Positions 1 to 64,000 of a stretch of 64,000 bases of DNA are shown one piece after another. Under the pieces are notes generated by a model. That model saw nothing but the letters and a program-made list of their open reading frames with translations, made no database searches and was not told the DNA's origin. Position 1 is the first letter of the stretch. Each line of letters begins with the position of its first letter. The stretch lies in the IMG/VR virus record IMGVR_UViG_644736339_000001, one strand, 5' to 3'. The position numbers and the translations under genes were made by a program. The DNA comes from a virus. Its lineage: Duplodnaviria > Caudoviricetes.

Positions 1-720
1 TCAGGACACTTCTGGAGGTACCTCGGCCGCTTCCCGTTCCTCTTGAGTGAACATCGACAGCGGCGACATGCCACCGCGTATAAGCCGCAGTTCTCGGGCG
101 ATACGATCGCGAGCGTCGTCTCTCCCGTAGGCAATCCAGCCCGTCCACCTGTCAACAGGCGAACGGAAGCGACGAGTAAGCTGAGATGCCCGGCTTTGGC
201 TCGTCTGAGCCTCAAGCTGGATGGCGCGGTGCAGCACTCGATCGCCATGCGGGTTGTCGTGCGGTGAGCTGTCGGATAGCCAGCTGACCGCCTCCTCGCG
301 GGTGACCTGAACGTAGCCGTCGAGGAAATAGCGCTCCGCGTCATCACCTACTCCGCTGCCCTGGGGCGCGCGGGTGGCGATTCGTTGGGCGCGCTGGTTC
401 AGGAGTCCGGCGTAGGTGCGCAGCGTCTCTTCATCAACCGGTTCGGCCACGGGGCGCGGTTCGATCCGGTTGATGGTGCTCCGCGCGATGCCGGTGATGG
501 TTGAGATTGCACTGACCGGCACGTCAGCGGCGATCGCTCCGCGTATTAGCGCGTCGCGCTCAGCGGCGAGCTCGTGGACGCGATAGGCGTACTCATGCAG
601 GGCCTCACGAGCCAGTGCAGCGGTGGGAAACCAGTGGGCGCCGTCCAGATTCGGCTTGGGGAGATCCAAGCTAAAGGGTGCAGCGGCCGTTATGGGCGGC
701 CTATCCGGCGATTCGCTCAT
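1..720 (-). CDS. HTH-containing putative transcriptional regulator
   Basis: RDALIRGAIAADVPVSAISTITGIARSTINRI resembles an actinobacterial HTH; ATG at 720 preferred over the ORF-track start at 741. Confidence 0.55.
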   Translation of the reverse strand: MSESPDRPPITAAAPFSLDLPKPNLDGAHWFPTAALAREALHEYAYRVHELAAERDALIRGAIAADVPVSAISTITGIARSTINRIEPRPVAEPVDEETLRTYAGLLNQRAQRIATRAPQGSGVGDDAERYFLDGYVQVTREEAVSWLSDSSPHDNPHGDRVLHRAIQLEAQTSQSRASQLTRRFRSPVDRWTGWIAYGRDDARDRIARELRLIRGGMSPLSMFTQEEREAAEVPPEVS

Positions 721-819
721 GACTCGCACGCTACAGTACACATGCAGCGTTCGCTACAGTTGGCGTATTGAGATGCGGCCGGGCGTCGACATGTGCGGGC
801 CCTACATTCTTTTACAGCC

Positions 820-848
820 TTGCGCTGTACAGCGATGCGCTGTACTCT
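820..848 (+). promoter_or_regulatory. sigma70/HrdB-type promoter overlapped by a palindromic operator
   Basis: TTGCGC-N17-TACTCT; perfect palindrome CGCTGTACAGCG at 823-834 and direct repeat GCGCTGTAC x2. Confidence 0.55.
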
Positions 849-876
849 GGTGATATCCACCAGGGAGGGCAGCGAA

Positions 877-1230
877 ATGAACGTCACCACCGGCACCATC
901 GTCCAGCTCGACAGCGGCGAGTACGGCATCTCCGGGGACGCCACCGCCCTGGCCGACGCCTACACCAACAGCACGCCGATCGCCCCCACCAACGCGCCCT
1001 ACGCCGCCGACCTGCTCTACCTCGGCAGCACCCGCGAGACCTACGGCGACTACGGCCGCAGCCTGGAGACTCTGGGTCTCGCCTATATCAAGGACGACGG
1101 ACAGGCCGTGTACTACCTCAACACCAACCGCCTCGACCAGGCGCCCGCCCTCGCCGAGGCCTTCGGCCAGTTCGACAACTACGGCTACGACGCCGCCGAC
1201 GACGACTACATCAACCCCCGCTACATGTGA
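877..1230 (+). CDS. hypothetical acidic Tyr-rich protein
   Basis: SD GGGAGGG before ATG 877; strong GC3 codon bias. Confidence 0.75.
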   Translation: MNVTTGTIVQLDSGEYGISGDATALADAYTNSTPIAPTNAPYAADLLYLGSTRETYGDYGRSLETLGLAYIKDDGQAVYYLNTNRLDQAPALAEAFGQFDNYGYDAADDDYINPRYM

Positions 1231-1244
1231 CCTGGGAGCCAGAC

Positions 1245-1883
1245 ATGACCAGCGTGACCATCACCCTGCACATTGACGCCAAGCACGTCTCCGAACGCGG
1301 CGGCGTCTCATGGACCCAGGCACACCCCGTCGCGATCGATCTTGACACGCTCACGCCCCGCGCCCGCGCTCTGGCCGAGGCTGTTGCCCAACTCCCCGGC
1401 AAGCGCAAGGGCGGCGGGGAGATCATGTGCGAGCACCGCACCAAGACCCGCAGGGACATAACCCCGGACGCCGAGTCCTGGCTCCCGCCGGAACGGCTGG
1501 ACGAGCCCGCACGGCAGGCCTGGGCCAGGTGGGACATCTACCGCGCCGACAGCGAAGTGCCGCCAGCCGAGTACCTGGAGATCCAGGCTCGCAAAATCCC
1601 GCCGGAGTGGCGCATCGTCTGCGGCCACGCCATCGGATTGCCTGACCCAGCCCCGGTTGCCTCCTCGCAGTCCGCCGGCGAGGACGACCGCCTCACCCCC
1701 CGGGCCGTCGTGGAGTACCTCGCCACCCGCCACCAGCGGCACATCGGTCCCAGCACGTGGCGGTCCTACGCTGCGCGCGGACAGGCCCCGGCTCCCGTTG
1801 GGCACGTTGGTCGAGAGTCTCTCTGGTCCCCCGTGGATGTGGACGCGTGGGCCACCGGTCAATGGCACGCCGACCGCAGCTGA
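1245..1883 (+). CDS. hypothetical protein with C-terminal AlpA/MerR-like HTH
   Basis: SD GGGAG before ATG 1245; C-terminus LTPRAVVEYLA..IGPSTWRSYAARGQAPAP..LWSPVDVDAW. Confidence 0.7.
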   Translation: MTSVTITLHIDAKHVSERGGVSWTQAHPVAIDLDTLTPRARALAEAVAQLPGKRKGGGEIMCEHRTKTRRDITPDAESWLPPERLDEPARQAWARWDIYRADSEVPPAEYLEIQARKIPPEWRIVCGHAIGLPDPAPVASSQSAGEDDRLTPRAVVEYLATRHQRHIGPSTWRSYAARGQAPAPVGHVGRESLWSPVDVDAWATGQWHADRS

Positions 1884-1901
1884 ACCGCATCCGGGCATAC
1901 G

Positions 1902-1938
1902 AAAACCGCCTCCTCGCCCGTCAAGGCGAGGAGGCGGT
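1902..1938 (-). terminator. intrinsic terminator ending the late/lysis operon, probably bidirectional
   Basis: 14-bp stem ACCGCCTCCTCGCC/GGCGAGGAGGCGGT followed by TTTT on the - strand; lies between convergent genes. Confidence 0.8.
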
Positions 1939-1961
1939 AAGGATGTTCGCGGCAGCGTCGG

Positions 1962-2519
1962 TCACCCAGACGGTGCCGACAGCTTCGGAAGCGCCGGAGT
2001 ACAGCCGAGCGTCGTATACCCGGCCCGGATCGTCGCCACCGCCTTCTCGAACTGCTCCAACTGCCCAGGCGTGCCCGGCGTGCTCGACGTCGGATGCGTT
2101 GTTGCCGTCAGCAGTACCTGGTACAGCGGGCACAGCACCTTGATTCGCGTCTCCTGCTGCTGCTGAGCCGTCACGTAGCTCTGCCGCAGTGATGTCTGTA
2201 GCCGCTGGTTCGTCTGATCTTGCGAATACCACAGGCCAAGGCTGACCAGCGACAGCACAATGTCGAGGAGGACGACAATCCCGAACTTGGCGTTGGCGTA
2301 GCGCCGGTCCCGCCGCTCAGCCGCCACATCCGCGGCAGCCTTGGCCTTGGCCGCATCGATGTCCTCGTTCGCCTTGACGGTGGCGTCGTGCAGCTCAGTC
2401 CGGAGCGCCTTCAACTGCTGCATCACCGCATCGGCACTGCCGGCCACCTGCTCGGCAGCTTGAGTCAGCGTCGCTGTAGCGTCCTGCTCTGGAACGTCCG
2501 GGACCTGCACTTCAGTCAT
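1962..2519 (-). CDS. lysis-cassette membrane protein (coiled coil + 1 TM; holin/spanin-like accessory)
   Basis: TM FGIVVLLDIVLSLVSLGLW; coiled coil; downstream of the endolysin. Confidence 0.65.
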   Translation of the reverse strand: MTEVQVPDVPEQDATATLTQAAEQVAGSADAVMQQLKALRTELHDATVKANEDIDAAKAKAAADVAAERRDRRYANAKFGIVVLLDIVLSLVSLGLWYSQDQTNQRLQTSLRQSYVTAQQQQETRIKVLCPLYQVLLTATTHPTSSTPGTPGQLEQFEKAVATIRAGYTTLGCTPALPKLSAPSG

Positions 2520-2721
2520 TGCACTCCCCGGTTCGTTCCGCTGCCTGCTCCGCCATCTGCCGGATCTGAAGAGCGACGTCCTCCAGGCCGGTCACCAGCG
2601 AGTCAAGATTCGACGACACGCCCACCAGACGTTCCTCCAGTCGCGCCAGCGGTGCCGCGATCCGCTGTTCCGCGATCGCGACCGGGCTTGTTGGGTGGTG
2701 ACGACGGCGACGGAAAGGCAC
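2512..2721 (-). CDS. small coiled-coil protein in lysis cassette
   Basis: Fills the gap between two lysis-region genes and overlaps the next start. Confidence 0.45.
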   Translation of the reverse strand: MPFRRRRHHPTSPVAIAEQRIAAPLARLEERLVGVSSNLDSLVTGLEDVALQIRQMAEQAAERTGECND

Positions 2722-2733
2722 AATCTCGACTCC

Positions 2734-3225
2734 CTAGATCACGCCGCCGTGGCTCTGGCGCCGATGCGTTTCCAGCTCGGCTCTCAGCGTGTCACGTTCG
2801 ATAGTGATTGCGGCCAGTTCGTCCTGTGTCTCGTCCCGCTCCGCGGTCACCTCGGCCAACTGCTCCTCGAGCTGCTGGCGTTCGGCCGCCGAGGAGGTTG
2901 TCAGCGTTTCCATGGCGCTGGTTAAAGACGCCGCCGCGGACTCGAGATCCCCGACCTGCTTCTGCAGTGCCTTAATCCGCTGTTCGGCCTCGGACAGGGC
3001 TTCCTTAACTGGCTCCAGCAGGCTCAGCGCGGTCGCGGTCAGGCCTTGTGCGGTCTGGACGTCGTGCTGGTGCTCGGCTTCGTGAGCGTCGTTGGCATGT
3101 TGTTGTCGCTGCTCTTTGTGCTGGCGGCGAGTCAGGAAGTACGTACCGGCCGCGGCCAGCCCGGACGGGCCGCCGACGCCTACGACGACCGGCCACAGCG
3201 ATGACAGGGCACTGTGGGTCGCCAT
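2734..3225 (-). CDS. holin-like membrane protein (N-terminal TM + coiled coil)
   Basis: LWPVVVGVGGPSGLAAAGTYFL then a long coiled coil; directly after the endolysin; ATG 3225 chosen. Confidence 0.6.
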   Translation of the reverse strand: MATHSALSSLWPVVVGVGGPSGLAAAGTYFLTRRQHKEQRQQHANDAHEAEHQHDVQTAQGLTATALSLLEPVKEALSEAEQRIKALQKQVGDLESAAASLTSAMETLTTSSAAERQQLEEQLAEVTAERDETQDELAAITIERDTLRAELETHRRQSHGGVI

Positions 3226-3295
3226 GTACCCCGTGCCGGTTCTCAGCCGCTGGCCGTGGTTGCGGACGGGTGGGCATGTGACGTATGGATCGTGC

Positions 3296-4324
3296 TCACC
3301 GGTGCACTGCCTCAACGAGGTAGGCGAGCGGCACGTTCGGGTTTCCCCTGCGCGTAACGCTGATCTTCTGCACAGCGGTCGGCAGCGGCCCGCCGAAGGG
3401 GTTCACCCGATCGGCGGCGGCGTCGACCACCACGTCCTCGTAGATGTGCGACCAGCCCTGGCCGTGGGTGAAGATGGCGACCCGGACGGTCGCGGTGCCC
3501 ATGTCGGCACCGAGGCTGAACCAGACGTTGCCCCAGCCGGCCGCACCGTAGTTCGCCGGCGGGGGCAGCACCATCGTCACGGCGTTGGTGCCCGGCGTGA
3601 TTTCTCCAGTGGCGAATGCGGGCATGGTGTCGTCCCTCGGATCGGTGGAAGCGGGCGTCGGGGTCGAAGGCGGTGGCGTGACTGTTGCCGGGGCTGGCGG
3701 TTTCAAGTCCGCGACCAGCTGCGCAGCGGTGCCCTTGTACGCGTTGTAGTCCAGCTGCTGTCCGCCGTCGGACGCCTTGTTGGTGAACTGGTAGATCAGC
3801 GGCGTCATCTCGCCGTAGGGCTTCCAGCCCGCGGCACCGTCGCCCGGGTAGATGGCGGCCGGTCCGCCGGAGCCGCCCGGGTACGCCGAGGAGACCAGCG
3901 ACACCCCGCGGTCGGCCACGCCAGACAGGCTTGGCGAGCCAAGTTGCTGCCAGAACCAGCGCGGCAGATACAGCAGCCGAAGGTTCAGGCCGGCGTCGTG
4001 CGCGGCGTCGATGTAGGCAAGGATCTGCTTCAGCGTCGGTGAGAACTTGCCCGCCGGCTCCGCATCGAGCATGCCCGGCAGCAATACGTCGCCGACGTTC
4101 GCCAGCGTGTGCGCGGCCTGAGCGTGCGCGTCCTCGCCGGACAGGAAGTGGTACCAGGCGAACGGTCGGCGCAGCGCCGCGGCCTGCGCACGCCACGCCT
4201 GGTAGTCGGCGTCGGTGTAGTAGGTACCCTCAGTCGTCTTCGCGAGAACGAACGCGGCGTCCGCCAGGCGCGATAGCACCAGGCCGCTCTGAAAGCTGGA
4301 GATGTCCGGCCCGAAGATGGTCAT
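3296..4324 (-). CDS. endolysin, GH25 muramidase
   Basis: GPDISSFQ, KTTEGTYY, AWYHFL, LDAE, YQFT..LDYN motifs; Pro/Thr linker and C-terminal binding domain. Confidence 0.9.
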   Translation of the reverse strand: MTIFGPDISSFQSGLVLSRLADAAFVLAKTTEGTYYTDADYQAWRAQAAALRRPFAWYHFLSGEDAHAQAAHTLANVGDVLLPGMLDAEPAGKFSPTLKQILAYIDAAHDAGLNLRLLYLPRWFWQQLGSPSLSGVADRGVSLVSSAYPGGSGGPAAIYPGDGAAGWKPYGEMTPLIYQFTNKASDGGQQLDYNAYKGTAAQLVADLKPPAPATVTPPPSTPTPASTDPRDDTMPAFATGEITPGTNAVTMVLPPPANYGAAGWGNVWFSLGADMGTATVRVAIFTHGQGWSHIYEDVVVDAAADRVNPFGGPLPTAVQKISVTRRGNPNVPLAYLVEAVHR

Positions 4325-4617
4325 GAATCACGACTCCTCGCTGCCTGTTCGGCGTGGGCGTCGGCAATATGCTCCGCCGAGATCCGGTCCGGGACTGTGG
4401 GGTGGTGCTTTGCGCACGCTTTGAAGGCGGTCCCGACGACTGGGTGAGTGCCTGGGCGCCAGCAGAAACGCGGGCTGTTGACGTGGCAGGTGTGGCGCTT
4501 GTACAGCGCGGTCGCTCCGCCGACGAGCGTGAACTCACCCAGGCATGATCCGATGCCCGACCAGAAGTTGGCCCAGTAGCCGGGATCAAGTCCGAACACG
4601 TGCGCCAGCAGATTCAC
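4321..4617 (-). CDS. small membrane-associated Cys/His-containing protein
   Basis: Translationally coupled to the PLD and endolysin genes; hydrophobic N-half, CH..CW..CxKHH C-half. Confidence 0.65.
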
Positions 4618-5156
4618 CGCGCGGCGGACTTCGCGGCCGTCATGAGCATGTGCTGGTGGATCAGGTCCAGCCGAGACCGAGCCTCGGCCGCCACGTGCGG
4701 GTCCCGAATGACGATCGCCGCGTTATCCTGCATGCTCTCACCAGACGTCGACCAGTTCGTCGATCCGGTAAGCACGTCCAGCCCATCCACGATCACCATC
4801 TTCAGATGCATGATCGCGCCCTTCTCGGAGTGGCCGATCGCGATCGAGTTAGACGGGTACGCCTCCTTGGCGAGTAGGGCGCGTTCATGCGCACCACCCG
4901 ATTGAGACTTGTCGAGCGTCAGCTGCACATAGCAGTGCTCGGAATCCAGCTTCTCGTGTAGCGCTGCGGCCAGTTCGTCATCGTCGAACCCGAACATCGC
5001 GACCACCAGGCTGCGTTGCGCTGACGCGATGAGCTCTGCAAGGGCTCCGTGAACGTCGTCTACTGGCGAGTAGAAGGTGCGGAAGTTCACCGGGTAGCCC
5101 GCGGGGAACCCGTCCGTCTTGTGCTTGTCGAGAGCGGTCAGATCAGACAGCGGCAC
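4614..5156 (-). CDS. phospholipase D-superfamily protein, single HKD (Nuc/MitoPLD-like)
   Basis: [16 protein letters not shown] motif; SD GAGGAG before GTG. Confidence 0.88.
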
Positions 5157-5165
5157 GGGATCTCC

Positions 5166-6356
5166 TCACAGCTTCGTCACATCGAGCGAGTTCGCCATCA
5201 CCGCGGCGCCGGCCGAGTTCGGGTGCAGGTGGTCGCCCGAGTCGTAGGCGGTCTTGAGGTTCTCGTTGACGGCCGTCGCCGAGTTGAAGTCCGCGACCCC
5301 GTCCGCGCCGGACACGCCGCTGATCACCCACGCGTTGTAGGCGAGCCGCTGCGTCTCGACCGCGGACGTGCACAGCGAATCGCCCTCGCACGGTGTGATC
5401 GTGGACAGCAGGATCCGCAGGCCAGCAGCATGCGCGGACGCCACGAGCGAGGCCTGCGCCTGCTCCAGGACCTGTGCAGTCACCCCGCCGCGCAAGTCGT
5501 TGATCCCGTCGGCGTCGATGACGCTGCGGACTCCAGGCTGGTCGAGCACGTCCTGCTGCCAGCGATGTTGCAGGGAAGGTCCCAAGGAGCCCTTATCTTG
5601 AGTGACCCAGTTTCCGGCGATGCCCTCGTCAATGACCGACAGTCCGGCGGCGCTGACCCGGTCGGCGAGGTAGTTCGGCCAGCGGGTGTCCGTGTCGATG
5701 CCGGTGCCGGTGCCGTCGGTGATGGAGTCGCCCACCGCGACCACCGTGGACGGCGTTGTCGAGGACACGTCGACCCCGTCGAGCATCGTTACGAAACCGA
5801 ACGTGTTGCTGGTCGGGTAGTACTCGGCGGTGGAGACGTCGCCGCCGTTGTGGTTGTACTCGGTCTCGGTGGCGACGTCGTGACGGCTCGTCTGCGCCAA
5901 GGCCGCCCCGGACGCGACGTAGATGCTGACCAGCAACCTCGTGTTCGGTGCGACCGTGAAAGTGACCGGGTCGGACGCCACCTGGCCGCCGGCGGGGATC
6001 GTGACCGCCTGCGCGCCGCCGAAGGTCACCGTCGTCGGGACCGGCTCCAGCGTCGTGCCGCCGTTGAGCTGCGTCCCGACGGTGACGTGCCCGATCTGCG
6101 CCGCCTGTGGGGAGAACGCATCGGACAGGCGGATCCGCAGCGACGTCCCCCCGCCCGACGTCCTGACGACCATCCGCAACGTCTCGTTATCCCACGGGCC
6201 TGACACCGGCGCGTAGGCCGGCGCCGAGCCCCACGATGCCGTCCAGCCGGTGCCGGTGGTGGCAGTGGCAGTAGCCGGTCCGGCCGCCGACGAGACCGGA
6301 AGAACGAGGAGGACCGCAGCAGCCGTAGCCGCAAGGGCGGTGCGAAGCCGAATCAT
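5166..6356 (-). CDS. secreted SGNH/GDSL hydrolase
   Basis: Signal peptide MIRLRTALAATAAAVLLVLP; GDSITDG, GIAGN, GINDL, DHLHPN blocks. Confidence 0.9.
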   Translation of the reverse strand: MIRLRTALAATAAAVLLVLPVSSAAGPATATATTGTGWTASWGSAPAYAPVSGPWDNETLRMVVRTSGGGTSLRIRLSDAFSPQAAQIGHVTVGTQLNGGTTLEPVPTTVTFGGAQAVTIPAGGQVASDPVTFTVAPNTRLLVSIYVASGAALAQTSRHDVATETEYNHNGGDVSTAEYYPTSNTFGFVTMLDGVDVSSTTPSTVVAVGDSITDGTGTGIDTDTRWPNYLADRVSAAGLSVIDEGIAGNWVTQDKGSLGPSLQHRWQQDVLDQPGVRSVIDADGINDLRGGVTAQVLEQAQASLVASAHAAGLRILLSTITPCEGDSLCTSAVETQRLAYNAWVISGVSGADGVADFNSATAVNENLKTAYDSGDHLHPNSAGAAVMANSLDVTKL

Positions 6357-6468
6357 GAATGTACCCAAATGATGTCGAGAAGGGATGTGGCCTCTGCGGT
6401 CCCGCAGAGCCGGATTACCTCCACCACCCACACCGCCTGTAGCAGAATGCTGATAGGGGGTGAGGCTC

Positions 6469-6792
6469 GTGCAGATCGATGCTGCTCTCAACTTTGTTGC
6501 GCTGGTTGCGCCGCTCGTCCTGTCCTACTGCGTTGCGGGCGCTACCCTGCGCGGGCTGCGCGCCTGGAGGCGACACGCGTGGCGCGCACGGCTGGAACAG
6601 CAGCCATTCCACCCGCGGATGCTTCCGACCTTGGGACAGCACACGGCCACCGGGCTCAGCGGACTGACCCCGGACGCCTGGTACGCCAACCTCGCAGACG
6701 ATGCCATCAAGGGCCGGCGCAGGAGAGGGCCAAGCTGGCTGGACTACCTGGAGGAGTTCCATCCAGAAAAGGGGGCATGGCGCGGCCGGTGA
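6469..6792 (+). CDS. small single-TM hypothetical protein (moron-like, opposite strand)
   Basis: SD GGGGGTGAGG before GTG 6469; N-terminal hydrophobic segment. Confidence 0.5.
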   Translation: MQIDAALNFVALVAPLVLSYCVAGATLRGLRAWRRHAWRARLEQQPFHPRMLPTLGQHTATGLSGLTPDAWYANLADDAIKGRRRRGPSWLDYLEEFHPEKGAWRGR

Positions 6793-6827
6793 GGACGGAC
6801 AGGTTGGCGCTCCCCTGTAACGGAAAC

Positions 6828-7382
6828 TCAGCTCATCCCATACACGCTGAAGACCGATCCGGCACTGAAGCTCCCCGAGTTCGGGAACAGCAGGAGGCTC
6901 GTAATGATCGCCGACACGTTGTACTGGCCGCTGAAACGCCCAGACCAGGAGTCCGATACGGTGTTGAAAGCCGCTGAGATGCCCACCGTAGTCGAGAAGC
7001 CGGTGCCGTCGGAAATGCCGTCCACAGTGAAATTCCCGGAGGAGTAGTAATTCGCGGTGGCGTTCGCGCCCATCATCGTGGCGATCTGGATCTGAGTCGT
7101 CAGGCCGCCCGAGCTGGCCGAGGTTGCGGTGCTGTTCTCCGTCTCCGTCTTCTGCCACAGGTAGTGGCTGCCCGAATCGCCGTTCATCTGCAGCCATAAC
7201 TGCTCCGCACCAACCGCAGCCGTACCGCGGGCGCGCCAGAACACCTGGACCCGGTTGAACCCTGAGGAGACGAAAAGTGGCATATTTGCGGTAGTCCCGG
7301 TGAGTACTGTGGAGCTGATCAGCGGGAAGTCGGCGTTTAGCTCGGCAGCGGTGAGGCGCTGCCCAGCGGAGAACGTCGGCAC
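6828..7382 (-). CDS. minor tail / tail fiber protein
   Basis: MPTFSAGQRLTAAELN N-terminus typical of actinophage tail fiber proteins; beta-rich. Confidence 0.7.
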   Translation of the reverse strand: MPTFSAGQRLTAAELNADFPLISSTVLTGTTANMPLFVSSGFNRVQVFWRARGTAAVGAEQLWLQMNGDSGSHYLWQKTETENSTATSASSGGLTTQIQIATMMGANATANYYSSGNFTVDGISDGTGFSTTVGISAAFNTVSDSWSGRFSGQYNVSAIITSLLLFPNSGSFSAGSVFSVYGMS

Positions 7383-7392
7383 GGGGCAACTC

Positions 7393-9675
7393 CTAGAGGC
7401 TCAAGACCATGGGCTGCCACAGCCGGACATCGGTGAACGTGGCCTGGGATTTGACGACACCGTTGACGGATCGGATCACGGTGAATATCTGGTGGTAGGG
7501 CGGCGTGGACGCGACGATATTCGTGACCGTCATGCGCTCCCCGCCAACCGCGATATCGAAAGGGAAATCACCGGCGCTGGTCGTCCACAGCGGCGAGTTG
7601 CCGAACGCGGCGCCGGCTGTGGTGACCACAAGCGTCGTGTCGGTCGGGCCGTAATTCGCCGCCAGGTGAGACCCGTCGGTATCCAGGCGCCCCAGCACCG
7701 AGTCGTCAAGCACCGCAATGCGGTAGGGCGCTTCCGGGCTGCAGTTCAGCGCCATGTCGTGCTCGAACACGCCCAGCGTCTCTGAGTAGCCCTGCAGCAC
7801 CTGCGAGATCGGATCCGGCGGCAACCAACCCGGCAGGTTCAAAACCGCGACACGGTCGCCAATGTCCATGGTGAGCGCTGCGACCAGGAGTGCCGGGTTC
7901 GAAGTGAAGGTGGGATGGCGCAGGTTTAGCGAGATCGACGGATAGCGGGGCTCGTCAACAGTGCCCAGTAGCAGCCGCCAGCCGGCCTGATCAGTGAGTT
8001 GGGCATCGCCGCCGACGGAGATGCTGACGCCGTTCGGGTAGGGCCCGACACCAGACGGCGGCGACTGTGTCGACATGGCCCCGCTGGTCAGCGCCTGCCT
8101 GGCCGAAGATCCATTAATCCGGCTGACGGTGATGTCGTTTCGGGTAAACCGATCGTCGTCCAGCGGGGCCAGCGGTGCCGACAGTTGGTGAGCGGAGACG
8201 TCCAAGGTCAACTGCGGACTCTGGTTGTACAGCGATACACGCTTACGGAGAACCAGTTCGGCTTGGTCACGGGCCTCGAACAGGATGCCGCCATCGGTGT
8301 CCACGACCTGCTGAACGAGGTTGGTAAAAGTGTCCGACAGCTGGTACCCCATGGTCACGGAGTCGTCAAAAACTGAACCGGTAAGCGCTGCTGACGCGCT
8401 CACGCCAGGTTCCTCGAAGTTCAATCGCACAAATCGGTCAGCTGTGGCCTCGCCGATCCAGGCATTCAAGGGCTGCGCCAGGTTGAACAGGCTGTCCCAA
8501 ACGGACTGGTAGGAGACGTGACCGATGGCCGTGTCGTTGATGTGACCATCGGGGTTGATGACGACGCCGTATGCGCTGCCGGTTGCCGACGAAGTCAAGG
8601 TCCCTGATGCGGACAACGCGCCCGACGCGCCAGGGCTCAGGACAGTGGTGGCCCAGGTGATGTTGGCCCCCGAGGTTATCAGCTCCATGGAGACGCGCAG
8701 CAGCTTGCCGTTGACGGCGAAACCGACGTAGCCGGAGGAGAACAACAGGGTTCCGGAAACGCTGTATCCGGAGATTTGCAGCGACCCGTTGCTTGCCGAA
8801 CCGTATTGCAGGTCCAGTCGGGCCACCCGGCCGGAGGTGAACAGGCGTGCAATGACGGCAGTGTCAAAGGCGCCGGTCGCAGGCACGGCAAGCAGGAAGC
8901 GCAGAACGTTGTCGGTGCCATTGAACGGATCTGCCGGGATCGCGCCATTCCAGATGCTGGCCGACAGCAGCGGCAGTGAGTCTGAGCACAGAAACCCGGT
9001 GAAGTTGGAAAGGCTGGGCGGAGCCTGCCCCGACAAGGTCAGGGCTGTGCCCGTCGGCCACGCCAACGCCGACGCCAACGATGTTGCGGTCTGGCCGTCC
9101 TCGCAAGGCCAGTACGCTACCGCGGACGATACGCCAGCGCTGAGAGTGTACGCCCGTCGCATCGCCGAGCCCTCGGGGACATTGCCCTGGTTCAGCCGTC
9201 GCAGGATTCCGGACGCCTGGATCTGCGTGTACACGTCGGACCCGGAAATATCCCAGGTGGTGGGCCACGACGGAACCTCGCCGTAAAACCGGTACCACGG
9301 ATCGTTGGACCCGTTGACCAGACGTGAGACGCGGATCGCGGTGTTGCGCCCCAATACCCCGTAGTAGGGGCCGAGGGGATTCTTCGGGGTGAACCGGCCG
9401 TCGCGATTGTTCAGCGTCAGCGTGCAGGTCTGAGGCTGGGCCCCAGAGGTCTCATCGGGGCGACCCCTGGTAATTCTGATGCGGTCCCGGTAGTACACGT
9501 ATGGGGTGATGTCGGTCCAGTCGTTTCCGGACGGGTCCAACATGATCTCGACGCGGATGCCGATCGGACCGCCGGGGCCGGTGTCGAACGGCTGCCCGGC
9601 CGGGTTCATAGGGCTGGGGGTGTTGCGTCGCCACCGCGGACCCCACGACGATAACTGTGCCGCAATGTTGGTCAC
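7393..9675 (-). CDS. minor tail protein (tail tip/baseplate hub-like)
   Basis: WTDITPYV..ITRGRPDE..LTLNNRDGRF motif; AYWPCED; downstream of the tape measure gene. Confidence 0.8.
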   Translation of the reverse strand: MTNIAAQLSSWGPRWRRNTPSPMNPAGQPFDTGPGGPIGIRVEIMLDPSGNDWTDITPYVYYRDRIRITRGRPDETSGAQPQTCTLTLNNRDGRFTPKNPLGPYYGVLGRNTAIRVSRLVNGSNDPWYRFYGEVPSWPTTWDISGSDVYTQIQASGILRRLNQGNVPEGSAMRRAYTLSAGVSSAVAYWPCEDGQTATSLASALAWPTGTALTLSGQAPPSLSNFTGFLCSDSLPLLSASIWNGAIPADPFNGTDNVLRFLLAVPATGAFDTAVIARLFTSGRVARLDLQYGSASNGSLQISGYSVSGTLLFSSGYVGFAVNGKLLRVSMELITSGANITWATTVLSPGASGALSASGTLTSSATGSAYGVVINPDGHINDTAIGHVSYQSVWDSLFNLAQPLNAWIGEATADRFVRLNFEEPGVSASAALTGSVFDDSVTMGYQLSDTFTNLVQQVVDTDGGILFEARDQAELVLRKRVSLYNQSPQLTLDVSAHQLSAPLAPLDDDRFTRNDITVSRINGSSARQALTSGAMSTQSPPSGVGPYPNGVSISVGGDAQLTDQAGWRLLLGTVDEPRYPSISLNLRHPTFTSNPALLVAALTMDIGDRVAVLNLPGWLPPDPISQVLQGYSETLGVFEHDMALNCSPEAPYRIAVLDDSVLGRLDTDGSHLAANYGPTDTTLVVTTAGAAFGNSPLWTTSAGDFPFDIAVGGERMTVTNIVASTPPYHQIFTVIRSVNGVVKSQATFTDVRLWQPMVLSL

Positions 9676-9696
9676 AGCACCCCCGTTGCGTTTTTG

Positions 9697-10359
9697 CTAC
9701 CGGGGGCGCTGCTGATTTTGACGCCGTGGGCGCTGGTTCCGACTCTGCTCGAGCCGTGTAGCCCACCGCACGTTTCCCGGCTCGTAGTTGCCGTTGACGT
9801 CGATGCGGTCGAGCGTCAGGCCCTTGGGACGTTCCCCGATCAGCGAAACGATCTCGGGAATGAACACTGCGACGCGGAGCCATGGCTCGTGTACCCGTAT
9901 TCCGCGACCGCCGTAGTAGGAATAGTCCCCGCTCTTTGGATTGGTGCAACGGGCAACCATGCGCGTCCAGGTGCCGTACAGCTCGTGACTTGAGAGCCCG
10001 TGAGTGCGGTTCTTTCTCCCCCTGGTGCGGGTAACTTCACGTCGGAGGCATCCGCAGGAGAGTACGGCCTTCGCAACCAGGTGGATTGCCTTGGTGGTCA
10101 TCTCGGTGCCGCAATCGCACCGGCACCTGATTGCCAGCCTGGTGGGGGCGGCGAGGATGGTCAGGCGGCCAAAGCGGTCGCCCGGCGCGATGGCCACGGT
10201 GTGCTGCAGGCATCCGCAGGACCGCGACTTACCTTGGCGCAGGTTTCCGATCTGCACAGACCTTTCGGTGCCGCAATCGCACCGGCACGCCACCTCGCGC
10301 TTAGAGATAACCTCAACAACGGTCCAGCGTTCGTACTTATCGCCGATTCGAATGGGCAT
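9697..10359 (-). CDS. free-standing HNH homing endonuclease-like protein
   Basis: Two CRCDCG..SCGC repeats, YGGRGI, LDRIDVNGNYEPGNVRWAT. Confidence 0.85.
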   Translation of the reverse strand: MPIRIGDKYERWTVVEVISKREVACRCDCGTERSVQIGNLRQGKSRSCGCLQHTVAIAPGDRFGRLTILAAPTRLAIRCRCDCGTEMTTKAIHLVAKAVLSCGCLRREVTRTRGRKNRTHGLSSHELYGTWTRMVARCTNPKSGDYSYYGGRGIRVHEPWLRVAVFIPEIVSLIGERPKGLTLDRIDVNGNYEPGNVRWATRLEQSRNQRPRRQNQQRPR

Positions 10360-10387
10360 GCAAGAAGCCTAACATACCGCTATCAGA

Positions 10388-10903
10388 TTATTCGTCCCAG
10401 CAAAGCCAGCACGTCATGTTAACGGCCCCTGCAAACGTTGCCCGGACGCGAAGAAACTTCGACACTGCGATAATCGGGCGCTCATCAAGCACCCACTGGT
10501 AATCGAACGTGGTCGGTACGGCGCCGGCCGTCGGCGGAACCTGATCGAAATCGAGCAGCCGCGTAGTCGTTGTCGAGCCCTCGAGCGTCGCGGTGTAACC
10601 AGTCGCCGATGCCCCCAGCGTCATCAGCGATGCTGGCGCATTCGGATCCAGGGGCACGAGCCCCGATGCCTGGTGTGCGGTAACGGTCGCAGACACATCG
10701 GTTTGGATAAGCTCGATAACGCCGCCAGTTGATCCCGGCACCGCCGACATGGAGTAGCCCCAGGAGATGAGTTGGCACTGCCGTGTTGACGGTGTCGCCA
10801 ACTGAAGCATCGTCTTGATGACGGTGCCGGTAGTGACTGGCGACGGCGCCGCAGTAGTTACCATGGGCGAGTTGAACATCTTGTACCGATGGATTTTTAC
10901 CAC
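10388..10903 (-). CDS. minor tail/structural protein
   Basis: Directly after the tape measure gene; beta-rich; start GTG 10903 or ATC 10894. Confidence 0.7.
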   Translation of the reverse strand: MVKIHRYKMFNSPMVTTAAPSPVTTGTVIKTMLQLATPSTRQCQLISWGYSMSAVPGSTGGVIELIQTDVSATVTAHQASGLVPLDPNAPASLMTLGASATGYTATLEGSTTTTRLLDFDQVPPTAGAVPTTFDYQWVLDERPIIAVSKFLRVRATFAGAVNMTCWLCWDE

Positions 10904-10928
10904 TTACCAATCTGGACTTGATGGCAAC

Positions 10929-13900
10929 TCAAAAGCTCTGCCCGAGGGCCTTCTGGACGCTGTTGGGATCCGACCCGTGGCGGATGCGGATGTTCTTGCG
11001 GATCCACGTCATGAGCTCGTCGCCGCCGTTGCCGCCGACCCACTCGATCTGAAGCACGCCGCCGGACGATCCAAGGCCGCCCTGGGCGATCATTGATTGA
11101 GTGTTGGCATGGGGCATGACCTGGGTGCCGGTCGGCAGTTTCAGAAGTTCGGTCCCTGCTTCGCCGATGATCGCGGACAGGCCGCCCCAGATGGGGCCGC
11201 CGGCGGCCTTGAAAGGGCCGATGGGCGGTACCCCGACGGTTATCGAGTCGACGTTGATGCCGCTGCTGAAGGGAATCGGGATGTGGAAGCTCGGCGTGCT
11301 GAAGTGCAACTGGTTCCACAGGTTGGCAATTGCATTGAGGGCGCCGACGAACTCTTCCTTGATCCAGTCCCACATGCCGGCGCCGGCCCTGGCCAACTTG
11401 CCCGGCAGCCCGGTCACTGTGTGAATGAAGCCGTCGAAGGCCTTGCTGACCGGCGCGGCTACGTCGTCGTCCCACTTCTGAGAGATCCAGTCCCACATGT
11501 GCGCGCCCGCGGAGACCAGTCGGCCCGGTAGCTTCTTCACGAAGTCGACGACCGCGTCCCAGTGGGCGATGATCTCTGACACGCCGCCGGTGAACGGTGC
11601 CAGCAGCTCCGGCCACCACCGCTTTATGAAGCCCAGGAAGAAGTCGAACTCGGCCTTCGTAACGACCCACACATCGTGGATGACATCGCGGAATATCTTG
11701 AAGTGCTCATATGCGTAGACCACACCGAGAACCAGGGCCGCGATTGCGGCTACCACCAGCAGGACGGGGTTCGCAGCGAGCACTGCGTTGAAAGCGACAA
11801 AAGCGATCGTGGCAATCGCGATCCCCTTGGCCAGCGGCACCACCCACTGCTGGTTGTCCTGGATGAACTTCGCCAGCGACTGCATCAGCGGCGCCACGAT
11901 CCGCAGCGCCCCTGCCAGACCCTGCGCGAGCATTGTGACCACCGGCGACAGGACGATCAGGATCTGCGCAATTGAAGTCGCGATCGACTGTAGTGACTGC
12001 TGGACCTGCGGGGAGTCCAGAACCTGCAGCGCCGGAGCAAGTGCCGCAGAGAACGCGCCGGCTATCGTGCCCAGCGGACCGGCAAGGTTGGAAACGATCG
12101 TGAAGATGGCCTGTATCGACTGGCCGGCGCCGCCCGCATTGGTGACCAGACCGCTGAAGAAGTCGGGAATCCCGGACGACATCAAGGTTTTGATTCCGCC
12201 GCCGAGCCCGGACACTATCGGGCCTGCCTGCGACGCCGCCTTAGTCAGGCCGCCCGTCAAAGCCACAAGTCCGTCGCCGAGATCCTTCGCGAACCCCGCG
12301 CCGTCCTTCAGCACCTGCGTCAGCTGGCCCTTGAACGCGGGCGACGTCATCAGGTTCCCGAACTGGATCGCCGTGCCGCCGATGATCGTGCCCATGTCGC
12401 CGACGGCCTTGTTGAACAGCGAGCCGAGGCCGTTCGAACCGCCCACGTCCTTCAGGAGCGTGGTGAAGCCGGGCAGCAGCGTCGTCTGCGCAGTGGCCTC
12501 GAGATCGTGCAGACCGCCCCGCATCGAAATCAGCTGGTTGACGAAATCCCGGCCGGCCGGGGTCAACTTCGCCATATCCTGCGCGAATTTGTTCGCAGCC
12601 GCAGACCCCGAAGATGCCGCAGCCGCGGCAGACAGAGCCTGCTGCTCCTGCATGTCCTTGAGTGCCTGAACCGCCTTGGACACCGATTCATTCGACGAGA
12701 TCTGCTGTTCCGCCGCATCGCGGATCGCGGTAGCCAGCGACTGCTGAGCCTTCGCGACCGACTGGTTGCTTGAGATCTCCTGGTTGGCCTGCGCCTCCCG
12801 GGCGCGAGTTGCCGCAAGCTGAGCGTCGGCTACGCCCTGCGTGGCCGAGACAACCTGCCGCTGCGCCGCGACGACCGCCGTGCTGCCGTCCACGCCCTTC
12901 TGGTTGGCGTCGTTCGCGGCCTGCTGCGCCTCAAGCGCCTTCTGCTGCGCGTCCGTCAGGTGTTGCTGGGCGTCGATCAGCTGCTGCTGCGCTTCCTTCT
13001 TCTGCTGATCAGTCAGCAGGCTGTTGCCCTTGGCCTTGTCGTAGGCCGCCTGCGCGTCAATGACCGCGTTCTGCGCGTCCGCGACAGAGTTCGCCGCATC
13101 GGCCGAAGCCAGATTCAAGTCCTTGAGGACGTTGACGCCGTCCTTCTGAGCCTGCGTCAACGACTCCTGTGCCTGCGTCAACGACTCCTGCGCGTTCGCG
13201 AGGCGCTGATCGGCCGAAGCCACGGCATCTGCTGCCGATTGAGCCGAGATCGCCGCCTGCCGCTCGGCGTCGGTAACGCCCTGTTCCGCAGACTCGATCG
13301 ACTGGGCCGAGTTAATCGCCGAAATCGCGGCCTGCCGCTTCGCGTCGGCGATTGCCTGCTCGGCATTGCGAATCGAAACAGCGTTACTGAAGGCCGTTGC
13401 CGCGAGCTGCGCCGAGGACTGGCCCGTGGCTTGACTCTGCGCCCCGTAGTCCCGCAGCGCGGCAATCGGCCCGGCCATCCCCAGGCCCAGCGTTGCGAAG
13501 CCCGCGCCCGCGGCGCCCACTACAGCCGGGATCGCTGCCAGCGCTGGGCCGAGCGCCAAGGCCGCCCCGATCAGCGAGGACATCCTGAGGGCGCTCGTAT
13601 TGAAACCGCTGCCCGCATTCGCTGCGGCCTGACCAGCGCCCTCGGCGGCCGGCTGGAGCTCGGTCATCGCCGCACGCAAAGTCCGCGAGCCGGATTCCAT
13701 GGAGGTGAACGACTGGCGCAGGACGCGGTCGGCCTCTTGTGAAACCCTTTCGCCCTCGTCCATGGCTTTGCGGAAGGACGTTTCAAAATCTTCAGCATCC
13801 TGCGTTGCCGGCTCAAGCTCGGCCATGGCCGACCGGAGCGCGCGCACCCCGGTCTGCATCGCAGTGAAGGACTGGTTCATCGCCTTTTCGGCGGCCGCAG

Positions 13901-14432
13901 CGTTCTTCTCGCCCTCCGCGAACGACGCGCGCAGTTCGGCCTCGAACTTATCGGCGTCCGACTGGATCGGCACCTTGATGGGCTGGGGCTTTACGCGTCC
14001 CGCCTTGGATGCAACGTCCTGCTCCAGGCTGGTTCCGTCGGACTCGACCCGGACCTTGATCTTCTCGCCGGCGCCGGCAGCATCCGCCTCGGCCTTGACT
14101 CGCTCCTTCAAGCCGTCGGCATCGACATCCATCCCGACGATGATGTTGATGCCCTTTTCGGCCGCGCTGACGGCCTCGATGACCTTTTCGCGGAGATCCG
14201 GGTCGTCCAGGTCGATGCCGACGATGACGGCAATGTTCCGCTCGGCCGTCCGAACGGCCTCGATGACTTTGTCGCGCAGGCCGGCGTCATCGAGGTCGGT
14301 GTTGAAGGTGGCGCCGCTTCCCGCGACGAAGTTGGCGGCGTCGGCCAGCGCCTTCGCTCTGGCTTCCAGCGCGGCCATCGCCGAAGCGGTGTCGTCGCGA
14401 ACCCTAACGACGATCTCGATGACGTTGCTGAT
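10929..14432 (-). CDS. tape measure protein
   Basis: About 1150 aa Ala/Gln-rich coiled coil with W-spaced repeats; C-terminal AAGG..GEAGTELL; frame open upstream of ATG 14378 to ATC 14432. Confidence 0.9.
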   Translation of the reverse strand: MSNVIEIVVRVRDDTASAMAALEARAKALADAANFVAGSGATFNTDLDDAGLRDKVIEAVRTAERNIAVIVGIDLDDPDLREKVIEAVSAAEKGINIIVGMDVDADGLKERVKAEADAAGAGEKIKVRVESDGTSLEQDVASKAGRVKPQPIKVPIQSDADKFEAELRASFAEGEKNAAAAEKAMNQSFTAMQTGVRALRSAMAELEPATQDAEDFETSFRKAMDEGERVSQEADRVLRQSFTSMESGSRTLRAAMTELQPAAEGAGQAAANAGSGFNTSALRMSSLIGAALALGPALAAIPAVVGAAGAGFATLGLGMAGPIAALRDYGAQSQATGQSSAQLAATAFSNAVSIRNAEQAIADAKRQAAISAINSAQSIESAEQGVTDAERQAAISAQSAADAVASADQRLANAQESLTQAQESLTQAQKDGVNVLKDLNLASADAANSVADAQNAVIDAQAAYDKAKGNSLLTDQQKKEAQQQLIDAQQHLTDAQQKALEAQQAANDANQKGVDGSTAVVAAQRQVVSATQGVADAQLAATRAREAQANQEISSNQSVAKAQQSLATAIRDAAEQQISSNESVSKAVQALKDMQEQQALSAAAAASSGSAAANKFAQDMAKLTPAGRDFVNQLISMRGGLHDLEATAQTTLLPGFTTLLKDVGGSNGLGSLFNKAVGDMGTIIGGTAIQFGNLMTSPAFKGQLTQVLKDGAGFAKDLGDGLVALTGGLTKAASQAGPIVSGLGGGIKTLMSSGIPDFFSGLVTNAGGAGQSIQAIFTIVSNLAGPLGTIAGAFSAALAPALQVLDSPQVQQSLQSIATSIAQILIVLSPVVTMLAQGLAGALRIVAPLMQSLAKFIQDNQQWVVPLAKGIAIATIAFVAFNAVLAANPVLLVVAAIAALVLGVVYAYEHFKIFRDVIHDVWVVTKAEFDFFLGFIKRWWPELLAPFTGGVSEIIAHWDAVVDFVKKLPGRLVSAGAHMWDWISQKWDDDVAAPVSKAFDGFIHTVTGLPGKLARAGAGMWDWIKEEFVGALNAIANLWNQLHFSTPSFHIPIPFSSGINVDSITVGVPPIGPFKAAGGPIWGGLSAIIGEAGTELLKLPTGTQVMPHANTQSMIAQGGLGSSGGVLQIEWVGGNGGDELMTWIRKNIRIRHGSDPNSVQKALGQSF

Positions 14433-14456
14433 GGGGACACCCCCACCCGGACAGAG

Positions 14457-15088
14457 CTACTGCGGGGGCGAACTTTCCTGTTGCGGGGGTTTGCCCAACG
14501 CCTCAATCGCCAGCATCCGCAGCACTGAGGCGTCCATCGCCAGCGCCGCCTCGGGGGTGCAATGGAACCGGTCGCACAGGCCGAGGACCAGCTCGGCCTC
14601 TTCTAGCTCGCGAGGCTTGCCTCCAACGGCACCATCGGCATCGACAACGCATCCGGTGGCCGCCCATTGCTCGAGCTTCGCGGCAAAGGGTTATCAACGC
14701 CCGACATGCCCTGCTGCCACGCGCCTACCAGGCGCAGGATGAACCGCGAGTCCTGGGCGCCGATACCCTCCAGGGTTGCCGGGACGTCAACCCCGTTCTC
14801 GGTCAGATTCCACGACACCAGGTGTTTGGCGAAGTCGGCGAAGGTGTCGTCAACTGCGTCAAGGGCTTCGGTATCAAGGCCGGCTATAGCAGCCTGCGCC
14901 GCAGCCTCGTCGTTCGGGTCGAGACCCAGCACCGACTTTGCGACCGAGGCGATCGAGGCCATGCGGGCGGTGCCGTCTTTGAGTTCCTGGACGGTCTGGG
15001 ACCGCATCCGCACTTCCAGGCCGGCCAGGTCGGTGTCGGTGAAGTCGAGCACCAGGACCGTGCGCGGCGATTCGAAGCCCATGATCAA
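14457..15088 (-). CDS. tail assembly chaperone, long (-1 frameshift) form
   Basis: In-phase slippery heptamer C CCT TTG at 14684-14690; -1 frame is open to TAG at 14457 (..ELVLGLCDRFHCTPEAALAMD..). Confidence 0.75.
14603..15088 (-). CDS. tail assembly chaperone, short form
   Basis: Between tail tube and tape measure genes; SWNLTENGVDVPAT motif. Confidence 0.8.
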   Translation of the reverse strand: MIMGFESPRTVLVLDFTDTDLAGLEVRMRSQTVQELKDGTARMASIASVAKSVLGLDPNDEAAAQAAIAGLDTEALDAVDDTFADFAKHLVSWNLTENGVDVPATLEGIGAQDSRFILRLVGAWQQGMSGVDNPLPRSSSNGRPPDALSMPMVPLEASLAS

Positions 15089-15501
15089 CTCCAGGTAGGG
15101 ACTTGGCCGTCCGCGAGCACGCCGGGCACGGAGAAGGTGAACGCGCCGCCGGTCGCGCGAGTTAGCGCGTAGTCCGTCAACAGGCAGTTCGGCGCCAAGG
15201 TTTTGGACGACACCACCAGCGTCACCAGTCGTGTTACCGACGTGGACGAGATCGTGGAGAACACAGCGTGGCTCATGTTCGCGGCCGGGTTGAACACGCC
15301 GGAGAAGGTGACCGAGAAGTCCGCGAGGAGCAGCAGCCGTTCGAACGCCGACTTGTCGATGCCCGTAACGTCCTGCACGGCGCGTGGAGTGGCGAATTGC
15401 AGGTTAGTGAAATCGTTCTTGATCGCTTGCTGCATGTTGGATGCATCGTCAACGCTGGCAGTTGTCCAGCCGATGCCCGAGGTCTTGCTCGTTGGACTCA
15501 C
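15085..15501 (-). CDS. major tail (tube) protein
   Basis: DVTGIDKSAFERLLLLADFSVTFSGVFN tail-tube-like motif; directly upstream of the chaperone. Confidence 0.7.
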   Translation of the reverse strand: MSPTSKTSGIGWTTASVDDASNMQQAIKNDFTNLQFATPRAVQDVTGIDKSAFERLLLLADFSVTFSGVFNPAANMSHAVFSTISSTSVTRLVTLVVSSKTLAPNCLLTDYALTRATGGAFTFSVPGVLADGQVPTWS

Positions 15502-15669
15502 TTCCCTTCTGATGAGTTGGAGTCACTGCCGGACGCAGGGAAGCGGGCAGCACGGATCGGCGGACCGCGTTGTGATTGCGGACCGCTGGAGAGCGGAAAT
15601 CAGGCTCCTGCGGCGGGCGACTTCAGGCCGGGCGCTCTACCTCGACGAGGCCTGTGCGCCTTATCGAAA

Positions 15670-16135
15670 TCAGCCCCGCTCGATTTCCTCGGTGATGTTT
15701 TCCTGGTGCTCACCGAAGTCGTCGACCCACGATTCGGGGCCCGAGTGCTTGAGCGGCAGTTGCCCGGTCGGGTTGCCGCGCCAGTCGCCGCCGCGAACCA
15801 GGTACAGCGGCTCACGCTCCAACGAGGTCCGGTGGGTTTCGAAGCACGTCTGGCCGGCCTCAAAGGTGAACGCGGGTCAGTCCGTCAGGCAGTCGCTCCT
15901 CGCGAAAGCTGCGCCCGGACTGCGAGCGGATGTAGTAGGCCTGTCGCTGTCCGAGTTCGGTGGACTCGTCGATGGTGGTGCGCCAGCCGTTCGCCTGAGC
16001 CTGGCAGTTGACCTCGTCGCAGGTGGCTTCGCGGAAATGCGTGGCCAACGGCGAGGACAGCGCATAGGTCTTGTAGGCGGCGGCCGGCCCGACGGGCGCG
16101 ATGCGCATGCCCTGCGGCGTGTGAATCATGTTCAT
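15670..16135 (-). pseudogene. phage tail-region protein split by a 1-nt frame break
   Basis: Frame 1 MNMIHTP..LPDGLT continues naturally as AFTFEAGQTCF..GGDWRGNP..EEIERG* only if one C of ACCC (about 15874-15876) is skipped. Confidence 0.65.
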
Positions 16136-16137
16136 GA

Positions 16138-16896
16138 TCAGAAGGCCTGCCCCGCTATCGGATTCCGGACGTATGCAACGGCGAACGCAAGCGATGTGAA
16201 GCCGCCGGTCGTAACCGTGGAGGCGCGCAGGTAGCGGCGGACGTTGGCGCTGTTGGAGATGGCGATCCGCTGCGTCTGCGGCGTGGTGGATGTGATCTGC
16301 GTGAACGCAGCGCCGGACAGGTCGGCGAAAGTCGCGTTGTCCGCGCTGTCCTGAATCTTCACGGTGACGTCGGTGCCGGTGAAAGCCATCACCTGCAGAT
16401 AGGCCTGCAGCCCGAACGCGGACGGAGCGTTGGTGGCTCCGCCGTCTACCGAGGTGCCGTTGGTCGCTGCGGTGTCGGTGCGCTTGCCGGCCGTCAGCGT
16501 CTTGCCCCACTCGATGCCGAATCCGTTGGCCTGCGTGCCGACGTTGAACGTGAACGCACCGCTGGTGGCGCGGGTGCCGTCGTAGTTGAGCTGCTTCGCG
16601 ACCAAGCACGCGGCCGGGTCTCCAAGCGTGGTGCTGATCAGCATCATGACGCCGACGTCACCGCGGGGCAGTGCTGACAGCACTGGGTGCGCCTGGCCGG
16701 TGGCCGTGTTGAAGAACGCCATGAAATCCATGGCGCCGTCGCGCAGCCCACCGATGCGCTCAAATGCGAACTTGTTGATGCCGGTGACGTCGAGCACCGC
16801 GACCGACCCGGAGATTTTCGACAGGGAGCCGATGTCGCCGGACAGGTCATAGCCGCCTACGAAAAGTTGCTGCCCAAGGCCCGACCGCTTGCTCAC
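16138..16896 (-). CDS. tail tube-like protein with C-terminal beta-sandwich domain
   Basis: DVTGINKFAFERIGGLRDGAMDFMAFFN is similar to 15085-15501; extra domain KIQDSADNATFAD..RRYLR. Confidence 0.75.
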   Translation of the reverse strand: MSKRSGLGQQLFVGGYDLSGDIGSLSKISGSVAVLDVTGINKFAFERIGGLRDGAMDFMAFFNTATGQAHPVLSALPRGDVGVMMLISTTLGDPAACLVAKQLNYDGTRATSGAFTFNVGTQANGFGIEWGKTLTAGKRTDTAATNGTSVDGGATNAPSAFGLQAYLQVMAFTGTDVTVKIQDSADNATFADLSGAAFTQITSTTPQTQRIAISNSANVRRYLRASTVTTGGFTSLAFAVAYVRNPIAGQAF

Positions 16897-17270
16897 TGGA
16901 GGCCTCCGTATCCGCGCATCCTGACGTGCTTGCGCGCTTCGTCCATGAATCCGGAGGCATCGAAGGCGTCGGCCTTGTACTCAAGCTGGGTTTGGGTCGG
17001 CGCGTCTTGCGTTGGACGCAGTACCTCGAGGAAGAGTCCGTCCTGAAGAATCGCAACGCGGTGGCCCTCGAACAAGGTGCTCAACTGCTGGTGCATGACC
17101 GCCGCTTGTTCGTCCGTGATCTGCTTCGAGGTCATAAGGACAATGACGACGCCGGGCTGGACCCGCGCCACCCGCACCTCTTCGAAGCCGAGATCGGCCA
17201 ACTCGTGCGGTAGTCCAGTTGCTTCATCGGCCACGAAGTGAACCCCTCCCGTTATGGGATCTGCGGCCAT
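16893..17270 (-). CDS. hypothetical protein
   Basis: Coupled ORF in the tail operon; ATG 17270. Confidence 0.5.
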   Translation of the reverse strand: MAADPITGGVHFVADEATGLPHELADLGFEEVRVARVQPGVVIVLMTSKQITDEQAAVMHQQLSTLFEGHRVAILQDGLFLEVLRPTQDAPTQTQLEYKADAFDASGFMDEARKHVRMRGYGGLQ

Positions 17271-17713
17271 ACGTCGTCGATGACGCACGGGATGGTGATC
17301 GTCATGCAGCGGTACGGAACGTTGCCGACTTCGACATAGCCGCCGACGGCTGACAGCGCGGTGCCGTAGGCGCCGAGGAGATCGATCTGCTCCACCAGCC
17401 CGCCGAAGGTGAAGGCTGCGCTGTAGGCGGCGAGCATCTGGTCGACGGCGCCGGTGATGATGGTTTCGGTGTCGTCGACCGGCTGGCCATCGGCATTGAG
17501 GTAAATCCGCGCGTACAGGGTGAGGATCGCGGAGCTAACGGCGAGGCCTGACATGAGCGGAGCCGGCTTGACGTCGCCGAACCACACGTCGGCGGTGAGC
17601 CCGTTGCCCGGCGCGGATACGGATTCGTGCCCCTGGACGGATTCGAACAGCCCGAGCGTTTGCATGTGGTCGACCGCGGCGCCGATGATCCCGGCCGAGT
17701 TGAGTCCGGTCAC
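17252..17713 (-). CDS. tail terminator/completion protein
   Basis: Position after the gp10-like gene; size and beta/alpha pattern. Confidence 0.65.
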   Translation of the reverse strand: MTGLNSAGIIGAAVDHMQTLGLFESVQGHESVSAPGNGLTADVWFGDVKPAPLMSGLAVSSAILTLYARIYLNADGQPVDDTETIITGAVDQMLAAYSAAFTFGGLVEQIDLLGAYGTALSAVGGYVEVGNVPYRCMTITIPCVIDDVWPQIP

Positions 17714-18108
17714 TCGTTGGCCTCGGCCACGTAGTTGGTGACGATGGGCTCGGCGATGTTAGGCACGTCGGATTCGGTGTGGTCCGCGGCGCGCTTCAGC
17801 GCGAAGTATCCGGGAAACCTCGTGACGGGCGAGTTGCGGGAGCCGACGCCCTCAAGCCATGGACCGTATTGCAGGTGTGACTCGGGCCAGCCGTCGTTGA
17901 CGACCAGGTCCTTGTCGCGTCGGGCGACGTTGACGAATAACTGGTAGCGGCCCGTGGAGTGCCGGAAGGAGGCGTCCATGAAGGACTGCCAGGAGTCCTC
18001 GGCGTAGGTGGCGATTTCCTTCTGGATCTCCTCGGACATACGCCGCATCGATTCGATGGCGCGCCCATCAAAGACCGGGCCTGACAACTTGACTTCAATG
18101 TCAGCCAT
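17710..18108 (-). CDS. HK97 gp10-like neck protein
   Basis: STGRY..YGPWLEGVG..FPGYFALKRA motif; ATG 18108. Confidence 0.75.
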   Translation of the reverse strand: MADIEVKLSGPVFDGRAIESMRRMSEEIQKEIATYAEDSWQSFMDASFRHSTGRYQLFVNVARRDKDLVVNDGWPESHLQYGPWLEGVGSRNSPVTRFPGYFALKRAADHTESDVPNIAEPIVTNYVAEANE

Positions 18109-19166
18109 CAGACCGTCCGCCTTCTGGCCTTGCGTCCGTACTGCGCGTAGGCCTGCGCGCGGATATCCGCAAGAGCTTGCCCGGAGACGGGCCGGGCGTT
18201 GTCCGCCGAGCCAACGGTGCGGGCGTAGCCGGAGATGCCCTGCAGCAGGTTGTTCTCGGCCTCGGCAAGCGACAGTTGCGTCACCAGCGACGGCGGCGTG
18301 TAGCGACTGACTGCCGTGGCGCTGGAGTGCGTGGACGCTGTGGTGCCGAGCGCTCCGCGGGTGACGGTCCACGACCGTGCCGCGTAGATCGTGGCGCTTG
18401 CGTGGGTCGCCAGGGTCGTGCCGTCCCATGCGCGTTTGACGATGACGGTGGCGCCAGCCTTGTCCACGACAAGCATGCGTTCGGCGTCCAGCAGCAGTGT
18501 TTCGCCGACATAGAACGTGCCGCCGCTCGGAGTGAGGATGCTGTCGGCATTGCTGGCGGATGCGCATCCCGCCCCGGACTGGGTCTGACCGGTCGAGGCC
18601 ATCGCCTTGTCGGTCAAGAGCATGCGCTCGGTGTCGACAAGCAGGACGTCACCGACGCCGGCCGCCGCACCGTTGGTGACGGTAACCGAGGTGTCGGTGG
18701 TGTCGCTGACGCCAGCGGCAAGCGCTCCGGCGCCCGTGGAGTCCAGGTTGAACCCGAACGTCCCCGTAACCGTCACGTCTCGCTGAGGTGTTGGACCAGC
18801 TCCGAACGCGGAGTTCGTGGACCGGTTAATCTCCATGGAGGTGTACGGCGGTCCGGAGTTGGCCGGCTCGAAGAAGAGGTTCCCGAGAGGGATCGTCTGG
18901 CCGCCGGTCGTCACCGACGTGGGAATCGCCGCGAGTTCCCAGGCGTCGAGCCAGATGCGCCATGGCAGGGCGTATTGGTATGAGGGCCAGTCCCAGAACC
19001 GGGTCATGTCACGGGGGTAGAACTTGCGGTGCAGTTGACCTTCGACGGCACGGGATGCGGCCTGGATGGAACGGTCGATGTCGTCGTCGCTGCGCGCGGT
19101 GCCCTTGACGTCGAGGGCCTTCTTGACGGCCTCTCGGGTGACGTATGCCGGTTCCGTTACGCTCAC
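18108..19166 (-). CDS. head-to-tail adaptor with inserted beta domains
   Basis: YVTREAVKKAL..IQAASRAVEG..RKFY N-terminus; duplicated GDVLLVDTERML/GETLLLDAERML inserts. Confidence 0.75.
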   Translation of the reverse strand: MSVTEPAYVTREAVKKALDVKGTARSDDDIDRSIQAASRAVEGQLHRKFYPRDMTRFWDWPSYQYALPWRIWLDAWELAAIPTSVTTGGQTIPLGNLFFEPANSGPPYTSMEINRSTNSAFGAGPTPQRDVTVTGTFGFNLDSTGAGALAAGVSDTTDTSVTVTNGAAAGVGDVLLVDTERMLLTDKAMASTGQTQSGAGCASASNADSILTPSGGTFYVGETLLLDAERMLVVDKAGATVIVKRAWDGTTLATHASATIYAARSWTVTRGALGTTASTHSSATAVSRYTPPSLVTQLSLAEAENNLLQGISGYARTVGSADNARPVSGQALADIRAQAYAQYGRKARRRTV

Positions 19167-21007
19167 TCGAGCACCCAGCTCGCGACGGTCGGCGCCACCG
19201 ACCCGTTGACCTGGACCCAGCCCAGTGGCGGTACGCGCACCTGATACAGGGGTAGCGTGCCGGAGGCCTGCGTGTAGACGCTGGTCATCGTCGGCGCGGC
19301 GGAACCGCCCCTTAGGGCGCCAAGCTGAACCGCCGTAACCGACGTTCCGCCCTGCAGCGTTACGGTCGCCCAGCGTCCATAAGGATTCTGGAATGCTTGG
19401 CCGGCCGTCAGCGCTGGCGGGCTCGCAAGCGGGCCCGGGAGCTGGAAATCACAAATCAAGTTCAGTGGTGTACCCGCACCCACGGCTGGGGATTGCGCCA
19501 CCCCGTTGCTCTTGACGTGGAACTCACCGCACGCCGCCGCCAGCCCGCCCGAGTTGTCACGGATCGTGGACTGGCCTTCGGTATCGTAGGATCCCGACAT
19601 CATCGGACCGACCCCGCTTTGCCCAGGGCCGATAAACTCCAGCTGGTTATTGCAGCCCTCGATGCTGACCTGGTCAATGAAGATGCCGTGCGATGCTCCG
19701 ACGCCGTTCCCGCCGTCGCCGTAGTTGCCGACCGGGCACACGCCCGACCAGCTGTAGAGGATTGTGCCGCCGACCCACTCGGTGTGCTCGGTCACGAAAA
19801 TCGCCCGCGTGTACCCGCCGTGGCAGGTCACGTTGCGCAGCTGGTTGTTGTCGTTGTTGCCGGCGGAGGGTAGTAGTACACCGATGGCGAGGCCAGCGGA
19901 GAAGCCGTCGGGGTTGCTGTAGTCCCCGCCGTTCGGGGCGTAGGTCGCCGCCGTCCCGTATCCGAAGTTCTCCAGCGCGGCAGCGGCAAGGCCGTGGAAG
20001 TTCAGGGCGCCGTAGGTCCAGCCGTTCAGCGAGTGTGTGGTGTAGACCTGGATGTTCTGCATCCGCACGATCACGTTGTTGTACAGCAGCGCGTCCGTGC
20101 CGTAGCCGTTGGCGCCGGTCTGTCCAGAGATGACCGCCGCCTGGCCGTTGGCGTTCAGCGCGTTTGTCTGCGCGGTGGACGTTGCGAACGCGCCGAACGA
20201 AACCAGCGTGCTGCCCGACAGCTGCGGAATCTTTTGTTCCCAGTGTCGTGTCGCGCCGCCGTCAGTCGCTCCCAAGATGATCAGGGCGACCTTGCCGCTA
20301 GTGGTCGCCTGAATCGGGATCACCAGTTGCCCGTTGGCCTTGGTCGTTCCTCCGGCAACCAGCGGGCCGGCCACGCCGTAGAACAGGCCGCTTCCGGTCG
20401 GCGGTACCCACACAATCGCGGTGCCGTTGATTTGCCCGTAGGCGAACGCGGCGTTGATTGTGGCCTGCAGCGCGGCGGTATCGTCGGTGGCCCACATCAC
20501 CAGCGCGTTGCCGGACATTGTGTTGGTGGCGTTAGCGCCGAGGGTCACAGTGGAGGGTGACGTGTAGCCGGTGATTCTGGTCACCAAAGTCGTGGCGCCG
20601 GAGGAAAGCGCGCCCTTCACCATGACCCACTTGCCGACGTCGGCCGGCTTGAACGGCTTCGACGTGCCGCAGGTAAGGATGTTCTGGCCGTTGGTAATGG
20701 CGCCGTCCGTGGCTGCCTGCCCGTCGCCGACAGCGCCGTGGGTGCGGACGTCAAAGACCCAGGATCCGACGTTGACTGCCGACATCCATAGTGAGGCGGC
20801 CGTCGACGTTGCGGCCTGTACCTGACCGATTGCCGCAGTACCGCCGGCCTTAACGCCACCTACGGACATGGAGCCGGTAACGAGTACGTCGCCGCCGACG
20901 GCCAGGGCTGGCAACGTACTTGCGGGGTCCTGTGTGATCTGCGCGGCAACTCGTTCGGGCCTGCGGTTGTGGACGCTCAGCCCGTCGCCGGCAAGGCTCA
21001 TCGCCAC
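19163..21007 (-). CDS. pectate lyase-3/GH28-like beta-helix virion protein (fiber/depolymerase)
   Basis: FDVRTHGAVGDG..DDTAALQATINAA motif; Gly/Asn-rich. Confidence 0.75.
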   Translation of the reverse strand: MAMSLAGDGLSVHNRRPERVAAQITQDPASTLPALAVGGDVLVTGSMSVGGVKAGGTAAIGQVQAATSTAASLWMSAVNVGSWVFDVRTHGAVGDGQAATDGAITNGQNILTCGTSKPFKPADVGKWVMVKGALSSGATTLVTRITGYTSPSTVTLGANATNTMSGNALVMWATDDTAALQATINAAFAYGQINGTAIVWVPPTGSGLFYGVAGPLVAGGTTKANGQLVIPIQATTSGKVALIILGATDGGATRHWEQKIPQLSGSTLVSFGAFATSTAQTNALNANGQAAVISGQTGANGYGTDALLYNNVIVRMQNIQVYTTHSLNGWTYGALNFHGLAAAALENFGYGTAATYAPNGGDYSNPDGFSAGLAIGVLLPSAGNNDNNQLRNVTCHGGYTRAIFVTEHTEWVGGTILYSWSGVCPVGNYGDGGNGVGASHGIFIDQVSIEGCNNQLEFIGPGQSGVGPMMSGSYDTEGQSTIRDNSGGLAAACGEFHVKSNGVAQSPAVGAGTPLNLICDFQLPGPLASPPALTAGQAFQNPYGRWATVTLQGGTSVTAVQLGALRGGSAAPTMTSVYTQASGTLPLYQVRVPPLGWVQVNGSVAPTVASWVLE

Positions 21008-21054
21008 CCCACCTTTCCGGGTTCAACAGGTGCTGGCGAGATGGCGTGAGAGAG

Positions 21055-21252
21055 CTACAGGATTTCCGGCCGGACCCAATCGCGGGGGTATGAGAATCCG
21101 TCAAAAGTGCAAAAAAGGGTCACTTCGGCGGACCCTGGTGCGGGAGTCAGCGGCTCGCCGCAGTGCGGACAAGCCAGCGGCGGGTTCGACGCCCAGTACT
21201 CGTACTCGACGTGCGCTTGTTTGAGGATGTCGAGCATTTGGAGCCAGCTCAT
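21055..21252 (-). CDS. small Zn-ribbon protein
   Basis: CPHCG..CTFDG; SD GGGGTGAGGTGA. Confidence 0.7.
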   Translation of the reverse strand: MSWLQMLDILKQAHVEYEYWASNPPLACPHCGEPLTPAPGSAEVTLFCTFDGFSYPRDWVRPEIL

Positions 21253-21284
21253 CGCCGGTCACCTCACCCCTTGGGCGCCGGCTC

Positions 21285-21698
21285 CTACTTCGCAACAGCC
21301 TTCTTCGCCGCGGCCTTCTTCGCAGGCTTCGGTGCGGGCGCCGCTTCGGGCTTGTCGACGCCGGCGGCGCCCTCACCTGAGTCTGGTTCCTCGTCCGTAG
21401 CGGCCGATGTCGCGTCGGACGTCTCGGGTTCGGCCTGCGCCGCCGCCTCGGTGGCTTCCGGCGCGGTGCCCTCGGTCTCGGTCTCAACGGCCGAGGTCTC
21501 CTCTTCGGCCGGCAGCCCGAGCGCGTTCGAAGGGCCGCCCTCCACGCTGATCTTCGGCACGGCTGCCTCCTGCTCCTGCTCTGCTTCGATGACTTCTTCG
21601 GGGACGGCGTACAACTCGGAGACCGCGTCGCACTGCGGACACCGCAGCAGCCCCACCGCGAACTTGGTGGAGCAGCTGCGGCATTGCATCCACGCCAT
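21285..21698 (-). CDS. Zn-ribbon protein with acidic low-complexity and Lys/Ala-rich tail
   Basis: CRSC..CPQC; ends PAKKAAAKKAVAK; ATG 21698 coupled to the upstream stop. Confidence 0.65.
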   Translation of the reverse strand: MAWMQCRSCSTKFAVGLLRCPQCDAVSELYAVPEEVIEAEQEQEAAVPKISVEGGPSNALGLPAEEETSAVETETEGTAPEATEAAAQAEPETSDATSAATDEEPDSGEGAAGVDKPEAAPAPKPAKKAAAKKAVAK

Positions 21699-22165
21699 CA
21701 GGCGGCCACCACGGCGGCGCCGACATCGTAGGGAACGTAGATTAGATCCCACTTCACGCTGCCGGTGTTCGTCGCCGACGTGGTGATGGTGACGGAGCCG
21801 GCGTCGACCAGGAACCTGCCCGCCGGCGTCGCAACCCCGGCCTGCGTAGCCAGGTCAACGACGGTAGCGCTGCCCGGGTTGATGCCGACGTGCGTGCCGA
21901 TCGGCGCGGCGATGACGCTGGACGCGGTGCCCAGCGCTGTCGTCGAGCCAGTACCGACGGTCGGGGCGTAGCCGATCGCGACCGTGCACGCCTGGTTTTG
22001 CACTGCCGTGGTGACCTCGCCGACCAGCGACACGATCAGGATCCTGCCGCCGCTCACGGTGAAGATGTTCCCGGTGGCCGTAGCCGGCAGAGTCGCGGTG
22101 GCGCGGGACACGAGATAGCCCTCGGTGATGAGACGCACCGCGGAGGCCTGGATCAGGGTCGTCAC
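21698..22165 (-). CDS. putative capsid decoration/head structural protein
   Basis: Beta-rich Thr/Ala/Gly protein just downstream of the capsid gene. Confidence 0.6.
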   Translation of the reverse strand: MTTLIQASAVRLITEGYLVSRATATLPATATGNIFTVSGGRILIVSLVGEVTTAVQNQACTVAIGYAPTVGTGSTTALGTASSVIAAPIGTHVGINPGSATVVDLATQAGVATPAGRFLVDAGSVTITTSATNTGSVKWDLIYVPYDVGAAVVAA

Positions 22166-22166
22166 G

Positions 22167-22583
22167 TCACGCCCCCAGGATGGCGAGGTTCGCCGGGCCG
22201 CGCGAAGCGGTCAGGTCGTGCAGGATCGCCGTGACGAGACCCGAACCGCCGACAGAAACCTTGACGTAGGCCTTCGGGTCAGCGAGCTGGATGCCGAAGA
22301 CAGTGAACGCCACCGTCCCGGAGGCGATCGTGACCGCGTTCGACGCTGCCTGGCTCGCCTTCACCCAGGTCGCAGTGCCGTTAGTGGCCGTGTTGGTGTA
22401 GATGCGCGTGATGATGTTGCCCGGAGTCGCATACGAGCCGCCGAAAGTGCTGGCGACGGTCAGGGTGAACGTGTCGTTGCCGGTGCACACGAAAGTACAG
22501 GCGGTGGCCTGCTTGAGGCTGAACCCGTTGCCGGCGGCGATCGGGATGATGTTGAAGACGCGGCCGAGGCCTTCCATTGCCAT
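22167..22583 (-). CDS. putative capsid decoration protein
   Basis: SD GAAAGG before ATG 22583; beta-sandwich-like; follows the capsid gene. Confidence 0.65.
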   Translation of the reverse strand: MAMEGLGRVFNIIPIAAGNGFSLKQATACTFVCTGNDTFTLTVASTFGGSYATPGNIITRIYTNTATNGTATWVKASQAASNAVTIASGTVAFTVFGIQLADPKAYVKVSVGGSGLVTAILHDLTASRGPANLAILGA

Positions 22584-22794
22584 GGTGGTGCCTTTCTGGC
22601 TGGCGACTTGGCTCCGGGGCGCCACTGCCGGAGTTGCCTTTTCGGCGGCCGGGAGTTGAGGGCCGGCCGCCTACGGGTGCTGCGAGGGGTGTTGCTGGAG
22701 AAGCAGAAAGACCCCGCTCGGTATCGAGGAGGTCTTCGAGGTGCGCCGTGCTATTCGGTCGAGGTCGGACGATCTGACTCGCCTGCCGAATCCC

Positions 22795-24195
22795 TTACGG
22801 GCGGGCCGCGAGGGACACGAACGGCGACAAAGCGCCCGCGCCGTTATGAGGCGTAATGGGAGACTGCAACCAAGGTTGGCCGTCCAGGCGGCTAATGATC
22901 CGGAAGACCGTTTTGTCCGACGCGAACTTGAAGTGCGGGCTAGACGTGGACTGCATCATCTGGCGGTCGCCGATGAGGTAGTAGGACAGGTCGACGAAGT
23001 TGATGTCGCCGAGGCTGCCGAGGGCCGGCGTCTTCTCGGTGAAGATCACGGGACGGCCGAGGATGCTGACCGGCGGCACGGCCGAGCCAGGCTGCTGCAG
23101 GTTGCCGAGCCACACGGCCGAACCGCCGGTGCCCACGGACAGCGCCATCGTCGCCAGCTGCGGGAAGGTGTCGATTGATGCGATCCACACCGCGTTCTGC
23201 AGCGCGGTCGGAAGCATTCGGGCGTACATCTTGACGATGTTTTCCCAGACGATCGTCCCTGAAGGCTGGCCGGCCTCGGCCGCGACCGCCACGGACGCCG
23301 GGCAGTTGACGAAGCCGCGGGGCTCGCCGGCGCCGGTGCCGTTCATGAAGCCGATGTCCTCGTACCAGGCCAGCGCCCGAGGGAAGACGTCGTCGAAGAA
23401 GCTGGTGAACGCTGGCGCGTCAGCCAGGAGCTCGTTGGGGATCTCGGCGTAGCCGGTCAACTTCTTGGCGTCCAGGGTGACGCGACCGAAACTGGCCTGC
23501 GACTCGACGAGGGCCGCGGCCTCTTCGGTCCAGTAGCAGATCACGCCGCCGAACACGCTGGACACGTTGCTGGTGGAGTCGATCATCGGGATCGGGACGC
23601 GCAGCGTCTCCATCGGGATGACCTGAGCCCGCGGCCGGACGACGGCCTGCTCCAGGGCGACCTGCAGCAGGTTCGAGCGCAGCGTCTCCGGGATGAGGAA
23701 GCCGCCGTCGGCCGGGACCTCACTGCCGAAGCTGTTCATGATCTCGGTGACCTTGGACCGCTTAGCGGACAGGTCGGCGGAGCGGTTGACGCGCATCTCG
23801 TCGAAGTGGGTGGCGCGGAAGAACTCGGCGGAGTCTTGGAACATTCCGTCCAGGGCGCGGCCAATGGCGCGCTGGCCGTTGAGCGCCTTCTCCGCACTGC
23901 TGCGCCGGGCGCCGTTCTCGAGGTGGACGCGCGGCATCGCGGCCGGCCCGGGGGTCATGTCAACCGGCGGGATGTCGCCCTTCTCGCCGTTGTCCTTCAT
24001 GAACTGCGCGAAGCCGAGCTGAACTTGCTCGGCGATCTGGGCCTTGAGGTCCGGGTCCGTCTTGGCGTTCGCCGACTGGTAGTTGCCGACGAACTCCTTG
24101 AACTTCCCCTCCTTGAGGACGTTCGTCATGCGTTCGCCGTCGTTCATCCACTCCTCGAGCTCGGCCGAGGACGTCGGGATGGCGATTGTGGTCAC
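22795..24195 (-). CDS. major capsid protein (HK97 fold)
   Basis: DGGFLIPE, AKKLTGYAEIPNELLAD, ILGRPVIFTE, YYLIGDR; GTG 24195 with SD AAGGAGG overlaps the protease stop. Confidence 0.93.
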   Translation of the reverse strand: MTTIAIPTSSAELEEWMNDGERMTNVLKEGKFKEFVGNYQSANAKTDPDLKAQIAEQVQLGFAQFMKDNGEKGDIPPVDMTPGPAAMPRVHLENGARRSSAEKALNGQRAIGRALDGMFQDSAEFFRATHFDEMRVNRSADLSAKRSKVTEIMNSFGSEVPADGGFLIPETLRSNLLQVALEQAVVRPRAQVIPMETLRVPIPMIDSTSNVSSVFGGVICYWTEEAAALVESQASFGRVTLDAKKLTGYAEIPNELLADAPAFTSFFDDVFPRALAWYEDIGFMNGTGAGEPRGFVNCPASVAVAAEAGQPSGTIVWENIVKMYARMLPTALQNAVWIASIDTFPQLATMALSVGTGGSAVWLGNLQQPGSAVPPVSILGRPVIFTEKTPALGSLGDINFVDLSYYLIGDRQMMQSTSSPHFKFASDKTVFRIISRLDGQPWLQSPITPHNGAGALSPFVSLAARP

Positions 24196-25889
24196 TGCAT
24201 TGCCTCCTTCAAGGCCGCGGTCATGCTCGGGTCCCACGCGAAGTTGAGGTCGCCGTGGGTGTGGTTGCTGGGGGAGTCGCCGTGGTCGCCGGAGTCGGAC
24301 TTGTCGGCGTCGTCAAGGTGGGCCTGCAGGTGCTTCTCGACTCCGGGCTTGTCGGAGTCGGGGATCTTGGATCCGGGCAGGCGTGCGAGGCCGTTGCGGC
24401 AGGCTGCGAGATTCGCGGGGCCGCCCTCGGTCTTATGGTGCGGAAAGCGGTAGTTGTCCTTTTTGTCGTCGGCGTCGTCGTCGCCTTCCTCGGACTTCTC
24501 CGCGGCGGCTTCGTCGGACATCCAGGCGTGGCAGTACCGCAGGACCTTGTCGTCGTTCGGCATCGCCGCGACCGCGGCCGGCCCGTCCCACGGCGTGTCG
24601 ACCGTGTCTGTGTGGTGAACAGGCAAGCTCTTGTTCAGCAACGGCATGGATTCGATGCCGAGGATCCGGTCGCCGCGGAGCGAGTTGGTCGTCATGCCGC
24701 CGTCGCCGTCGGACTCTTCGTCGCCGTGGTCGTGGCGGTGGTCGGCGTCGCCGCTGTGGGTGTGCTCGTGTTCGTGACTGTCGTCGTCGCCCTGCGCCCC
24801 GAACGCCGGGTGCGCGTGGGTGTGGGTGCCGTCGTAGGGCTCGTGCATCGCGGCGTTGCTGATGTTGTCGCTGCCGGATTCGGAGCCCTGGTCGCCGATC
24901 AGCGCCAGGCCCTGGTTCAGCCAGTTGCGGAAAGGCTCGGCGGGGATCGAGTCCATGGGGCCTCCCGCGGGAATGGAGAAGCCCCGGTCCGCATTGACCG
25001 GGGCTTCGTCGTGGAGCTGTGTGGTTGTGGGTGGCGGGTCAGCGTCTGGCTGCCGTGCGGCGTCGAGTCCGTCCACCGGGGCGTTCTGCACCTCGGGGTC
25101 CGAATCGTTCAGAAGCTTCAGCTGGTCGTCGGCATCGGCACGAGCCTGCGCGAGCGTTTGCTGCGCGTCGGATTCCAACTTCTCGGCAGCGTCGACCCGA
25201 GCAAAGACCGCAGCCTTCAGGCGGTCCGGGGTGTTGCGGAAGACCGACAGGTCGAAGTGCGCGGCCAGCTTCGTGGCCTCGTCGTCCGGCGCCGCCTTCG
25301 ACGGCTTTGCGGGAGGATCGGCCATGCGGTCGGCGAGGCCAGCGTCCACTGCCTCCTGGCCGATGTACCAGGTCTCGGCGAGCATCGCGGCGCGCCAGTC
25401 GTCCTTCGGCTTGCCGGTGCGGTCGGCGTAGATGCTGGCGATGTTGTCGGAGACCCGGTCAAGCAGTTCAGCCTGTTCGCGCATGTCGGCGGCGTTGCCG
25501 ATGACCAGACCCCAACCGTCATGAATCATCAGGCTCGCGTTGCGTCCCATGACGATCTGCTCGCCGGCCATGGCGATGACCGAGGCGATGGAGGCGGCGA
25601 GAGCATCGACGTAGGTGGTGACGCCGCCACGGCCGGACAGGTAAGCGTGGATCGCTATCCCATCCCAGACTTCGCCGCCAGGACTGTTGAGGTGAAGGTC
25701 GATCGGGCCGTCGACCTGCTTCATCTCGTCGATGAAGTCCTGGGCCGTGACGCCGAAGAACCCCACCTCGTCGTAGATCATGACCTGGGTCGGGCCGTCA
25801 GCCTGAGCCTTGATCCGGAACCAGTCGTTGCGGCCGGCCCGGAGGTTTGCGATCGTCCTGGTCGTCTTCAGCCGGGACAGGCCCATCAC
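24192..25889 (-). CDS. ClpP-type prohead protease with long C-terminal scaffold-like extension
   Basis: LNSPGGEV, ALAASIASVIA, LMIHD, AETWY..EAVDAGLAD. Confidence 0.9.
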   Translation of the reverse strand: MMGLSRLKTTRTIANLRAGRNDWFRIKAQADGPTQVMIYDEVGFFGVTAQDFIDEMKQVDGPIDLHLNSPGGEVWDGIAIHAYLSGRGGVTTYVDALAASIASVIAMAGEQIVMGRNASLMIHDGWGLVIGNAADMREQAELLDRVSDNIASIYADRTGKPKDDWRAAMLAETWYIGQEAVDAGLADRMADPPAKPSKAAPDDEATKLAAHFDLSVFRNTPDRLKAAVFARVDAAEKLESDAQQTLAQARADADDQLKLLNDSDPEVQNAPVDGLDAARQPDADPPPTTTQLHDEAPVNADRGFSIPAGGPMDSIPAEPFRNWLNQGLALIGDQGSESGSDNISNAAMHEPYDGTHTHAHPAFGAQGDDDSHEHEHTHSGDADHRHDHGDEESDGDGGMTTNSLRGDRILGIESMPLLNKSLPVHHTDTVDTPWDGPAAVAAMPNDDKVLRYCHAWMSDEAAAEKSEEGDDDADDKKDNYRFPHHKTEGGPANLAACRNGLARLPGSKIPDSDKPGVEKHLQAHLDDADKSDSGDHGDSPSNHTHGDLNFAWDPSMTAALKEAMQ

Positions 25890-28800
25890 GTCCTCGCCTT
25901 CTCGTGGTGGTGTCCGTTAATGTGCGCCGGTTCCGGCTCGAGAAGGTTGACGAGCTTCTTCAACATTGCAGTCAGGTCGTCACCGGGGTTATCGGAGTCA
26001 GGCCCGACGTCGTAGTCGACGAAAAGGGTTCCGCGGCAACGTTCGCGCCCCTCGCAAAGCGTGTAGCCACCCATGGGGTACGCGGCGAACGCCTCGGCCA
26101 CGGCGTCCGGGTCATCGGTGTCGCCGAAGACGGTCCCGTCGATCTCTTCGCAGTTGTCGCAGGTTGCCGAGTCCAAGACTTCTACGGCCCGGAGCTGCCC
26201 ACGCGGGGCGCCGTGCTGCGTGAATGTGGCGTGCCGGGCCCGGTTCTGTGCCGCCGACATCGCTCCGGCCAGGTGCCCGCGGGGGCCGGCTTCGGACAGG
26301 CCTTGCAGGAACTGCCCAACCTGGTCCGCAACCTGCTGCCCGCCAACTCCGGGAACGGCAAGCCGCATCGCTTCTCGCCCGGCCGATACCGCAAGCTCGG
26401 AAGCCATAAGGGCGACAGCTACTGCGGCGATCGTTTCGAGCTCGGAGGAGTCCGGCGTCTTCGGCGGCACGCTGGCGCCTTGCTCGTCGGCTTCGCGGCT
26501 GGCTTCCCGAGCGGCAACCACGGCGAACGCGACCATCGCGGCAAGCAGCAACGCCTTCGCGGCGACCGTGTCGACGGCCAGCGTTCCGAGCGCGGCTAGT
26601 TCGGCAGCGTCCACGTGTTCGCGGATCTGCTGCTGCAACTGCTGCTGCTGGGCGGGCAGGATCTGGCTCTGGTAGTCGGCGACGACATTGTCGGTGGCCG
26701 ACTTCCACTGTGCATCGACGCGGGACAGGTCCGGCTGGTTCGGGCCCTGCGCTGGCGGCGTCGGCCCCGAATCGCCTGTGGCTGCGGTAATCGCGGTGAG
26801 GGTGCGGGCGTGGATGGAACTGCGCACCTGGTTCTCGACGGGATTGTCGTCCTCGGTAGGCTCGCCGCTGCTGTCGTCGGCCTGCTCAAGTTCGCCGGCG
26901 CCGGTAGTGGGGGTTGCGGCCGGGACCTGAATGATGTGGCGCATCCGCGGCAGGCCGACCACTTCGGCAGCGTCGTCCGGGTTGACGTTTGCGCTGATGA
27001 GCGCGGCGTAGGCCGTGGTCTTCGCGGTGAGCTCGGCGTTGTCGGCTTCGCGGTCGTCCGGCAGCGGGTTGACGTAGTCCCATTCGACGTTCTCGCCGGT
27101 GCTGCCGAACATCGGCAGGAACTGGTTGTTGAGAGTGTCGCGGAGCCGGTCAAGCCGGGGGATGATCTTCCAGCGTCCGAAGACTTCTTCGGCGGTTTGG
27201 GCGTTGGAGTTGCCGTGTATCGCGATGCGCCCGTTGCGCCGGGTCACGTAGATGTGGTTCGGCACCTCAAGGCTGTAGACCTTGCCGTCGTAACGTTCGG
27301 TCGAAACGTTGTTGGATCCCGTCACCCAGGACGCCGGCCGGTCGGTGATGTGGATGTAGTACATCGGCGCGCGAGCGCTGCGTCCGTCATGGTGTGACGC
27401 CATGTTGGCGCGGCAGCCGAGACGGAAGACGAACTCCAGCACGTCATCGGCAAGGCCCGGGGAGCTAGTCGCGTAGTAGCAGTTCGAGCGGCCCGGCCGT
27501 GGATCGCGACTGCCGTCGCCAGCCATCATCGCGTCGAACAGGATGCGCCGCTGCCGGAGCGACAGGTTGAAGCACCACCGCGGGATGCGCTTGTCCTGGC
27601 AGTTGGTGCCTACGTGCTCCCGCAGCCAGGTGATCAGACCCTTGCCGGTGATGTTCCACCGGGCGATCTGACCGCCCTCGTCGAAGTACTCATAGGCAGA
27701 GAACGGAAGCTGCGCGAGACAGTCACGGATCCGCTGCGGGTACTTCTTCTGCGCCAGCGTCATTACGTAGCGGTTGCCAGCACGCTCCTCGGACAGGATG
27801 CCGCCCTCGGAGATAACCCAGCCCAGGAACTCCAGCCACGCATCCATCGGCAGGCGTTCAGATCCGCCTCGACCGTAGTGCCCGTTGTCGTATTCGACGG
27901 CGGGCAGGTCAAACCACTGCTGGTCCGCGCAGTCCTCGGCGTCCGGGGCAGTCTGAACTAGGAACCGGGACGGGAGTTGGTCCGCGCGGCATGTACGCCA
28001 AACGTCCGGCAACCGCGGTGTCGCGTACAGCATCGTGTGGTTGGGGGTGACCTTCACGTCGATGACGTCGTTGACGATCCGAACCATGTCGCCGTGGTAG
28101 TCGTAGGCGAAGCGGTGGATCGGCGCGTGGTATTCAATGCGGCGCGTCGCGGGGTTAACGGTGGCGATGAGGTCGGCGTCTTCGACCTTCTCGAACGGCT
28201 TCCAGCCGCCGTTGGTGAGGACCTCGGTCTGGTCGTCGTGGCAGCGGTTGACATCGTCAGCGTTGCCGAGCATCGACTTGTGGATGCCCCAGGCCTCGCG
28301 CAGGACATCCCTGCTGACGTTCCGCAGGTTGGAGAAGTCCATGTCCTTGATGGACATCTGGGTCGGAACCCAGGTCGCGCCACCCTCGAGGATCGCAACG
28401 CGGTGGGACCGGGACACGCCCTGGTGAGATTCGCGCCACCGGGTCGAAAACTGGTCGAACTCGTCGTCCGACATGTTTCCCGGCACAGTGACGACGCCGC
28501 CGGGGACAGCGCCGTTGATGAAGAAGTTCCGGTTCCACTCGCTGCCGTACTTCATGGCGTCGATGTCGACCAGCACCGACTGCACCGGCCCGAGCCCGCG
28601 GTATGGGTCCAGGGGGTTCGGGTATTTGGTGAGGATGACCTCTTCGGGCTGCAGCGGAACCCGCTCGCCCGACGGTCCGGTGTAGACGTACCCGGCGATG
28701 TACTTCTCCGCCGACGGCACCGGCTCCATGCGGTCCGGGCGGACCAGCCACAGCCCGGTCGGGAAGGTGGCTCGGGAGTCGCGGACGACAACCCACCACT

Positions 28801-29194
28801 GTTCGCCGGTCAGCTCCATGTGCTGCCAGCCGGCTTCGCGGAAGTTGACGCCGGTGGTGAACGGGTTCGGGTTGTTCCAGACGTTCAGCGCCTGGTGCTG
28901 CAGCACTTCGGTGCGCTGGTCGGATCCGCGGTCGCCGGTGGTGTACCGCTGTCTGCCGTCGGCTTTCGGCTTGCGGTACAGCCGCCACTGTGGGGTGGCG
29001 CTGGCGGAGGACAGCAGCGACACGATTTGGAAGATCGTGCCCGCGGTCCCCATCGCCCGCATGTAGACCTCGTTGTCCGAGCGTCCGGACAGTGCGGGGA
29101 TGATGTAGCGGCCTGGTGCGGCGTAGGGGACCGGTGAGGCGTTGGCGTTCTTGTTGAGTAGGCTGCCGACGACGTTGAACATCGACCGGACCAC
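25886..29194 (-). CDS. portal protein (HK97 family) with intein, fused to MuF-like minor head domain
   Basis: NPNPF..ELTGEQWW..GLGPV..FFINGAVPGG portal motifs; C-terminal LDSATCDNC..DG..CEGRERCRG MuF-like motif. Confidence 0.88.
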   Translation of the reverse strand: MVRSMFNVVGSLLNKNANASPVPYAAPGRYIIPALSGRSDNEVYMRAMGTAGTIFQIVSLLSSASATPQWRLYRKPKADGRQRYTTGDRGSDQRTEVLQHQALNVWNNPNPFTTGVNFREAGWQHMELTGEQWWVVVRDSRATFPTGLWLVRPDRMEPVPSAEKYIAGYVYTGPSGERVPLQPEEVILTKYPNPLDPYRGLGPVQSVLVDIDAMKYGSEWNRNFFINGAVPGGVVTVPGNMSDDEFDQFSTRWRESHQGVSRSHRVAILEGGATWVPTQMSIKDMDFSNLRNVSRDVLREAWGIHKSMLGNADDVNRCHDDQTEVLTNGGWKPFEKVEDADLIATVNPATRRIEYHAPIHRFAYDYHGDMVRIVNDVIDVKVTPNHTMLYATPRLPDVWRTCRADQLPSRFLVQTAPDAEDCADQQWFDLPAVEYDNGHYGRGGSERLPMDAWLEFLGWVISEGGILSEERAGNRYVMTLAQKKYPQRIRDCLAQLPFSAYEYFDEGGQIARWNITGKGLITWLREHVGTNCQDKRIPRWCFNLSLRQRRILFDAMMAGDGSRDPRPGRSNCYYATSSPGLADDVLEFVFRLGCRANMASHHDGRSARAPMYYIHITDRPASWVTGSNNVSTERYDGKVYSLEVPNHIYVTRRNGRIAIHGNSNAQTAEEVFGRWKIIPRLDRLRDTLNNQFLPMFGSTGENVEWDYVNPLPDDREADNAELTAKTTAYAALISANVNPDDAAEVVGLPRMRHIIQVPAATPTTGAGELEQADDSSGEPTEDDNPVENQVRSSIHARTLTAITAATGDSGPTPPAQGPNQPDLSRVDAQWKSATDNVVADYQSQILPAQQQQLQQQIREHVDAAELAALGTLAVDTVAAKALLLAAMVAFAVVAAREASREADEQGASVPPKTPDSSELETIAAVAVALMASELAVSAGREAMRLAVPGVGGQQVADQVGQFLQGLSEAGPRGHLAGAMSAAQNRARHATFTQHGAPRGQLRAVEVLDSATCDNCEEIDGTVFGDTDDPDAVAEAFAAYPMGGYTLCEGRERCRGTLFVDYDVGPDSDNPGDDLTAMLKKLVNLLEPEPAHINGHHHEKART
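27209..28243 (-). mobile_element. intein with LAGLIDADG homing endonuclease (345 aa) in the portal gene
   Basis: N-junction VNR|CHDDQTEVLT, block B VTPNHTM, LAGLIDADG-like FLGWVISEG and DAMMAGDGS, C-junction VYSLEVPNH..IHGN|S. Confidence 0.92.
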
Positions 29195-29244
29195 ATGAAC
29201 CTCCTGCGGAGCTGTTCAGGTGGACGGCGGTGGGGCGGCGTTGG

Positions 29245-29517
29245 TCAGTCCATGCACTCGTTAAGGATTGCGACCGAAATACCGGTGGCTGCCAGCCCGG
29301 CAATCGTCTTGAAGTCCCACGCCGCGGCGTCGAGGAAGCCGAGGGCGGTGGCGGTCATGACGAGCTTGCGGACGGTGGCTTCCGGGCCGACGATGTGCGC
29401 TGATGCGCCCCGAACCCGAATCGCGGCCTTGCGGCGCCACGCGGCGAAGCCCCGCTTGGCCGGCGTCCAGCGGTTCACTGGCGGCCGGGTATGGGCTCCG
29501 ACGGTTGCTGTGGTCAC
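29245..29517 (-). CDS. small membrane protein between terminase and portal
   Basis: Two hydrophobic segments; conserved genomic slot in siphoviruses. Confidence 0.6.
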   Translation of the reverse strand: MTTATVGAHTRPPVNRWTPAKRGFAAWRRKAAIRVRGASAHIVGPEATVRKLVMTATALGFLDAAAWDFKTIAGLAATGISVAILNECMD

Positions 29518-30968
29518 TTCACCACCCTGATTCCGGGCTTGGGTACCGACGGCGTGTAGAACGCCAACAGAAGCGCGTCGGCGTTGTCGGGGGAGCGCCC
29601 GATCCGCTTCTTCGTCTCTTCCTTCTTCTCCACAACGATCCGGCCCGAGGCGTCAAGGTCGTACTTGGGGGCGGTCAGCTGCGACACGAGACGGTCTCGG
29701 TCTGTGGTGTCGAGTTGCGACAGGTCCCAGCCGCCGTCTTCGGAAAGTTTCCGGCCGACTTCCCACCAGATCTGCGACCGCAGCCGGGCATACTTTTCCG
29801 GCTGGGTGGATGCCTCACTAACGTTGACGCCCACGACCTCGGCAGTGTGCAGACCCTGCTTGCGTCGCGCCTGGAGAGACCCGACGATGCCCCAGCCGAT
29901 GCCGATCGAGTCGACTTTCACCTTGGTGGCGCCGGTTTCCCGGATGGCCCGGACGATGTGGTCGACGACCTTTTCGGAGTCCTTCTCGCGGTTGCGCCAT
30001 TCGCGTCCGGCGGCGATGCCGCGGCGTTCCCGGATGCAGGTCTCGTCGCCGCCGGCGCCGAGGTCTACTCCAAGCTCGACCGGCACTAGACGGTCGGGGG
30101 CGTAGGGATGGACGGGTTCGCGGGTGCAGGCCATCAACTTCGATAGCCGGACCACGCCGTCGGAGGCGTCAGAGGGGAACTCGGCGTCGACTTTCGACAG
30201 GTAGATGGGGGATTCGGGCCCAAACTCCTCGGCCATGTCCAGCACGTAGGCCTGAGATACCAGCATGTCGGCAAGGTCGTCGGGGACTTCTTCGCCGGTG
30301 AAGTTCGGCGTGTCCCTGGCCGCAATCTTGATCATATTCCAGCGGTCGGACTTGCAGACCTGCGCGAAGTGCGATCCGGGATCGTCAGGGTTGCCGATGG
30401 CAAGGATGCGGCAGTGCACGCCGGTGGCGATTGCCAGTGCCGCGGTCCAGAACTGCTTGGAGATCCCGCAGGCCTCGTCAAGGATAACGAGGACGTACTT
30501 GGCGTGGATGCCTTGGAACGCGTGCGGGTTGTAGTCTGACGGCTTGCGTCCGAACGCGACCAGGAACTTGTCGTACTTCCAGTCGGTCTCGTTAATGCGT
30601 CCCGGAAGCGGGGTGCCACGGGCCTCAGCCTTCGCGAACGCCTTGTTGATCTCGGCCCACAGGATGGCCTTGACCTGGTCACCGGTCGGCGCCGTAGTGA
30701 CTACGAACGCCTCGCCAGGGGGGTGGGTGTCCAGCCACCACGCGGTCAGCCGGGACGCTACAAACGACTTGCCTGTCCCGTGGCAGCTCTGAACTGCGGT
30801 GAGTCGCTGGTCTCGTACAGAAGTGGCGATGTCGACCTGGCGGGACCACAGATACTCGCCGAGCTTGTCATCGACCCAGCGTGCCGGGTCGGCAAGGTAG
30901 GCTTCTGCAGTTTCCGCGTCCTCGGCGGCGTCTTCGATCCGGTCGGCGGCGAGCAGCAGCGCGTCCAT
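29514..30968 (-). CDS. terminase large subunit
   Basis: Walker A SCHGTGKS, Walker B VILDEA, nuclease motifs LGVDLG and SPDNADAL. Confidence 0.93.
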   Translation of the reverse strand: MDALLLAADRIEDAAEDAETAEAYLADPARWVDDKLGEYLWSRQVDIATSVRDQRLTAVQSCHGTGKSFVASRLTAWWLDTHPPGEAFVVTTAPTGDQVKAILWAEINKAFAKAEARGTPLPGRINETDWKYDKFLVAFGRKPSDYNPHAFQGIHAKYVLVILDEACGISKQFWTAALAIATGVHCRILAIGNPDDPGSHFAQVCKSDRWNMIKIAARDTPNFTGEEVPDDLADMLVSQAYVLDMAEEFGPESPIYLSKVDAEFPSDASDGVVRLSKLMACTREPVHPYAPDRLVPVELGVDLGAGGDETCIRERRGIAAGREWRNREKDSEKVVDHIVRAIRETGATKVKVDSIGIGWGIVGSLQARRKQGLHTAEVVGVNVSEASTQPEKYARLRSQIWWEVGRKLSEDGGWDLSQLDTTDRDRLVSQLTAPKYDLDASGRIVVEKKEETKKRIGRSPDNADALLLAFYTPSVPKPGIRVVK

Positions 30969-30983
30969 GGGCGCCCCCGTCGG

Positions 30984-31718
30984 CTATACCGCGCGCAGTC
31001 GACGTGCGGCGACCTGCTTGGCCTCGGTCGCGACCTTCCCGGTGACCCCGGCGTGAGCGAGCGCGGCATCGATGGCAGCGATAACCCGCTCCGCCTGGGA
31101 TTCGGTGATCTTCGCTAAACGCTCGTCAATTCCGAGACGTCCGTAGTCTGCGAGGAACTTGCCAAGCCGGTCCATGGACCGTTCGTACAGGGAGACTTCG
31201 GCGCGCAGCTGTTCGCCGGCGCCGGCCTGGTAGCGGATGCCGCGGTTCTTGGCGTTGCCGCCTTCGCGGTCCCGCCGCTCTTCCGCGTCGTCGAAGTCCT
31301 CAAGCAGCTTCTCGACGCGACCCTGCAGCAGTTCCATCCACGCCCGCGCCCGCCCAGCCAGGTTCGCCAGTTCGGTGAGCGGGTTGTCCACCGGCGCGCC
31401 AACCAGGGTTGCAGCCTGCTCCATTAGCTCGGCCTCCACGATGCGCCTTGCCGCGGCCACTTTCGCCTGCGGGGCACTGCCGCCGTGCTTGGCGCAGACG
31501 GTTTGGCCCGGAAGGGCACCCTTGCGGCAGCGCTCTCCAGCAAACTCCGGGTGAGATATGCCGCTGATGCGACCTGTGCAGCGTCGGCCGTCCTCACCAT
31601 GGGCTACGCAGGTCTCGTAGCCGGCACGTGCCCACCGCCCGCATTGGCTGCCATCGCGGTTGACACCTGTACAGCGGCGGTCGTCCGGCATAGATGGGGC
31701 ACCCAAGCCGTTCACCAC
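30984..31718 (-). CDS. terminase small subunit (CxxHGG motif)
   Basis: RRCTG..C..CAKHGG repeats; directly upstream of TerL. Confidence 0.7.
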   Translation of the reverse strand: MVNGLGAPSMPDDRRCTGVNRDGSQCGRWARAGYETCVAHGEDGRRCTGRISGISHPEFAGERCRKGALPGQTVCAKHGGSAPQAKVAAARRIVEAELMEQAATLVGAPVDNPLTELANLAGRARAWMELLQGRVEKLLEDFDDAEERRDREGGNAKNRGIRYQAGAGEQLRAEVSLYERSMDRLGKFLADYGRLGIDERLAKITESQAERVIAAIDAALAHAGVTGKVATEAKQVAARRLRAV

Positions 31719-31763
31719 CCTTGCTCGCCGGTCGCAGTGTCGCCGTCGTCGCTGACGGGCGGT

Positions 31764-32381
31764 TCAGGACTCGCGCCGGAAGACGATCACAAATCCGGGG
31801 TCGATGGCGTACAGCAGCCGGTACCGCAGCGCCCCGGACTCGGTGTCGATGGCAAGCACGCCGTCGGCGTAGGCGACGCCGGCGAGCCCGTGGTGGCGCA
31901 GCAGCGCGATATCAACCGCGATGACCTCGGGCGCTTCGACGATCCGGACGGTGCCGTCGCGGTCCTGCTCGATAGTGAGGTCCCCGGCGGGAATGAGGTC
32001 GCCGGTCCAGGGGTGTTCGCGCGCCCAGTCGAGGACGTCGTCGGCAAGGGTGCTCGGCGCGGCGCCGACCACAGAAGCGGGCGTCGTGGGTCCGATGAAC
32101 TGGGTCTCGGCTTCGGCCCAGGCGATGGAGCCCTGGTCGTATTCGGCGGCAAGTTCAGCCAGGTCGCGGCGCAGCCGCGCGGTAGTTTCGCTGCCGATCT
32201 CGAACGCGACGCACGCGTTCTGCCACGGGTCGGCGCCGGGGGAAGTCCAGTCGCCGTAGATCCGGAGCGAGTGGCTGCGGACCGCGGCGGTGAACTTGCC
32301 GTGGAACTCGGACCATCTGGCCTGGGTGAGCTTGTCATCGGAGTTGCCGATGCTGGCGTAGACGGTGTGGGTGTCGGCCAT
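31764..32381 (-). CDS. hypothetical phage protein
   Basis: YASIGNSDDKLTQARWSEF..PWQNAC motif; ATG 32381 coupled. Confidence 0.65.
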   Translation of the reverse strand: MADTHTVYASIGNSDDKLTQARWSEFHGKFTAAVRSHSLRIYGDWTSPGADPWQNACVAFEIGSETTARLRRDLAELAAEYDQGSIAWAEAETQFIGPTTPASVVGAAPSTLADDVLDWAREHPWTGDLIPAGDLTIEQDRDGTVRIVEAPEVIAVDIALLRHHGLAGVAYADGVLAIDTESGALRYRLLYAIDPGFVIVFRRES

Positions 32382-32647
32382 CAGGTGGTCGCTCCGCGTC
32401 GGGAGCGTCCGTTGCGCCGCAGTCCGGCTTCGCGCCGTTCGGTCTCGGTCATCTCGGCGACAGCGGTCCGGTAGGTGCCGCTCTCGGGATCGACCTGGCC
32501 GAGGTCCGGGCGTCCCGGGCCGGCAGAGACCCACGCGAGTCCGCCAACGCCGTTGGCGCGGACGGAGTGAGTGACGATGCCGTACCGCACTGCCTGCAGC
32601 GCGTCGACATCGGGGTGTTCTTCAGCGGATCGGCCAGAGAGGGTCAT
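32381..32647 (-). CDS. hypothetical protein
   Basis: Coupled to both neighbours. Confidence 0.45.
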   Translation of the reverse strand: MTLSGRSAEEHPDVDALQAVRYGIVTHSVRANGVGGLAWVSAGPGRPDLGQVDPESGTYRTAVAEMTETERREAGLRRNGRSRRGATT

Positions 32648-33171
32648 TCCGAATGCCTCCAAGTCTGCGCATCAAGGCGGCGCGCAAGCATCGCCGGCGT
32701 CACACAGGACGGGTCGCCTTGCCCGCACGACCAGTCCAACCCGGCGTACTGCCCTGCTTGCACAGCAAGCTCAGAGCACATGACGGACCGCCGGGCCCGT
32801 TCGAACCATGCGAGGATTCGCCACCGCAAGCCGAGGCATCGCAGCCCGTCAACGGCGTCGGCGGTCCAGGCGTAGGGTTCGCCGCGTTTCGAGGACGCGT
32901 ACTCGGCGACGGCAGCACGCTGCATATCGGTCATGGGCTCGGCGGTGTTGTACTCGATACGGCAGCCGGCGTATTCGGAGACGTCGCGGATACGGACGCC
33001 ACCGGGTTCGGCTTCGACGATCTGCCCGTCGCCGATGGAGATGAAAACGTGGTCCGCCCAGCTTTTTGTCAACGCGCGGATCATGAACGGTACGAAGCCG
33101 CCGGTCTTGACGCAGCCGTACACGCCGACCGGGGGAAGTCCGCGGCGGAACACGGTCTCGGACGGCGCCAC
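32644..33171 (-). CDS. permuted papain-like NlpC/P60 amidase (YiiX/YaeF family)
   Basis: His precedes Cys: WADHVFI..IVEAEPGGV..GEPY..MCSELA. Confidence 0.8.
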   Translation of the reverse strand: MAPSETVFRRGLPPVGVYGCVKTGGFVPFMIRALTKSWADHVFISIGDGQIVEAEPGGVRIRDVSEYAGCRIEYNTAEPMTDMQRAAVAEYASSKRGEPYAWTADAVDGLRCLGLRWRILAWFERARRSVMCSELAVQAGQYAGLDWSCGQGDPSCVTPAMLARRLDAQTWRHSE

Positions 33172-33180
33172 CGCGACCCC

Positions 33181-33429
33181 CTACTCGGTCGCGTACTCCA
33201 CCGCCGGCGGCGGCACCTCGCGCACGACCAGCTCGGCCAGGTCCGCCACGATCGCGATGTCCGGATCGACGACGGTCAGCGTCGCAGTGACGGGTCCAGG
33301 GTTGTTCACGTCCAGCGGCGCGATCTCCACGCGCGTCACGCAGGTGAGCTGCTGGTTATCGACCCAGACTTGCGCCATCGATGCGGGTCCGCCGGGGTGG
33401 ACGATGCGGATCTTCGGGCCGTCAACCAC
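33181..33429 (-). CDS. small beta-rich hypothetical protein
   Basis: Coupled ORF with typical codon usage. Confidence 0.55.
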   Translation of the reverse strand: MVDGPKIRIVHPGGPASMAQVWVDNQQLTCVTRVEIAPLDVNNPGPVTATLTVVDPDIAIVADLAELVVREVPPPAVEYATE

Positions 33430-33710
33430 TACTTCGCCGGCTCCGCGGCCGTGCTCACGTCCGCCGCGACTTCCCTGGCGACGGACTGCACGTCCTGCTC
33501 GGCTTCGGCAACGACAGGTGCGGCGGCGGTCTTGGCGTCGTGCGCGACCTGCTCGGCGTCGGACTTCACTTCGGCCTCGACCGCGGGCAGGTGGCCGGTG
33601 AGCTCGTTGAACCAGGCACGGAACTCCGCGGCGAGCGCATGCTCCCGCTCCTCAAGCTGCGTGATTAGCGCGTGACCCTTGGCCTCGAGCTCGACCAGCG
33701 CAGCCTTCAT
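33429..33710 (-). CDS. small Ala/Glu-rich helical protein
   Basis: ATG 33710 just after the upstream stop. Confidence 0.55.
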   Translation of the reverse strand: MKAALVELEAKGHALITQLEEREHALAAEFRAWFNELTGHLPAVEAEVKSDAEQVAHDAKTAAAPVVAEAEQDVQSVAREVAADVSTAAEPAK

Positions 33711-33721
33711 GGCACCCACGG

Positions 33722-34315
33722 CTACGCCGGGGGGTTGTCGTCGCGCGGAACCGGCTGCCCGAAGACCGCGCCGACGCTGGTTGCCGCGCCCGGGTCGATC
33801 TGCACGGTCACCGGCGCCATCGCCTTGCCGTTCACGTCGGTGATGTTGAGGGTGAGGAGGCCGGCCTGCCCGGGGTGGGATCGCACGTTCGCCGACAGGG
33901 TGTCCTCGGCCACGGCGACCTCGCCGAGGTCGGTGTTGTCCTCGACCCACGTGAACGGGGCCACGAAGTCGCCGTTGGGGTCGGAGAAGTCGGTGGGGAC
34001 CGGCACCTTCTCGTCGTCGAATGCGGTCAGGGTAACGGTGACCATGTCGTTGTCGGGCATGGAGAAAGCCATGGGGTGTCCTTCCGTGTTGCGGGGTTCG
34101 GGTGTGCCGAAGACGGCTTCGACGGTGGCGATGGGGGCTGGCCGACTGAGCCAGTGTTCGAACCAGTCGGCAACTTCGGTAACGCGGCGGCCGATGGTCC
34201 GGGAGCTGCGGGCCGGCCGGTCTTCGATCTCTCGAGTACCGAGGCCTGTGAAGAGTGCGGTGGCGTTGGCGAGGGCGGTGGCTCGTCGCTGGTCGCGTTC
34301 AGTGCTCACCGCCAC
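33722..34315 (-). CDS. Ig-like domain protein with probable internal in-frame start (34072)
   Basis: Beta-strand pattern in the C-terminal 116 aa; internal SD GGAAGGA before ATG; duplicated AVFGxPxPR. Confidence 0.65.
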   Translation of the reverse strand: MAVSTERDQRRATALANATALFTGLGTREIEDRPARSSRTIGRRVTEVADWFEHWLSRPAPIATVEAVFGTPEPRNTEGHPMAFSMPDNDMVTVTLTAFDDEKVPVPTDFSDPNGDFVAPFTWVEDNTDLGEVAVAEDTLSANVRSHPGQAGLLTLNITDVNGKAMAPVTVQIDPGAATSVGAVFGQPVPRDDNPPA

Positions 34316-34331
34316 CCGCCTCTCTGTTTGG

Positions 34332-34700
34332 CTACTCGTCGCGTCCGTATGCCTGGTCGCGGGCGCGGCGCAGGGTACGGATCAGACGGTTGAGTTCGGA
34401 GCGAGACAACGACGGCGAGTAGGCCTCGGGCATCCAGCCCTCTTCCCACCCCACGGCCTTCTCCTCAGCCTTGCGCAGCTCGTCGCCCATCTGGGTCCAC
34501 GCTGCGATCGGCGCCTGAAGCGACACCTGGACGTTGCCGATCTTGTCGTCGCCGGCTGCGTGCCAGCGCACGTTGACGATCGGTTCGTACCAGGTACTGG
34601 CGCCGTCCATGCCGCTGCTCATCGGCTCGCCGGACGCGGCATCGCCGGTGCGTCCAACGTGTTCGATTGTTTCGGGGAAGTTGATCTGATCTTTCGGCAT
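34332..34700 (-). CDS. hypothetical actinophage protein
   Basis: LSRSELNRLIRTLRRARDQAYGRDE C-terminus. Confidence 0.65.
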   Translation of the reverse strand: MPKDQINFPETIEHVGRTGDAASGEPMSSGMDGASTWYEPIVNVRWHAAGDDKIGNVQVSLQAPIAAWTQMGDELRKAEEKAVGWEEGWMPEAYSPSLSRSELNRLIRTLRRARDQAYGRDE

Positions 34701-34749
34701 CACGCCATCTCCATCACGGAGGCCGCCCTGCGTGTGGGGCGGAGGTTTA

Positions 34750-35037
34750 TCAGGCGGCAATCCAGGTGCCGCGGATGAATCCATGTGATCCGCAAGCCCG
34801 GCACAAGAGCGACGGCTCAATGTGCAGCGGATCGAGGCTGATCACGTCCCAGCCGTACTCGGGGTTGTGCGGCTTGAACGGAACGAAGCCCGCGCACCAG
34901 TCACCGGCGGCAGTGCAATGCCACTCGGTGATGCCTGCAAGCTCGATCCCGTCGGGCATGTACGCAAGGACGTAGGCGTGGTCGTCATCGAGGTAGACAG
35001 CGCCTTCGTCGGGCGGGTCGCCGTGCATGATCGTCAC
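34750..35037 (-). CDS. DUF6527-like Zn-binding protein
   Basis: PLHIEPSLLCRACGSHGFIRG. Confidence 0.65.
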   Translation of the reverse strand: MTIMHGDPPDEGAVYLDDDHAYVLAYMPDGIELAGITEWHCTAAGDWCAGFVPFKPHNPEYGWDVISLDPLHIEPSLLCRACGSHGFIRGTWIAA

Positions 35038-35058
35038 CAGGGCTCCTTTGGCGGGGCG

Positions 35059-35244
35059 TCAGGCGTCGATCAGGTCAAGGAACTCATCGAGATCAACCGG
35101 CGCGGATTCGCGCGGGATCTCAAACTCGTCGTCAAACAGTCGCCAGTGCTGCGGGCACGACTCGTACCGTTCGATGCGGCCGACAGCGTCAGGGGTCAGG
35201 AACACCAGGCAGGCGCAGTGGTCAGTCACGGGCGCGGGATCCAC
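35059..35244 (-). CDS. small hypothetical protein
   Basis: Coupled ORF, CxC..CPQH. Confidence 0.45.
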   Translation of the reverse strand: MDPAPVTDHCACLVFLTPDAVGRIERYESCPQHWRLFDDEFEIPRESAPVDLDEFLDLIDA

Positions 35245-35390
35245 CGGTCAACCCCGGCAACGTGCAGCACGAGGAAGAACGACCCGATCAGCAGCATCGC
35301 CATCGGCGAGAACCACGCGCTGGTGTGGCTGCCGGAGCCCTGCTCGATGAAACCAAGTAGGTAGGCGACGGCGGCGAGGATCGCGAACAT
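35226..35390 (-). CDS. small two-TM membrane protein
   Basis: SD AGGAGG before ATG 35390; MFAILAAVAYLLGF..LLIGSFFLVLHV. Confidence 0.7.
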   Translation of the reverse strand: MFAILAAVAYLLGFIEQGSGSHTSAWFSPMAMLLIGSFFLVLHVAGVDRWIPRP

Positions 35391-35418
35391 GAAGGCCTCC
35401 TGATAGCTCGACGAGCTG

Positions 35419-35504
35419 CGGAGAGGGCGGGAATTGAACCCGCCGCCGGTGTCACCCGGACGACTGCTTAGCAAGCAGCTGCCTTACCGCTCGGCCACCT
35501 CTCC
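35419..35504 (-). tRNA. tRNA-Ser(GCT)
   Basis: GGAGAGG acceptor stem, anticodon arm GCTGC-TTGCTAA-GCAGT, long variable arm, T-loop TTCAATT, G discriminator; no encoded CCA. Confidence 0.9.
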
Positions 35505-35508
35505 AAGG

Positions 35509-35592
35509 CGGAAGGTAAGCGATTCGAACGCTTCACGGTGTTACCCGCCACGGTTTTCGGGACCGCTTGACACACCACATGTCGGACCTTCC
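35509..35592 (-). tRNA. atypical tRNA-Ser(CGA)
   Basis: GGAAGGT/ACCTTCC acceptor, loop CCCGAAA (C33), long variable arm, TTCGAAT T-loop; C8 and an extended D-stem. Confidence 0.75.
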
Positions 35593-35693
35593 AGGGGCGA
35601 GGAGAGCCTGATCAGTGCACCGCTCCGTGAGGGTGCGCTTCCTCGCCTTGTCCGGCGCCCTGACGGGAGCTACCCGACGGTTTCACCGGTCCG

Positions 35694-35769
35694 TGGCTCG
35701 GGTCGGATTTGAACCGACGATCTTAGGCTTATGGGGCCCACGGGGACGGCCGAACTCCCCTACCGAGCA
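35694..35769 (-). tRNA. atypical initiator-like tRNA-Met(CAT)
   Basis: 1:72 mismatch (T/C), loop CCCATAA (C33), AGATCGTCGGTTCAAATCCG as in bacterial tRNA-fMet, A discriminator. Confidence 0.8.
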
Positions 35770-35829
35770 TCGCTGTTGCGTACCTTGACGCTACGTCGGA
35801 GCGCGGTGCGATCGCACCCGGATAAACAG

Positions 35830-35855
35830 CAAGCCCACCCGTGAAGGTGGGCTTG
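35830..35855 (-). terminator. hairpin terminator/attenuator just downstream of the putative late promoter
   Basis: 10-bp stem CAAGCCCACC/GGTGGGCTTG followed by CTGTTTAT on the - strand. Confidence 0.55.
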
Positions 35856-35894
35856 GATGGCGCTCACTCGGGACACTTCACCGAGGATGTGCCC

Positions 35895-35923
35895 ATCATG
35901 AGCCAAGCGCAGGTCAGCGTCAA
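35895..35923 (-). promoter_or_regulatory. putative late-operon promoter
   Basis: TTGACG-N17-CATGAT upstream of the tRNAs and late genes. Confidence 0.6.
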
Positions 35924-36171
35924 GTTGCGGACTCCGGACCTGTTTGCGGCTCGGTTGATTGCGACCGTCGAAGGCTGTCACGCATCGACTTCTCCGCCTG
36001 CACCACTTCCCGCTCGACGAGGACATCCTCAGGAGGGTCCTGAAGCCGAACGGTCCGGACGTGCCCGTCTTTGATCCACCGGTCGATGGTGCGGCGCGAC
36101 CTGCCCGTGATGGCCATTGCCTGCTTGATGCTGATTGGACGGAACAGCGGGTCCGCCGGGTCCGGGGTCAC
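35920..36171 (-). CDS. HTH DNA-binding protein (putative late regulator)
   Basis: ISIKQAMAITGRSRRTIDRWIKDG. Confidence 0.8.
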   Translation of the reverse strand: MTPDPADPLFRPISIKQAMAITGRSRRTIDRWIKDGHVRTVRLQDPPEDVLVEREVVQAEKSMRDSLRRSQSTEPQTGPESAT

Positions 36172-36950
36172 GCCGCGGCCCGCTTCTTGAACGGCTGCGC
36201 TGCCAGTTTGACCCAGCGTTCGTACTCGTCTTCCTTAAGGAGAGTGCCGCAGTCTCGACACAGAACGTACCCAGTAGCGCGGCCCTGCCAGTCGAGTTCG
36301 TGCTCGAGCGCCATTAGGTCGCACTGCCTGCACGGGATGCCCTCGCACGGCACGGCGCGGACGTCGTCGGTGCGGGTGAGTTTGGCTGCGTGCCGGTACA
36401 GCCGGTTGAGGTCCTTGCCGAACTCCGCGGACTGCGCCGGCTCCGAATGCTCGGCGATCATCCAGTCGAAGTGGATGAGCAGAAGCCGGGTGTCGGCGGT
36501 GATAGCGGCGCCGCGACTCCGCGGTGGTGGCGCGGCGAGGTCGCGGTCGACACGGATGGCTTCTGCCCAGTAGTTGAGGACGCCGACGATGTCGTCGATG
36601 CAGAAGGTGTAGCGCTCGCGGCCGTGGATGGGGCGTCCTTTGGATCCGGAGACATGTACGGTGCCGGCTGCGGTGGCGTTCTCGACTTCGAGCATGAGCC
36701 GTGCGGCGAGTTCAGGAAAGTCAGCGAGTCCGATACGGACGTGCCGTGCGCAGGGGTTGCACCAGACGGGCTGGCCGGCGCGGGCGGTGAGTTCGTGGGG
36801 TGTGCCTTTGGTGAGGCGGGCGGTTTCGGCGCGGCGCCAGCCGGAGTTGCAGGGCCCGACACAGGCGGTCGGGGTTGGGACATTGTTCACCGCAGCGGCT
36901 CCCGTGGGGTTGTGATCTACCCTTGGTGCAGCGGTGTCGGTGTGTCGCAT
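36168..36950 (-). CDS. Zn-binding putative late transcription regulator
   Basis: CVGPC, WCNPC, PCRQC, LCRDCG; occupies the late-activator slot; true start may be GTG 36890. Confidence 0.65.
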   Translation of the reverse strand: MRHTDTAAPRVDHNPTGAAAVNNVPTPTACVGPCNSGWRRAETARLTKGTPHELTARAGQPVWCNPCARHVRIGLADFPELAARLMLEVENATAAGTVHVSGSKGRPIHGRERYTFCIDDIVGVLNYWAEAIRVDRDLAAPPPRSRGAAITADTRLLLIHFDWMIAEHSEPAQSAEFGKDLNRLYRHAAKLTRTDDVRAVPCEGIPCRQCDLMALEHELDWQGRATGYVLCRDCGTLLKEDEYERWVKLAAQPFKKRAAA

Positions 36951-37009
36951 GGTGACCAGTAGCGGATGGCGGTCTTCGCTGGTCGGCAGGTTGATCCAGA
37001 GGGTACGGC

Positions 37010-37046
37010 AAAAGGTGAGGCCCGGACCATGTGGCGGTCCGGGCCT
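37010..37046 (-). terminator. intrinsic terminator at the end of the transfer operon
   Basis: 11-bp stem AGGCCCGGACC/GGTCCGGGCCT then CACCTTTT on the - strand. Confidence 0.7.
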
Positions 37047-37069
37047 TTGTCGTTCTCGGGCGCCCCCTG

Positions 37070-37354
37070 CTAGGCCTGTTCGCCCTGGCGCCTGGAGATC
37101 GCGTCGTCCAGGTAGCCGTCCGACACCCGGCGGTGGCGGGCAGCTTCCTCGCTGTCGCCGGCCGCTGCAGCGTTCCGGCTGGAGTCCTGGAAGTCCTTGG
37201 CGAGGCGGAGGCTGAGCGCCGCCGGGTCTTCGGCTGCCAGGTTGTTGGCTTCTTCGCTGTACATCCAGTGCAAGTCCATAATGATCTCCCTAGTCGTGAG
37301 TTGGGCTGTCGTGCGCGGCACGTATCGTTCACTTCCTGAAGTATCTGGACTCAA
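37070..37354 (-). CDS. hypothetical protein
   Basis: Last ORF before the terminator; start uncertain. Confidence 0.5.
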   Translation of the reverse strand: MSPDTSGSERYVPRTTAQLTTREIIMDLHWMYSEEANNLAAEDPAALSLRLAKDFQDSSRNAAAAGDSEEAARHRRVSDGYLDDAISRRQGEQA

Positions 37355-37358
37355 ATGC

Positions 37359-37754
37359 TCAGTACCGCCAGGTCCGCCCTTTGATTTCGTTGGCGATCGC
37401 GACCAGCGTCTCGACCTGAGCTAGACGGTCGGTGCTCGGTGCGACGCCAGCAGGGATGGTCAGCAGCGCCGTCGTCGACATACGGCCGGCCATGGCGGCG
37501 ATTCGCGGCGACTGGGACGGCACCACCACCTCGTTGTAGGCAAACGTCCACCCGTCGGTGCCGATCAAGTCCAGGGCGTTGCGGGCGGAATCGACGTCGC
37601 TGTTTCGGAGCCAGTCGGCAGCGAGGCCGAATAGTTCACCTGCTTTAGCAATGTCCTGCACCTGCGCGGGCGCGTTCTGCACAGCGCGCATGCGGCGCCG
37701 GACAACGGCCGCTCCAGCGCCGGCCACGATCAGCACGGCAGCCCAATCGGTCAT
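37359..37754 (-). CDS. single-TM hypothetical protein
   Basis: ATGA overlap with the traB stop; MTDWAAVLIVAGAGAAVV. Confidence 0.65.
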   Translation of the reverse strand: MTDWAAVLIVAGAGAAVVRRRMRAVQNAPAQVQDIAKAGELFGLAADWLRNSDVDSARNALDLIGTDGWTFAYNEVVVPSQSPRIAAMAGRMSTTALLTIPAGVAPSTDRLAQVETLVAIANEIKGRTWRY

Positions 37755-39796
37755 CGGCCGGCCCCTACGAGGCGGGCGTGCTGCGGCAGAACCCACACGC
37801 CGCGGTCGCTCTTGACCAGCTTGTTCTGCTCGACCGCGCGGGAGCATGTCTGGGAGACGGCGGCGAGCCTCTTGTCAACGTCCTCGCCGATGCCCTTGCA
37901 GATCTGGGTAGTGCTGGCCTCTTCGCCGAGTTCGGACAGGAACAGCTCGATCTTGTCCCACATGGTGCCCGTCGTTGCGGCAGTGGTTTGCGCGAGGGTC
38001 TCGGACCACGGCTTCTCCGGGTTCGACGCCTCGTCTTTCGCCTCCTCGGCGGTGACGAACGCGCTGCCGTCGGCCATGGCCACCATCAGCAGCTGCCCGG
38101 TCTCGGTAGTGACTGTAACGCCGTCGCAGTACCAGGCCTCGTCATACGGCGTGGGGGGCGCCTGGTCTTCGTCGTCTTCCCAGTCCCACTGGGTGTCGTC
38201 GAGCCCTCCAACGGCGGCACGCATCATGACGGAGTGGTCGGAGTCGGTGCCGAGGTGGTAGGCGACGCCGGCTGCGGATGATCCGTCAGCCCACAGCAGC
38301 GGCAGCGCGCCGGGGTCGCCGATTTGCTTGCCGTTGGCGACAATCATGCCGGTGAACTGGTTGCCGGTGCGGTGCACGGTCGCGGTGGTGAGGAGTCCGT
38401 CGCGGATGGACATGTCGCCGCCGAGCTTGTCGGCGGTGGGGTACTGAGTGAGGACGGTCAGTCCGATCAGGACTTTGCGGCCTTCGGCGACGAGCTGCGC
38501 AATGAGCGCTGCAGCATGCGGGAATCGGGCGATGAACGCCGGGAACTCGTCGATGATGATCCGGATGTGTGGCATCTCAGGGGTGGGGCGCAGCACCTCC
38601 CGGTTCAACGAGGCAAGGATCCTCAGCCGCCGATTTTTCTCGGTGACCGCGGCGGCGAGCGCAACCATGATCTCTTCATCGGAGCGGGCGAGGACGTCAA
38701 CACGGTCGCGCCACCCGGAGTAGGACGCACCCTGGTGCGGGTCGAGCAGCCAGGTGGCGGTGCAGGCCTCGTTACGCTTGTTGTAGGTGTGCCGGGCCAT
38801 GGCCAGCCGGAGCCGCGCGGTGCGGGACTTGCCGGAGCCGGTGGAGCCGACGATGAGTTCGTGAACGGCGCCCCAGCCGGGAAGGATCAGCGGGTGGTGG
38901 GTCCATTTGCCTGTGGGGGTCATGCCGGCGGGGTGCCGGTAGGTGCCGGGGTCTCCGGGTCCGCGCCACGGCACCGGGTCGGTGAGGGGGTTGCGGTTGA
39001 ACATCATCAGCCGCGCCTTGTTCTCGCTGATGGGCTCGACGGCGAGGCGCGACGGGTGGATGTCGAGCCCGGTTGAGATTTTCCCGAGCTGGGGCGTGAT
39101 GTCGGCGACGGTGTGGCGGATCGGGCCGCCGTCGGCGTTGAGGGTGATGATGCCGGTGGTGCCGTTGCCTTGGCCGTTGGCGTCCAGGAGCGGTTCGAGT
39201 TTGGTGAGGCTTGAGTTCTGCATGGGCCCGGCGGCACACCCGATGCGCTTGGCCCAGATCTTGCCGGGGCTCGGCGCCTCCTCCTCCGGCGCTTCCGCTT
39301 CCTGCGCGACCGACTGCTCTCGCTCTTCGGGTGCTGCCGCAGCGAGTCCGCGCAACCACCAGCACACGGTGGCGACGCCTGTGGCCGCTCCGTAGGTGGC
39401 CAGTGCGGTCGGGGTGTACGGCTTGGCGATGGTGGCGTGCAGTTCGAAGCCGGTGAGGTACATGCCGCAGGCGGTGATGTACGCAACCTGCTTGCCGTTG
39501 AGGGCATCGTCGTTGCGGCGTCGCAGCTCGGCATATCCGCCGGCGGCGCCGACCGCAGTGACCACGCCGCCGGCTTCGATCCATCCGGCGACTTCGGGTG
39601 TGGCTGCGTGCAGCATCCCGGCGGAGGCGATACCGACCGCGGAGACGGACAGCGGCATCAGCCGGAGCTTGTGCCGCCACCAGGTGCGGCCGGCCCATAT
39701 AGCAGCCTTGCCGCTGGCGGTGTCGCGGATCTGTGCCGGTGGGCGCGTCGGCGACCGGACCGCCACGTCCTTGGTGGGCGTCTGTGTGGTCTTCAT
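37751..39796 (-). CDS. traB: TraB-like FtsK/SpoIIIE conjugal dsDNA translocase
   Basis: N-terminal TMs, Walker A GSTGSGKS, LLDPH, Walker B IIIDEFP, EGRKVLI..LTQYP, C-terminal wHTH; ATG 39796 coupled. Confidence 0.85.
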   Translation of the reverse strand: MKTTQTPTKDVAVRSPTRPPAQIRDTASGKAAIWAGRTWWRHKLRLMPLSVSAVGIASAGMLHAATPEVAGWIEAGGVVTAVGAAGGYAELRRRNDDALNGKQVAYITACGMYLTGFELHATIAKPYTPTALATYGAATGVATVCWWLRGLAAAAPEEREQSVAQEAEAPEEEAPSPGKIWAKRIGCAAGPMQNSSLTKLEPLLDANGQGNGTTGIITLNADGGPIRHTVADITPQLGKISTGLDIHPSRLAVEPISENKARLMMFNRNPLTDPVPWRGPGDPGTYRHPAGMTPTGKWTHHPLILPGWGAVHELIVGSTGSGKSRTARLRLAMARHTYNKRNEACTATWLLDPHQGASYSGWRDRVDVLARSDEEIMVALAAAVTEKNRRLRILASLNREVLRPTPEMPHIRIIIDEFPAFIARFPHAAALIAQLVAEGRKVLIGLTVLTQYPTADKLGGDMSIRDGLLTTATVHRTGNQFTGMIVANGKQIGDPGALPLLWADGSSAAGVAYHLGTDSDHSVMMRAAVGGLDDTQWDWEDDEDQAPPTPYDEAWYCDGVTVTTETGQLLMVAMADGSAFVTAEEAKDEASNPEKPWSETLAQTTAATTGTMWDKIELFLSELGEEASTTQICKGIGEDVDKRLAAVSQTCSRAVEQNKLVKSDRGVWVLPQHARLVGAGR

Positions 39797-41073
39797 CAGT
39801 TGATCGCCAGTACGGTCTGGTGGGCGGCGGCGTTGCCGGTCATGGCCTGCGCTTCGGAGTGCGGGCCTTGGTGCCGCTGCACGGTGTCGTGCATGTTCTT
39901 CACGGCCTCGGCGTGGAGAATCGCGGCCTGCGCCGACGCCTGGTTGCATTCGGCAGCGATCTGTTCGGCGGCTGCGAGGGACGCAGCGATTTCGGCAACG
40001 ACAGCCTCGGCGTCGGCGCGCCGCTGTTCGGTTTGGGCCAGCCCGACGGCAGTGGTGATGCCCACGCCGATGGAGGTCATGGACGCGTTGTCCACGCGCA
40101 GGACGCTGAATCGTGCCGCGGTTTCCTCGAGTTGCGCCGCGTGTTGGCGGGCCTTGTTCGCGGTTGCGACGGCGGTTTCGTGGCGTGCGACCGCGGTACT
40201 GCTGCGGACGAGGGCGTTGGCGGCGCGTTCGATGGCGCTGTTGGCTCGAACCGTGGACTGCTCGACGGCGCTGACGGCGTAGGCGAACGCGTTCTTGGCC
40301 CACCGGAACAGGTCGTGGATGGTGAGGATTTCAGCTGCCATGGCGTGTCCGTTCGGTGCAGTGATGATGGCGGTCGGGTGAGCAGGGAGTTCCGGCTGGT
40401 TGACGATGTCGGCGTATTCGGAACTGGCGAACTGGCTCGGCGTCGTCACCGGCGCCTGGATGTCGTCGGTGAGTTCGGCGTCGATGACCGCGTCATCGGG
40501 CCGCGCGCTGGAGTGCGGCGGCACGTTCGGTTGCTGCGCGCCACGGCGGCGCAAACTGAAGCCGGTGGTGCCGCCGGATGGGGTTCCCGGGCGAGACCAG
40601 CGACGCCCTGCCGTGGACGCAGACCCGTTCTTCGGAGTGCGGGACTGGCGCTGCGTCTTGTTCTGGGTGCCGCGTGCGGTTCGCTTCTTCGCGGTCCAGG
40701 TGGCGCCGGACACGAAGCCCAACCCGAAAATGGCGGCGCCGGCGAGGGACGCGGCGGTGGCATCGCCGAACAGGTCGGCCAGCTTCCCGCCGAGCCGCCG
40801 CCCGGGGAGGTGTGCGCGCGTCTTCGTCTTCCATCGGCGGTACAGGGACCGCTGCCACTGCCCGAACGTGATGTCGCCGGGGCCGAGCGACGGGCTGGAT
40901 CCGGACGAGGGGGCGCCCTTCCCTGTATTGCGTGCCCCGGCGGTCTTCGGTCCGGCGCCGGCTGTTGCGCCGCCGCCGGCCGTCGCAGGGGTGGATGCCC
41001 GTGCGGCTTTGACGGTGGCGACAACGCCGGAGCCCGCCCACCAGGCGATGGCGATGAGGATGATCGGAATCAT
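39796..41073 (-). CDS. transfer-associated membrane/coiled-coil protein (TraA/Spd-like)
   Basis: Two TM segments plus a long Ala-rich coiled coil; directly upstream of traB. Confidence 0.65.
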   Translation of the reverse strand: MIPIILIAIAWWAGSGVVATVKAARASTPATAGGGATAGAGPKTAGARNTGKGAPSSGSSPSLGPGDITFGQWQRSLYRRWKTKTRAHLPGRRLGGKLADLFGDATAASLAGAAIFGLGFVSGATWTAKKRTARGTQNKTQRQSRTPKNGSASTAGRRWSRPGTPSGGTTGFSLRRRGAQQPNVPPHSSARPDDAVIDAELTDDIQAPVTTPSQFASSEYADIVNQPELPAHPTAIITAPNGHAMAAEILTIHDLFRWAKNAFAYAVSAVEQSTVRANSAIERAANALVRSSTAVARHETAVATANKARQHAAQLEETAARFSVLRVDNASMTSIGVGITTAVGLAQTEQRRADAEAVVAEIAASLAAAEQIAAECNQASAQAAILHAEAVKNMHDTVQRHQGPHSEAQAMTGNAAAHQTVLAIN

Positions 41074-41080
41074 GTCGGCG

Positions 41081-41677
41081 TCACCCCAGACCGACGAGGC
41101 TGCCGAGGAAGTGGGAGATCGTCTCGGACAGCAGCGTCAGCCACGTCACCACCCAAACGCCGGCCGTTCCGGGCATGGTGGCGGCGAGCGGGCCGAGACC
41201 GAACCAGCCCCACTTGTTGAACGACTCCTCCATGGCGCCCCACCGCGGGTGGCGCTTCGGTCGGCCGTTGGCGCCAACGCCGTTCCTGCGGAGGTGGGCG
41301 ATCAGGTCGGCGGTGACGGTAATCGCAAACGCCACGTCGACAAACGCCAACACGGTCAGGAGCCCGAGGTGGTCGTTGGCGAATGTCGGATCGCCAGTCC
41401 ATTTCGACAGCCAGTTGGCGGTGAGGTTGTTGACGTTGGCGCACCACTTGCCGACAACGCCAAGAGTGGCGGCGAAGATGAGGCCGCTGGCGGCGAGGCA
41501 CGCCCAGCTGAGCCATTCGACGACGGGGTGCCGGTGCGCGGCGAAGCGGTGGAGGATGAACCAGGCGAGCAGGCAGATGGCGCCGAGGGCGGCGTACACG
41601 TTGCCGTGCGCGAGGTGGAGTGCGGCGGCGGCGGTCGCGGGGTGGTTGGGGTTGATCGTCGGGTAGAACGTGCGCAT
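41081..41677 (-). CDS. multi-TM Spd-like membrane protein
   Basis: About four hydrophobic segments; lies in the transfer cluster. Confidence 0.65.
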   Translation of the reverse strand: MRTFYPTINPNHPATAAAALHLAHGNVYAALGAICLLAWFILHRFAAHRHPVVEWLSWACLAASGLIFAATLGVVGKWCANVNNLTANWLSKWTGDPTFANDHLGLLTVLAFVDVAFAITVTADLIAHLRRNGVGANGRPKRHPRWGAMEESFNKWGWFGLGPLAATMPGTAGVWVVTWLTLLSETISHFLGSLVGLG

Positions 41678-41699
41678 GGGACGGCTCCGTTTCGGGGCG

Positions 41700-41810
41700 G
41701 TTCACGGTGTGAAGTTCACGGCGGGGATGGTGCACGGGGTGAAGCGTTTGCGCTGATCAAGGGTCTGCGGTGGGCTGGGAGGGCTGTGAAGTTCACGGTG
41801 TGAAGTTCAC
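41700..41810. repeat. GTGAAGTTCAC palindromic repeats
   Basis: Full copies at 41709, 41786 and 41800, partial at 41700; intergenic. Confidence 0.85.
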
Positions 41811-41826
41811 AGACGACCGGCGGGCT

Positions 41827-42930
41827 TCAGCTGGCCTGCTCTACGGTTTCGACGGCCCGGAGCCGGGGCGCAAGCTCGGGAAATCGACGCTCGACGATCT
41901 CCCTGATCTGCTTGGCTCGGGAGTCGGTGTTAAGCCCTTCGACAGCCGCGACAAGCTCCGGCGCGGTGGGGCGGGGGTTCGCGCGCTTGCCGGTGTTGTC
42001 GGCGAGGATTTGGCGGTAGGCGCCGAGAGTGGCGACAACGAGGGCTTCGACTTTGTCGGTGGCGGAGTTGTCGTTGGCGTCCGCAGCGCTGGCGACAGGC
42101 TTGGCGTTGGCGACAGCCGTGTTGTCGTTTTGGCGGTTGTCGGTCGGCGTCTGGTTGTCGTTGGCGGTTGTCGTTGCCGTTTTGGCGGCCGTCGCGCTGT
42201 CGACTGTCGTTGTCGTCGCGGCCGGATTAGCGGTTGGCGTTGTCGACCGGGTGTTGGCGGCAGCGTTGTCGGCGCCTGCCCGGTTGGCGACTGCCGCCGG
42301 CGCCTCATCCGTGGCGACCTTCTCGGCGAGCATTTCGGCTGCCTTGCGCGCCAGGGTGTCGGCGCCGAGTCCGACAAGAGCCTGCACGGGGATCGCAAGG
42401 ATCTCGTTGCGGATCGCGGCGCGGGTGCCCTTGCGGTCCACCGTCCACCGCAGCATCAACAGTCCGGTGCGGACCTTGAAGACGACCTTGCCGTGGCGCC
42501 GCTCGTAGGCCTCGCGGGCTTCCTTCAAGACCTTCCCGAAAGCCAGGACGGCGGCGATCGGCAGCAGCGCGGAGACGAGCTTGCCCTGCGGGTCGTTGAT
42601 GTGAATCCAGTTAATCCACGACGACAGCGTGGTGAAGCCGTCCACGTAAAGCAGCGATCCGAGGCTGGCTCGGCCGTAGATGGCGGCGCGGAAGCTCAGC
42701 AGCGACAGGGCCAGTGCGGCGCCGTCGAAGGTGGACGGCACCAGCCATGCCGCGCGCTCACTCAAGTCCATGTGCTGCTGGGCGAAGGCATGCAGTGCGA
42801 TGAACGACGCGGCCCAGCCGGCGACGGCCACGGCCACGACGAGGATCATGGCGAGTGAGGCAAGTCCGTTATCCCTCAGCGCGTCGCGCCACCGCGGCTT
42901 GGCATCCGGCGTCTCAGTGTTCTCGGTCAT
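41827..42930 (-). CDS. DUF2637/SpdA-SpdB2-like plasmid spread protein
   Basis: GWAASFIALHAFA..AWLVPSTFDGAAL..SSWINWIH, four TMs; low-complexity linker; C-terminal HTH-like segment. Confidence 0.8.
   Translation of the reverse strand: MTENTETPDAKPRWRDALRDNGLASLAMILVVAVAVAGWAASFIALHAFAQQHMDLSERAAWLVPSTFDGAALALSLLSFRAAIYGRASLGSLLYVDGFTTLSSWINWIHINDPQGKLVSALLPIAAVLAFGKVLKEAREAYERRHGKVVFKVRTGLLMLRWTVDRKGTRAAIRNEILAIPVQALVGLGADTLARKAAEMLAEKVATDEAPAAVANRAGADNAAANTRSTTPTANPAATTTTVDSATAAKTATTTANDNQTPTDNRQNDNTAVANAKPVASAADANDNSATDKVEALVVATLGAYRQILADNTGKRANPRPTAPELVAAVEGLNTDSRAKQIREIVERRFPELAPRLRAVETVEQAS
42050..42292 (-). repeat. dense CG(A/C)CAA(C) short-repeat array inside the spd-like gene
   Basis: Roughly 18 copies by eye, in different reading frames. 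Confidence 0.7.
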
Positions 42931-43715
42931 CGGGTGGTCTCCACGTTCACGTCGAGGACGTCCGCCAGCGCCATCCAGTCGTCTTCACGGCCGGCGGTGA
43001 TGGCGAGGCGCGTCGGGGCGGCGGCAAGTTCGGTGGGGGAGCTGTAACGCTCGGGTGCCGGAACGATGTCCGGGTGGCGCAGGTGCAGGTCGTACACAAC
43101 CCGATCAGCCCGTTGATCGGCGTCACGGCCGACGTGGAACCAGGACTGATGCTTGATGCGGGCGCGCTCGGTCTTGTGCTGTTCGCTGTCGAGGTTCATC
43201 TGCAGGTTGCCGGCGATGCGGTCGTATTGCATGCCAGCTTCGTGCTCGGTCTTCCGAACCTCGCGATTCGCCTTGGCTACGACCCAGGCCAGGCCTCCGT
43301 TGAGCACTCCGAACATCGCCGTCGCAACCAGCGACGCAGGCCACTTCGGTGCCCACAGCAGCACACCAACACCGCCGAGGATCAGGGCTACCGGCGACAG
43401 CAGCGCCCCGGCCCAGCTGCCAGCCTCCGTGCGGGACAGGAAGCCTGCGCCGGCCAGGGCCGCAGACCCTGCCGCTGCGGCACTGACAACGGCTTCGGCG
43501 GCCACGGAGTGGGCGCTGCCGTTCAGGCATGCCTGATGTGCGGACCATGCGCCCCAGCCGAGGAGCCCGTTGGCGAACACCGCACCGAGTGCGCGCGCGA
43601 CGGTCCCGCCCTGGCCGCGGTTCTCGCGGCAGGTGGTCTCGTAGTACGTGGTCTGCGACGGCTGGAAGTAGGCGTTGCGTTGCGGCTTCCAGGGTTCGAG
43701 TTCGGCGTGGCTCAC
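42927..43715 (-). CDS. multi-TM membrane protein of the transfer cluster
   Basis: Four hydrophobic segments; coupled to the DUF2637-like gene. Confidence 0.65.
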   Translation of the reverse strand: MSHAELEPWKPQRNAYFQPSQTTYYETTCRENRGQGGTVARALGAVFANGLLGWGAWSAHQACLNGSAHSVAAEAVVSAAAAGSAALAGAGFLSRTEAGSWAGALLSPVALILGGVGVLLWAPKWPASLVATAMFGVLNGGLAWVVAKANREVRKTEHEAGMQYDRIAGNLQMNLDSEQHKTERARIKHQSWFHVGRDADQRADRVVYDLHLRHPDIVPAPERYSSPTELAAAPTRLAITAGREDDWMALADVLDVNVETTR

Positions 43716-43750
43716 GGTGTTCCTCGCAGGGTCTAGTTCGGCGGCGTGGC

Positions 43751-43876
43751 TTAGCGCTCGCGGATCTCGTTGGGCTTCGGCGTGCGGCTGGCCTTCAGCT
43801 TTTTCAGCAGGCCAAGGCCAATAGCGACGGTGAGACCGGCGGCGGCTGCGGTAATCAGGGCTTCGGCGACGTACAT
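43751..43876 (-). CDS. 41-aa single-TM peptide (not in ORF track)
   Basis: SD AAGGAG; MYVAEALITAAAAGLTVAIGLGLLKKLKASRTPKPNEIRER*. Confidence 0.55.
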   Translation of the reverse strand: MYVAEALITAAAAGLTVAIGLGLLKKLKASRTPKPNEIRER

Positions 43877-43886
43877 GGCGAGCTCC

Positions 43887-44072
43887 TTAGGATTCGGGTG
43901 CCGGTCGCTCGCTGGCCTGGCGCGCGACGTGGGCGAGGAGATCGGCGGTGATGACGGCGGCGACGACGGGGCCGTATTCGGCTTCGATGGCCTCCAGTGC
44001 TTCGACTCCGGCGTCGCCGTCGCGGGTGGCGGTGGCGTTGGTGAGCTGCTCGAGGTGGTCGGACAGGGGCAT
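43887..44072 (-). CDS. small hypothetical protein
   Basis: SD GAGGAG before ATG. Confidence 0.6.
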   Translation of the reverse strand: MPLSDHLEQLTNATATRDGDAGVEALEAIEAEYGPVVAAVITADLLAHVARQASERPAPES

Positions 44073-44131
44073 GGCGTACTCCTCGGTGGTCGGGTTGGGG
44101 TTTTGCGGTCACTGGCGGTGGAAGTTCACGA

Positions 44132-44605
44132 CTAATCGCCAGCCTCAGCGCGCCGCATGTCGGCGATCAGGGCGGCCAGCTGCCCGTCGAGGTCTTCGGC
44201 CCAGTCGCGGATCTGCTGGTCGTCGTATTCGGCCATCGGCGCCGGCGCGGGCGGGATATCGTCGCCGAGGTTCAGCCACACGCCGCCGCGTCCGTCGCCG
44301 TCGCTGCGGGGCGGGCAGTAGGGGCACGCGCGGTCTTCCTCGTTGAGGATGTAGTGGGACTTCGCGGCGATCCGCGCGAAGGCAATCGCCGGCAGCATCA
44401 CGGCGGTGGTAACAGCCAGGCCGGTCATGTCGGGCCGTTTGAGCGCGATGAAGACCACGGTGAAGCCACTAAGGATCCAGGGGCGCAGGCCTTGGTGGCA
44501 CCAGGAGAGCTGGATCAAGCGCCCGACGGGCCGGGTGTCGATCCAGGCGGCTGCGGATAGCTCGGCGGAGTACAGGTGCGCGTACAGGCGCTTCAGCATG
44601 TTCAT
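44132..44605 (-). CDS. two-TM membrane protein with CxxC
   Basis: Coupled start; hydrophobic segments; CPYC. Confidence 0.6.
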   Translation of the reverse strand: MNMLKRLYAHLYSAELSAAAWIDTRPVGRLIQLSWCHQGLRPWILSGFTVVFIALKRPDMTGLAVTTAVMLPAIAFARIAAKSHYILNEEDRACPYCPPRSDGDGRGGVWLNLGDDIPPAPAPMAEYDDQQIRDWAEDLDGQLAALIADMRRAEAGD

Positions 44606-45426
44606 GACTCACCGTCCCCATCGGGGTCACGCTGCGGCCCGAATGCGAAACCGGACTCGTCTTCGCCGTCGCGCCACACGGTGATCGGCAGCGCTCCGGG
44701 CGTGGCGTCCAGGACCTGCCGGATTGACCAGGTGTGCGTGATGCACTGACATTCGGCTGGCGCGGGGTTCTCTGGGTCCATCGTGCTGCCGGTCTCGGCC
44801 GGTCCGTCCCAATTGCCGTGCTCGAGCACAAGGGCGTAGGCGTGCTGCACGTCCTCGGTGCCCCAGTCGGCCATCTCGTTGAACTCGATGTCGCTGAGGT
44901 AGATCTCGCCGTACAGGCTGTCGAACAGCCCGAACGGATCCTCAGCGTCGTGTTCGGCGGTGATGGCGTGGACTGCGGCCATGAACTCGGCCGGGTCGTA
45001 GTGTCCGATCGCGATGAGCGGCACGGGGCTGTGGATGTTGTCGCCGGCGCTGATGGTGATGCCGTTGGCGGTGTAGCCGGTAGCAGCGATCAGGGCACGG
45101 GCGGTATCGCCGTCGACCGGAGTCGGGACGTGCCGGAGGTTCTGGGCGGCGCTGACGCGGGCCTGGCGCACGGCGGCGCGGCCGGCTTGTGCGGCTTCCA
45201 TAGTGGGGTAGTTCTTCATCGGACACCTCCTGCTGGTCTTGGGTTCGTTCGTGTTCTCGTGGTCCAGATCGCGTGCGAACTGCCCGAGCTGCGGGATGTG
45301 CACGGTGTCGCGAAGGTCTGACAGGTCGTCGTTGCGACCCGGTCCGGCCTTGAGGACGACTGCCTCGTAGGCGCGGCCCGCGTTCGTGGCCGTGCTGCTG
45401 ACGGGTCCGAGCTGGGTGGCGTTCAC
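44602..45426 (-). CDS. hypothetical acidic protein
   Basis: Coupled to neighbours; possible internal start at SD AGGAGG..ATG near 45219. Confidence 0.55.
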   Translation of the reverse strand: MNATQLGPVSSTATNAGRAYEAVVLKAGPGRNDDLSDLRDTVHIPQLGQFARDLDHENTNEPKTSRRCPMKNYPTMEAAQAGRAAVRQARVSAAQNLRHVPTPVDGDTARALIAATGYTANGITISAGDNIHSPVPLIAIGHYDPAEFMAAVHAITAEHDAEDPFGLFDSLYGEIYLSDIEFNEMADWGTEDVQHAYALVLEHGNWDGPAETGSTMDPENPAPAECQCITHTWSIRQVLDATPGALPITVWRDGEDESGFAFGPQRDPDGDGES

Positions 45427-45851
45427 GAGAACACCTCCGCGGTGAGCTCAAACCAGGTGATCTTCCCGGTGCGGGTTTTCGTCCTGCCCCACCGCGTCGC
45501 CAGGTCACCCACGATGAGGAGTCCGCGGCCGTGTTCGTCGTCTGCCAGGTCCGGTACGGGGATCTGGAGATCCGGGTCGGAGACGGTGATCCGCAGGTGT
45601 CCGTGCCACCAGGCGGCGGTCACGATCATGTCGCCGAGGCCTGCGTTGTGCACCAGCGCGTTCGTCGTGATCTCCGAGACGACCAGCGTGGCGTTCTCGA
45701 CGGTGTCGGCGGGCACGTCCCAGCCAGCGAGTGTCGCGTCCAGCCAGTGGCGGGTGTCGCGGACGGACTGTAAGACACGGGGCAGGGTGATTTCGTCGTA
45801 CAGCGGCGAGTCGGCCACGGGGCGGTCCTGGGGGATGGCGGTCAGCAGCAC
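45423..45851 (-). CDS. HATPase_c (RsbW-like anti-sigma/Ser kinase) ATP-binding protein
   Basis: LVVSEITTNALVH, ITVSD, EHGRGLLIV..WG..GKITWFEL. Confidence 0.9.
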   Translation of the reverse strand: MLLTAIPQDRPVADSPLYDEITLPRVLQSVRDTRHWLDATLAGWDVPADTVENATLVVSEITTNALVHNAGLGDMIVTAAWWHGHLRITVSDPDLQIPVPDLADDEHGRGLLIVGDLATRWGRTKTRTGKITWFELTAEVFS

Positions 45852-46234
45852 GGGGCACCCCCGGTGGCGTGGTGGGTGTGGACGGTATCGGTGCGCGGCA
45901 GGAGCACGAAGCCGTGCTGTGCTGCCCATGCGCGGGCGTGGGCTTCGTCTTCGGACATGCCGGTTCTGTTGGCGTAGTGCACGGCCTGCCAGGTAACGCC
46001 GGCGCCGAATGCGCGGTACAGGAACGGGGGTCCGTCTGCGGCGGTGAACGGCCCGTCAAGGTTGTGGCCGATGGCGATGTCCGCGACGGCTTCGGCGCTG
46101 TCGAGGCTGATAACGATCGGCAGGTATTCCGGCACGGGCAGGGTCGAGTCCTGCTCGAGCCAATCGGCGAGGCTGCGCAGGGCTTTCGCGAAGGCAGTGG
46201 TCTGGGCGTGGCGTGCGGCGCTGCGCTCGGTCAT
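45842..46234 (-). CDS. hypothetical protein
   Basis: ALRSLADWLE motif common in actinobacterial mobile elements; coupled. Confidence 0.6.
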   Translation of the reverse strand: MTERSAARHAQTTAFAKALRSLADWLEQDSTLPVPEYLPIVISLDSAEAVADIAIGHNLDGPFTAADGPPFLYRAFGAGVTWQAVHYANRTGMSEDEAHARAWAAQHGFVLLPRTDTVHTHHATGGAPCC

Positions 46235-46602
46235 CGCACCTCACCGCCGCCCGGGACGAGAGCACTCAGCGCCTCTGCCGGCGTCCACATGTAGTTGTCG
46301 TTCACGCCGAGGTTCAGCCAGTAGCCGAAGATCGGGCCGTGAAGTTCGGGGCTGCTGACGGTGCCGGTAAGTCCGGCGTGGTACGGCGCGTCCGGTGCGA
46401 CTTGCACGCTGTCGCCGCGGTTGAACAGCGGGGTGCCGGTCGGCAGGAGTGTCAGCTGGTCGGCGTCGGCGAAGTGGGTGGTGCCGGCGGCGGTCTCAAT
46501 GTAGTAGCCGTGTTCGACGCCGACTCCGGTGGGCTCGACGACGGTTCCGACGGCAGAGACACGAGCGAACAGGACCTTGTCGCCGGGGGAGAAGGCATTC
46601 AT
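46231..46602 (-). CDS. tandem SH3/KOW-like domain protein
   Basis: FSPGDKV..GTV and FNRGDSV..GTV repeats. Confidence 0.6.
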   Translation of the reverse strand: MNAFSPGDKVLFARVSAVGTVVEPTGVGVEHGYYIETAAGTTHFADADQLTLLPTGTPLFNRGDSVQVAPDAPYHAGLTGTVSSPELHGPIFGYWLNLGVNDNYMWTPAEALSALVPGGGEVR

Positions 46603-46880
46603 GACACACCACGGTCTTCGGTGATCGCCGCGATCCAGTTGTTGCGGTTGTCGTACATGGCGTCGGTGCGGGCCTGCAACTGCTCGGAGCGCATCTCCAT
46701 GCCGTCGAACAAGCGGTCGGCGTTGACGGCGACGTCCAGCGCGAACTGCGCCATGGCCAGGTGCGCGGCGTGCAGCCGCATGTGCTTGTCCAACTGCCCT
46801 GCATCCCCGCGGGGCCCGGACTCGGACTCGGCCTTGGCCAGCGCCTTCTCGGCGGCTGCGTAATGCTGGGGCCCGTTCAT
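46599..46880 (-). CDS. hypothetical protein
   Basis: MNGPQHYAAAEKAL motif; coupled. Confidence 0.65.
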   Translation of the reverse strand: MNGPQHYAAAEKALAKAESESGPRGDAGQLDKHMRLHAAHLAMAQFALDVAVNADRLFDGMEMRSEQLQARTDAMYDNRNNWIAAITEDRGVS

Positions 46881-47242
46881 CGGTCGCCTCCGGGGATCGG
46901 TGTGAGTTCACGGCATGCCTTGACGGTCGTGACCGTCGCAAGGTGGCGGTGGCCTGGCTGCGGGTCGGTGATGATGCGCGCGACCGGACCTTCGGGAGTG
47001 TTCGCGACGATGTCGACGCGGCCGGTCCGCACGTTGCCGTCGAACACCCAGCTGACCTTGTCGCCGGCGTTGAACGCGGGCCCGTACAGAAACCCGGCGA
47101 GTGCGGCGCGCAGGTCGGCGTAGGAGGTGTCGTCGTCGTCGACCCACGGGTATCCGTGGTTGATCAGGACGGAGTTGATCTCGTCGAGCAGCGCGGTGCT
47201 GAATCGCGGGTCGTCGTTGGGGAACCGCAGCGGGTAGGTCAT
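46877..47242 (-). CDS. hypothetical protein with C-terminal SH3-like segment
   Basis: TGATG-coupled start; FNAGDKVSW. Confidence 0.6.
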   Translation of the reverse strand: MTYPLRFPNDDPRFSTALLDEINSVLINHGYPWVDDDDTSYADLRAALAGFLYGPAFNAGDKVSWVFDGNVRTGRVDIVANTPEGPVARIITDPQPGHRHLATVTTVKACRELTPIPGGDR

Positions 47243-47556
47243 CACGCACCGCCCTTCGGCCACAACCGCTCCGGGATCCGGCGGCAGGTCTCGGCGTGCA
47301 CCTGCGCACTCCGGTTCGGGATAGCGTCATCGCTGGAGACGGCATCGAGGCTTCCGCAGGACTCGCAGGCGGCGCGGTACCACCGGCGCGTCATATCCGC
47401 CGCAGCGTCGCGCGTCACGATGACATGGGCGCCACCGACGGCGAGGAATCGGGCAGTAGCGGTTGCAGTCGAGACGGTGGCGTTCTTCTCGGATGCTGCG
47501 ATCCGGGCCATGGCAACTGCGCGGTTCGCGAGTCGGTCCTCGCTGTGGCGGCTCAT
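47242..47556 (-). CDS. small Zn-binding protein
   Basis: ACESCG..AQVHAETCRRIP. Confidence 0.65.
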   Translation of the reverse strand: MSRHSEDRLANRAVAMARIAASEKNATVSTATATARFLAVGGAHVIVTRDAAADMTRRWYRAACESCGSLDAVSSDDAIPNRSAQVHAETCRRIPERLWPKGGA

Positions 47557-47732
47557 CACGCACCGCCCTTGGTCTCGTTCGCGGCCGTCCTGGCACCCTG
47601 CTGGGCTTCGCGGACCTGCTTTACGGTGCGGCCGGCGTAGGCGCCGCCGTTCGCGGGTCGGTTGCCGACGAGCGTCTGCATCAGGGCGTTGTAGCCGCGG
47701 GTGGTGGCATCGATCGTCGCGGGGCCGGTCAT
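47556..47732 (-). CDS. small hypothetical protein
   Basis: Coupled on both sides. Confidence 0.45.
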   Translation of the reverse strand: MTGPATIDATTRGYNALMQTLVGNRPANGGAYAGRTVKQVREAQQGARTAANETKGGA

Positions 47733-47938
47733 CGGGCACCTGCCGGCACGTACTGCACGATCTCTTCCATGGTGATACGGACGCCGGCGTCGAGCCCGCT
47801 TCGACGGCCGTTGAGCAGCGCCGCCTCTTCGAGGTACTGGCCGGTGCGCAGGGTTTTCCACGCCAGGCGGGCGGCGGCGCGAAGCCGGAGCGGGTACGAC
47901 ATCGGCGGGATGGCGGCGGACAGGCTGGTCGTCTGCAT
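47729..47938 (-). CDS. small hypothetical protein
   Basis: Coupled on both sides. Confidence 0.45.
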   Translation of the reverse strand: MQTTSLSAAIPPMSYPLRLRAAARLAWKTLRTGQYLEEAALLNGRRSGLDAGVRITMEEIVQYVPAGAR

Positions 47939-48240
47939 CACAGCCCCGCCTTCCCGAGCGCCCGCAGCAGTGCCAGCGCCAGGTTTTCGGCCTGCTGGCC
48001 GGCCAGGTCCAGCGGCACCGAGTTCAGCGTGAGCGCGATGGTCGGCTGCGTCTCGTCGGGGTCCTGCATCAGCTGCACCGACGCCGAGGTGAGGGTGACT
48101 CCGCTGGGGTAGCCGGCCGGGTAGGTGAGGTCGGTGCGGGTGCCGATGCACAGGTTCGTGTCGGCGTCGTGTTCGGTACACCACGGCGGGCAGGTGCGGG
48201 GTTCCGGAACAAGGGCGAGTTGCGGAATGCTGGAGTGCAC
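47938..48240 (-). CDS. DUF6907-like protein
   Basis: CPPWCTEH..C motif. Confidence 0.6.
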   Translation of the reverse strand: MHSSIPQLALVPEPRTCPPWCTEHDADTNLCIGTRTDLTYPAGYPSGVTLTSASVQLMQDPDETQPTIALTLNSVPLDLAGQQAENLALALLRALGKAGL

Positions 48241-48322
48241 GGCGGTCTCCGTTTTCCTAGGAGCGGTTGGCTGTCTAGGTCCGGGTCGGCGGTAGAGACG
48301 CTGGCTCGGGCCGTCTTTGCGT

Positions 48323-48526
48323 TCAGGCGGCGGATCGCGCTCGGCGATCGGCCAAGTAGCGGTCGCACTCGGTCTCGGGGACCAGGTACATGCCGCGCTC
48401 TCCGTCGCGCTCAGCGGCGATGAGCTTCTTTCGGATCATGATCCGGACCTTCGACTCGCTCGCCCCAATGCGGGTGGCAACCGCAGCCACTCGCAGGAAC
48501 CTGACCTGACCTGTGGTCTCGCTCAT
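48323..48526 (-). CDS. excisionase-like HTH protein
   Basis: FLRVAAVATRIGASESKVRIMIRKKLIAA..YLVP; SD AAGGGAGG; first gene of the operon. Confidence 0.8.
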   Translation of the reverse strand: MSETTGQVRFLRVAAVATRIGASESKVRIMIRKKLIAAERDGERGMYLVPETECDRYLADRRARSAA

Positions 48527-48569
48527 GCTGCCTCCCTTGTTGGTGTTGCTCAGCGTGCTGTCATTGCTG

Positions 48570-48598
48570 AGATTAGCAGGTTTCGCGTACTCTGTTAA
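48570..48598 (-). promoter_or_regulatory. promoter of the xis-transfer operon
   Basis: TTAACA-N17-TAATCT. Confidence 0.6.
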
Positions 48599-48617
48599 GC
48601 CTCAACCTCGGGGCAAC

Positions 48618-48645
48618 AAAAAGCCCCCGGCGTCAAGCCGGGGGC
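48618..48645 (-). terminator. intrinsic terminator after the GntR gene
   Basis: Stem GCCCCCGGC/GCCGGGGGC followed by TTTTT on the - strand. Confidence 0.8.
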
Positions 48646-48667
48646 CCAGTGGTGAAGGGAGGTTCAA

Positions 48668-49441
48668 TCAGTGCGTGGACCTGCGATACAGCAGCTCGAA
48701 CCGGTGACCGCCCTTCACCATGACGGTTGCTTCGATGGGCTTCCCGCCGCGCGACCACACGATGCGGAGCGTCTGGAGCACCGAAACGAACGGCGGCAGG
48801 TGCAGCAGTTCGAGCTCTTGTGTCGTGGGAACGCGGGTCGAGACTCGGTCCTCGTAGTCGACTGCGGGCAAGTGCATCCCATCAAGGATCTTCTGCACGC
48901 CGCCCTTGATCGACCCCGGCAGGGCAATGCGGGTACCTGCCGCAATCTCGATCGGGTAGTAGGACCAGTCGACCTCGACAGGTTCGTCCGTTTCTCGGAC
49001 GCGCATAACTCTAAAGCGGCGAACGGCTTGGCCGTTGGGCCCCAGCCCAAGCAGCTTGGCAACATCTCCTGGAATCGTTTCGGCGTCGGCTTCTTCCATG
49101 CGCTCCTGCCGGGCGCGCTCGGGTACTGCAACCTGAAGGACGTCAACGGCGAGCGTGTCGTAGCGGTAGATGTCGAGCTGCGGGTCTGGATCGGCGAGAA
49201 CGGGGGTTCTCGGTTCAGCAATCACCTCGGTGCCCTTACCTTTCTCCGAACGAATCAGGCCTTCACCCTTCAAGATCTCCAGCGCGTGCTGAACGGTGTT
49301 TACCGTCGTGTCGTACCACTCAGCCAGGATCTTGACTCCGGGGAGCATGTCCGGGTACTTGCCCGCAAGGATCACCGCCCGAATGTCCGCCGCGATCTGC
49401 TCGCGTCGCGGTCGGGGGTCGCTATAGCTGTCGTCCGTCAC
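48668..49441 (-). CDS. GntR/HutC-family repressor (wHTH + UTRA), KorSA/TraR-like
   Basis: EQIAADIRAVILAGKY..LPG..TVQHALEILKGEGLI..GKGT, then a UTRA domain. Confidence 0.9.
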   Translation of the reverse strand: MTDDSYSDPRPRREQIAADIRAVILAGKYPDMLPGVKILAEWYDTTVNTVQHALEILKGEGLIRSEKGKGTEVIAEPRTPVLADPDPQLDIYRYDTLAVDVLQVAVPERARQERMEEADAETIPGDVAKLLGLGPNGQAVRRFRVMRVRETDEPVEVDWSYYPIEIAAGTRIALPGSIKGGVQKILDGMHLPAVDYEDRVSTRVPTTQELELLHLPPFVSVLQTLRIVWSRGGKPIEATVMVKGGHRFELLYRRSTH

Positions 49442-49444
49442 GGT

Positions 49445-49975
49445 TCAGCCGACCTCAATCCGGTACTGCAGAACCCTGCCAGCAGGCAGCATCAGCGAAT
49501 CCGTAACCTCAACCGGGGTGTCATCACCGGTGTACGCAGTACGGAACAACCGGGCCACACGCTTATCGGGCGGGACCTGCAGCAACTGCGCCTCCTCGGC
49601 GTTCGGGGCGGACTCAAGTTCGACTTCTTCATCGGCGTAGGCCAGCGCCAACCCGAGCGCGGCGATAACCGCTGGCGCACCGCCCTTGATCTTCTTGGGG
49701 TCGGCAAGCGGTGTGCCGTGCGCAAGCAGCTCGGGATACCACGAGTTTGCGATCTCCACGGGCTTGTCCTCGATGAGCATCAGCCGGCGGCGGACCACCG
49801 CACGCTCGGCCGCGCCAAGCTGAAGCGCGTCGGCAATCCGCTGCGGCGGCTTCACCGTTTCGACCGCGAGAATCCGCGACGCGCCGCCCCGGTCGGCGGT
49901 AGCCGCAGACCAAGCATCAGGGCCGCTTCGTGCCGCCAGGTAGGCGGCGGAATCATCAGGGTTTTCGTGCATCAA
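49445..49975 (-). CDS. stand-alone UTRA domain protein (copy 1)
   Basis: VVRRRLML..PVEIANSWYP..EEV..RTAY..PVEV; no HTH. Confidence 0.85.
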   Translation of the reverse strand: MMHENPDDSAAYLAARSGPDAWSAATADRGGASRILAVETVKPPQRIADALQLGAAERAVVRRRLMLIEDKPVEIANSWYPELLAHGTPLADPKKIKGGAPAVIAALGLALAYADEEVELESAPNAEEAQLLQVPPDKRVARLFRTAYTGDDTPVEVTDSLMLPAGRVLQYRIEVG

Positions 49976-50031
49976 CCGCTCCCTTTGGCGCTCCGACCAG
50001 GACTCATCCAGAGTACGCGAACACCGGTAAA

Positions 50032-50045
50032 CCTTACCGGTAAGG
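50032..50045. promoter_or_regulatory. palindromic operator candidate
   Basis: Perfect palindrome CCTTACCGGTAAGG preceded by a second ACCGGTAA; upstream of the UTRA-GntR genes. Confidence 0.55.
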
Positions 50046-50194
50046 CGCTATGGTCGTATGCCCTGGTCAGGCGCGGTTGTGGGGCCGGGCGCTGCGAAAA
50101 CGAGTCTCGGAAGCAGCCGAAACGAGATCGGAAACACGCCGTTTCGGGGATCGGAAACGCGTGTTTCCAGTACCAGAAACAAGCGTTGGCGTAC

Positions 50195-50449
50195 CTAGCC
50201 CAGCCAGGTGATGCCGGTGACGTGAACCTCGGCAGCGTGTTCGAGAATCAGGAACGTCAGCATGCCGCCGTTGCCGAACGATGCAGTGCGGTGCGCATGG
50301 TGGTCATCAACGGGCTCGTCCGGCTGTCGCTGGAAGTTCCAGGGGTCAGCGCAGATCAGCGCGACCGTCTCCACGAGATCGTCAACCATGCCATAGGGCA
50401 TGCAAACCAGCTGAGCCTTCGCGGTCTCGGTGAACTCCCAGGCATACAC
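50195..50449 (-). CDS. RelE/ParE-like putative toxin (copy 1)
   Basis: 84 aa; YAWEFTETAKAQL..DPW..FGNGGMLTFLI..VHVTGITWLG. Confidence 0.65.
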   Translation of the reverse strand: MYAWEFTETAKAQLVCMPYGMVDDLVETVALICADPWNFQRQPDEPVDDHHAHRTASFGNGGMLTFLILEHAAEVHVTGITWLG

Positions 50450-50455
50450 CGCGAG

Positions 50456-50842
50456 TCAGCGACGCGCCGCCAGAGACCTCAGCTTGTCCAAGGCGTCCCT
50501 GGATGCGCCCTTCGCCTCCAGGATGGCCAGTACATCGTCCGGGTTGGCCCGTTCGCTGTCCGGGATGCCGTTCACCCGCCAGCCCTCGACCTTCGCCAGG
50601 AACGCCTTGTGCTTGGCAGGGTCGCACCAGCTAATCGACTCGGCCCACCACCACGTCAGCATCTCGTTCAGCGGTTCAAGCGAGTTTGCCTCACGCGCCT
50701 CGGTGTAGGCGCAGTCAAGCGCGGCGTCGAATCGCTCGACCAGGCCCTGCTCGCCGGCGTTCACCAGCACGGCTCGGATCGCGGCCGGAGTACGTGCCGG
50801 CTTCGGCATCACTCTCGGGCTGTGAATCGGCTGGGCGCTCAT
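50456..50842 (-). CDS. DUF6247-like putative antitoxin (copy 1)
   Basis: MSAQP..RTPAAIRAVL..F..L..WW; upstream of the RelE-like gene. Confidence 0.7.
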   Translation of the reverse strand: MSAQPIHSPRVMPKPARTPAAIRAVLVNAGEQGLVERFDAALDCAYTEAREANSLEPLNEMLTWWWAESISWCDPAKHKAFLAKVEGWRVNGIPDSERANPDDVLAILEAKGASRDALDKLRSLAARR

Positions 50843-50970
50843 GCCTGTCACCTTCCCGCGCATGCACTAGTCCACGCAACCCCTACGCCGGTTCGCCAGG
50901 GACTACCTGTTGACGCCGGCGTCACCATCGTGCTTGCGCACTCCCGAACGTTCCTTAACAAGGGCAGCCG

Positions 50971-52170
50971 ATGACCACCGATGACCAGGCCTTCGACCTC
51001 GTCGCGGCCGAAGATTTACGCCTGTCCTACACGTCAGTCCGGGACTGGACAATGCTCCACCCCGAGCTGCGCGGCACGCCATTCCAGCTGTACGCCATCA
51101 TGCGATCACTGGTGATCGACAAGGCCGGAGATCAGCCGTCGCGCCGCATCACCCTCGATCAGTTGTGCTGGCTGCTGCCGGGCGTCAACGGCAAGCCGAC
51201 ATCGCTGACCGTCGTGAAGGACGCGCTTCGAGCGCTGGACAGGCTGGGCTTGGTAACGAACCCCGACAGCGAACGCCTGGTCACGTCCACGGGCGACCGC
51301 GGCATCAAGTCTCGGCGCCGCTTCCAGATCAACGACCTGCCGCCCGACGGATTCCGAGGCTGGCGCAACGCCTGGGACAAGCTGGACAGCTACCGCGAGG
51401 AATGGCGCACCGTCGCACCTAAACCGCCGGCCCTCGGCTCCGCGCCGGTTCGAAACGAACTCGATGACGGCCAGGACCAGCGACCCAAAACGGACGTCGG
51501 CGGCATCGAACAGACTCTCGAGGGTCGGAATTCCGACCATCGAGCCAACCAGGCAGAACAGGACGAAACCCCAGGTCATCTCGATGGTCGGAATTCCGAC
51601 CGTGCTGGACGGAATTCCGCCCACGGCGGACGGAATTCCGTCCGACAACTGGCATCTGACCAGCCCCAACGGGCCCCTAAGAAGTTTCTCAAAGAAGGTT
51701 CTCTCTCTACGGTCGCCTCAGCGGCGACCGATGCGGACCCCACCAGGCGAGAGAGAGAACCCGTCTGCGACGAAGAACCAGACCCCGCCGACCTGATCGT
51801 GAAGGCGTGGGCCGACGCCTGGACCAGAACCCGCAGCGGCCCATACCCCGTCAGGTCCCCGGACGCCGTTCGTCGCAATGCCCGGCGACTCCTGGCCGAC
51901 GGCAGCAATGTCGACCTTCTGTGCATGGCCGCAGCCAACATGGCCGAGCGCGGCTGGATCGACCTCGACAAGCACCTGGAGCGCTGGATCCCACCGAAGA
52001 CGCCGGGATCGCCCGCAGCCGACACATCCGGCCGTACCGCAGCCGACTGCCGCTGGTGCGACCCGTTCGGCTGGTACGAGCATGCCAACGGCGACGGCGC
52101 CCGCTGTAACCACCCCAACGACCCGCCGGCCGGACACCCGGCCGCCACCAACACCAGGAGCGCCGCATGA
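50971..52170 (+). CDS. replication initiator protein 1 (lambda O-like layout)
   Basis: N-terminal wHTH, internal iterons, C-terminal CRWCD..CNH; coupled to dnaB. Confidence 0.75.
   Translation: MTTDDQAFDLVAAEDLRLSYTSVRDWTMLHPELRGTPFQLYAIMRSLVIDKAGDQPSRRITLDQLCWLLPGVNGKPTSLTVVKDALRALDRLGLVTNPDSERLVTSTGDRGIKSRRRFQINDLPPDGFRGWRNAWDKLDSYREEWRTVAPKPPALGSAPVRNELDDGQDQRPKTDVGGIEQTLEGRNSDHRANQAEQDETPGHLDGRNSDRAGRNSAHGGRNSVRQLASDQPQRAPKKFLKEGSLSTVASAATDADPTRREREPVCDEEPDPADLIVKAWADAWTRTRSGPYPVRSPDAVRRNARRLLADGSNVDLLCMAAANMAERGWIDLDKHLERWIPPKTPGSPAADTSGRTAADCRWCDPFGWYEHANGDGARCNHPNDPPAGHPAATNTRSAA
51523..51643. repeat. four 16-bp palindromic iterons (probable origin)
   Basis: GG(T/A)CGGAATTCCGNCC at 51523, 51586, 51607, 51628 (spacings 63, 21, 21). 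Confidence 0.85.
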
Positions 52171-53513
52171 CCGACCAGGAGACCGACGCGCCAGGGCATA
52201 TCCGCACCCCGCCGTCCGACCTCGACGCCGAACAGTGCGTCCTCGGCGGCATGCTGCTGTCCGCCGATGCCATCGGCGACGTCCTTGACCTGCCGCTCGC
52301 CGGCAACGACTTTTACAAACCCGCCCACGAGACGATCTTCGCCGCGATCCTGGACCTGCACAGCCGCAGCGAACCCGCAGACGCCGTCACCGTCGGCGCA
52401 CTACTTGCCAAATCCGGCGACCTTAACCACATCGGCGGCGGACCCTACCTGCACACCCTCATTAACTCGGTGCCGACCGCAGCCAACGCCGGCTACTACG
52501 CCGACATCGTCAAAGAACTCGCAGTCCTACGCCGCCTCGGCGAAGCCGGAACCCGCATTGTCCAAATGAGCTACGTCACCGACCGGTCCGACGCCGCCAC
52601 CGTCGTCGACCTCGCCGCGGCCGAAATCCAGGCCGTCACCGGAGACACCCGGACCGACGGCGTCACCACAGTCGCCGACGAAGCCGAAACCTTCCTTGAA
52701 GGGCTGCTCGACAACACCAAACCCCGCAACTACCTGCCCACCCCCTACCGGGACTTCCGCGACGCCGTACCCATCGAAGGCGGCGACATGGTCGTCGTGG
52801 CCGGCGACACCGGCATGGGCAAGTCCGTCGTGATGGTTGACTTCGTCCGCCACGCCGCCATCGAATGCCGCAAGCGCACGCTGCTGGTATCGATCGAGAT
52901 GAACGCCGACCAGCTCATGCAGCGCATGTTCGCCGCCGAAGCGAAAGTGCCCCTGCACCACCTGCGCGGCGACGTCAACATCGACGACTTCGAACAGAAA
53001 CGGCTCGGCAAAGCAGCCGGCCGGATCCTCGACGCACCCATCGACATGATCGTTGACGGAACGGTCACGCTCGGCCGGATCCGCTCCACCCTGCGCCGCA
53101 TGCAAGCCCGGCACATGCTGCCCGAGCTGGTCGTCATCGACTACCTGCAGATCCTCACCCCCGAACGCGAAACCGGAAACCGCACCATCGACGTCGGCGC
53201 GCTGTCCCGCGGAATCAAGCGCATCGCCATGGACTTCCGGATACCGGTTATCGTCGGCGCCCAGCTCAACCGGCAGCTCAACGGCCGCACCGACAAGCGC
53301 CCCGTCCTGTCCGACCTGCGCGAGTCGGGATCCATCGGGCAGGACGCGAACATCGTGGTGCTGCTGTACCGGGAGGACTACTACGAGCGCGAATCCCCGC
53401 GCGCCGGCGAACTCGAACTGATCGTCGCGAAGAACCGGCAGGGCCCGCTGTGCAACATCACCATCGGCTTTCAGGGGCATTATTCGCGGGCCCTGGACAT
53501 GGCGCAGACGTGA
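52167..53513 (+). CDS. dnaB: replicative DNA helicase
   Basis: AEQCVLGGML, GDTGMGKS, VIDYLQI, AQLNR, LRESGSIGQDA, AKNRQGP. Confidence 0.95.
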   Translation: MTDQETDAPGHIRTPPSDLDAEQCVLGGMLLSADAIGDVLDLPLAGNDFYKPAHETIFAAILDLHSRSEPADAVTVGALLAKSGDLNHIGGGPYLHTLINSVPTAANAGYYADIVKELAVLRRLGEAGTRIVQMSYVTDRSDAATVVDLAAAEIQAVTGDTRTDGVTTVADEAETFLEGLLDNTKPRNYLPTPYRDFRDAVPIEGGDMVVVAGDTGMGKSVVMVDFVRHAAIECRKRTLLVSIEMNADQLMQRMFAAEAKVPLHHLRGDVNIDDFEQKRLGKAAGRILDAPIDMIVDGTVTLGRIRSTLRRMQARHMLPELVVIDYLQILTPERETGNRTIDVGALSRGIKRIAMDFRIPVIVGAQLNRQLNGRTDKRPVLSDLRESGSIGQDANIVVLLYREDYYERESPRAGELELIVAKNRQGPLCNITIGFQGHYSRALDMAQT

Positions 53514-53521
53514 CCAGCGGG

Positions 53522-54064
53522 TCAGCGGTTCGTCCAGGCCCAGCGGAACCGATACGCGCCGGCAACCAGCCGCATGTCCGACACCTTAACCACCTGCCCG
53601 GATGCGTCGATGCCGCGCCGCACAATCCGCACCACCGCAGTCATGTCGTCGATGCCGAGCCTGTCCCGCTCATCGGCAGTCACGTTCTCACGCTCAACGA
53701 ACTCAACGTCCTCGGAAAACGAAACCAGCTCGTGCCCGAGTTCAGCCAGCCGCGCCGGGACGCCACCGGGGCCGGTGTTCAAGCCTCCGATCGGCGTGCC
53801 CTCGGCGAGCTTCGCCGGCAGGTAGGAACGGGCCCAGCAGACGCGCTTGCCGTCCACCGCGTAGACGCGGTCACGGACGATCGCGTTCCTGCCGAGATCG
53901 GCGGCGTCTTCGTCTCCCGCGTCTTCTGCATAGGTGACGGCCAACTCGAGAACCTCAAACTGGCGGTCGCCGGCATCGGCGGACCATACGGACTTGCCTG
54001 CGGTGCGCGGCTCGGCGGACAGGCGGGCGTTGGCGTCACGGAAGATCGGCTCAAAGTCGGTCAC
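53522..54064 (-). CDS. stand-alone UTRA domain protein (copy 2)
   Basis: IVRDRVY..ARSYLP..GTPI..GPGG..SEDV; no HTH. Confidence 0.8.
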   Translation of the reverse strand: MTDFEPIFRDANARLSAEPRTAGKSVWSADAGDRQFEVLELAVTYAEDAGDEDAADLGRNAIVRDRVYAVDGKRVCWARSYLPAKLAEGTPIGGLNTGPGGVPARLAELGHELVSFSEDVEFVERENVTADERDRLGIDDMTAVVRIVRRGIDASGQVVKVSDMRLVAGAYRFRWAWTNR

Positions 54065-54073
54065 GGCGCCGTC

Positions 54074-54331
54074 CTACCCTGCCCACACAACGTCAACGAT
54101 TGTCACCGTCGCAGCGGTTTCGTTCACCACGTAAACAATCATTCCGTATGGTCCAACCGCCAACATCCGCGTAACGAACGCGCCCTCGGATTTCACCGAC
54201 GAGCCAACACCGTGCGGATCGTTCGGCAACTCCAGCATCGCCAGCACAAACGCCTGGTGGATGTCCTTGGCCATGGCCGGGCTTCCCACCACAGCGGAGG
54301 CTTCCTCGGTGATGACCAGGCTGTAGCTCAC
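54074..54331 (-). CDS. RelE/ParE-like putative toxin (copy 2)
   Basis: 85 aa; YSLVITEEA..NDPHG..VGPYGMIVYVV..VTIVDVVWAG. Confidence 0.7.
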   Translation of the reverse strand: MSYSLVITEEASAVVGSPAMAKDIHQAFVLAMLELPNDPHGVGSSVKSEGAFVTRMLAVGPYGMIVYVVNETAATVTIVDVVWAG

Positions 54332-54648
54332 CGGCTGCTATGCCCGACGTATGGGCGGCCGTGGCGCTGCTCGAACTGCTCGGCGAAGTCCGGAATCACG
54401 TCTTCGATCGGGACCGTCCGTGCCGTACCGGCCTTGACCTGCTCGACCCGGCCCCAGGTGCCGGCGCGGTTCATGACCGCGGTCAGCCACCACTTCTCGA
54501 CTGTGGCCCGCAGGCTGCCGGCTTCGATGTCCTCAAGCTCGGCCATGAACTGGTTCCGCTGCTCGGCCGTGAGCGCCTGCTTTATGGCGCGGATCGTGCG
54601 CGGCAGGGAGATTCGGTGTGGTGTCGCATCCGACGGCTCGGCACTCAT
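54328..54648 (-). CDS. DUF6247-like putative antitoxin (copy 2)
   Basis: MSAEP..RTIRAIKQAL..F..KWW; overlaps the toxin start; possibly leaderless (TACGTT 6 nt before ATG). Confidence 0.7.
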   Translation of the reverse strand: MSAEPSDATPHRISLPRTIRAIKQALTAEQRNQFMAELEDIEAGSLRATVEKWWLTAVMNRAGTWGRVEQVKAGTARTVPIEDVIPDFAEQFEQRHGRPYVGHSSR

Positions 54649-54781
54649 AAGGCCAACGTACCGGCGCGGTGCGGTCACCGCCATGATGACCTCGCACTTT
54701 GGTGGATGCACTTTCCTGTATGAACTGCTGGTCGGCGCATGTTTCAATGCGACGGCACGGGCAGCTGCCACGCGCTCCATT

Positions 54782-55216
54782 TCAGCCACAGTCCCCAATC
54801 GTGACCTGGGCTTTCTTCAGCCTCGGTGCTGGCGTGGCGTCGGGGTTGTAGCCCGGGTTGTCGCTGAGCCAAGCCGCTTGGGTGCAGTCGCCAGGCCCGT
54901 TCGGGCTCGAGGTTTTGAGCGTGTCGAACGTCAGCTTGCAGTGCTCCGGGTCAGTGCCGCCAAGCTCGATTGCCGAGTCCGGCAGGCCCGGTTCCCGCTG
55001 CCATTCGATGACGTCGCCGCGGTCCGGCAGGGGAGTGGCGCAGGTTTCAACCGGCACGGACGGCTCGCTGGTGGTGCTCACGGCCGGGGGTGTTGCGGTA
55101 GTGGCAACACCGGCTGGGTGCGCTGCCGGGGCGGCTGCGGGCTTGCTGGCGCTACTGGAGCATCCCGCCAGCATCAGGACGGCAGCAGCTGCAACGGCGG
55201 TGGCTGTACGACGCAT
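54782..55216 (-). CDS. lipoprotein
   Basis: Lipobox LAGC after a signal peptide; Pro/Ala/Thr linker; four further Cys. Confidence 0.75.
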   Translation of the reverse strand: MRRTATAVAAAAVLMLAGCSSSASKPAAAPAAHPAGVATTATPPAVSTTSEPSVPVETCATPLPDRGDVIEWQREPGLPDSAIELGGTDPEHCKLTFDTLKTSSPNGPGDCTQAAWLSDNPGYNPDATPAPRLKKAQVTIGDCG

Positions 55217-55225
55217 CGTGTCCAC

Positions 55226-55792
55226 CTAGCCGATCGTCCACTGCGCAACGTTGTCGCCGCCAAGACTGGTCAGCGCGTACTGCACCTGCGTGATCTTCTG
55301 CCCGTCGGGGACTTGGAAATCGACGAACCCCAACGCGGTATCGCCCGCCGTGAGATTCACACTCGACGGCATGTCCGCGCCGGCCGTTGTCGTCGCGAAA
55401 GCGATGCTCATCGTCTCCCCGGCGGCGTTCTTCACCGTCACGTCCGCCTGCGGGTCGTCGGAGTACACGCCGCTGCCCTGGTTGACGACGCGAACCTGAA
55501 GGGCAACGAAGTGTTTGCCTGCGTCGGGGACGGTGAACTCGTCGGAGCCCTTCGCCGGGTCGACGATCTTCACGAGGGTCACGGCGAGTTTGGCGTTCCG
55601 GCCGCTGATCTTGACGGTGTCGCCGAGTCCTGCCTTCTTCGGCGCGGCCGAGGTGCTGCTGGTTGCGGCGGCATGGGCTGCGGTTGTCGCAGCCTCGGCG
55701 GGCGCTACGGGCGTGGTGTTGACCTTGGCGCTGGTACAGCCGCCGAGGGCGGCGAGCGTGAGTACAGCGGTGATGGTTGGTATGCGGCGCAT
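55226..55792 (-). CDS. DUF4352-like lipoprotein
   Basis: Lipobox LGGC; GKHFVALQVRVVNQG..LTAGDTALGFVDFQVP. Confidence 0.8.
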   Translation of the reverse strand: MRRIPTITAVLTLAALGGCTSAKVNTTPVAPAEAATTAAHAAATSSTSAAPKKAGLGDTVKISGRNAKLAVTLVKIVDPAKGSDEFTVPDAGKHFVALQVRVVNQGSGVYSDDPQADVTVKNAAGETMSIAFATTTAGADMPSSVNLTAGDTALGFVDFQVPDGQKITQVQYALTSLGGDNVAQWTIG

Positions 55793-56009
55793 GTGAATCC
55801 CCCCAGGGATAGGCAACAGACCTCGTCACGCTACGGGCTGGCGGGGGTGGCGCTACGGGGTGTGGCCGGATCGTTGCTGATCGAATCAGGGGTCGCACTT
55901 ACCTGCTACGCGGAAACGGCCGCGACCCGAAGGTCACGGCCGTTCAACACCCGATTCGATTCCGAGCCAAGCCTACTCGGGGCCGATCAATCCCAACAGG
56001 CAGCGCGCA

Positions 56010-56180
56010 TCAGTCATCGGCCCAGTCGAAGCCGCGAAGCGGTTCCCCAGGCGCATCAAGCTCATCCAGCCGCGCCCGGACAACGGCAGCCATGTCCTCG
56101 CTCATTGCCCAGCCGGCCAACGGCGACTCCTCAGGTGGCTCGCTGTCGTCAACGTCGTGGTAGTCGTCGAAACCGTTCAT
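56010..56180 (-). CDS. small acidic protein
   Basis: SD AGGGGG before ATG 56180. Confidence 0.4.
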   Translation of the reverse strand: MNGFDDYHDVDDSEPPEESPLAGWAMSEDMAAVVRARLDELDAPGEPLRGFDWADD

Positions 56181-56556
56181 ATTGCCCCCTGAAATCCGGC
56201 TGCCTGGCAATGGCCAAACGCGTTCGCAGCGTAACCCGAAACCGGCTTGATCGGCCCGGTTTGACCAAGATTCAGCATGATCGGGTCAAGCCACGGCAAA
56301 GAGATCCACAAGTCGCGTCGTCGCAGTGCTGGATCATGCCTTCGCCGCAGGTCAGAGGTGTCGTTTTGGGACGTGCGGGACCCCTGGACGCGGTAAGATT
56401 TATCAGCACAGAAACGCCAAAACCGGGCCCGAAGGCCCGGCCCTGGACGACGAGTGTGCAGCCCGTCGTAAAGCTCTCCGTCGCACCCACGCAAGGAGAC
56501 CGCATGAAGCGTGTCTTAAGTATATACAACACCACGAACTGTGTGGTGGTGTTCGC

Positions 56557-57597
56557 GTGAACATCGAGGTCCACCGTCTCCGAGTCGGCGCGTCTGGATT
56601 CGAACGCGCGCCAAACGGGGCGACCTTCAACAAGGAACTGTCGATCGCTGCCATCGGGCTGCTGGTGCGACTACTGGCCGACGGCTGCAACCACTCGTCC
56701 ATCGATGCAATCGCCGAGTTCTACAGTCCAGGCAGCGCGGACGGGAAGCAGCGGCGGGGGATGGGGCGCGATGCCTACCGGGCTGCCGCCAAGGAGTTGG
56801 AAGCGGAAGGCCACCTTGCGCGAGAGCGGATCGTGGTGAACGGGCTTCCAGGCTGGCGGATTCAAGTTTTCGCGCAGCCGAATGTGCCTAATGCCCGTTC
56901 CGTCCCAACGACGGCTAAGCCACTTCCGGCCTCACCTGCGGGAACGACGCATTCTCCCAGCTCGTCTCCGGTGACGGCTGAACCACTTTCGGTTTCACCT
57001 GCGGAAACAGGGCAAACGCCCAGTTCGCGCCCAACGACGGCTAAGCCGTCGTCATTCCTTACAGACTTTTCTACAGACGAACAGACCCCTTTCCCCCACC
57101 TTCCCAGTGACGCTCCAGATTGGATGCCGCCAGCTGGCGCGGAGGGGGAGGAGGTCCAGGAGGAGGGGGAGGGTTCGGAAATCGAAGACGAGGTTCAAAA
57201 GCGCGCTGCCGTCTTCGTTGAGCAGCTCCCCTTCGACCGGCACCCAGGACGCCGACGACGGCAGGGACTCCAGGCGGTCGTTTCCCAAAATCTGGCCTCC
57301 GGCTGGTCCGAGGACGACCTCATGGAGGTCTGTGTTGCCGGTCTGGCGACCGCCAACGATCGGATAGCGGTCTGGATGTCCAGGCTCGATCCGGAGGAGC
57401 TTGGTCCTGCTCCAAAAGCGGAGCAGGACGATTCTGAAGCGAATTTGAAGCCGGGGTGGGTTCCGAAGCCGCGCCGCAACTCTGATGGCCACCAGACGTG
57501 GCAGGACCCCGATTCGCATAGCTACCACGCCCCAAAGGGCCAGCACCAAGGCTGGGAGAACCCCACCGACCCCGATGCCTACGAAGGCACGTTCTGA
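56557..57597 (+). CDS. replication initiator-like protein 2 (N-terminal wHTH)
   Basis: LSIAAIGLLVRLL..GRDAYRAAAKELEAEGHL; internal 63-bp repeats. Confidence 0.7.
   Translation: MNIEVHRLRVGASGFERAPNGATFNKELSIAAIGLLVRLLADGCNHSSIDAIAEFYSPGSADGKQRRGMGRDAYRAAAKELEAEGHLARERIVVNGLPGWRIQVFAQPNVPNARSVPTTAKPLPASPAGTTHSPSSSPVTAEPLSVSPAETGQTPSSRPTTAKPSSFLTDFSTDEQTPFPHLPSDAPDWMPPAGAEGEEVQEEGEGSEIEDEVQKRAAVFVEQLPFDRHPGRRRRQGLQAVVSQNLASGWSEDDLMEVCVAGLATANDRIAVWMSRLDPEELGPAPKAEQDDSEANLKPGWVPKPRRNSDGHQTWQDPDSHSYHAPKGQHQGWENPTDPDAYEGTF
56904..57053 (+). repeat. 63-bp tandem repeats (second iteron array)
   Basis: GACGGCT(A/G)A at 56910, 56973, 57036; TCACCTGCGG in the first two units. Confidence 0.8.
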
Positions 57598-57609
57598 TTA
57601 GGAGGAATC

Positions 57610-58608
57610 ATGTCCGACGACCTCATCCTCTTCGAGGCGAAGCCGATGCCGAAGCGACGGACCGCCCACATTGACGCCCTACCGGAGCCGCTGGTCGACA
57701 CCTTCGAAGAGTTCTGGCGCGCCTACCCCCGGAAGGTCGGCAAGGCGCACGCGCGGAAGATCTACGCGAAGGCGGTCGCCAACGGCGCCGATCCGACGAA
57801 GATCCTGGCCGCCGCGCAGGAGTTCCGCAGCTACTGCGAGGACACCGGCCGCGAACAGAAGTTCATCCGGCATGCCGCTCGCTGGCTGAATGAGGCGTCG
57901 TGGGGGAAGGGGCTGCCGTTTGCCGATGCGCCGCTTCGGGTGAAGCCCGTGCAACCTCCGACCCCTGATGAACTTGCGCTTCTGGAGCCTGTGACGCCCC
58001 GACCACAGCGCTCCAGCAGCCGGGTACCGGTGCCCCGCGATACGCAACAGCGCGCCGACATCCTTGCCCGCGCCTACTGCGTCCTTCAGCCGCTGAGCTA
58101 TCACCACCGCGTCATGCGGATCGTGGAGGGCGCGATTGCTGCCGGCCGCTGGCACGACAAGGAGATCCGCTGGGCGCTGCTGCAACTGGCGAAAGCGGAT
58201 CGCAAGGTGACTGCCGAGACGTTGCGTACCGAGCTGCTTTACCGGCTGAGCGAGCGTCGGCAGGAGCGTGAATCCGGCACGTTGAGTCCGGACGCGGTGG
58301 TGTATCTCATCAAGGCCGACGAGTCGCCACTGGTGAAGATAGGCACCTCCGAGACGGCGCCGGAGCGGTTGTACGCGCTTCAATTGTCCTGCCCGGTGGA
58401 GTTGCGGATCTTGCACACCGTTCCCGGTACCTACGAGCTGGAGAAGGCGCTGCACCACGAGTTCCGGAGCCGGCGGCGGCACGGGGAGTGGTTCGACTTC
58501 TCTGACGTCGACCCGGTCGAAGCAGTAACACGTCGACTGCCGCACGTTCTGAAGCGGTTGGAAGAAGCGCGCACCGCCGCCAACACCCTGACCAAGGAGC
58601 CTTCATGA
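57610..58608 (+). CDS. phage replication-protein-like domain fused to GIY-YIG (T5orf172/MUG113-like) nuclease
   Basis: FEEFWRAYPRKVGK..HAARWLN; VYLI..VKIGTS..RL..LQ..EKALHHEF..GEWF. Confidence 0.8.
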   Translation: MSDDLILFEAKPMPKRRTAHIDALPEPLVDTFEEFWRAYPRKVGKAHARKIYAKAVANGADPTKILAAAQEFRSYCEDTGREQKFIRHAARWLNEASWGKGLPFADAPLRVKPVQPPTPDELALLEPVTPRPQRSSSRVPVPRDTQQRADILARAYCVLQPLSYHHRVMRIVEGAIAAGRWHDKEIRWALLQLAKADRKVTAETLRTELLYRLSERRQERESGTLSPDAVVYLIKADESPLVKIGTSETAPERLYALQLSCPVELRILHTVPGTYELEKALHHEFRSRRRHGEWFDFSDVDPVEAVTRRLPHVLKRLEEARTAANTLTKEPS

Positions 58609-59105
58609 CCACCACCCCTCTCCCCGACGGCTACTACGCCGTCCCGGATCCCGACGACCCGACCACCACGACCTGCTGGCGCGTGAAGGACGACTCCGGC
58701 GGCGCCCTGGCCGCCTCGCCGTCGGGCGCGCACTACGGCCCGGCGCTGTACAAGCGGGACCTTCCGAAGGGCCTGCGCGGACGGGAGCGCGGCGAGTGGA
58801 TTACCGCCTGGTACCAGACTGTGCGGCACCCGTGGGACCGGAAGGTCCGTGAGGCGATCGCTGCGGACCCGGAGGCTGCCGGGCTGCGGTTTGCGGAGTA
58901 CACGCACCACTGTTGCCGCTGCAACCAGCCGCTGACGGTGCCGGCGTCACAAGCCGCTGGCTTGGGCCCGGACTGTGTCGAAATCGTGCGGGCGAAGGCT
59001 GCGCGCGGTGCGGTCCTGGCCGACTCGGCGACGGCGCGGCAGCGGGCGATTGTGGACCGTGCGACGCGTACCGATCTAGTGCCGGCACCGAACGGTGGTG
59101 CCTGA
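58605..59105 (+). CDS. DUF6011-like Zn-finger protein
   Basis: CCRCNQPLTVPASQAAGLGPDC. Confidence 0.75.
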   Translation: MTTTPLPDGYYAVPDPDDPTTTTCWRVKDDSGGALAASPSGAHYGPALYKRDLPKGLRGRERGEWITAWYQTVRHPWDRKVREAIAADPEAAGLRFAEYTHHCCRCNQPLTVPASQAAGLGPDCVEIVRAKAARGAVLADSATARQRAIVDRATRTDLVPAPNGGA

Positions 59106-59341
59106 TGCGCGATCTCGAAGCGAAGATCCTCGCCTCCCTTGCCGAGGAGGACGAGCCGCTGTCGTGGGTCGGGCTGGTCAACAGCATCTGCCCGTGGCCG
59201 GCGGGTGAGATCCCCGACGCATTTGATGAACTGCTCGCGGCTGGCCTCATCGAGGTTGTAGGTGCCGGAGTGTCTGGAGGCTACGTGATTACCGACGCCG
59301 GGCGTGCAGCGCTCGCCACCACCACCGAGGAGAGATCATGA
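59105..59341 (+). CDS. small wHTH-like protein
   Basis: TGATG-coupled start; LLAAGLIE..YVITDAGRAAL. Confidence 0.6.
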   Translation: MRDLEAKILASLAEEDEPLSWVGLVNSICPWPAGEIPDAFDELLAAGLIEVVGAGVSGGYVITDAGRAALATTTEERS

Positions 59342-59709
59342 CGATTGCCCACAGGAAGTGGGGCAACCCCAACGGCCCGGCCGAGATGAACTGCCCGTGG
59401 TGCACCCGCGGCCACTTTCCGCCCACGGAAGCCGACGATGCCGACTGCACCTGCGTCCAGTGGTGCGGCAGCCCGGACTGCACCGCCGAGACGCCAGACC
59501 CGGACACTGCCGCGCTAATCGGCGCGTTCGAGGCAGTGAGCGCTGAGCGGGACGACGCTCGCGCTGTCGCGCTGATGCTGAAGAAGATCCTCGCCTCGAT
59601 GCCCACCTTCCTCGACGAGATCGTGGGCGAAGAGGTCTGGGACGAGCTGCCGGACTGGTTCACCGACGAGGACAACGGGCGCAGCTTCTGGGGTGGTGGC
59701 GATGCCTGA
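59338..59709 (+). CDS. Cys-rich hypothetical protein
   Basis: Coupled; CPWC..CTC..C..C. Confidence 0.6.
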   Translation: MTIAHRKWGNPNGPAEMNCPWCTRGHFPPTEADDADCTCVQWCGSPDCTAETPDPDTAALIGAFEAVSAERDDARAVALMLKKILASMPTFLDEIVGEEVWDELPDWFTDEDNGRSFWGGGDA

Positions 59710-59749
59710 GCCGACCATCACCCCCGTTTCGGACGAAAGGCAAGGCCTG

Positions 59750-60076
59750 ATGACCGACAGCGCAACAACCTGCCCCGAGTGCGGCACCCCGGCCCCCGAC
59801 TGGAATGCCGAGGAGCGCGAGTGCGACACCTGCGTGGCGATCGCCGATCTCGCCAATGCCCGCGACCAGCTTGCTGAGGCCATCGAGTACGAGGAATGGG
59901 GTGCGGCCCGCAACGAGCTGGAGTGGCTCGGTCAGGTCATCGGCAGGCTCCACAAGGCGCTGGACGTGATCAGCGATTCTGATGCGCACAACCGGATCGT
60001 GGACCTGCTGAACCAGGCCAGCGTGCAGTACAACGCGGCTGCGGATCAGTCGAACGCGGCGGGAGGGTGGCGGTGA
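59750..60076 (+). CDS. Zn-ribbon + helical hypothetical protein
   Basis: CPEC..CDTC; SD GAAAGG; alternative start 59702. Confidence 0.55.
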   Translation: MTDSATTCPECGTPAPDWNAEERECDTCVAIADLANARDQLAEAIEYEEWGAARNELEWLGQVIGRLHKALDVISDSDAHNRIVDLLNQASVQYNAAADQSNAAGGWR

Positions 60077-60288
60077 CATTCATGGGCGACCTGCCGAAGC
60101 CCGGCAACGCCGGATACGAGGAACACGCCTCGCCGCACGCGATCCGTGCGCACCTGCTGGACGCACGGACCAAGCGGCGGCGTGTCCTCGCCGAGTACGA
60201 CAGGACAATTAACTGGCTGGAGGAGCTGTTGCTCGACCGGACGCAGCAGGTTGCCGACGGGCAGTGGCCGAGGAGGGATGAGCGGTGA
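60073..60288 (+). CDS. small hypothetical protein
   Basis: Coupled GTGA overlaps. Confidence 0.55.
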   Translation: MTFMGDLPKPGNAGYEEHASPHAIRAHLLDARTKRRRVLAEYDRTINWLEELLLDRTQQVADGQWPRRDER

Positions 60289-60581
60289 TTGCTTTGTCTG
60301 CTAACGCCGAGCTGCTGTTGCGTGTATTCGCTGCGACGGCCGGCCCGATCGGAATGTTCGAGGCGGCCGACGTCCTGCTCGCGCCGAACCCTGGTGACCG
60401 GCCGGAATACTTCGGCAGCGCGTATGACCTGCTGATTGCAGGCGCCAGCCTGTACAACCAGGGCTGCATCGACCGGGTGGTTGCTGACGGCGTGAACGGC
60501 GACCTGTACGAGCCCACCGAGGTGGGGCGGCGGATTGCGGCAATGCCGTGGCCGAAACGGAATGGGAGGGCTTGGCGGTGA
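60285..60581 (+). CDS. small wHTH-like protein
   Basis: LYNQGCI..YEPTEVGRR. Confidence 0.55.
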   Translation: MIALSANAELLLRVFAATAGPIGMFEAADVLLAPNPGDRPEYFGSAYDLLIAGASLYNQGCIDRVVADGVNGDLYEPTEVGRRIAAMPWPKRNGRAWR

Positions 60582-61216
60582 CCGACGACTACCTGGACCG
60601 CCTGGAGCACCACCTCGGCGCCTACCGCGGGGGCGAGGACAATGGGCGCAAAAACCGTGGAAGGCGGACGGCGATGTCTGAACCGATCAAGCCGATGACC
60701 GCAGCCGATGAGGCTCGCGCGTGGATTCAGCGTCTCGTGCGGATTGCCGACGAGTGCAACGCGCAGAACGAGGCCGAAGCAATCCCCGAAGTGAACTGCC
60801 CGCCGACGCACGTCAGCGCTGTGGTTCGGCTGAAGCCGTTGCCCGACGGGCGCGTGTCGGTGTACGAGCCCGGCGTCGAGGTCACGCCGGATCGGCTGCG
60901 GGCGTTCCTCGCCGAGCACGACGAACAACGCGACCGTGGCGAGACGGCGGAACGCGCACTTACCGAGCTGCAGCAGCGCCTCGGCGAGACGGCCGAGGAA
61001 TGGGGTGTGCGACGCGCCTGGAGCGAGAACGCCGAGACTCGCGAGGGCTACGCCATTTGCGAATCCGAGGAGCACGCCGGTGCTGTTCTGGACCATTACC
61101 GGGCGGTTGATCGGGCTGAGAGGAGCCTCGTTAAATCCGCGCTGGCGTGGCGGATTGTCGGCGAGTGGAGGCTGGCCGAGCAGCAGCCTGAGGGTGGCGC
61201 TGGGGATCCAACGTGA
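60578..61216 (+). CDS. hypothetical phage protein
   Basis: Coupled ORF; start uncertain. Confidence 0.5.
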   Translation: MTDDYLDRLEHHLGAYRGGEDNGRKNRGRRTAMSEPIKPMTAADEARAWIQRLVRIADECNAQNEAEAIPEVNCPPTHVSAVVRLKPLPDGRVSVYEPGVEVTPDRLRAFLAEHDEQRDRGETAERALTELQQRLGETAEEWGVRRAWSENAETREGYAICESEEHAGAVLDHYRAVDRAERSLVKSALAWRIVGEWRLAEQQPEGGAGDPT

Positions 61217-61767
61217 GCGGCTGGTGGCGTCTCCTTGCCTCCGTGTCGGTCGGCGCGCTAATCCCGCTGGCGGCTGGGATGGGTTGCGCCCTGCTGGGTC
61301 TCGGCCCGAACTGGTGGATGGGCATGTCCGCGGCCCTCGGGCTCGTCTGGGCGTTGACGCAGAACCGGATCCTTGACAGGGCCGGGGCCGCGTGGACGGA
61401 GCTGTGCGAGGCTGCCGGCGAGGTGCCGGCCCTCAACGACGACGACGCCACCCTGCTCGCATTGTTCGCGATGCATTCCAGCCCTGTACGCGTAGCGTGG
61501 CCGGTCAAGATCCTGAACCCGTGTCCGGACTCGCGGTGGTGGCCGTACCCGTGGCGGCACTGCCGTGTCATGTTCGCCTGGGGGTGCCGAAACGCCGAAC
61601 TGTTCACCGGGACCGAAAGGCTCGCCGGCAAGAACCTGCTGCAGCGCACCGAGCGCGGCCGGTCGTGGGACGGGACGAGCGTGTACGAGGCCACCGGGCT
61701 CGGGCGGGACGTGGCGGCGAGGAACGCTGAGGTGCTGATGGCTGGGCGGATGGAGGAAGCAGCATGA
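61213..61767 (+). CDS. two-TM membrane protein with wHTH-like C-terminus
   Basis: Two N-terminal TMs; YEATGLGR. Confidence 0.55.
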   Translation: MSGWWRLLASVSVGALIPLAAGMGCALLGLGPNWWMGMSAALGLVWALTQNRILDRAGAAWTELCEAAGEVPALNDDDATLLALFAMHSSPVRVAWPVKILNPCPDSRWWPYPWRHCRVMFAWGCRNAELFTGTERLAGKNLLQRTERGRSWDGTSVYEATGLGRDVAARNAEVLMAGRMEEAA

Positions 61768-61961
61768 CTGAAGTGCGCGAGGTTACCCAGTGCCGCCACT
61801 GCCGCGGGCCGGTGAAGCGCGACGAACTCCACGACCACGCCGGCGAGCGGAACGACTGCTACGCCGTGTGGACCTGCGTGAACCCGAACTGCCAGTCCAG
61901 CAGCGATGTCGCGTTCATGGTCTGCAGCGGCGGCGATGATGCAACCGAGGAGGAAGCATGA
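61764..61961 (+). CDS. small Zn-ribbon protein
   Basis: CRHC..CVNPNC. Confidence 0.6.
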   Translation: MTEVREVTQCRHCRGPVKRDELHDHAGERNDCYAVWTCVNPNCQSSSDVAFMVCSGGDDATEEEA

Positions 61962-62164
61962 ACGTCTGGCGCTGCGCGCGTTGCGGGAAGCTCAACGAGA
62001 GCGAAGCCTTCGTCCTCTGGGACGACGACAACAGCTGCTGGTTCCAGGTCGGAGACAAGTACGGCAGCAACGAGCCCAAGTGCCACGGCTGTCTTGCGAA
62101 CATCTACACGAACCCGGAGCTGATGGGCCAGATGTACCGGCTCGAACCGATCGAGGCGCCATGA
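61958..62164 (+). CDS. small Zn-ribbon protein
   Basis: CARC..CHGC; SD GAGGAGGA. Confidence 0.6.
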   Translation: MNVWRCARCGKLNESEAFVLWDDDNSCWFQVGDKYGSNEPKCHGCLANIYTNPELMGQMYRLEPIEAP

Positions 62165-62454
62165 CTGAACACGACATTCCCGCGCTCGTTCAGGTACTCC
62201 AGCTCACCAAAGGACGCCCGGAGTGGAGCGCTTGGGATGCTGACGGCAACTGGTACTACCTGCGGTACCGCCTTGGGTCCGGCACCGTTCACATCTCACC
62301 TGGGGGTCCCGCGTTCGGTGCCAGCGATCAGGACTTCGTGAACGCCCTCGACGCGGCGAGGCTGCTCACCGACTTTGTGTACGGCAACGTCAGCGACGGC
62401 GAGATCACGCTGCCCGCGTTCCTGCGCATGGCCGGCATGCGAACGGCGGCGTGA
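62161..62454 (+). CDS. hypothetical phage protein
   Basis: PEWSAWDADGNWYYLRYRLGSG motif; ATGA coupling. Confidence 0.65.
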   Translation: MTEHDIPALVQVLQLTKGRPEWSAWDADGNWYYLRYRLGSGTVHISPGGPAFGASDQDFVNALDAARLLTDFVYGNVSDGEITLPAFLRMAGMRTAA

Positions 62455-62472
62455 CGTGAGCAGGACGTTCTG

Positions 62473-63078
62473 ATGACCCGCACCAAGAACACGATCCGCG
62501 CGGACGAGAACCGGCCGTCTGCTGCCATCCTGGAGTCCGCCCGCGAGGCCCGCAGGCTGGCGGCAGGATCGGGTGCGTCCGCTACCGCCACGCTCATCGT
62601 CTCGGGGTCGTATTCGAACTGCGGGTTCTGCGGCGCCCACGCCTTCTCCCATCAGGAGACGCACGAAACTGTCGCCGGCTACGGGCCGGCGCTTCCCGGC
62701 CGTGGCGCCCGGTTCACGGCCATTACATCCGACAGGATCCACATCGACGACGAACTGGGACAGCGACTAGCACAGATGCGCCCGGATCTACCCGTAGTGG
62801 ACTGGCTTAACCGAGGAGTGGACATGCCCGACGCCGTAACCATCAGCGCTGGCACCGCCGTGCCGGCACGGTCGTGCCCGAAGTGCGGCTCCGACGACAC
62901 CGCCATGAACTACTGCGACGGCTGCCGGTTGCGGCCGTACTCGGCCTACGACGGCAACCACCTCGACAACAAGTGCGCCGACGGCGACACAGAGCACTTC
63001 CACCGAAGCTGCGGTCGCTGCCGCTATCAGTGGCGCACCGACGACGTGATCAACGCGCGGGAGGTGTGCAAGCGGTGA
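62473..63078 (+). CDS. Cys-rich hypothetical protein
   Basis: CGFC, CPKC, CDGC, CGRC. Confidence 0.55.
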   Translation: MTRTKNTIRADENRPSAAILESAREARRLAAGSGASATATLIVSGSYSNCGFCGAHAFSHQETHETVAGYGPALPGRGARFTAITSDRIHIDDELGQRLAQMRPDLPVVDWLNRGVDMPDAVTISAGTAVPARSCPKCGSDDTAMNYCDGCRLRPYSAYDGNHLDNKCADGDTEHFHRSCGRCRYQWRTDDVINAREVCKR

Positions 63079-63326
63079 CTGCCGCCTGGGTCGCCTGCGA
63101 ATGCGACGCCACCCCCTGCATCTGTTACATCCCGCCGCCGCAGATCGGGCCGGCCGATCGGGCCGAGGCGGAACGGCTCCGCGACGAGATGGCTGCCAGC
63201 GGGTCGGACGCCCGCGCATGGTTTGCCAACTTCATTGATGAGAACAGCGACGAGCTTGCTGAGGCGTTGTCGCGGCCGGTGGAGGACCTGATTGCCGAAG
63301 CGCTCGCAGCCCGGGAGGGATCATGA
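63075..63326 (+). CDS. small hypothetical protein
   Basis: GTGA coupling; CEC..CIC. Confidence 0.5.
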   Translation: MTAAWVACECDATPCICYIPPPQIGPADRAEAERLRDEMAASGSDARAWFANFIDENSDELAEALSRPVEDLIAEALAAREGS

Positions 63327-63859
63327 CCGACACGTCCGCAACGAATCCCGAGTGGATCCCGGTCTGGTACGGCTACGACCGCGAGTTCCTGGTGCGCTTC
63401 ACCGACGCCGACAACCGTCGCCACGACTGGCACGTCCGCTCTGACAATTTCGACGGCACGGGCCGGCGGCGCCACATGGCCTGGCATGCGTGGCCTGACA
63501 TCCCGGACCCGGAGCGGTGGGACAAGCCGGTGTTTCTGCACCGCCGTCTTGCCGACGCGAAGGACGAGTTCGCGCTCGTGGTCATGCAGGGCTGGCGGCG
63601 CGGCTTCGGCTACACCGAAAGTGTCACGGGTAGCCCGATCTACGGGCGCGACAGTGCACGTCGTGAGCGGAGATTCCTTGTGGCCGAGCTGCACGGCCGT
63701 GGTATCTGCCCACGGTGCGGCAAATTGGTGCACGTCCGAACCGACGGGATGCTGAACGCGCACAACCGGCCGCGAAGCCTGGACCGGTGCGACGGGACGC
63801 ACGGACCTGCGGTAGCCGAGCTCAAGACGCTGGCGCAGATGGCGGAGGCTGGGCTGTGA
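63323..63859 (+). CDS. hypothetical protein with C-terminal Zn finger
   Basis: GICPRCG..DGMLNAH..C. Confidence 0.6.
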   Translation: MTDTSATNPEWIPVWYGYDREFLVRFTDADNRRHDWHVRSDNFDGTGRRRHMAWHAWPDIPDPERWDKPVFLHRRLADAKDEFALVVMQGWRRGFGYTESVTGSPIYGRDSARRERRFLVAELHGRGICPRCGKLVHVRTDGMLNAHNRPRSLDRCDGTHGPAVAELKTLAQMAEAGL

Positions 63860-64000
63860 CGGACATTGTGGAGTTCATCAAGGCGCAGATGGCCGTCGAT
63901 GAGCAGCTGGCCCTTGCGACCACACCGGTCCCGGTGCCCGGCAGCTGGAGAGCGGCGCAGGACAAGCACGCGGCCGACGATGCGCCGCTGTCGCTGATTC
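63856..64000 (+). CDS. DUF6221-like protein (partial, runs off the window)
   Basis: MTDIVEFIKAQMAVDEQLALA N-terminus. Confidence 0.5.
   Translation, partial: MTDIVEFIKAQMAVDEQLALATTPVPVPGSWRAAQDKHAADDAPLSLI

Follow-up and report, generated by a model that had tools for sequence, protein, structure and literature searches.

A 64,000-nucleotide stretch of viral DNA (the window) combines tailed-phage genes with a putative DNA-transfer locus of the actinomycete plasmid type, which raises the question of whether this locus is part of the phage genome and what it would be used for. The genomic context showed that the window is the middle 64 kb of one 136.9-kb prophage, by its genes of the temperate siphovirus type, in a filamentous actinomycete. 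The prophage extends from window coordinate -4033 to 132910. Exact 50-bp direct repeats, of which the region contains only two copies, were located at -4033 and 132861, and the att ends thus lie 4 kb to the left and 69 kb to the right of the window. The repeat corresponds to the 3' end of tRNA-Pro(GGG), the integration site of the prophage. The right copy is overlapped by an intact tRNA-Pro(GGG), which is adjoined by a 439-aa ORF encoding a tyrosine integrase (phrog_1, E = 2.7e-29) and, beyond it, by the host EngA gene. The host is a septate, mycelial actinomycete; tRNA-Pro is a hot spot for integration in its genus, and DNA adjoining tRNA-Pro in two relatives is matched by a remnant of an integrase to the left of attL. 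An earlier note on this DNA had stated that integrase and att repeats were missing. This holds inside the window only, because the window edge falls short of the element ends, where the flank check proposed in that note revealed both. Integration at tRNA-Pro, the tyrosine integrase, the 50-bp att repeats and the lack of ParA led us to abandon the phage-plasmid option; the only partitioning-type gene found encodes a ParB_N domain.

The closest complete viral relative is the IMG/VR genome G031 (124,744 bp, 110-bp end overlap, CheckV 100%), a circular 124.6-kb metagenomic viral genome that is colinear with the whole element in circularly permuted form. Blastp matches in G031 were obtained for 94 of the 233 genes called in the compared stretch, which takes in a few flanking host genes. 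As previously proposed, the window contains a complete siphovirus module, with minus-strand genes for morphogenesis and lysis at 2-31 kb (PHROGs, Pfam):

1962-6491, minus strand: lysis cassette (Pfam; homologues in G031)
1962-2519 and 2734-3315, minus strand: two holin-like genes of the lysis cassette
3296-4324, minus strand: GH25 endolysin (Pfam)
4614-5156, minus strand: single-HKD PLD (Pfam)
5166-6491, minus strand: SGNH/GDSL esterase (Pfam)
6828-22625, minus strand: tail and head-tail joining genes (PHROGs; G031 homologues 55-93% identical)
10929-14378, minus strand: tape measure (PHROGs)
16138-16896, minus strand: major tail (PHROGs)
18108-19166, minus strand: adaptor-like gene (PHROGs)
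22795-31718, minus strand: head and packaging genes (PHROGs; tblastn to phages)
22795-24237, minus strand: MCP (PHROGs)
24192-25889, minus strand: protease (PHROGs)
25886-29194, minus strand: portal fusion, 1102 aa (PHROGs)
29514-30968, minus strand: TerL (PHROGs)
30984-31718, minus strand: 244-aa gene of the packaging block
35418-35769, minus strand: phage-borne tRNAs Ser-GCT, Ser-CGA and Met-CAT (ARAGORN)
35920-36950, minus strand: 83-aa HTH protein (excisionase/regulator-like) and 260-aa DNA-binding protein (phrog_66, E = 1e-6; phrog_1568; phrog_1467)

The MCP is 93% identical to that of G031, where the 83-aa HTH and 260-aa DNA-binding genes are also conserved (60-68%). No PLSDB actinomycete plasmid shared the capsid gene of the element.

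Replication genes of the theta type had also been proposed. This was borne out for DnaB, while the long plus-strand ORF that might have encoded Rep (48671-50974) was rejected, being a shadow ORF of four real genes on the minus strand. The sole remaining Rep candidate, a 399-aa gene, gave no family match.

49445-50863, minus strand: real genes under the shadow ORF (frame plot), i.e. UTRA-only (49445-49975), 84 aa (50195-50449) and DUF6247 (50456-50863)
50971-53513, plus strand: replication module of initiator candidate and DnaB (G031 homologues 60% and 82% identical)
50971-52170, plus strand: 399-aa initiator candidate, with four CGGAATTCCG iterons at 51526-51633
52167-53513, plus strand: DnaB helicase
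53522-54798, minus strand: second copy of the three-gene set, i.e. UTRA-only (53522-54064), 85 aa and DUF6247-like

The putative transfer locus belongs to a minus-strand early operon, which has a GntR/UTRA regulator at its head (49.4 kb) and, after a last gene at 37.1 kb, a terminator at its end (37.0 kb). Its six-gene core encodes, in order, a 3-TM protein, DUF2637, a second 3-TM protein, an Ala-rich protein with hydrophobic N-terminus, the TraB-type ATPase and a 131-aa protein:

48668-49441, minus strand: GntR+UTRA regulator (HutC-type, KorSA/TraR-like), operon head (Pfam GntR 4e-10, UTRA 3.5e-11; frame plot)
43751-48526, minus strand: about 16 small early genes, partly common to G031
48323-48526, minus strand: HTH_17/xis-like protein
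47938-48240, minus strand: DUF6907
45423-45929, minus strand: HATPase_c_2, anti-sigma-kinase-like
42927-43715, minus strand: first core gene, encoding a 262-aa protein with three predicted TM segments
41827-42930, minus strand: DUF2637 membrane protein, 367 aa (Pfam, E = 2.8e-51)
41709-41810, minus strand: 11-bp palindrome GTGAACTTCAC, present three times without mismatch in the gap between DUF2637 and the 198-aa gene
41081-41677, minus strand: 198-aa protein with three predicted TM segments
39796-41073, minus strand: 425-aa protein, hydrophobic N-terminus, Ala-rich, probably coiled-coil C-terminus
37751-39796, minus strand: predicted TraB-like FtsK/SpoIIIE-family dsDNA translocase, 681 aa (profile, PDB and plasmid-protein comparisons)
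37070-37847, minus strand: two small genes downstream of traB, 94 aa and 131-162 aa
37018-37046, minus strand: intrinsic-terminator-like hairpin (11-bp stem, 7-nt loop, T run) ending the operon

The xis-like HTH and the KorSA/TraR-like GntR regulator named in the earlier note were thus recovered, as was the co-orientation of the module with the putative late regulator (the 260-aa gene, 36168-36950), from which it is separated by a 119-bp gap with the hairpin and T run. The description of the membrane genes as Spd-like stood for the predicted membrane-protein cluster with its DUF2637 member, but not for Spd homology. The 425-aa gene and traB are translationally coupled, and the second small gene 3' of traB is kept beside it in relatives (55-79%).

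The 681-aa protein consists of a helical N-terminus, a Walker A/B ATPase (Walker A VGSTGSGKS) and a C-terminal winged helix, the latter predicted by AlphaFold with pLDDT 83-87. Its assignment as a TraB/FtsK translocase was upheld by this P-loop and by matches to NCBIfam plasmid_TraB (E = 3.9e-8), the FtsK/SpoIIIE-like phrog_1358 (4e-8) and the EccC FtsK/SpoIIIE structure in PDB (4e-4; 7e-6 with profile). It is approximately 30% identical to Tra/TraB from 84 actinomycete plasmids and groups with plasmid transfer proteins (E = 1e-14 to 1e-32), apart from phage FtsK-likes; tblastn against 50,697 phage records gave no match. Walker A, Walker B and the winged helix are invariant in 14 TraB-family sequences that are 40-81% identical to it. 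We consider it probable that the protein acts as a TraB-type dsDNA pump.

Such a locus could be an independent AICE or plasmid fragment that landed in the prophage and is still able to excise and transfer alone. The GC content of 38-48 kb (0.68-0.69 compared with 0.64-0.67 in the rest of the window) and the lack of a homologue of the TraB core (37.1-44.1 kb) in G031 would fit such an origin. However, the block is embedded in a co-oriented operon, the genes flanking this operon are conserved in G031, no direct repeats flanking the terminator end and no second integrase were found, and an AICE-type Rep was not detected among the window proteins scanned. The element also gave no match to PF00589 or PF07508, PF00589 having missed even its own integrase. 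Furthermore, TraB orthologues (54%, 73%, and 77% identical) occur on three unrelated, phage-like metagenome contigs from different samples in a common gene order, i.e. GntR/UTRA, HTH_17, small genes, 200-aa, 360-450-aa, TraB and 130-aa, with DUF2637 recorded upstream in two of them. Two contigs extend far enough to show TerL and portal coming next (83% and 81% identical to those of the window in L105). The arrangement looked for in the synteny check recurs. Related phages hold different genes at the matching position. In G031, a non-orthologous FtsK-like and DUF2637-like pair is enclosed by homologues of the genes that flank the block in the window, and such a pair is found at about the same distance upstream of the MCP in G036 (MCP 85%) and G037 (MCP 72%). 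The FtsK-likes of G031 and G037 are 30% identical to Gilgamesh gp10. At least two, and probably three, mutually unalignable FtsK-like lineages occupy this position. Because the orthologues keep their arrangement and the relatives hold different pairs in the same place, the comparison of gene orders showed the six-gene core to be an inherited part of the phage lineage, as the earlier note had it for the TraB/DUF2637/GntR block; a nested AICE has a very slight probability. Anatomy and integral phage cassette, taken jointly, appear highly probable.

For the function of this inherited cassette, spread of the phage genome through the mycelium is our leading explanation. TraB would assemble at the membrane with the neighbouring membrane proteins, either upon infection or once the excised element has replicated from the iteron origin. 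The complex would pump double-stranded phage DNA across hyphal cross-walls or hypha-to-hypha contacts, as in Streptomyces plasmids and AICEs, and the genome would spread without lysis, besides the virion route. Passages of two sources attribute intramycelial spread to TraB/Spd complexes (PMC4447253, PMC2440964). The GntR regulator would hold the sub-operon off via the triple palindrome upstream of the 198-aa gene. All three GTGAACTTCAC copies are invariant in the same intergenic gap of the window and the contigs L104, L105, and L106, while the DNA around them diverges; 0.67 matches would be expected by chance in the window. The triple is a candidate operator (Kor/GntR-type) or clt-like site.

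Several observations count against this explanation. The plasmid_TraB match reached 32 bits, with an equivalog cut-off of 800; Pfam FtsK_SpoIIIE gave no match at E<0.01; and the ATPase part was poorly modelled by AlphaFold (mean pLDDT 45). Spd homology of the membrane proteins was not detectable with Pfam, NCBIfam or PHROGs, the search around traB yielded no clt/TRS-like cluster of direct repeats, and more distant relatives with 70-95-kb genomes carry neither gene of the pair. To our knowledge, a 137-kb circular DNA also exceeds any AICE that transfers in this way. Overall, we give the explanation, mechanism included, slightly less than an even chance, and actual spread of the phage genome by hyphae or conjugation seems possible but somewhat doubtful.

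Alternatively, pump and membrane partners may serve a phage-internal purpose and not transfer to new cells, e.g. (i) superinfection exclusion of phage or plasmid DNA; (ii) helping DNA entry; or (iii) passing the prophage on to spores, with phage DNA being cleared or partitioned where sporulation septa or cross-walls form. The earlier view that these are not standard phage genes was overstated, as PHROGs contains FtsK/SpoIIIE-like families, in the category 'moron, auxiliary metabolic gene and host takeover', and the phages Gilgamesh (129 kb, with a tyrosine integrase), Jaresh, AndoPrime, and Geonosis encode such proteins. Several of the newly isolated Streptomyces phages with these genes are presumably lytic, which suggests that the pumps may have a role other than conjugation. 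Likewise, the unalignable lineages at one position suggest that the phages are selected for a function which pumps of different kinds are able to provide. In contrast, the window version groups with plasmid transfer proteins, had no counterpart in the phage records searched, and is accompanied by a GntR regulator and a string of membrane proteins typical of actinomycete transfer and spread loci (PMC2440964). We regard a phage-internal role as unlikely. A decaying or silent cargo, to which the missing TraB version in G031 could point, is improbable given the intact reading frames with coupled starts and stops, the invariant ATPase motifs and winged helix, and the palindromes conserved amid diverging DNA. 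Still less probable is a prophage cargo that defends against phages or plasmids: TraB gave weak matches to PADLOC mad8 (E = 3.5e-8), HerA and SspH, but these are generic P-loop matches at the level of the TraB and FtsK ones, and none of the other nine block proteins matched a PADLOC model.

Spread by both virions and hyphae, as the leading explanation proposes, may be considered plausible. Its precedents are pZL12, for which there are experiments, PhiNon1 with the same gene block, and the FtsK-like genes of isolated Streptomyces phages. The combination of phage and transfer genes is already known in Streptomyces from the plasmid-phage pZL12/phiZL12, reportedly described by Zhong et al. in 2010 (J Bacteriol 192:3747). 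[quoted passage not shown] As far as these passages go, pZL12 resembles our element in uniting tailed-phage structural genes and an actinomycete tra locus on one replicon, the likeness here lying in the genes alone. It differs as a 90-kb autonomous circular plasmid with ParA/ParB, whereas the element, a 137-kb prophage with a tyrosine integrase, is integrated in the chromosome and lacks ParA. PhiNon1 of Nonomuraea gerenzanensis (NZ_LT559120) shares integration at a tRNA 3' end, a 50-bp att and the DUF2637 to TraB-like gene block; passages of PMC5431353 report its integration and phage structural genes, and in these passages neither a TraB-like gene nor a transfer function is mentioned. The block comprises a DUF2637 gene, small genes, a 396-aa gene and, five genes past DUF2637, a 654-aa TraB-like gene whose product aligned with the window TraB at E = 4e-17. 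PhiNon1 differs in its 59 kb, in being mainly a multicopy circle, by the same passages, and in structural genes unrelated to those of the element. Gilgamesh (gp10, adjoined by a membrane protein gene), Jaresh, AndoPrime, and Geonosis likewise have an FtsK-family ATPase among the early genes of a large actinophage, but the window protein falls into the plasmid TraB group and not into that of Gilgamesh (E = 1e-6 for the latter vs 1e-32). Finally, AICEs (pSAM2, SLP1, pMEA300) and Streptomyces conjugative plasmids (pIJ101, pSVH1) share with the element a mycelial host, tRNA integration by a tyrosine integrase, a Kor-like regulator of the GntR type, and one FtsK-like Tra/TraB pump with small hydrophobic proteins next to it (PMC2440964). 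The three AICEs are 11-17 kb in size, replicate by means of RepSA, RepAM or Prim-Pol and lack virion genes, whereas the element combines 137 kb, a complete virion and lysis gene set, and an iteron-bearing initiator candidate with DnaB.

The window covers bases 3,231,958-3,295,957 of one 10,467,782-bp contig, and its host, taken to be Catenulispora acidiphila DSM 44928, is a septate filamentous actinomycete (PMC3035231). It lies within a low-GC stretch at about 3.22-3.37 Mb (GC about 0.66; genome mean, 0.70). When the flanks were compared by k-mers, a perfect direct repeat of 50 bp was revealed, with copies at window coordinates -4033 and 132861 and no others in the region. The right copy forms the 3′ end of an intact tRNA-Pro(GGG) gene, beyond which the host EngA gene is found, and the tRNA gene is adjoined by a 439-aa ORF identified as an integrase by PHROGs (phrog_1, E = 2.7e-29). 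When the Pfam families PF00589 and PF07508 were searched over the whole genome, no match was obtained within the island; PF00589 missed the integrase because the protein is too divergent, and PHROGs alone found it. The earlier note had reported neither integrase nor att site, but the element proved to be an integrated prophage of 136.9 kb with both, its ends lying beyond the window.

A 58-aa remnant of an integrase C-terminus was detected just left of attL (L002:15727-15903; window -4273 to -4097) and has counterparts in two congeners (L141 and L142), where the matching sequence flanks tRNA-Pro. In several congeners, further att copies are also located at distances of 23-89 kb from tRNA-Pro. 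Together, these observations point to tRNA-Pro(GGG) by engA as a hot spot at which elements integrate and accrete in tandem. The 80 kb of the element outside the window form a dense array of small genes, including those for a C-5 cytosine methylase (L005:15962-17413), a T4-type RNA ligase (L004:6589-7848), and a 552-aa HNH protein (L005:7897-9555), as well as, in the accessory region, an IS605-family OrfB/TnpB with a Cas12f-like TNB domain (L004:823-2076; window 84823-86076).

Genes were called by the contrast between GC3 and GC2 because ORF lists are useless at high GC. Between 2 and 31 kb, the minus strand encodes a full siphovirus set, comprising TerL, a portal fusion, protease, major capsid protein (MCP), adaptor, major tail protein, and tape measure. 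With its lysis genes, integrase, and att repeats, the element thus has the gene complement of a temperate tailed phage. Beyond the tRNA genes, a co-oriented operon runs from 49.4 to 37.07 kb. The main features are as follows:

Within 2-31 kb, minus strand: tape measure protein, 1149 aa (PHROGs)
Within 2-31 kb, minus strand: lysis cassette with GH25, PLD, and SGNH domains
25886-29194, minus strand: portal fusion, 1102 aa, with a portal-family match in the first third or so only
35.4-35.8 kb: three tRNA genes
37018-37046, minus strand: hairpin terminator, reached after a further small gene that follows the 131-aa gene
Core of the operon, minus strand, in order: 262-aa protein with 3 TM, DUF2637 protein, 198-aa protein with 3 TM, 425-aa protein (hydrophobic N-terminus, Ala-rich tail), 681-aa TraB-like ATPase (37751-39796), 131-aa gene
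Between HTH_17 and core, minus strand: about 16 small genes, including those for a HATPase_c_2 protein and DUF6907
48323-48526, minus strand: HTH_17 protein
48668-49441, minus strand: GntR+UTRA regulator at the head of the operon
Upstream of dnaB: 399-aa initiator candidate without family match, with iterons inside
Beside the 399-aa gene: DnaB helicase

When 49 kb of the window were compared by megablast with 50,697 phage records, no match was obtained. Using the MCP as query, 239 relatives were found in IMG/VR. The best long relative, G031, encodes an MCP with 93% identity and is rated complete, with 124,744 bp whose ends overlap by 110 bp, as in a circular assembly of about 124.6 kb. The island is colinear with G031 throughout by blastn and blastp, matches to G031 being found for 94 of the 233 genes called in the compared stretch. 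The integrase/att region is where the G031 circle closes; G031 encodes a PF00589 integrase of its own. This colinearity indicates that the element is one phage and not a patchwork.

One departure was noted at the terminase. Window positions 29514-31460 (TerL and its upstream neighbor) have no homolog in G031 46044-47934, while the genes on either side are 66-81% identical. The metagenome contig L105 encodes a TerL 83% identical to that of the window, and a further contig, L106, carries yet another TerL. Judged from these comparisons, members of one lineage have exchanged their terminase module. The portal of L106 is recorded as a 1031-aa product with a NUDIX domain (L106:21452-22046); the window's portal has an extra C-terminal part beyond its portal-family match. 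Across the MCP family (window 22795-24237; IMG/VR loci L009-L088; 47-93% identity), genomes measure 47 kb (Streptomyces phage Dagobah), 50-95 kb, or 125-137 kb. Either capsid size is widely variable within the family, or packaging of the largest genomes is incomplete.

The TraB-like ATPase has the FtsK/SpoIIIE-type P-loop motor domain of the TraB/Tra family, with a Walker A (VGSTGSGKS) and a Walker B-type (IIIDEFP) motif. Matches were obtained to EccC (E = 4e-4, or 7e-6 with a profile) and FtsK (2iuu, E = 9e-3) in the PDB and to phrog_1358 (FtsK/SpoIIIE-like, E = 4e-8). The match to NCBIfam plasmid_TraB (NF041214; pSVH1/pIJ101 type; E = 3.9e-8) scored 32.3 bits against an equivalog cut-off of 800 and so stays below the curated threshold. 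By tblastn, relatives with about 30% identity over 250-350 residues occur in 84 actinomycete plasmids, including pIJ101-like 'transfer protein' genes and large plasmids of Streptomyces, Kitasatospora, and Micromonospora. We take the protein for a remote member of the Tra/TraB group and not for an equivalog. AlphaFold2 on a 14-sequence alignment gave a mean pLDDT of 45, the usable parts being a small beta domain and a predicted C-terminal winged helix (residues about 610-670; three-helix bundle plus wing; pLDDT 83-87). Because most of this model is unusable, Foldseek matches are weak: the winged-helix region matched winged-helix proteins, and the low-confidence whole model was closest in fold to the FtsK motor and TcpA. 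An ESM Atlas search with the neighboring 425-aa core protein returned only coiled-coil look-alikes. For the ATPase, PADLOC gave generic P-loop matches only, and a defense role is considered unlikely.

No match was obtained by tblastn of TraB or of DUF2637 against the 50,697 phage records, by a peptide-pattern search for TraB in IMG/VR, or, besides the window's own copy, in 12 genus genomes (E ≤ 1e-30) and 30 family genomes (E ≤ 1e-40). A profile search of GTDB species genomes found relatives of 26-31% identity only. Three 'joints' in sequencing runs were spurious, resting on 20-22 nt. Among the runs listed, which included no RNA run, X1 is probably the source; X2-X4 represent one low-depth sample (organism B), and since their contigs and the window are identical, they are not independent. 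Metagenome and Logan assemblies yielded 14 homologs with 40-81% identity.

These homologs bear on the possibility, named in the earlier note, that the block is an independent AICE nested in a prophage. Some AICE traits are present: a GntR-type regulator, a Kor type shared by AICEs (as is XRE), accompanies a Tra protein (48668-49441 and 37751-39796), and an integrase gene lies beside a tRNA att site, yet the repeats bound the whole 137-kb prophage and not the TraB block. AICEs are about 9-24 kb in size. Instead of their small size, RepSA, RepAM, or Prim-Pol genes, and lack of virion genes, we found 136.9 kb with full head, tail, and lysis genes, and no match to the RepSA, RepAM, and Prim-Pol Pfam families among the window proteins scanned. 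The three longest contexts (L104, L105, and L106), which derive from three different samples, share the order GntR/UTRA, HTH_17, small genes, 200-aa gene, 360-450-aa gene, TraB, and 130-aa gene. An upstream DUF2637 is recorded in two of the three (L106 and, weakly, L104) and a HATPase gene in L105 and L106. In both contigs that are long enough, TerL and portal follow the block; those of L105 are 83 and 81% identical to the window's, respectively. A nested element was rejected on this arrangement.

The corresponding position is also occupied in other relatives. In G031, the homologs of 44132-44605 and 36168-36890 enclose a DUF2637-like gene and, immediately after it, a gene for a 730-aa FtsK-like protein that cannot be aligned with the window's TraB. 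A similar pair is found at about the same distance upstream of the MCP gene in two other viral relatives, G036 (MCP 85% identical) and G037 (72%); both genes are absent from the more distant 70-95-kb relatives. All-against-all comparison separated the FtsK-like proteins into three groups: (i) the window's TraB, its orthologs, PhiNon1, and plasmid Tra proteins; (ii) G031, G037, and gp10 of Streptomyces phage Gilgamesh; and (iii) a third type in G036, whose reading frame may be incompletely extracted. The position is conserved and its cassette exchangeable, as is characteristic of a function under selection in the phage.

The 149-bp gap between the DUF2637 and 198-aa genes contains three exact copies of the 11-bp palindrome GTGAACTTCAC (41709-41810), two of them separated by 14 bp and the third located about 30 bp before the start codon. 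None of the three varies among the four loci (the window, L104, L105, and L106), whereas the DNA around them averages 52% column identity. The window has no further exact copy (chance expectation, 0.67 matches with one mismatch allowed), and the whole genome has 20. For the TraB family, a clt with repeated 8-bp recognition sequences would be expected; a search for clt-like clusters of direct 8-mers near traB gave none, picking up instead the iterons of the origin and a low-complexity repeat in coding sequence, and the triple palindrome is the sole conserved repeat there. Its GT...AC form fits GntR-family operators, and we therefore favor a candidate Kor-type operator of the TraB sub-operon over a clt. 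A consensus promoter scan around the palindromes found nothing.

At 51526-51633, the 399-aa gene contains four copies of the palindromic iteron CGGAATTCCG (within GTCGGAATTCCGAC), with no others in the window. By analogy with lambda O, the cluster is probably a replication origin embedded in its own initiator gene. On either side of the replication genes, a three-gene set (DUF6247, an 84-85-aa protein, and a UTRA-only protein) is present in two diverged copies (49445-50863 and 53522-54798), DUF6247 having solid Pfam support in the first copy only. A 767-aa plus-strand ORF at 48671-50974, first read as Rep, was dismissed as a shadow, since frame plotting and Pfam matches put four minus-strand genes there (GntR+UTRA, UTRA-only, 84 aa, and DUF6247). 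It shows high GC1 and low GC3 and even has a 50% identical 'homolog' in G031, illustrating that shadows can mislead. Phage-plasmids of the P1/N15/pZL12 type combine extrachromosomal lysogeny with partition. The present element is chromosomal between att repeats, and a search of the island for ParA-type matches gave none, the one ParB_N-domain gene lying at about 116.5 kb; the phage-plasmid option raised earlier is thus not indicated. A transient plasmid state after excision is possible.

Of the original proposal, the genes stand, as does the central idea that a phage genome carries a transfer module of plasmid type controlled by a GntR regulator, while its readings of integration, plasmid state, and novelty had to be corrected. 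In mycelial actinomycetes, a single-protein dsDNA pump suffices for plasmid transfer, so that a phage could gain this ability cheaply. We consider it plausible, at somewhat below even chances, that the TraB-like pump moves the phage genome between hyphae. A broader reading is more speculative and rather unlikely on present evidence: the 125-137-kb genomes would be a temperate phage lineage of mycelial actinomycetes with a fixed slot for a dsDNA pump and DUF2637, filled by interchangeable cassettes, here TraB and spread genes with a GntR switch and a triple operator. The phage genome could then pass through cross-walls and between hyphae without lysis. If so, the element would be a conjugative prophage that makes virions too, and the unexplained FtsK-like genes of actinophages would gain a general function. 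As the host is a culturable type strain, the role of these FtsK/TraB-like genes is directly testable. The case also cautions that large prophages can be mistaken for AICEs by pipelines that rely on FtsK plus integrase.

Gene flow by phages and gene flow by conjugative elements are commonly regarded as distinct. The plasmid-phage pZL12 suggests that one element can use both virions and conjugation. Features of AICEs and the roles of TraB, Spd, and KorSA have been reviewed (PMC2440964), and complexes of TraB and Spd are reported to drive intramycelial spread (PMC4447253). PhiNon1 of Nonomuraea has been described as a tRNA-integrating 'plasmid-phage' (PMC5431353), and its record shows a DUF2637 gene together with a TraB-like homolog of the window's gene; FtsK/SpoIIIE-like genes have also been reported in isolated Streptomyces phages. 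The combination of phage and transfer module is therefore not unprecedented. To these precedents, the present element adds that the combination (i) is found outside Streptomyces too, in the form of a very large integrated prophage; (ii) is inherited within a phage lineage recurring in metagenome assemblies from several samples; and (iii) occupies one genomic position that holds differing FtsK-like pumps among related phages.
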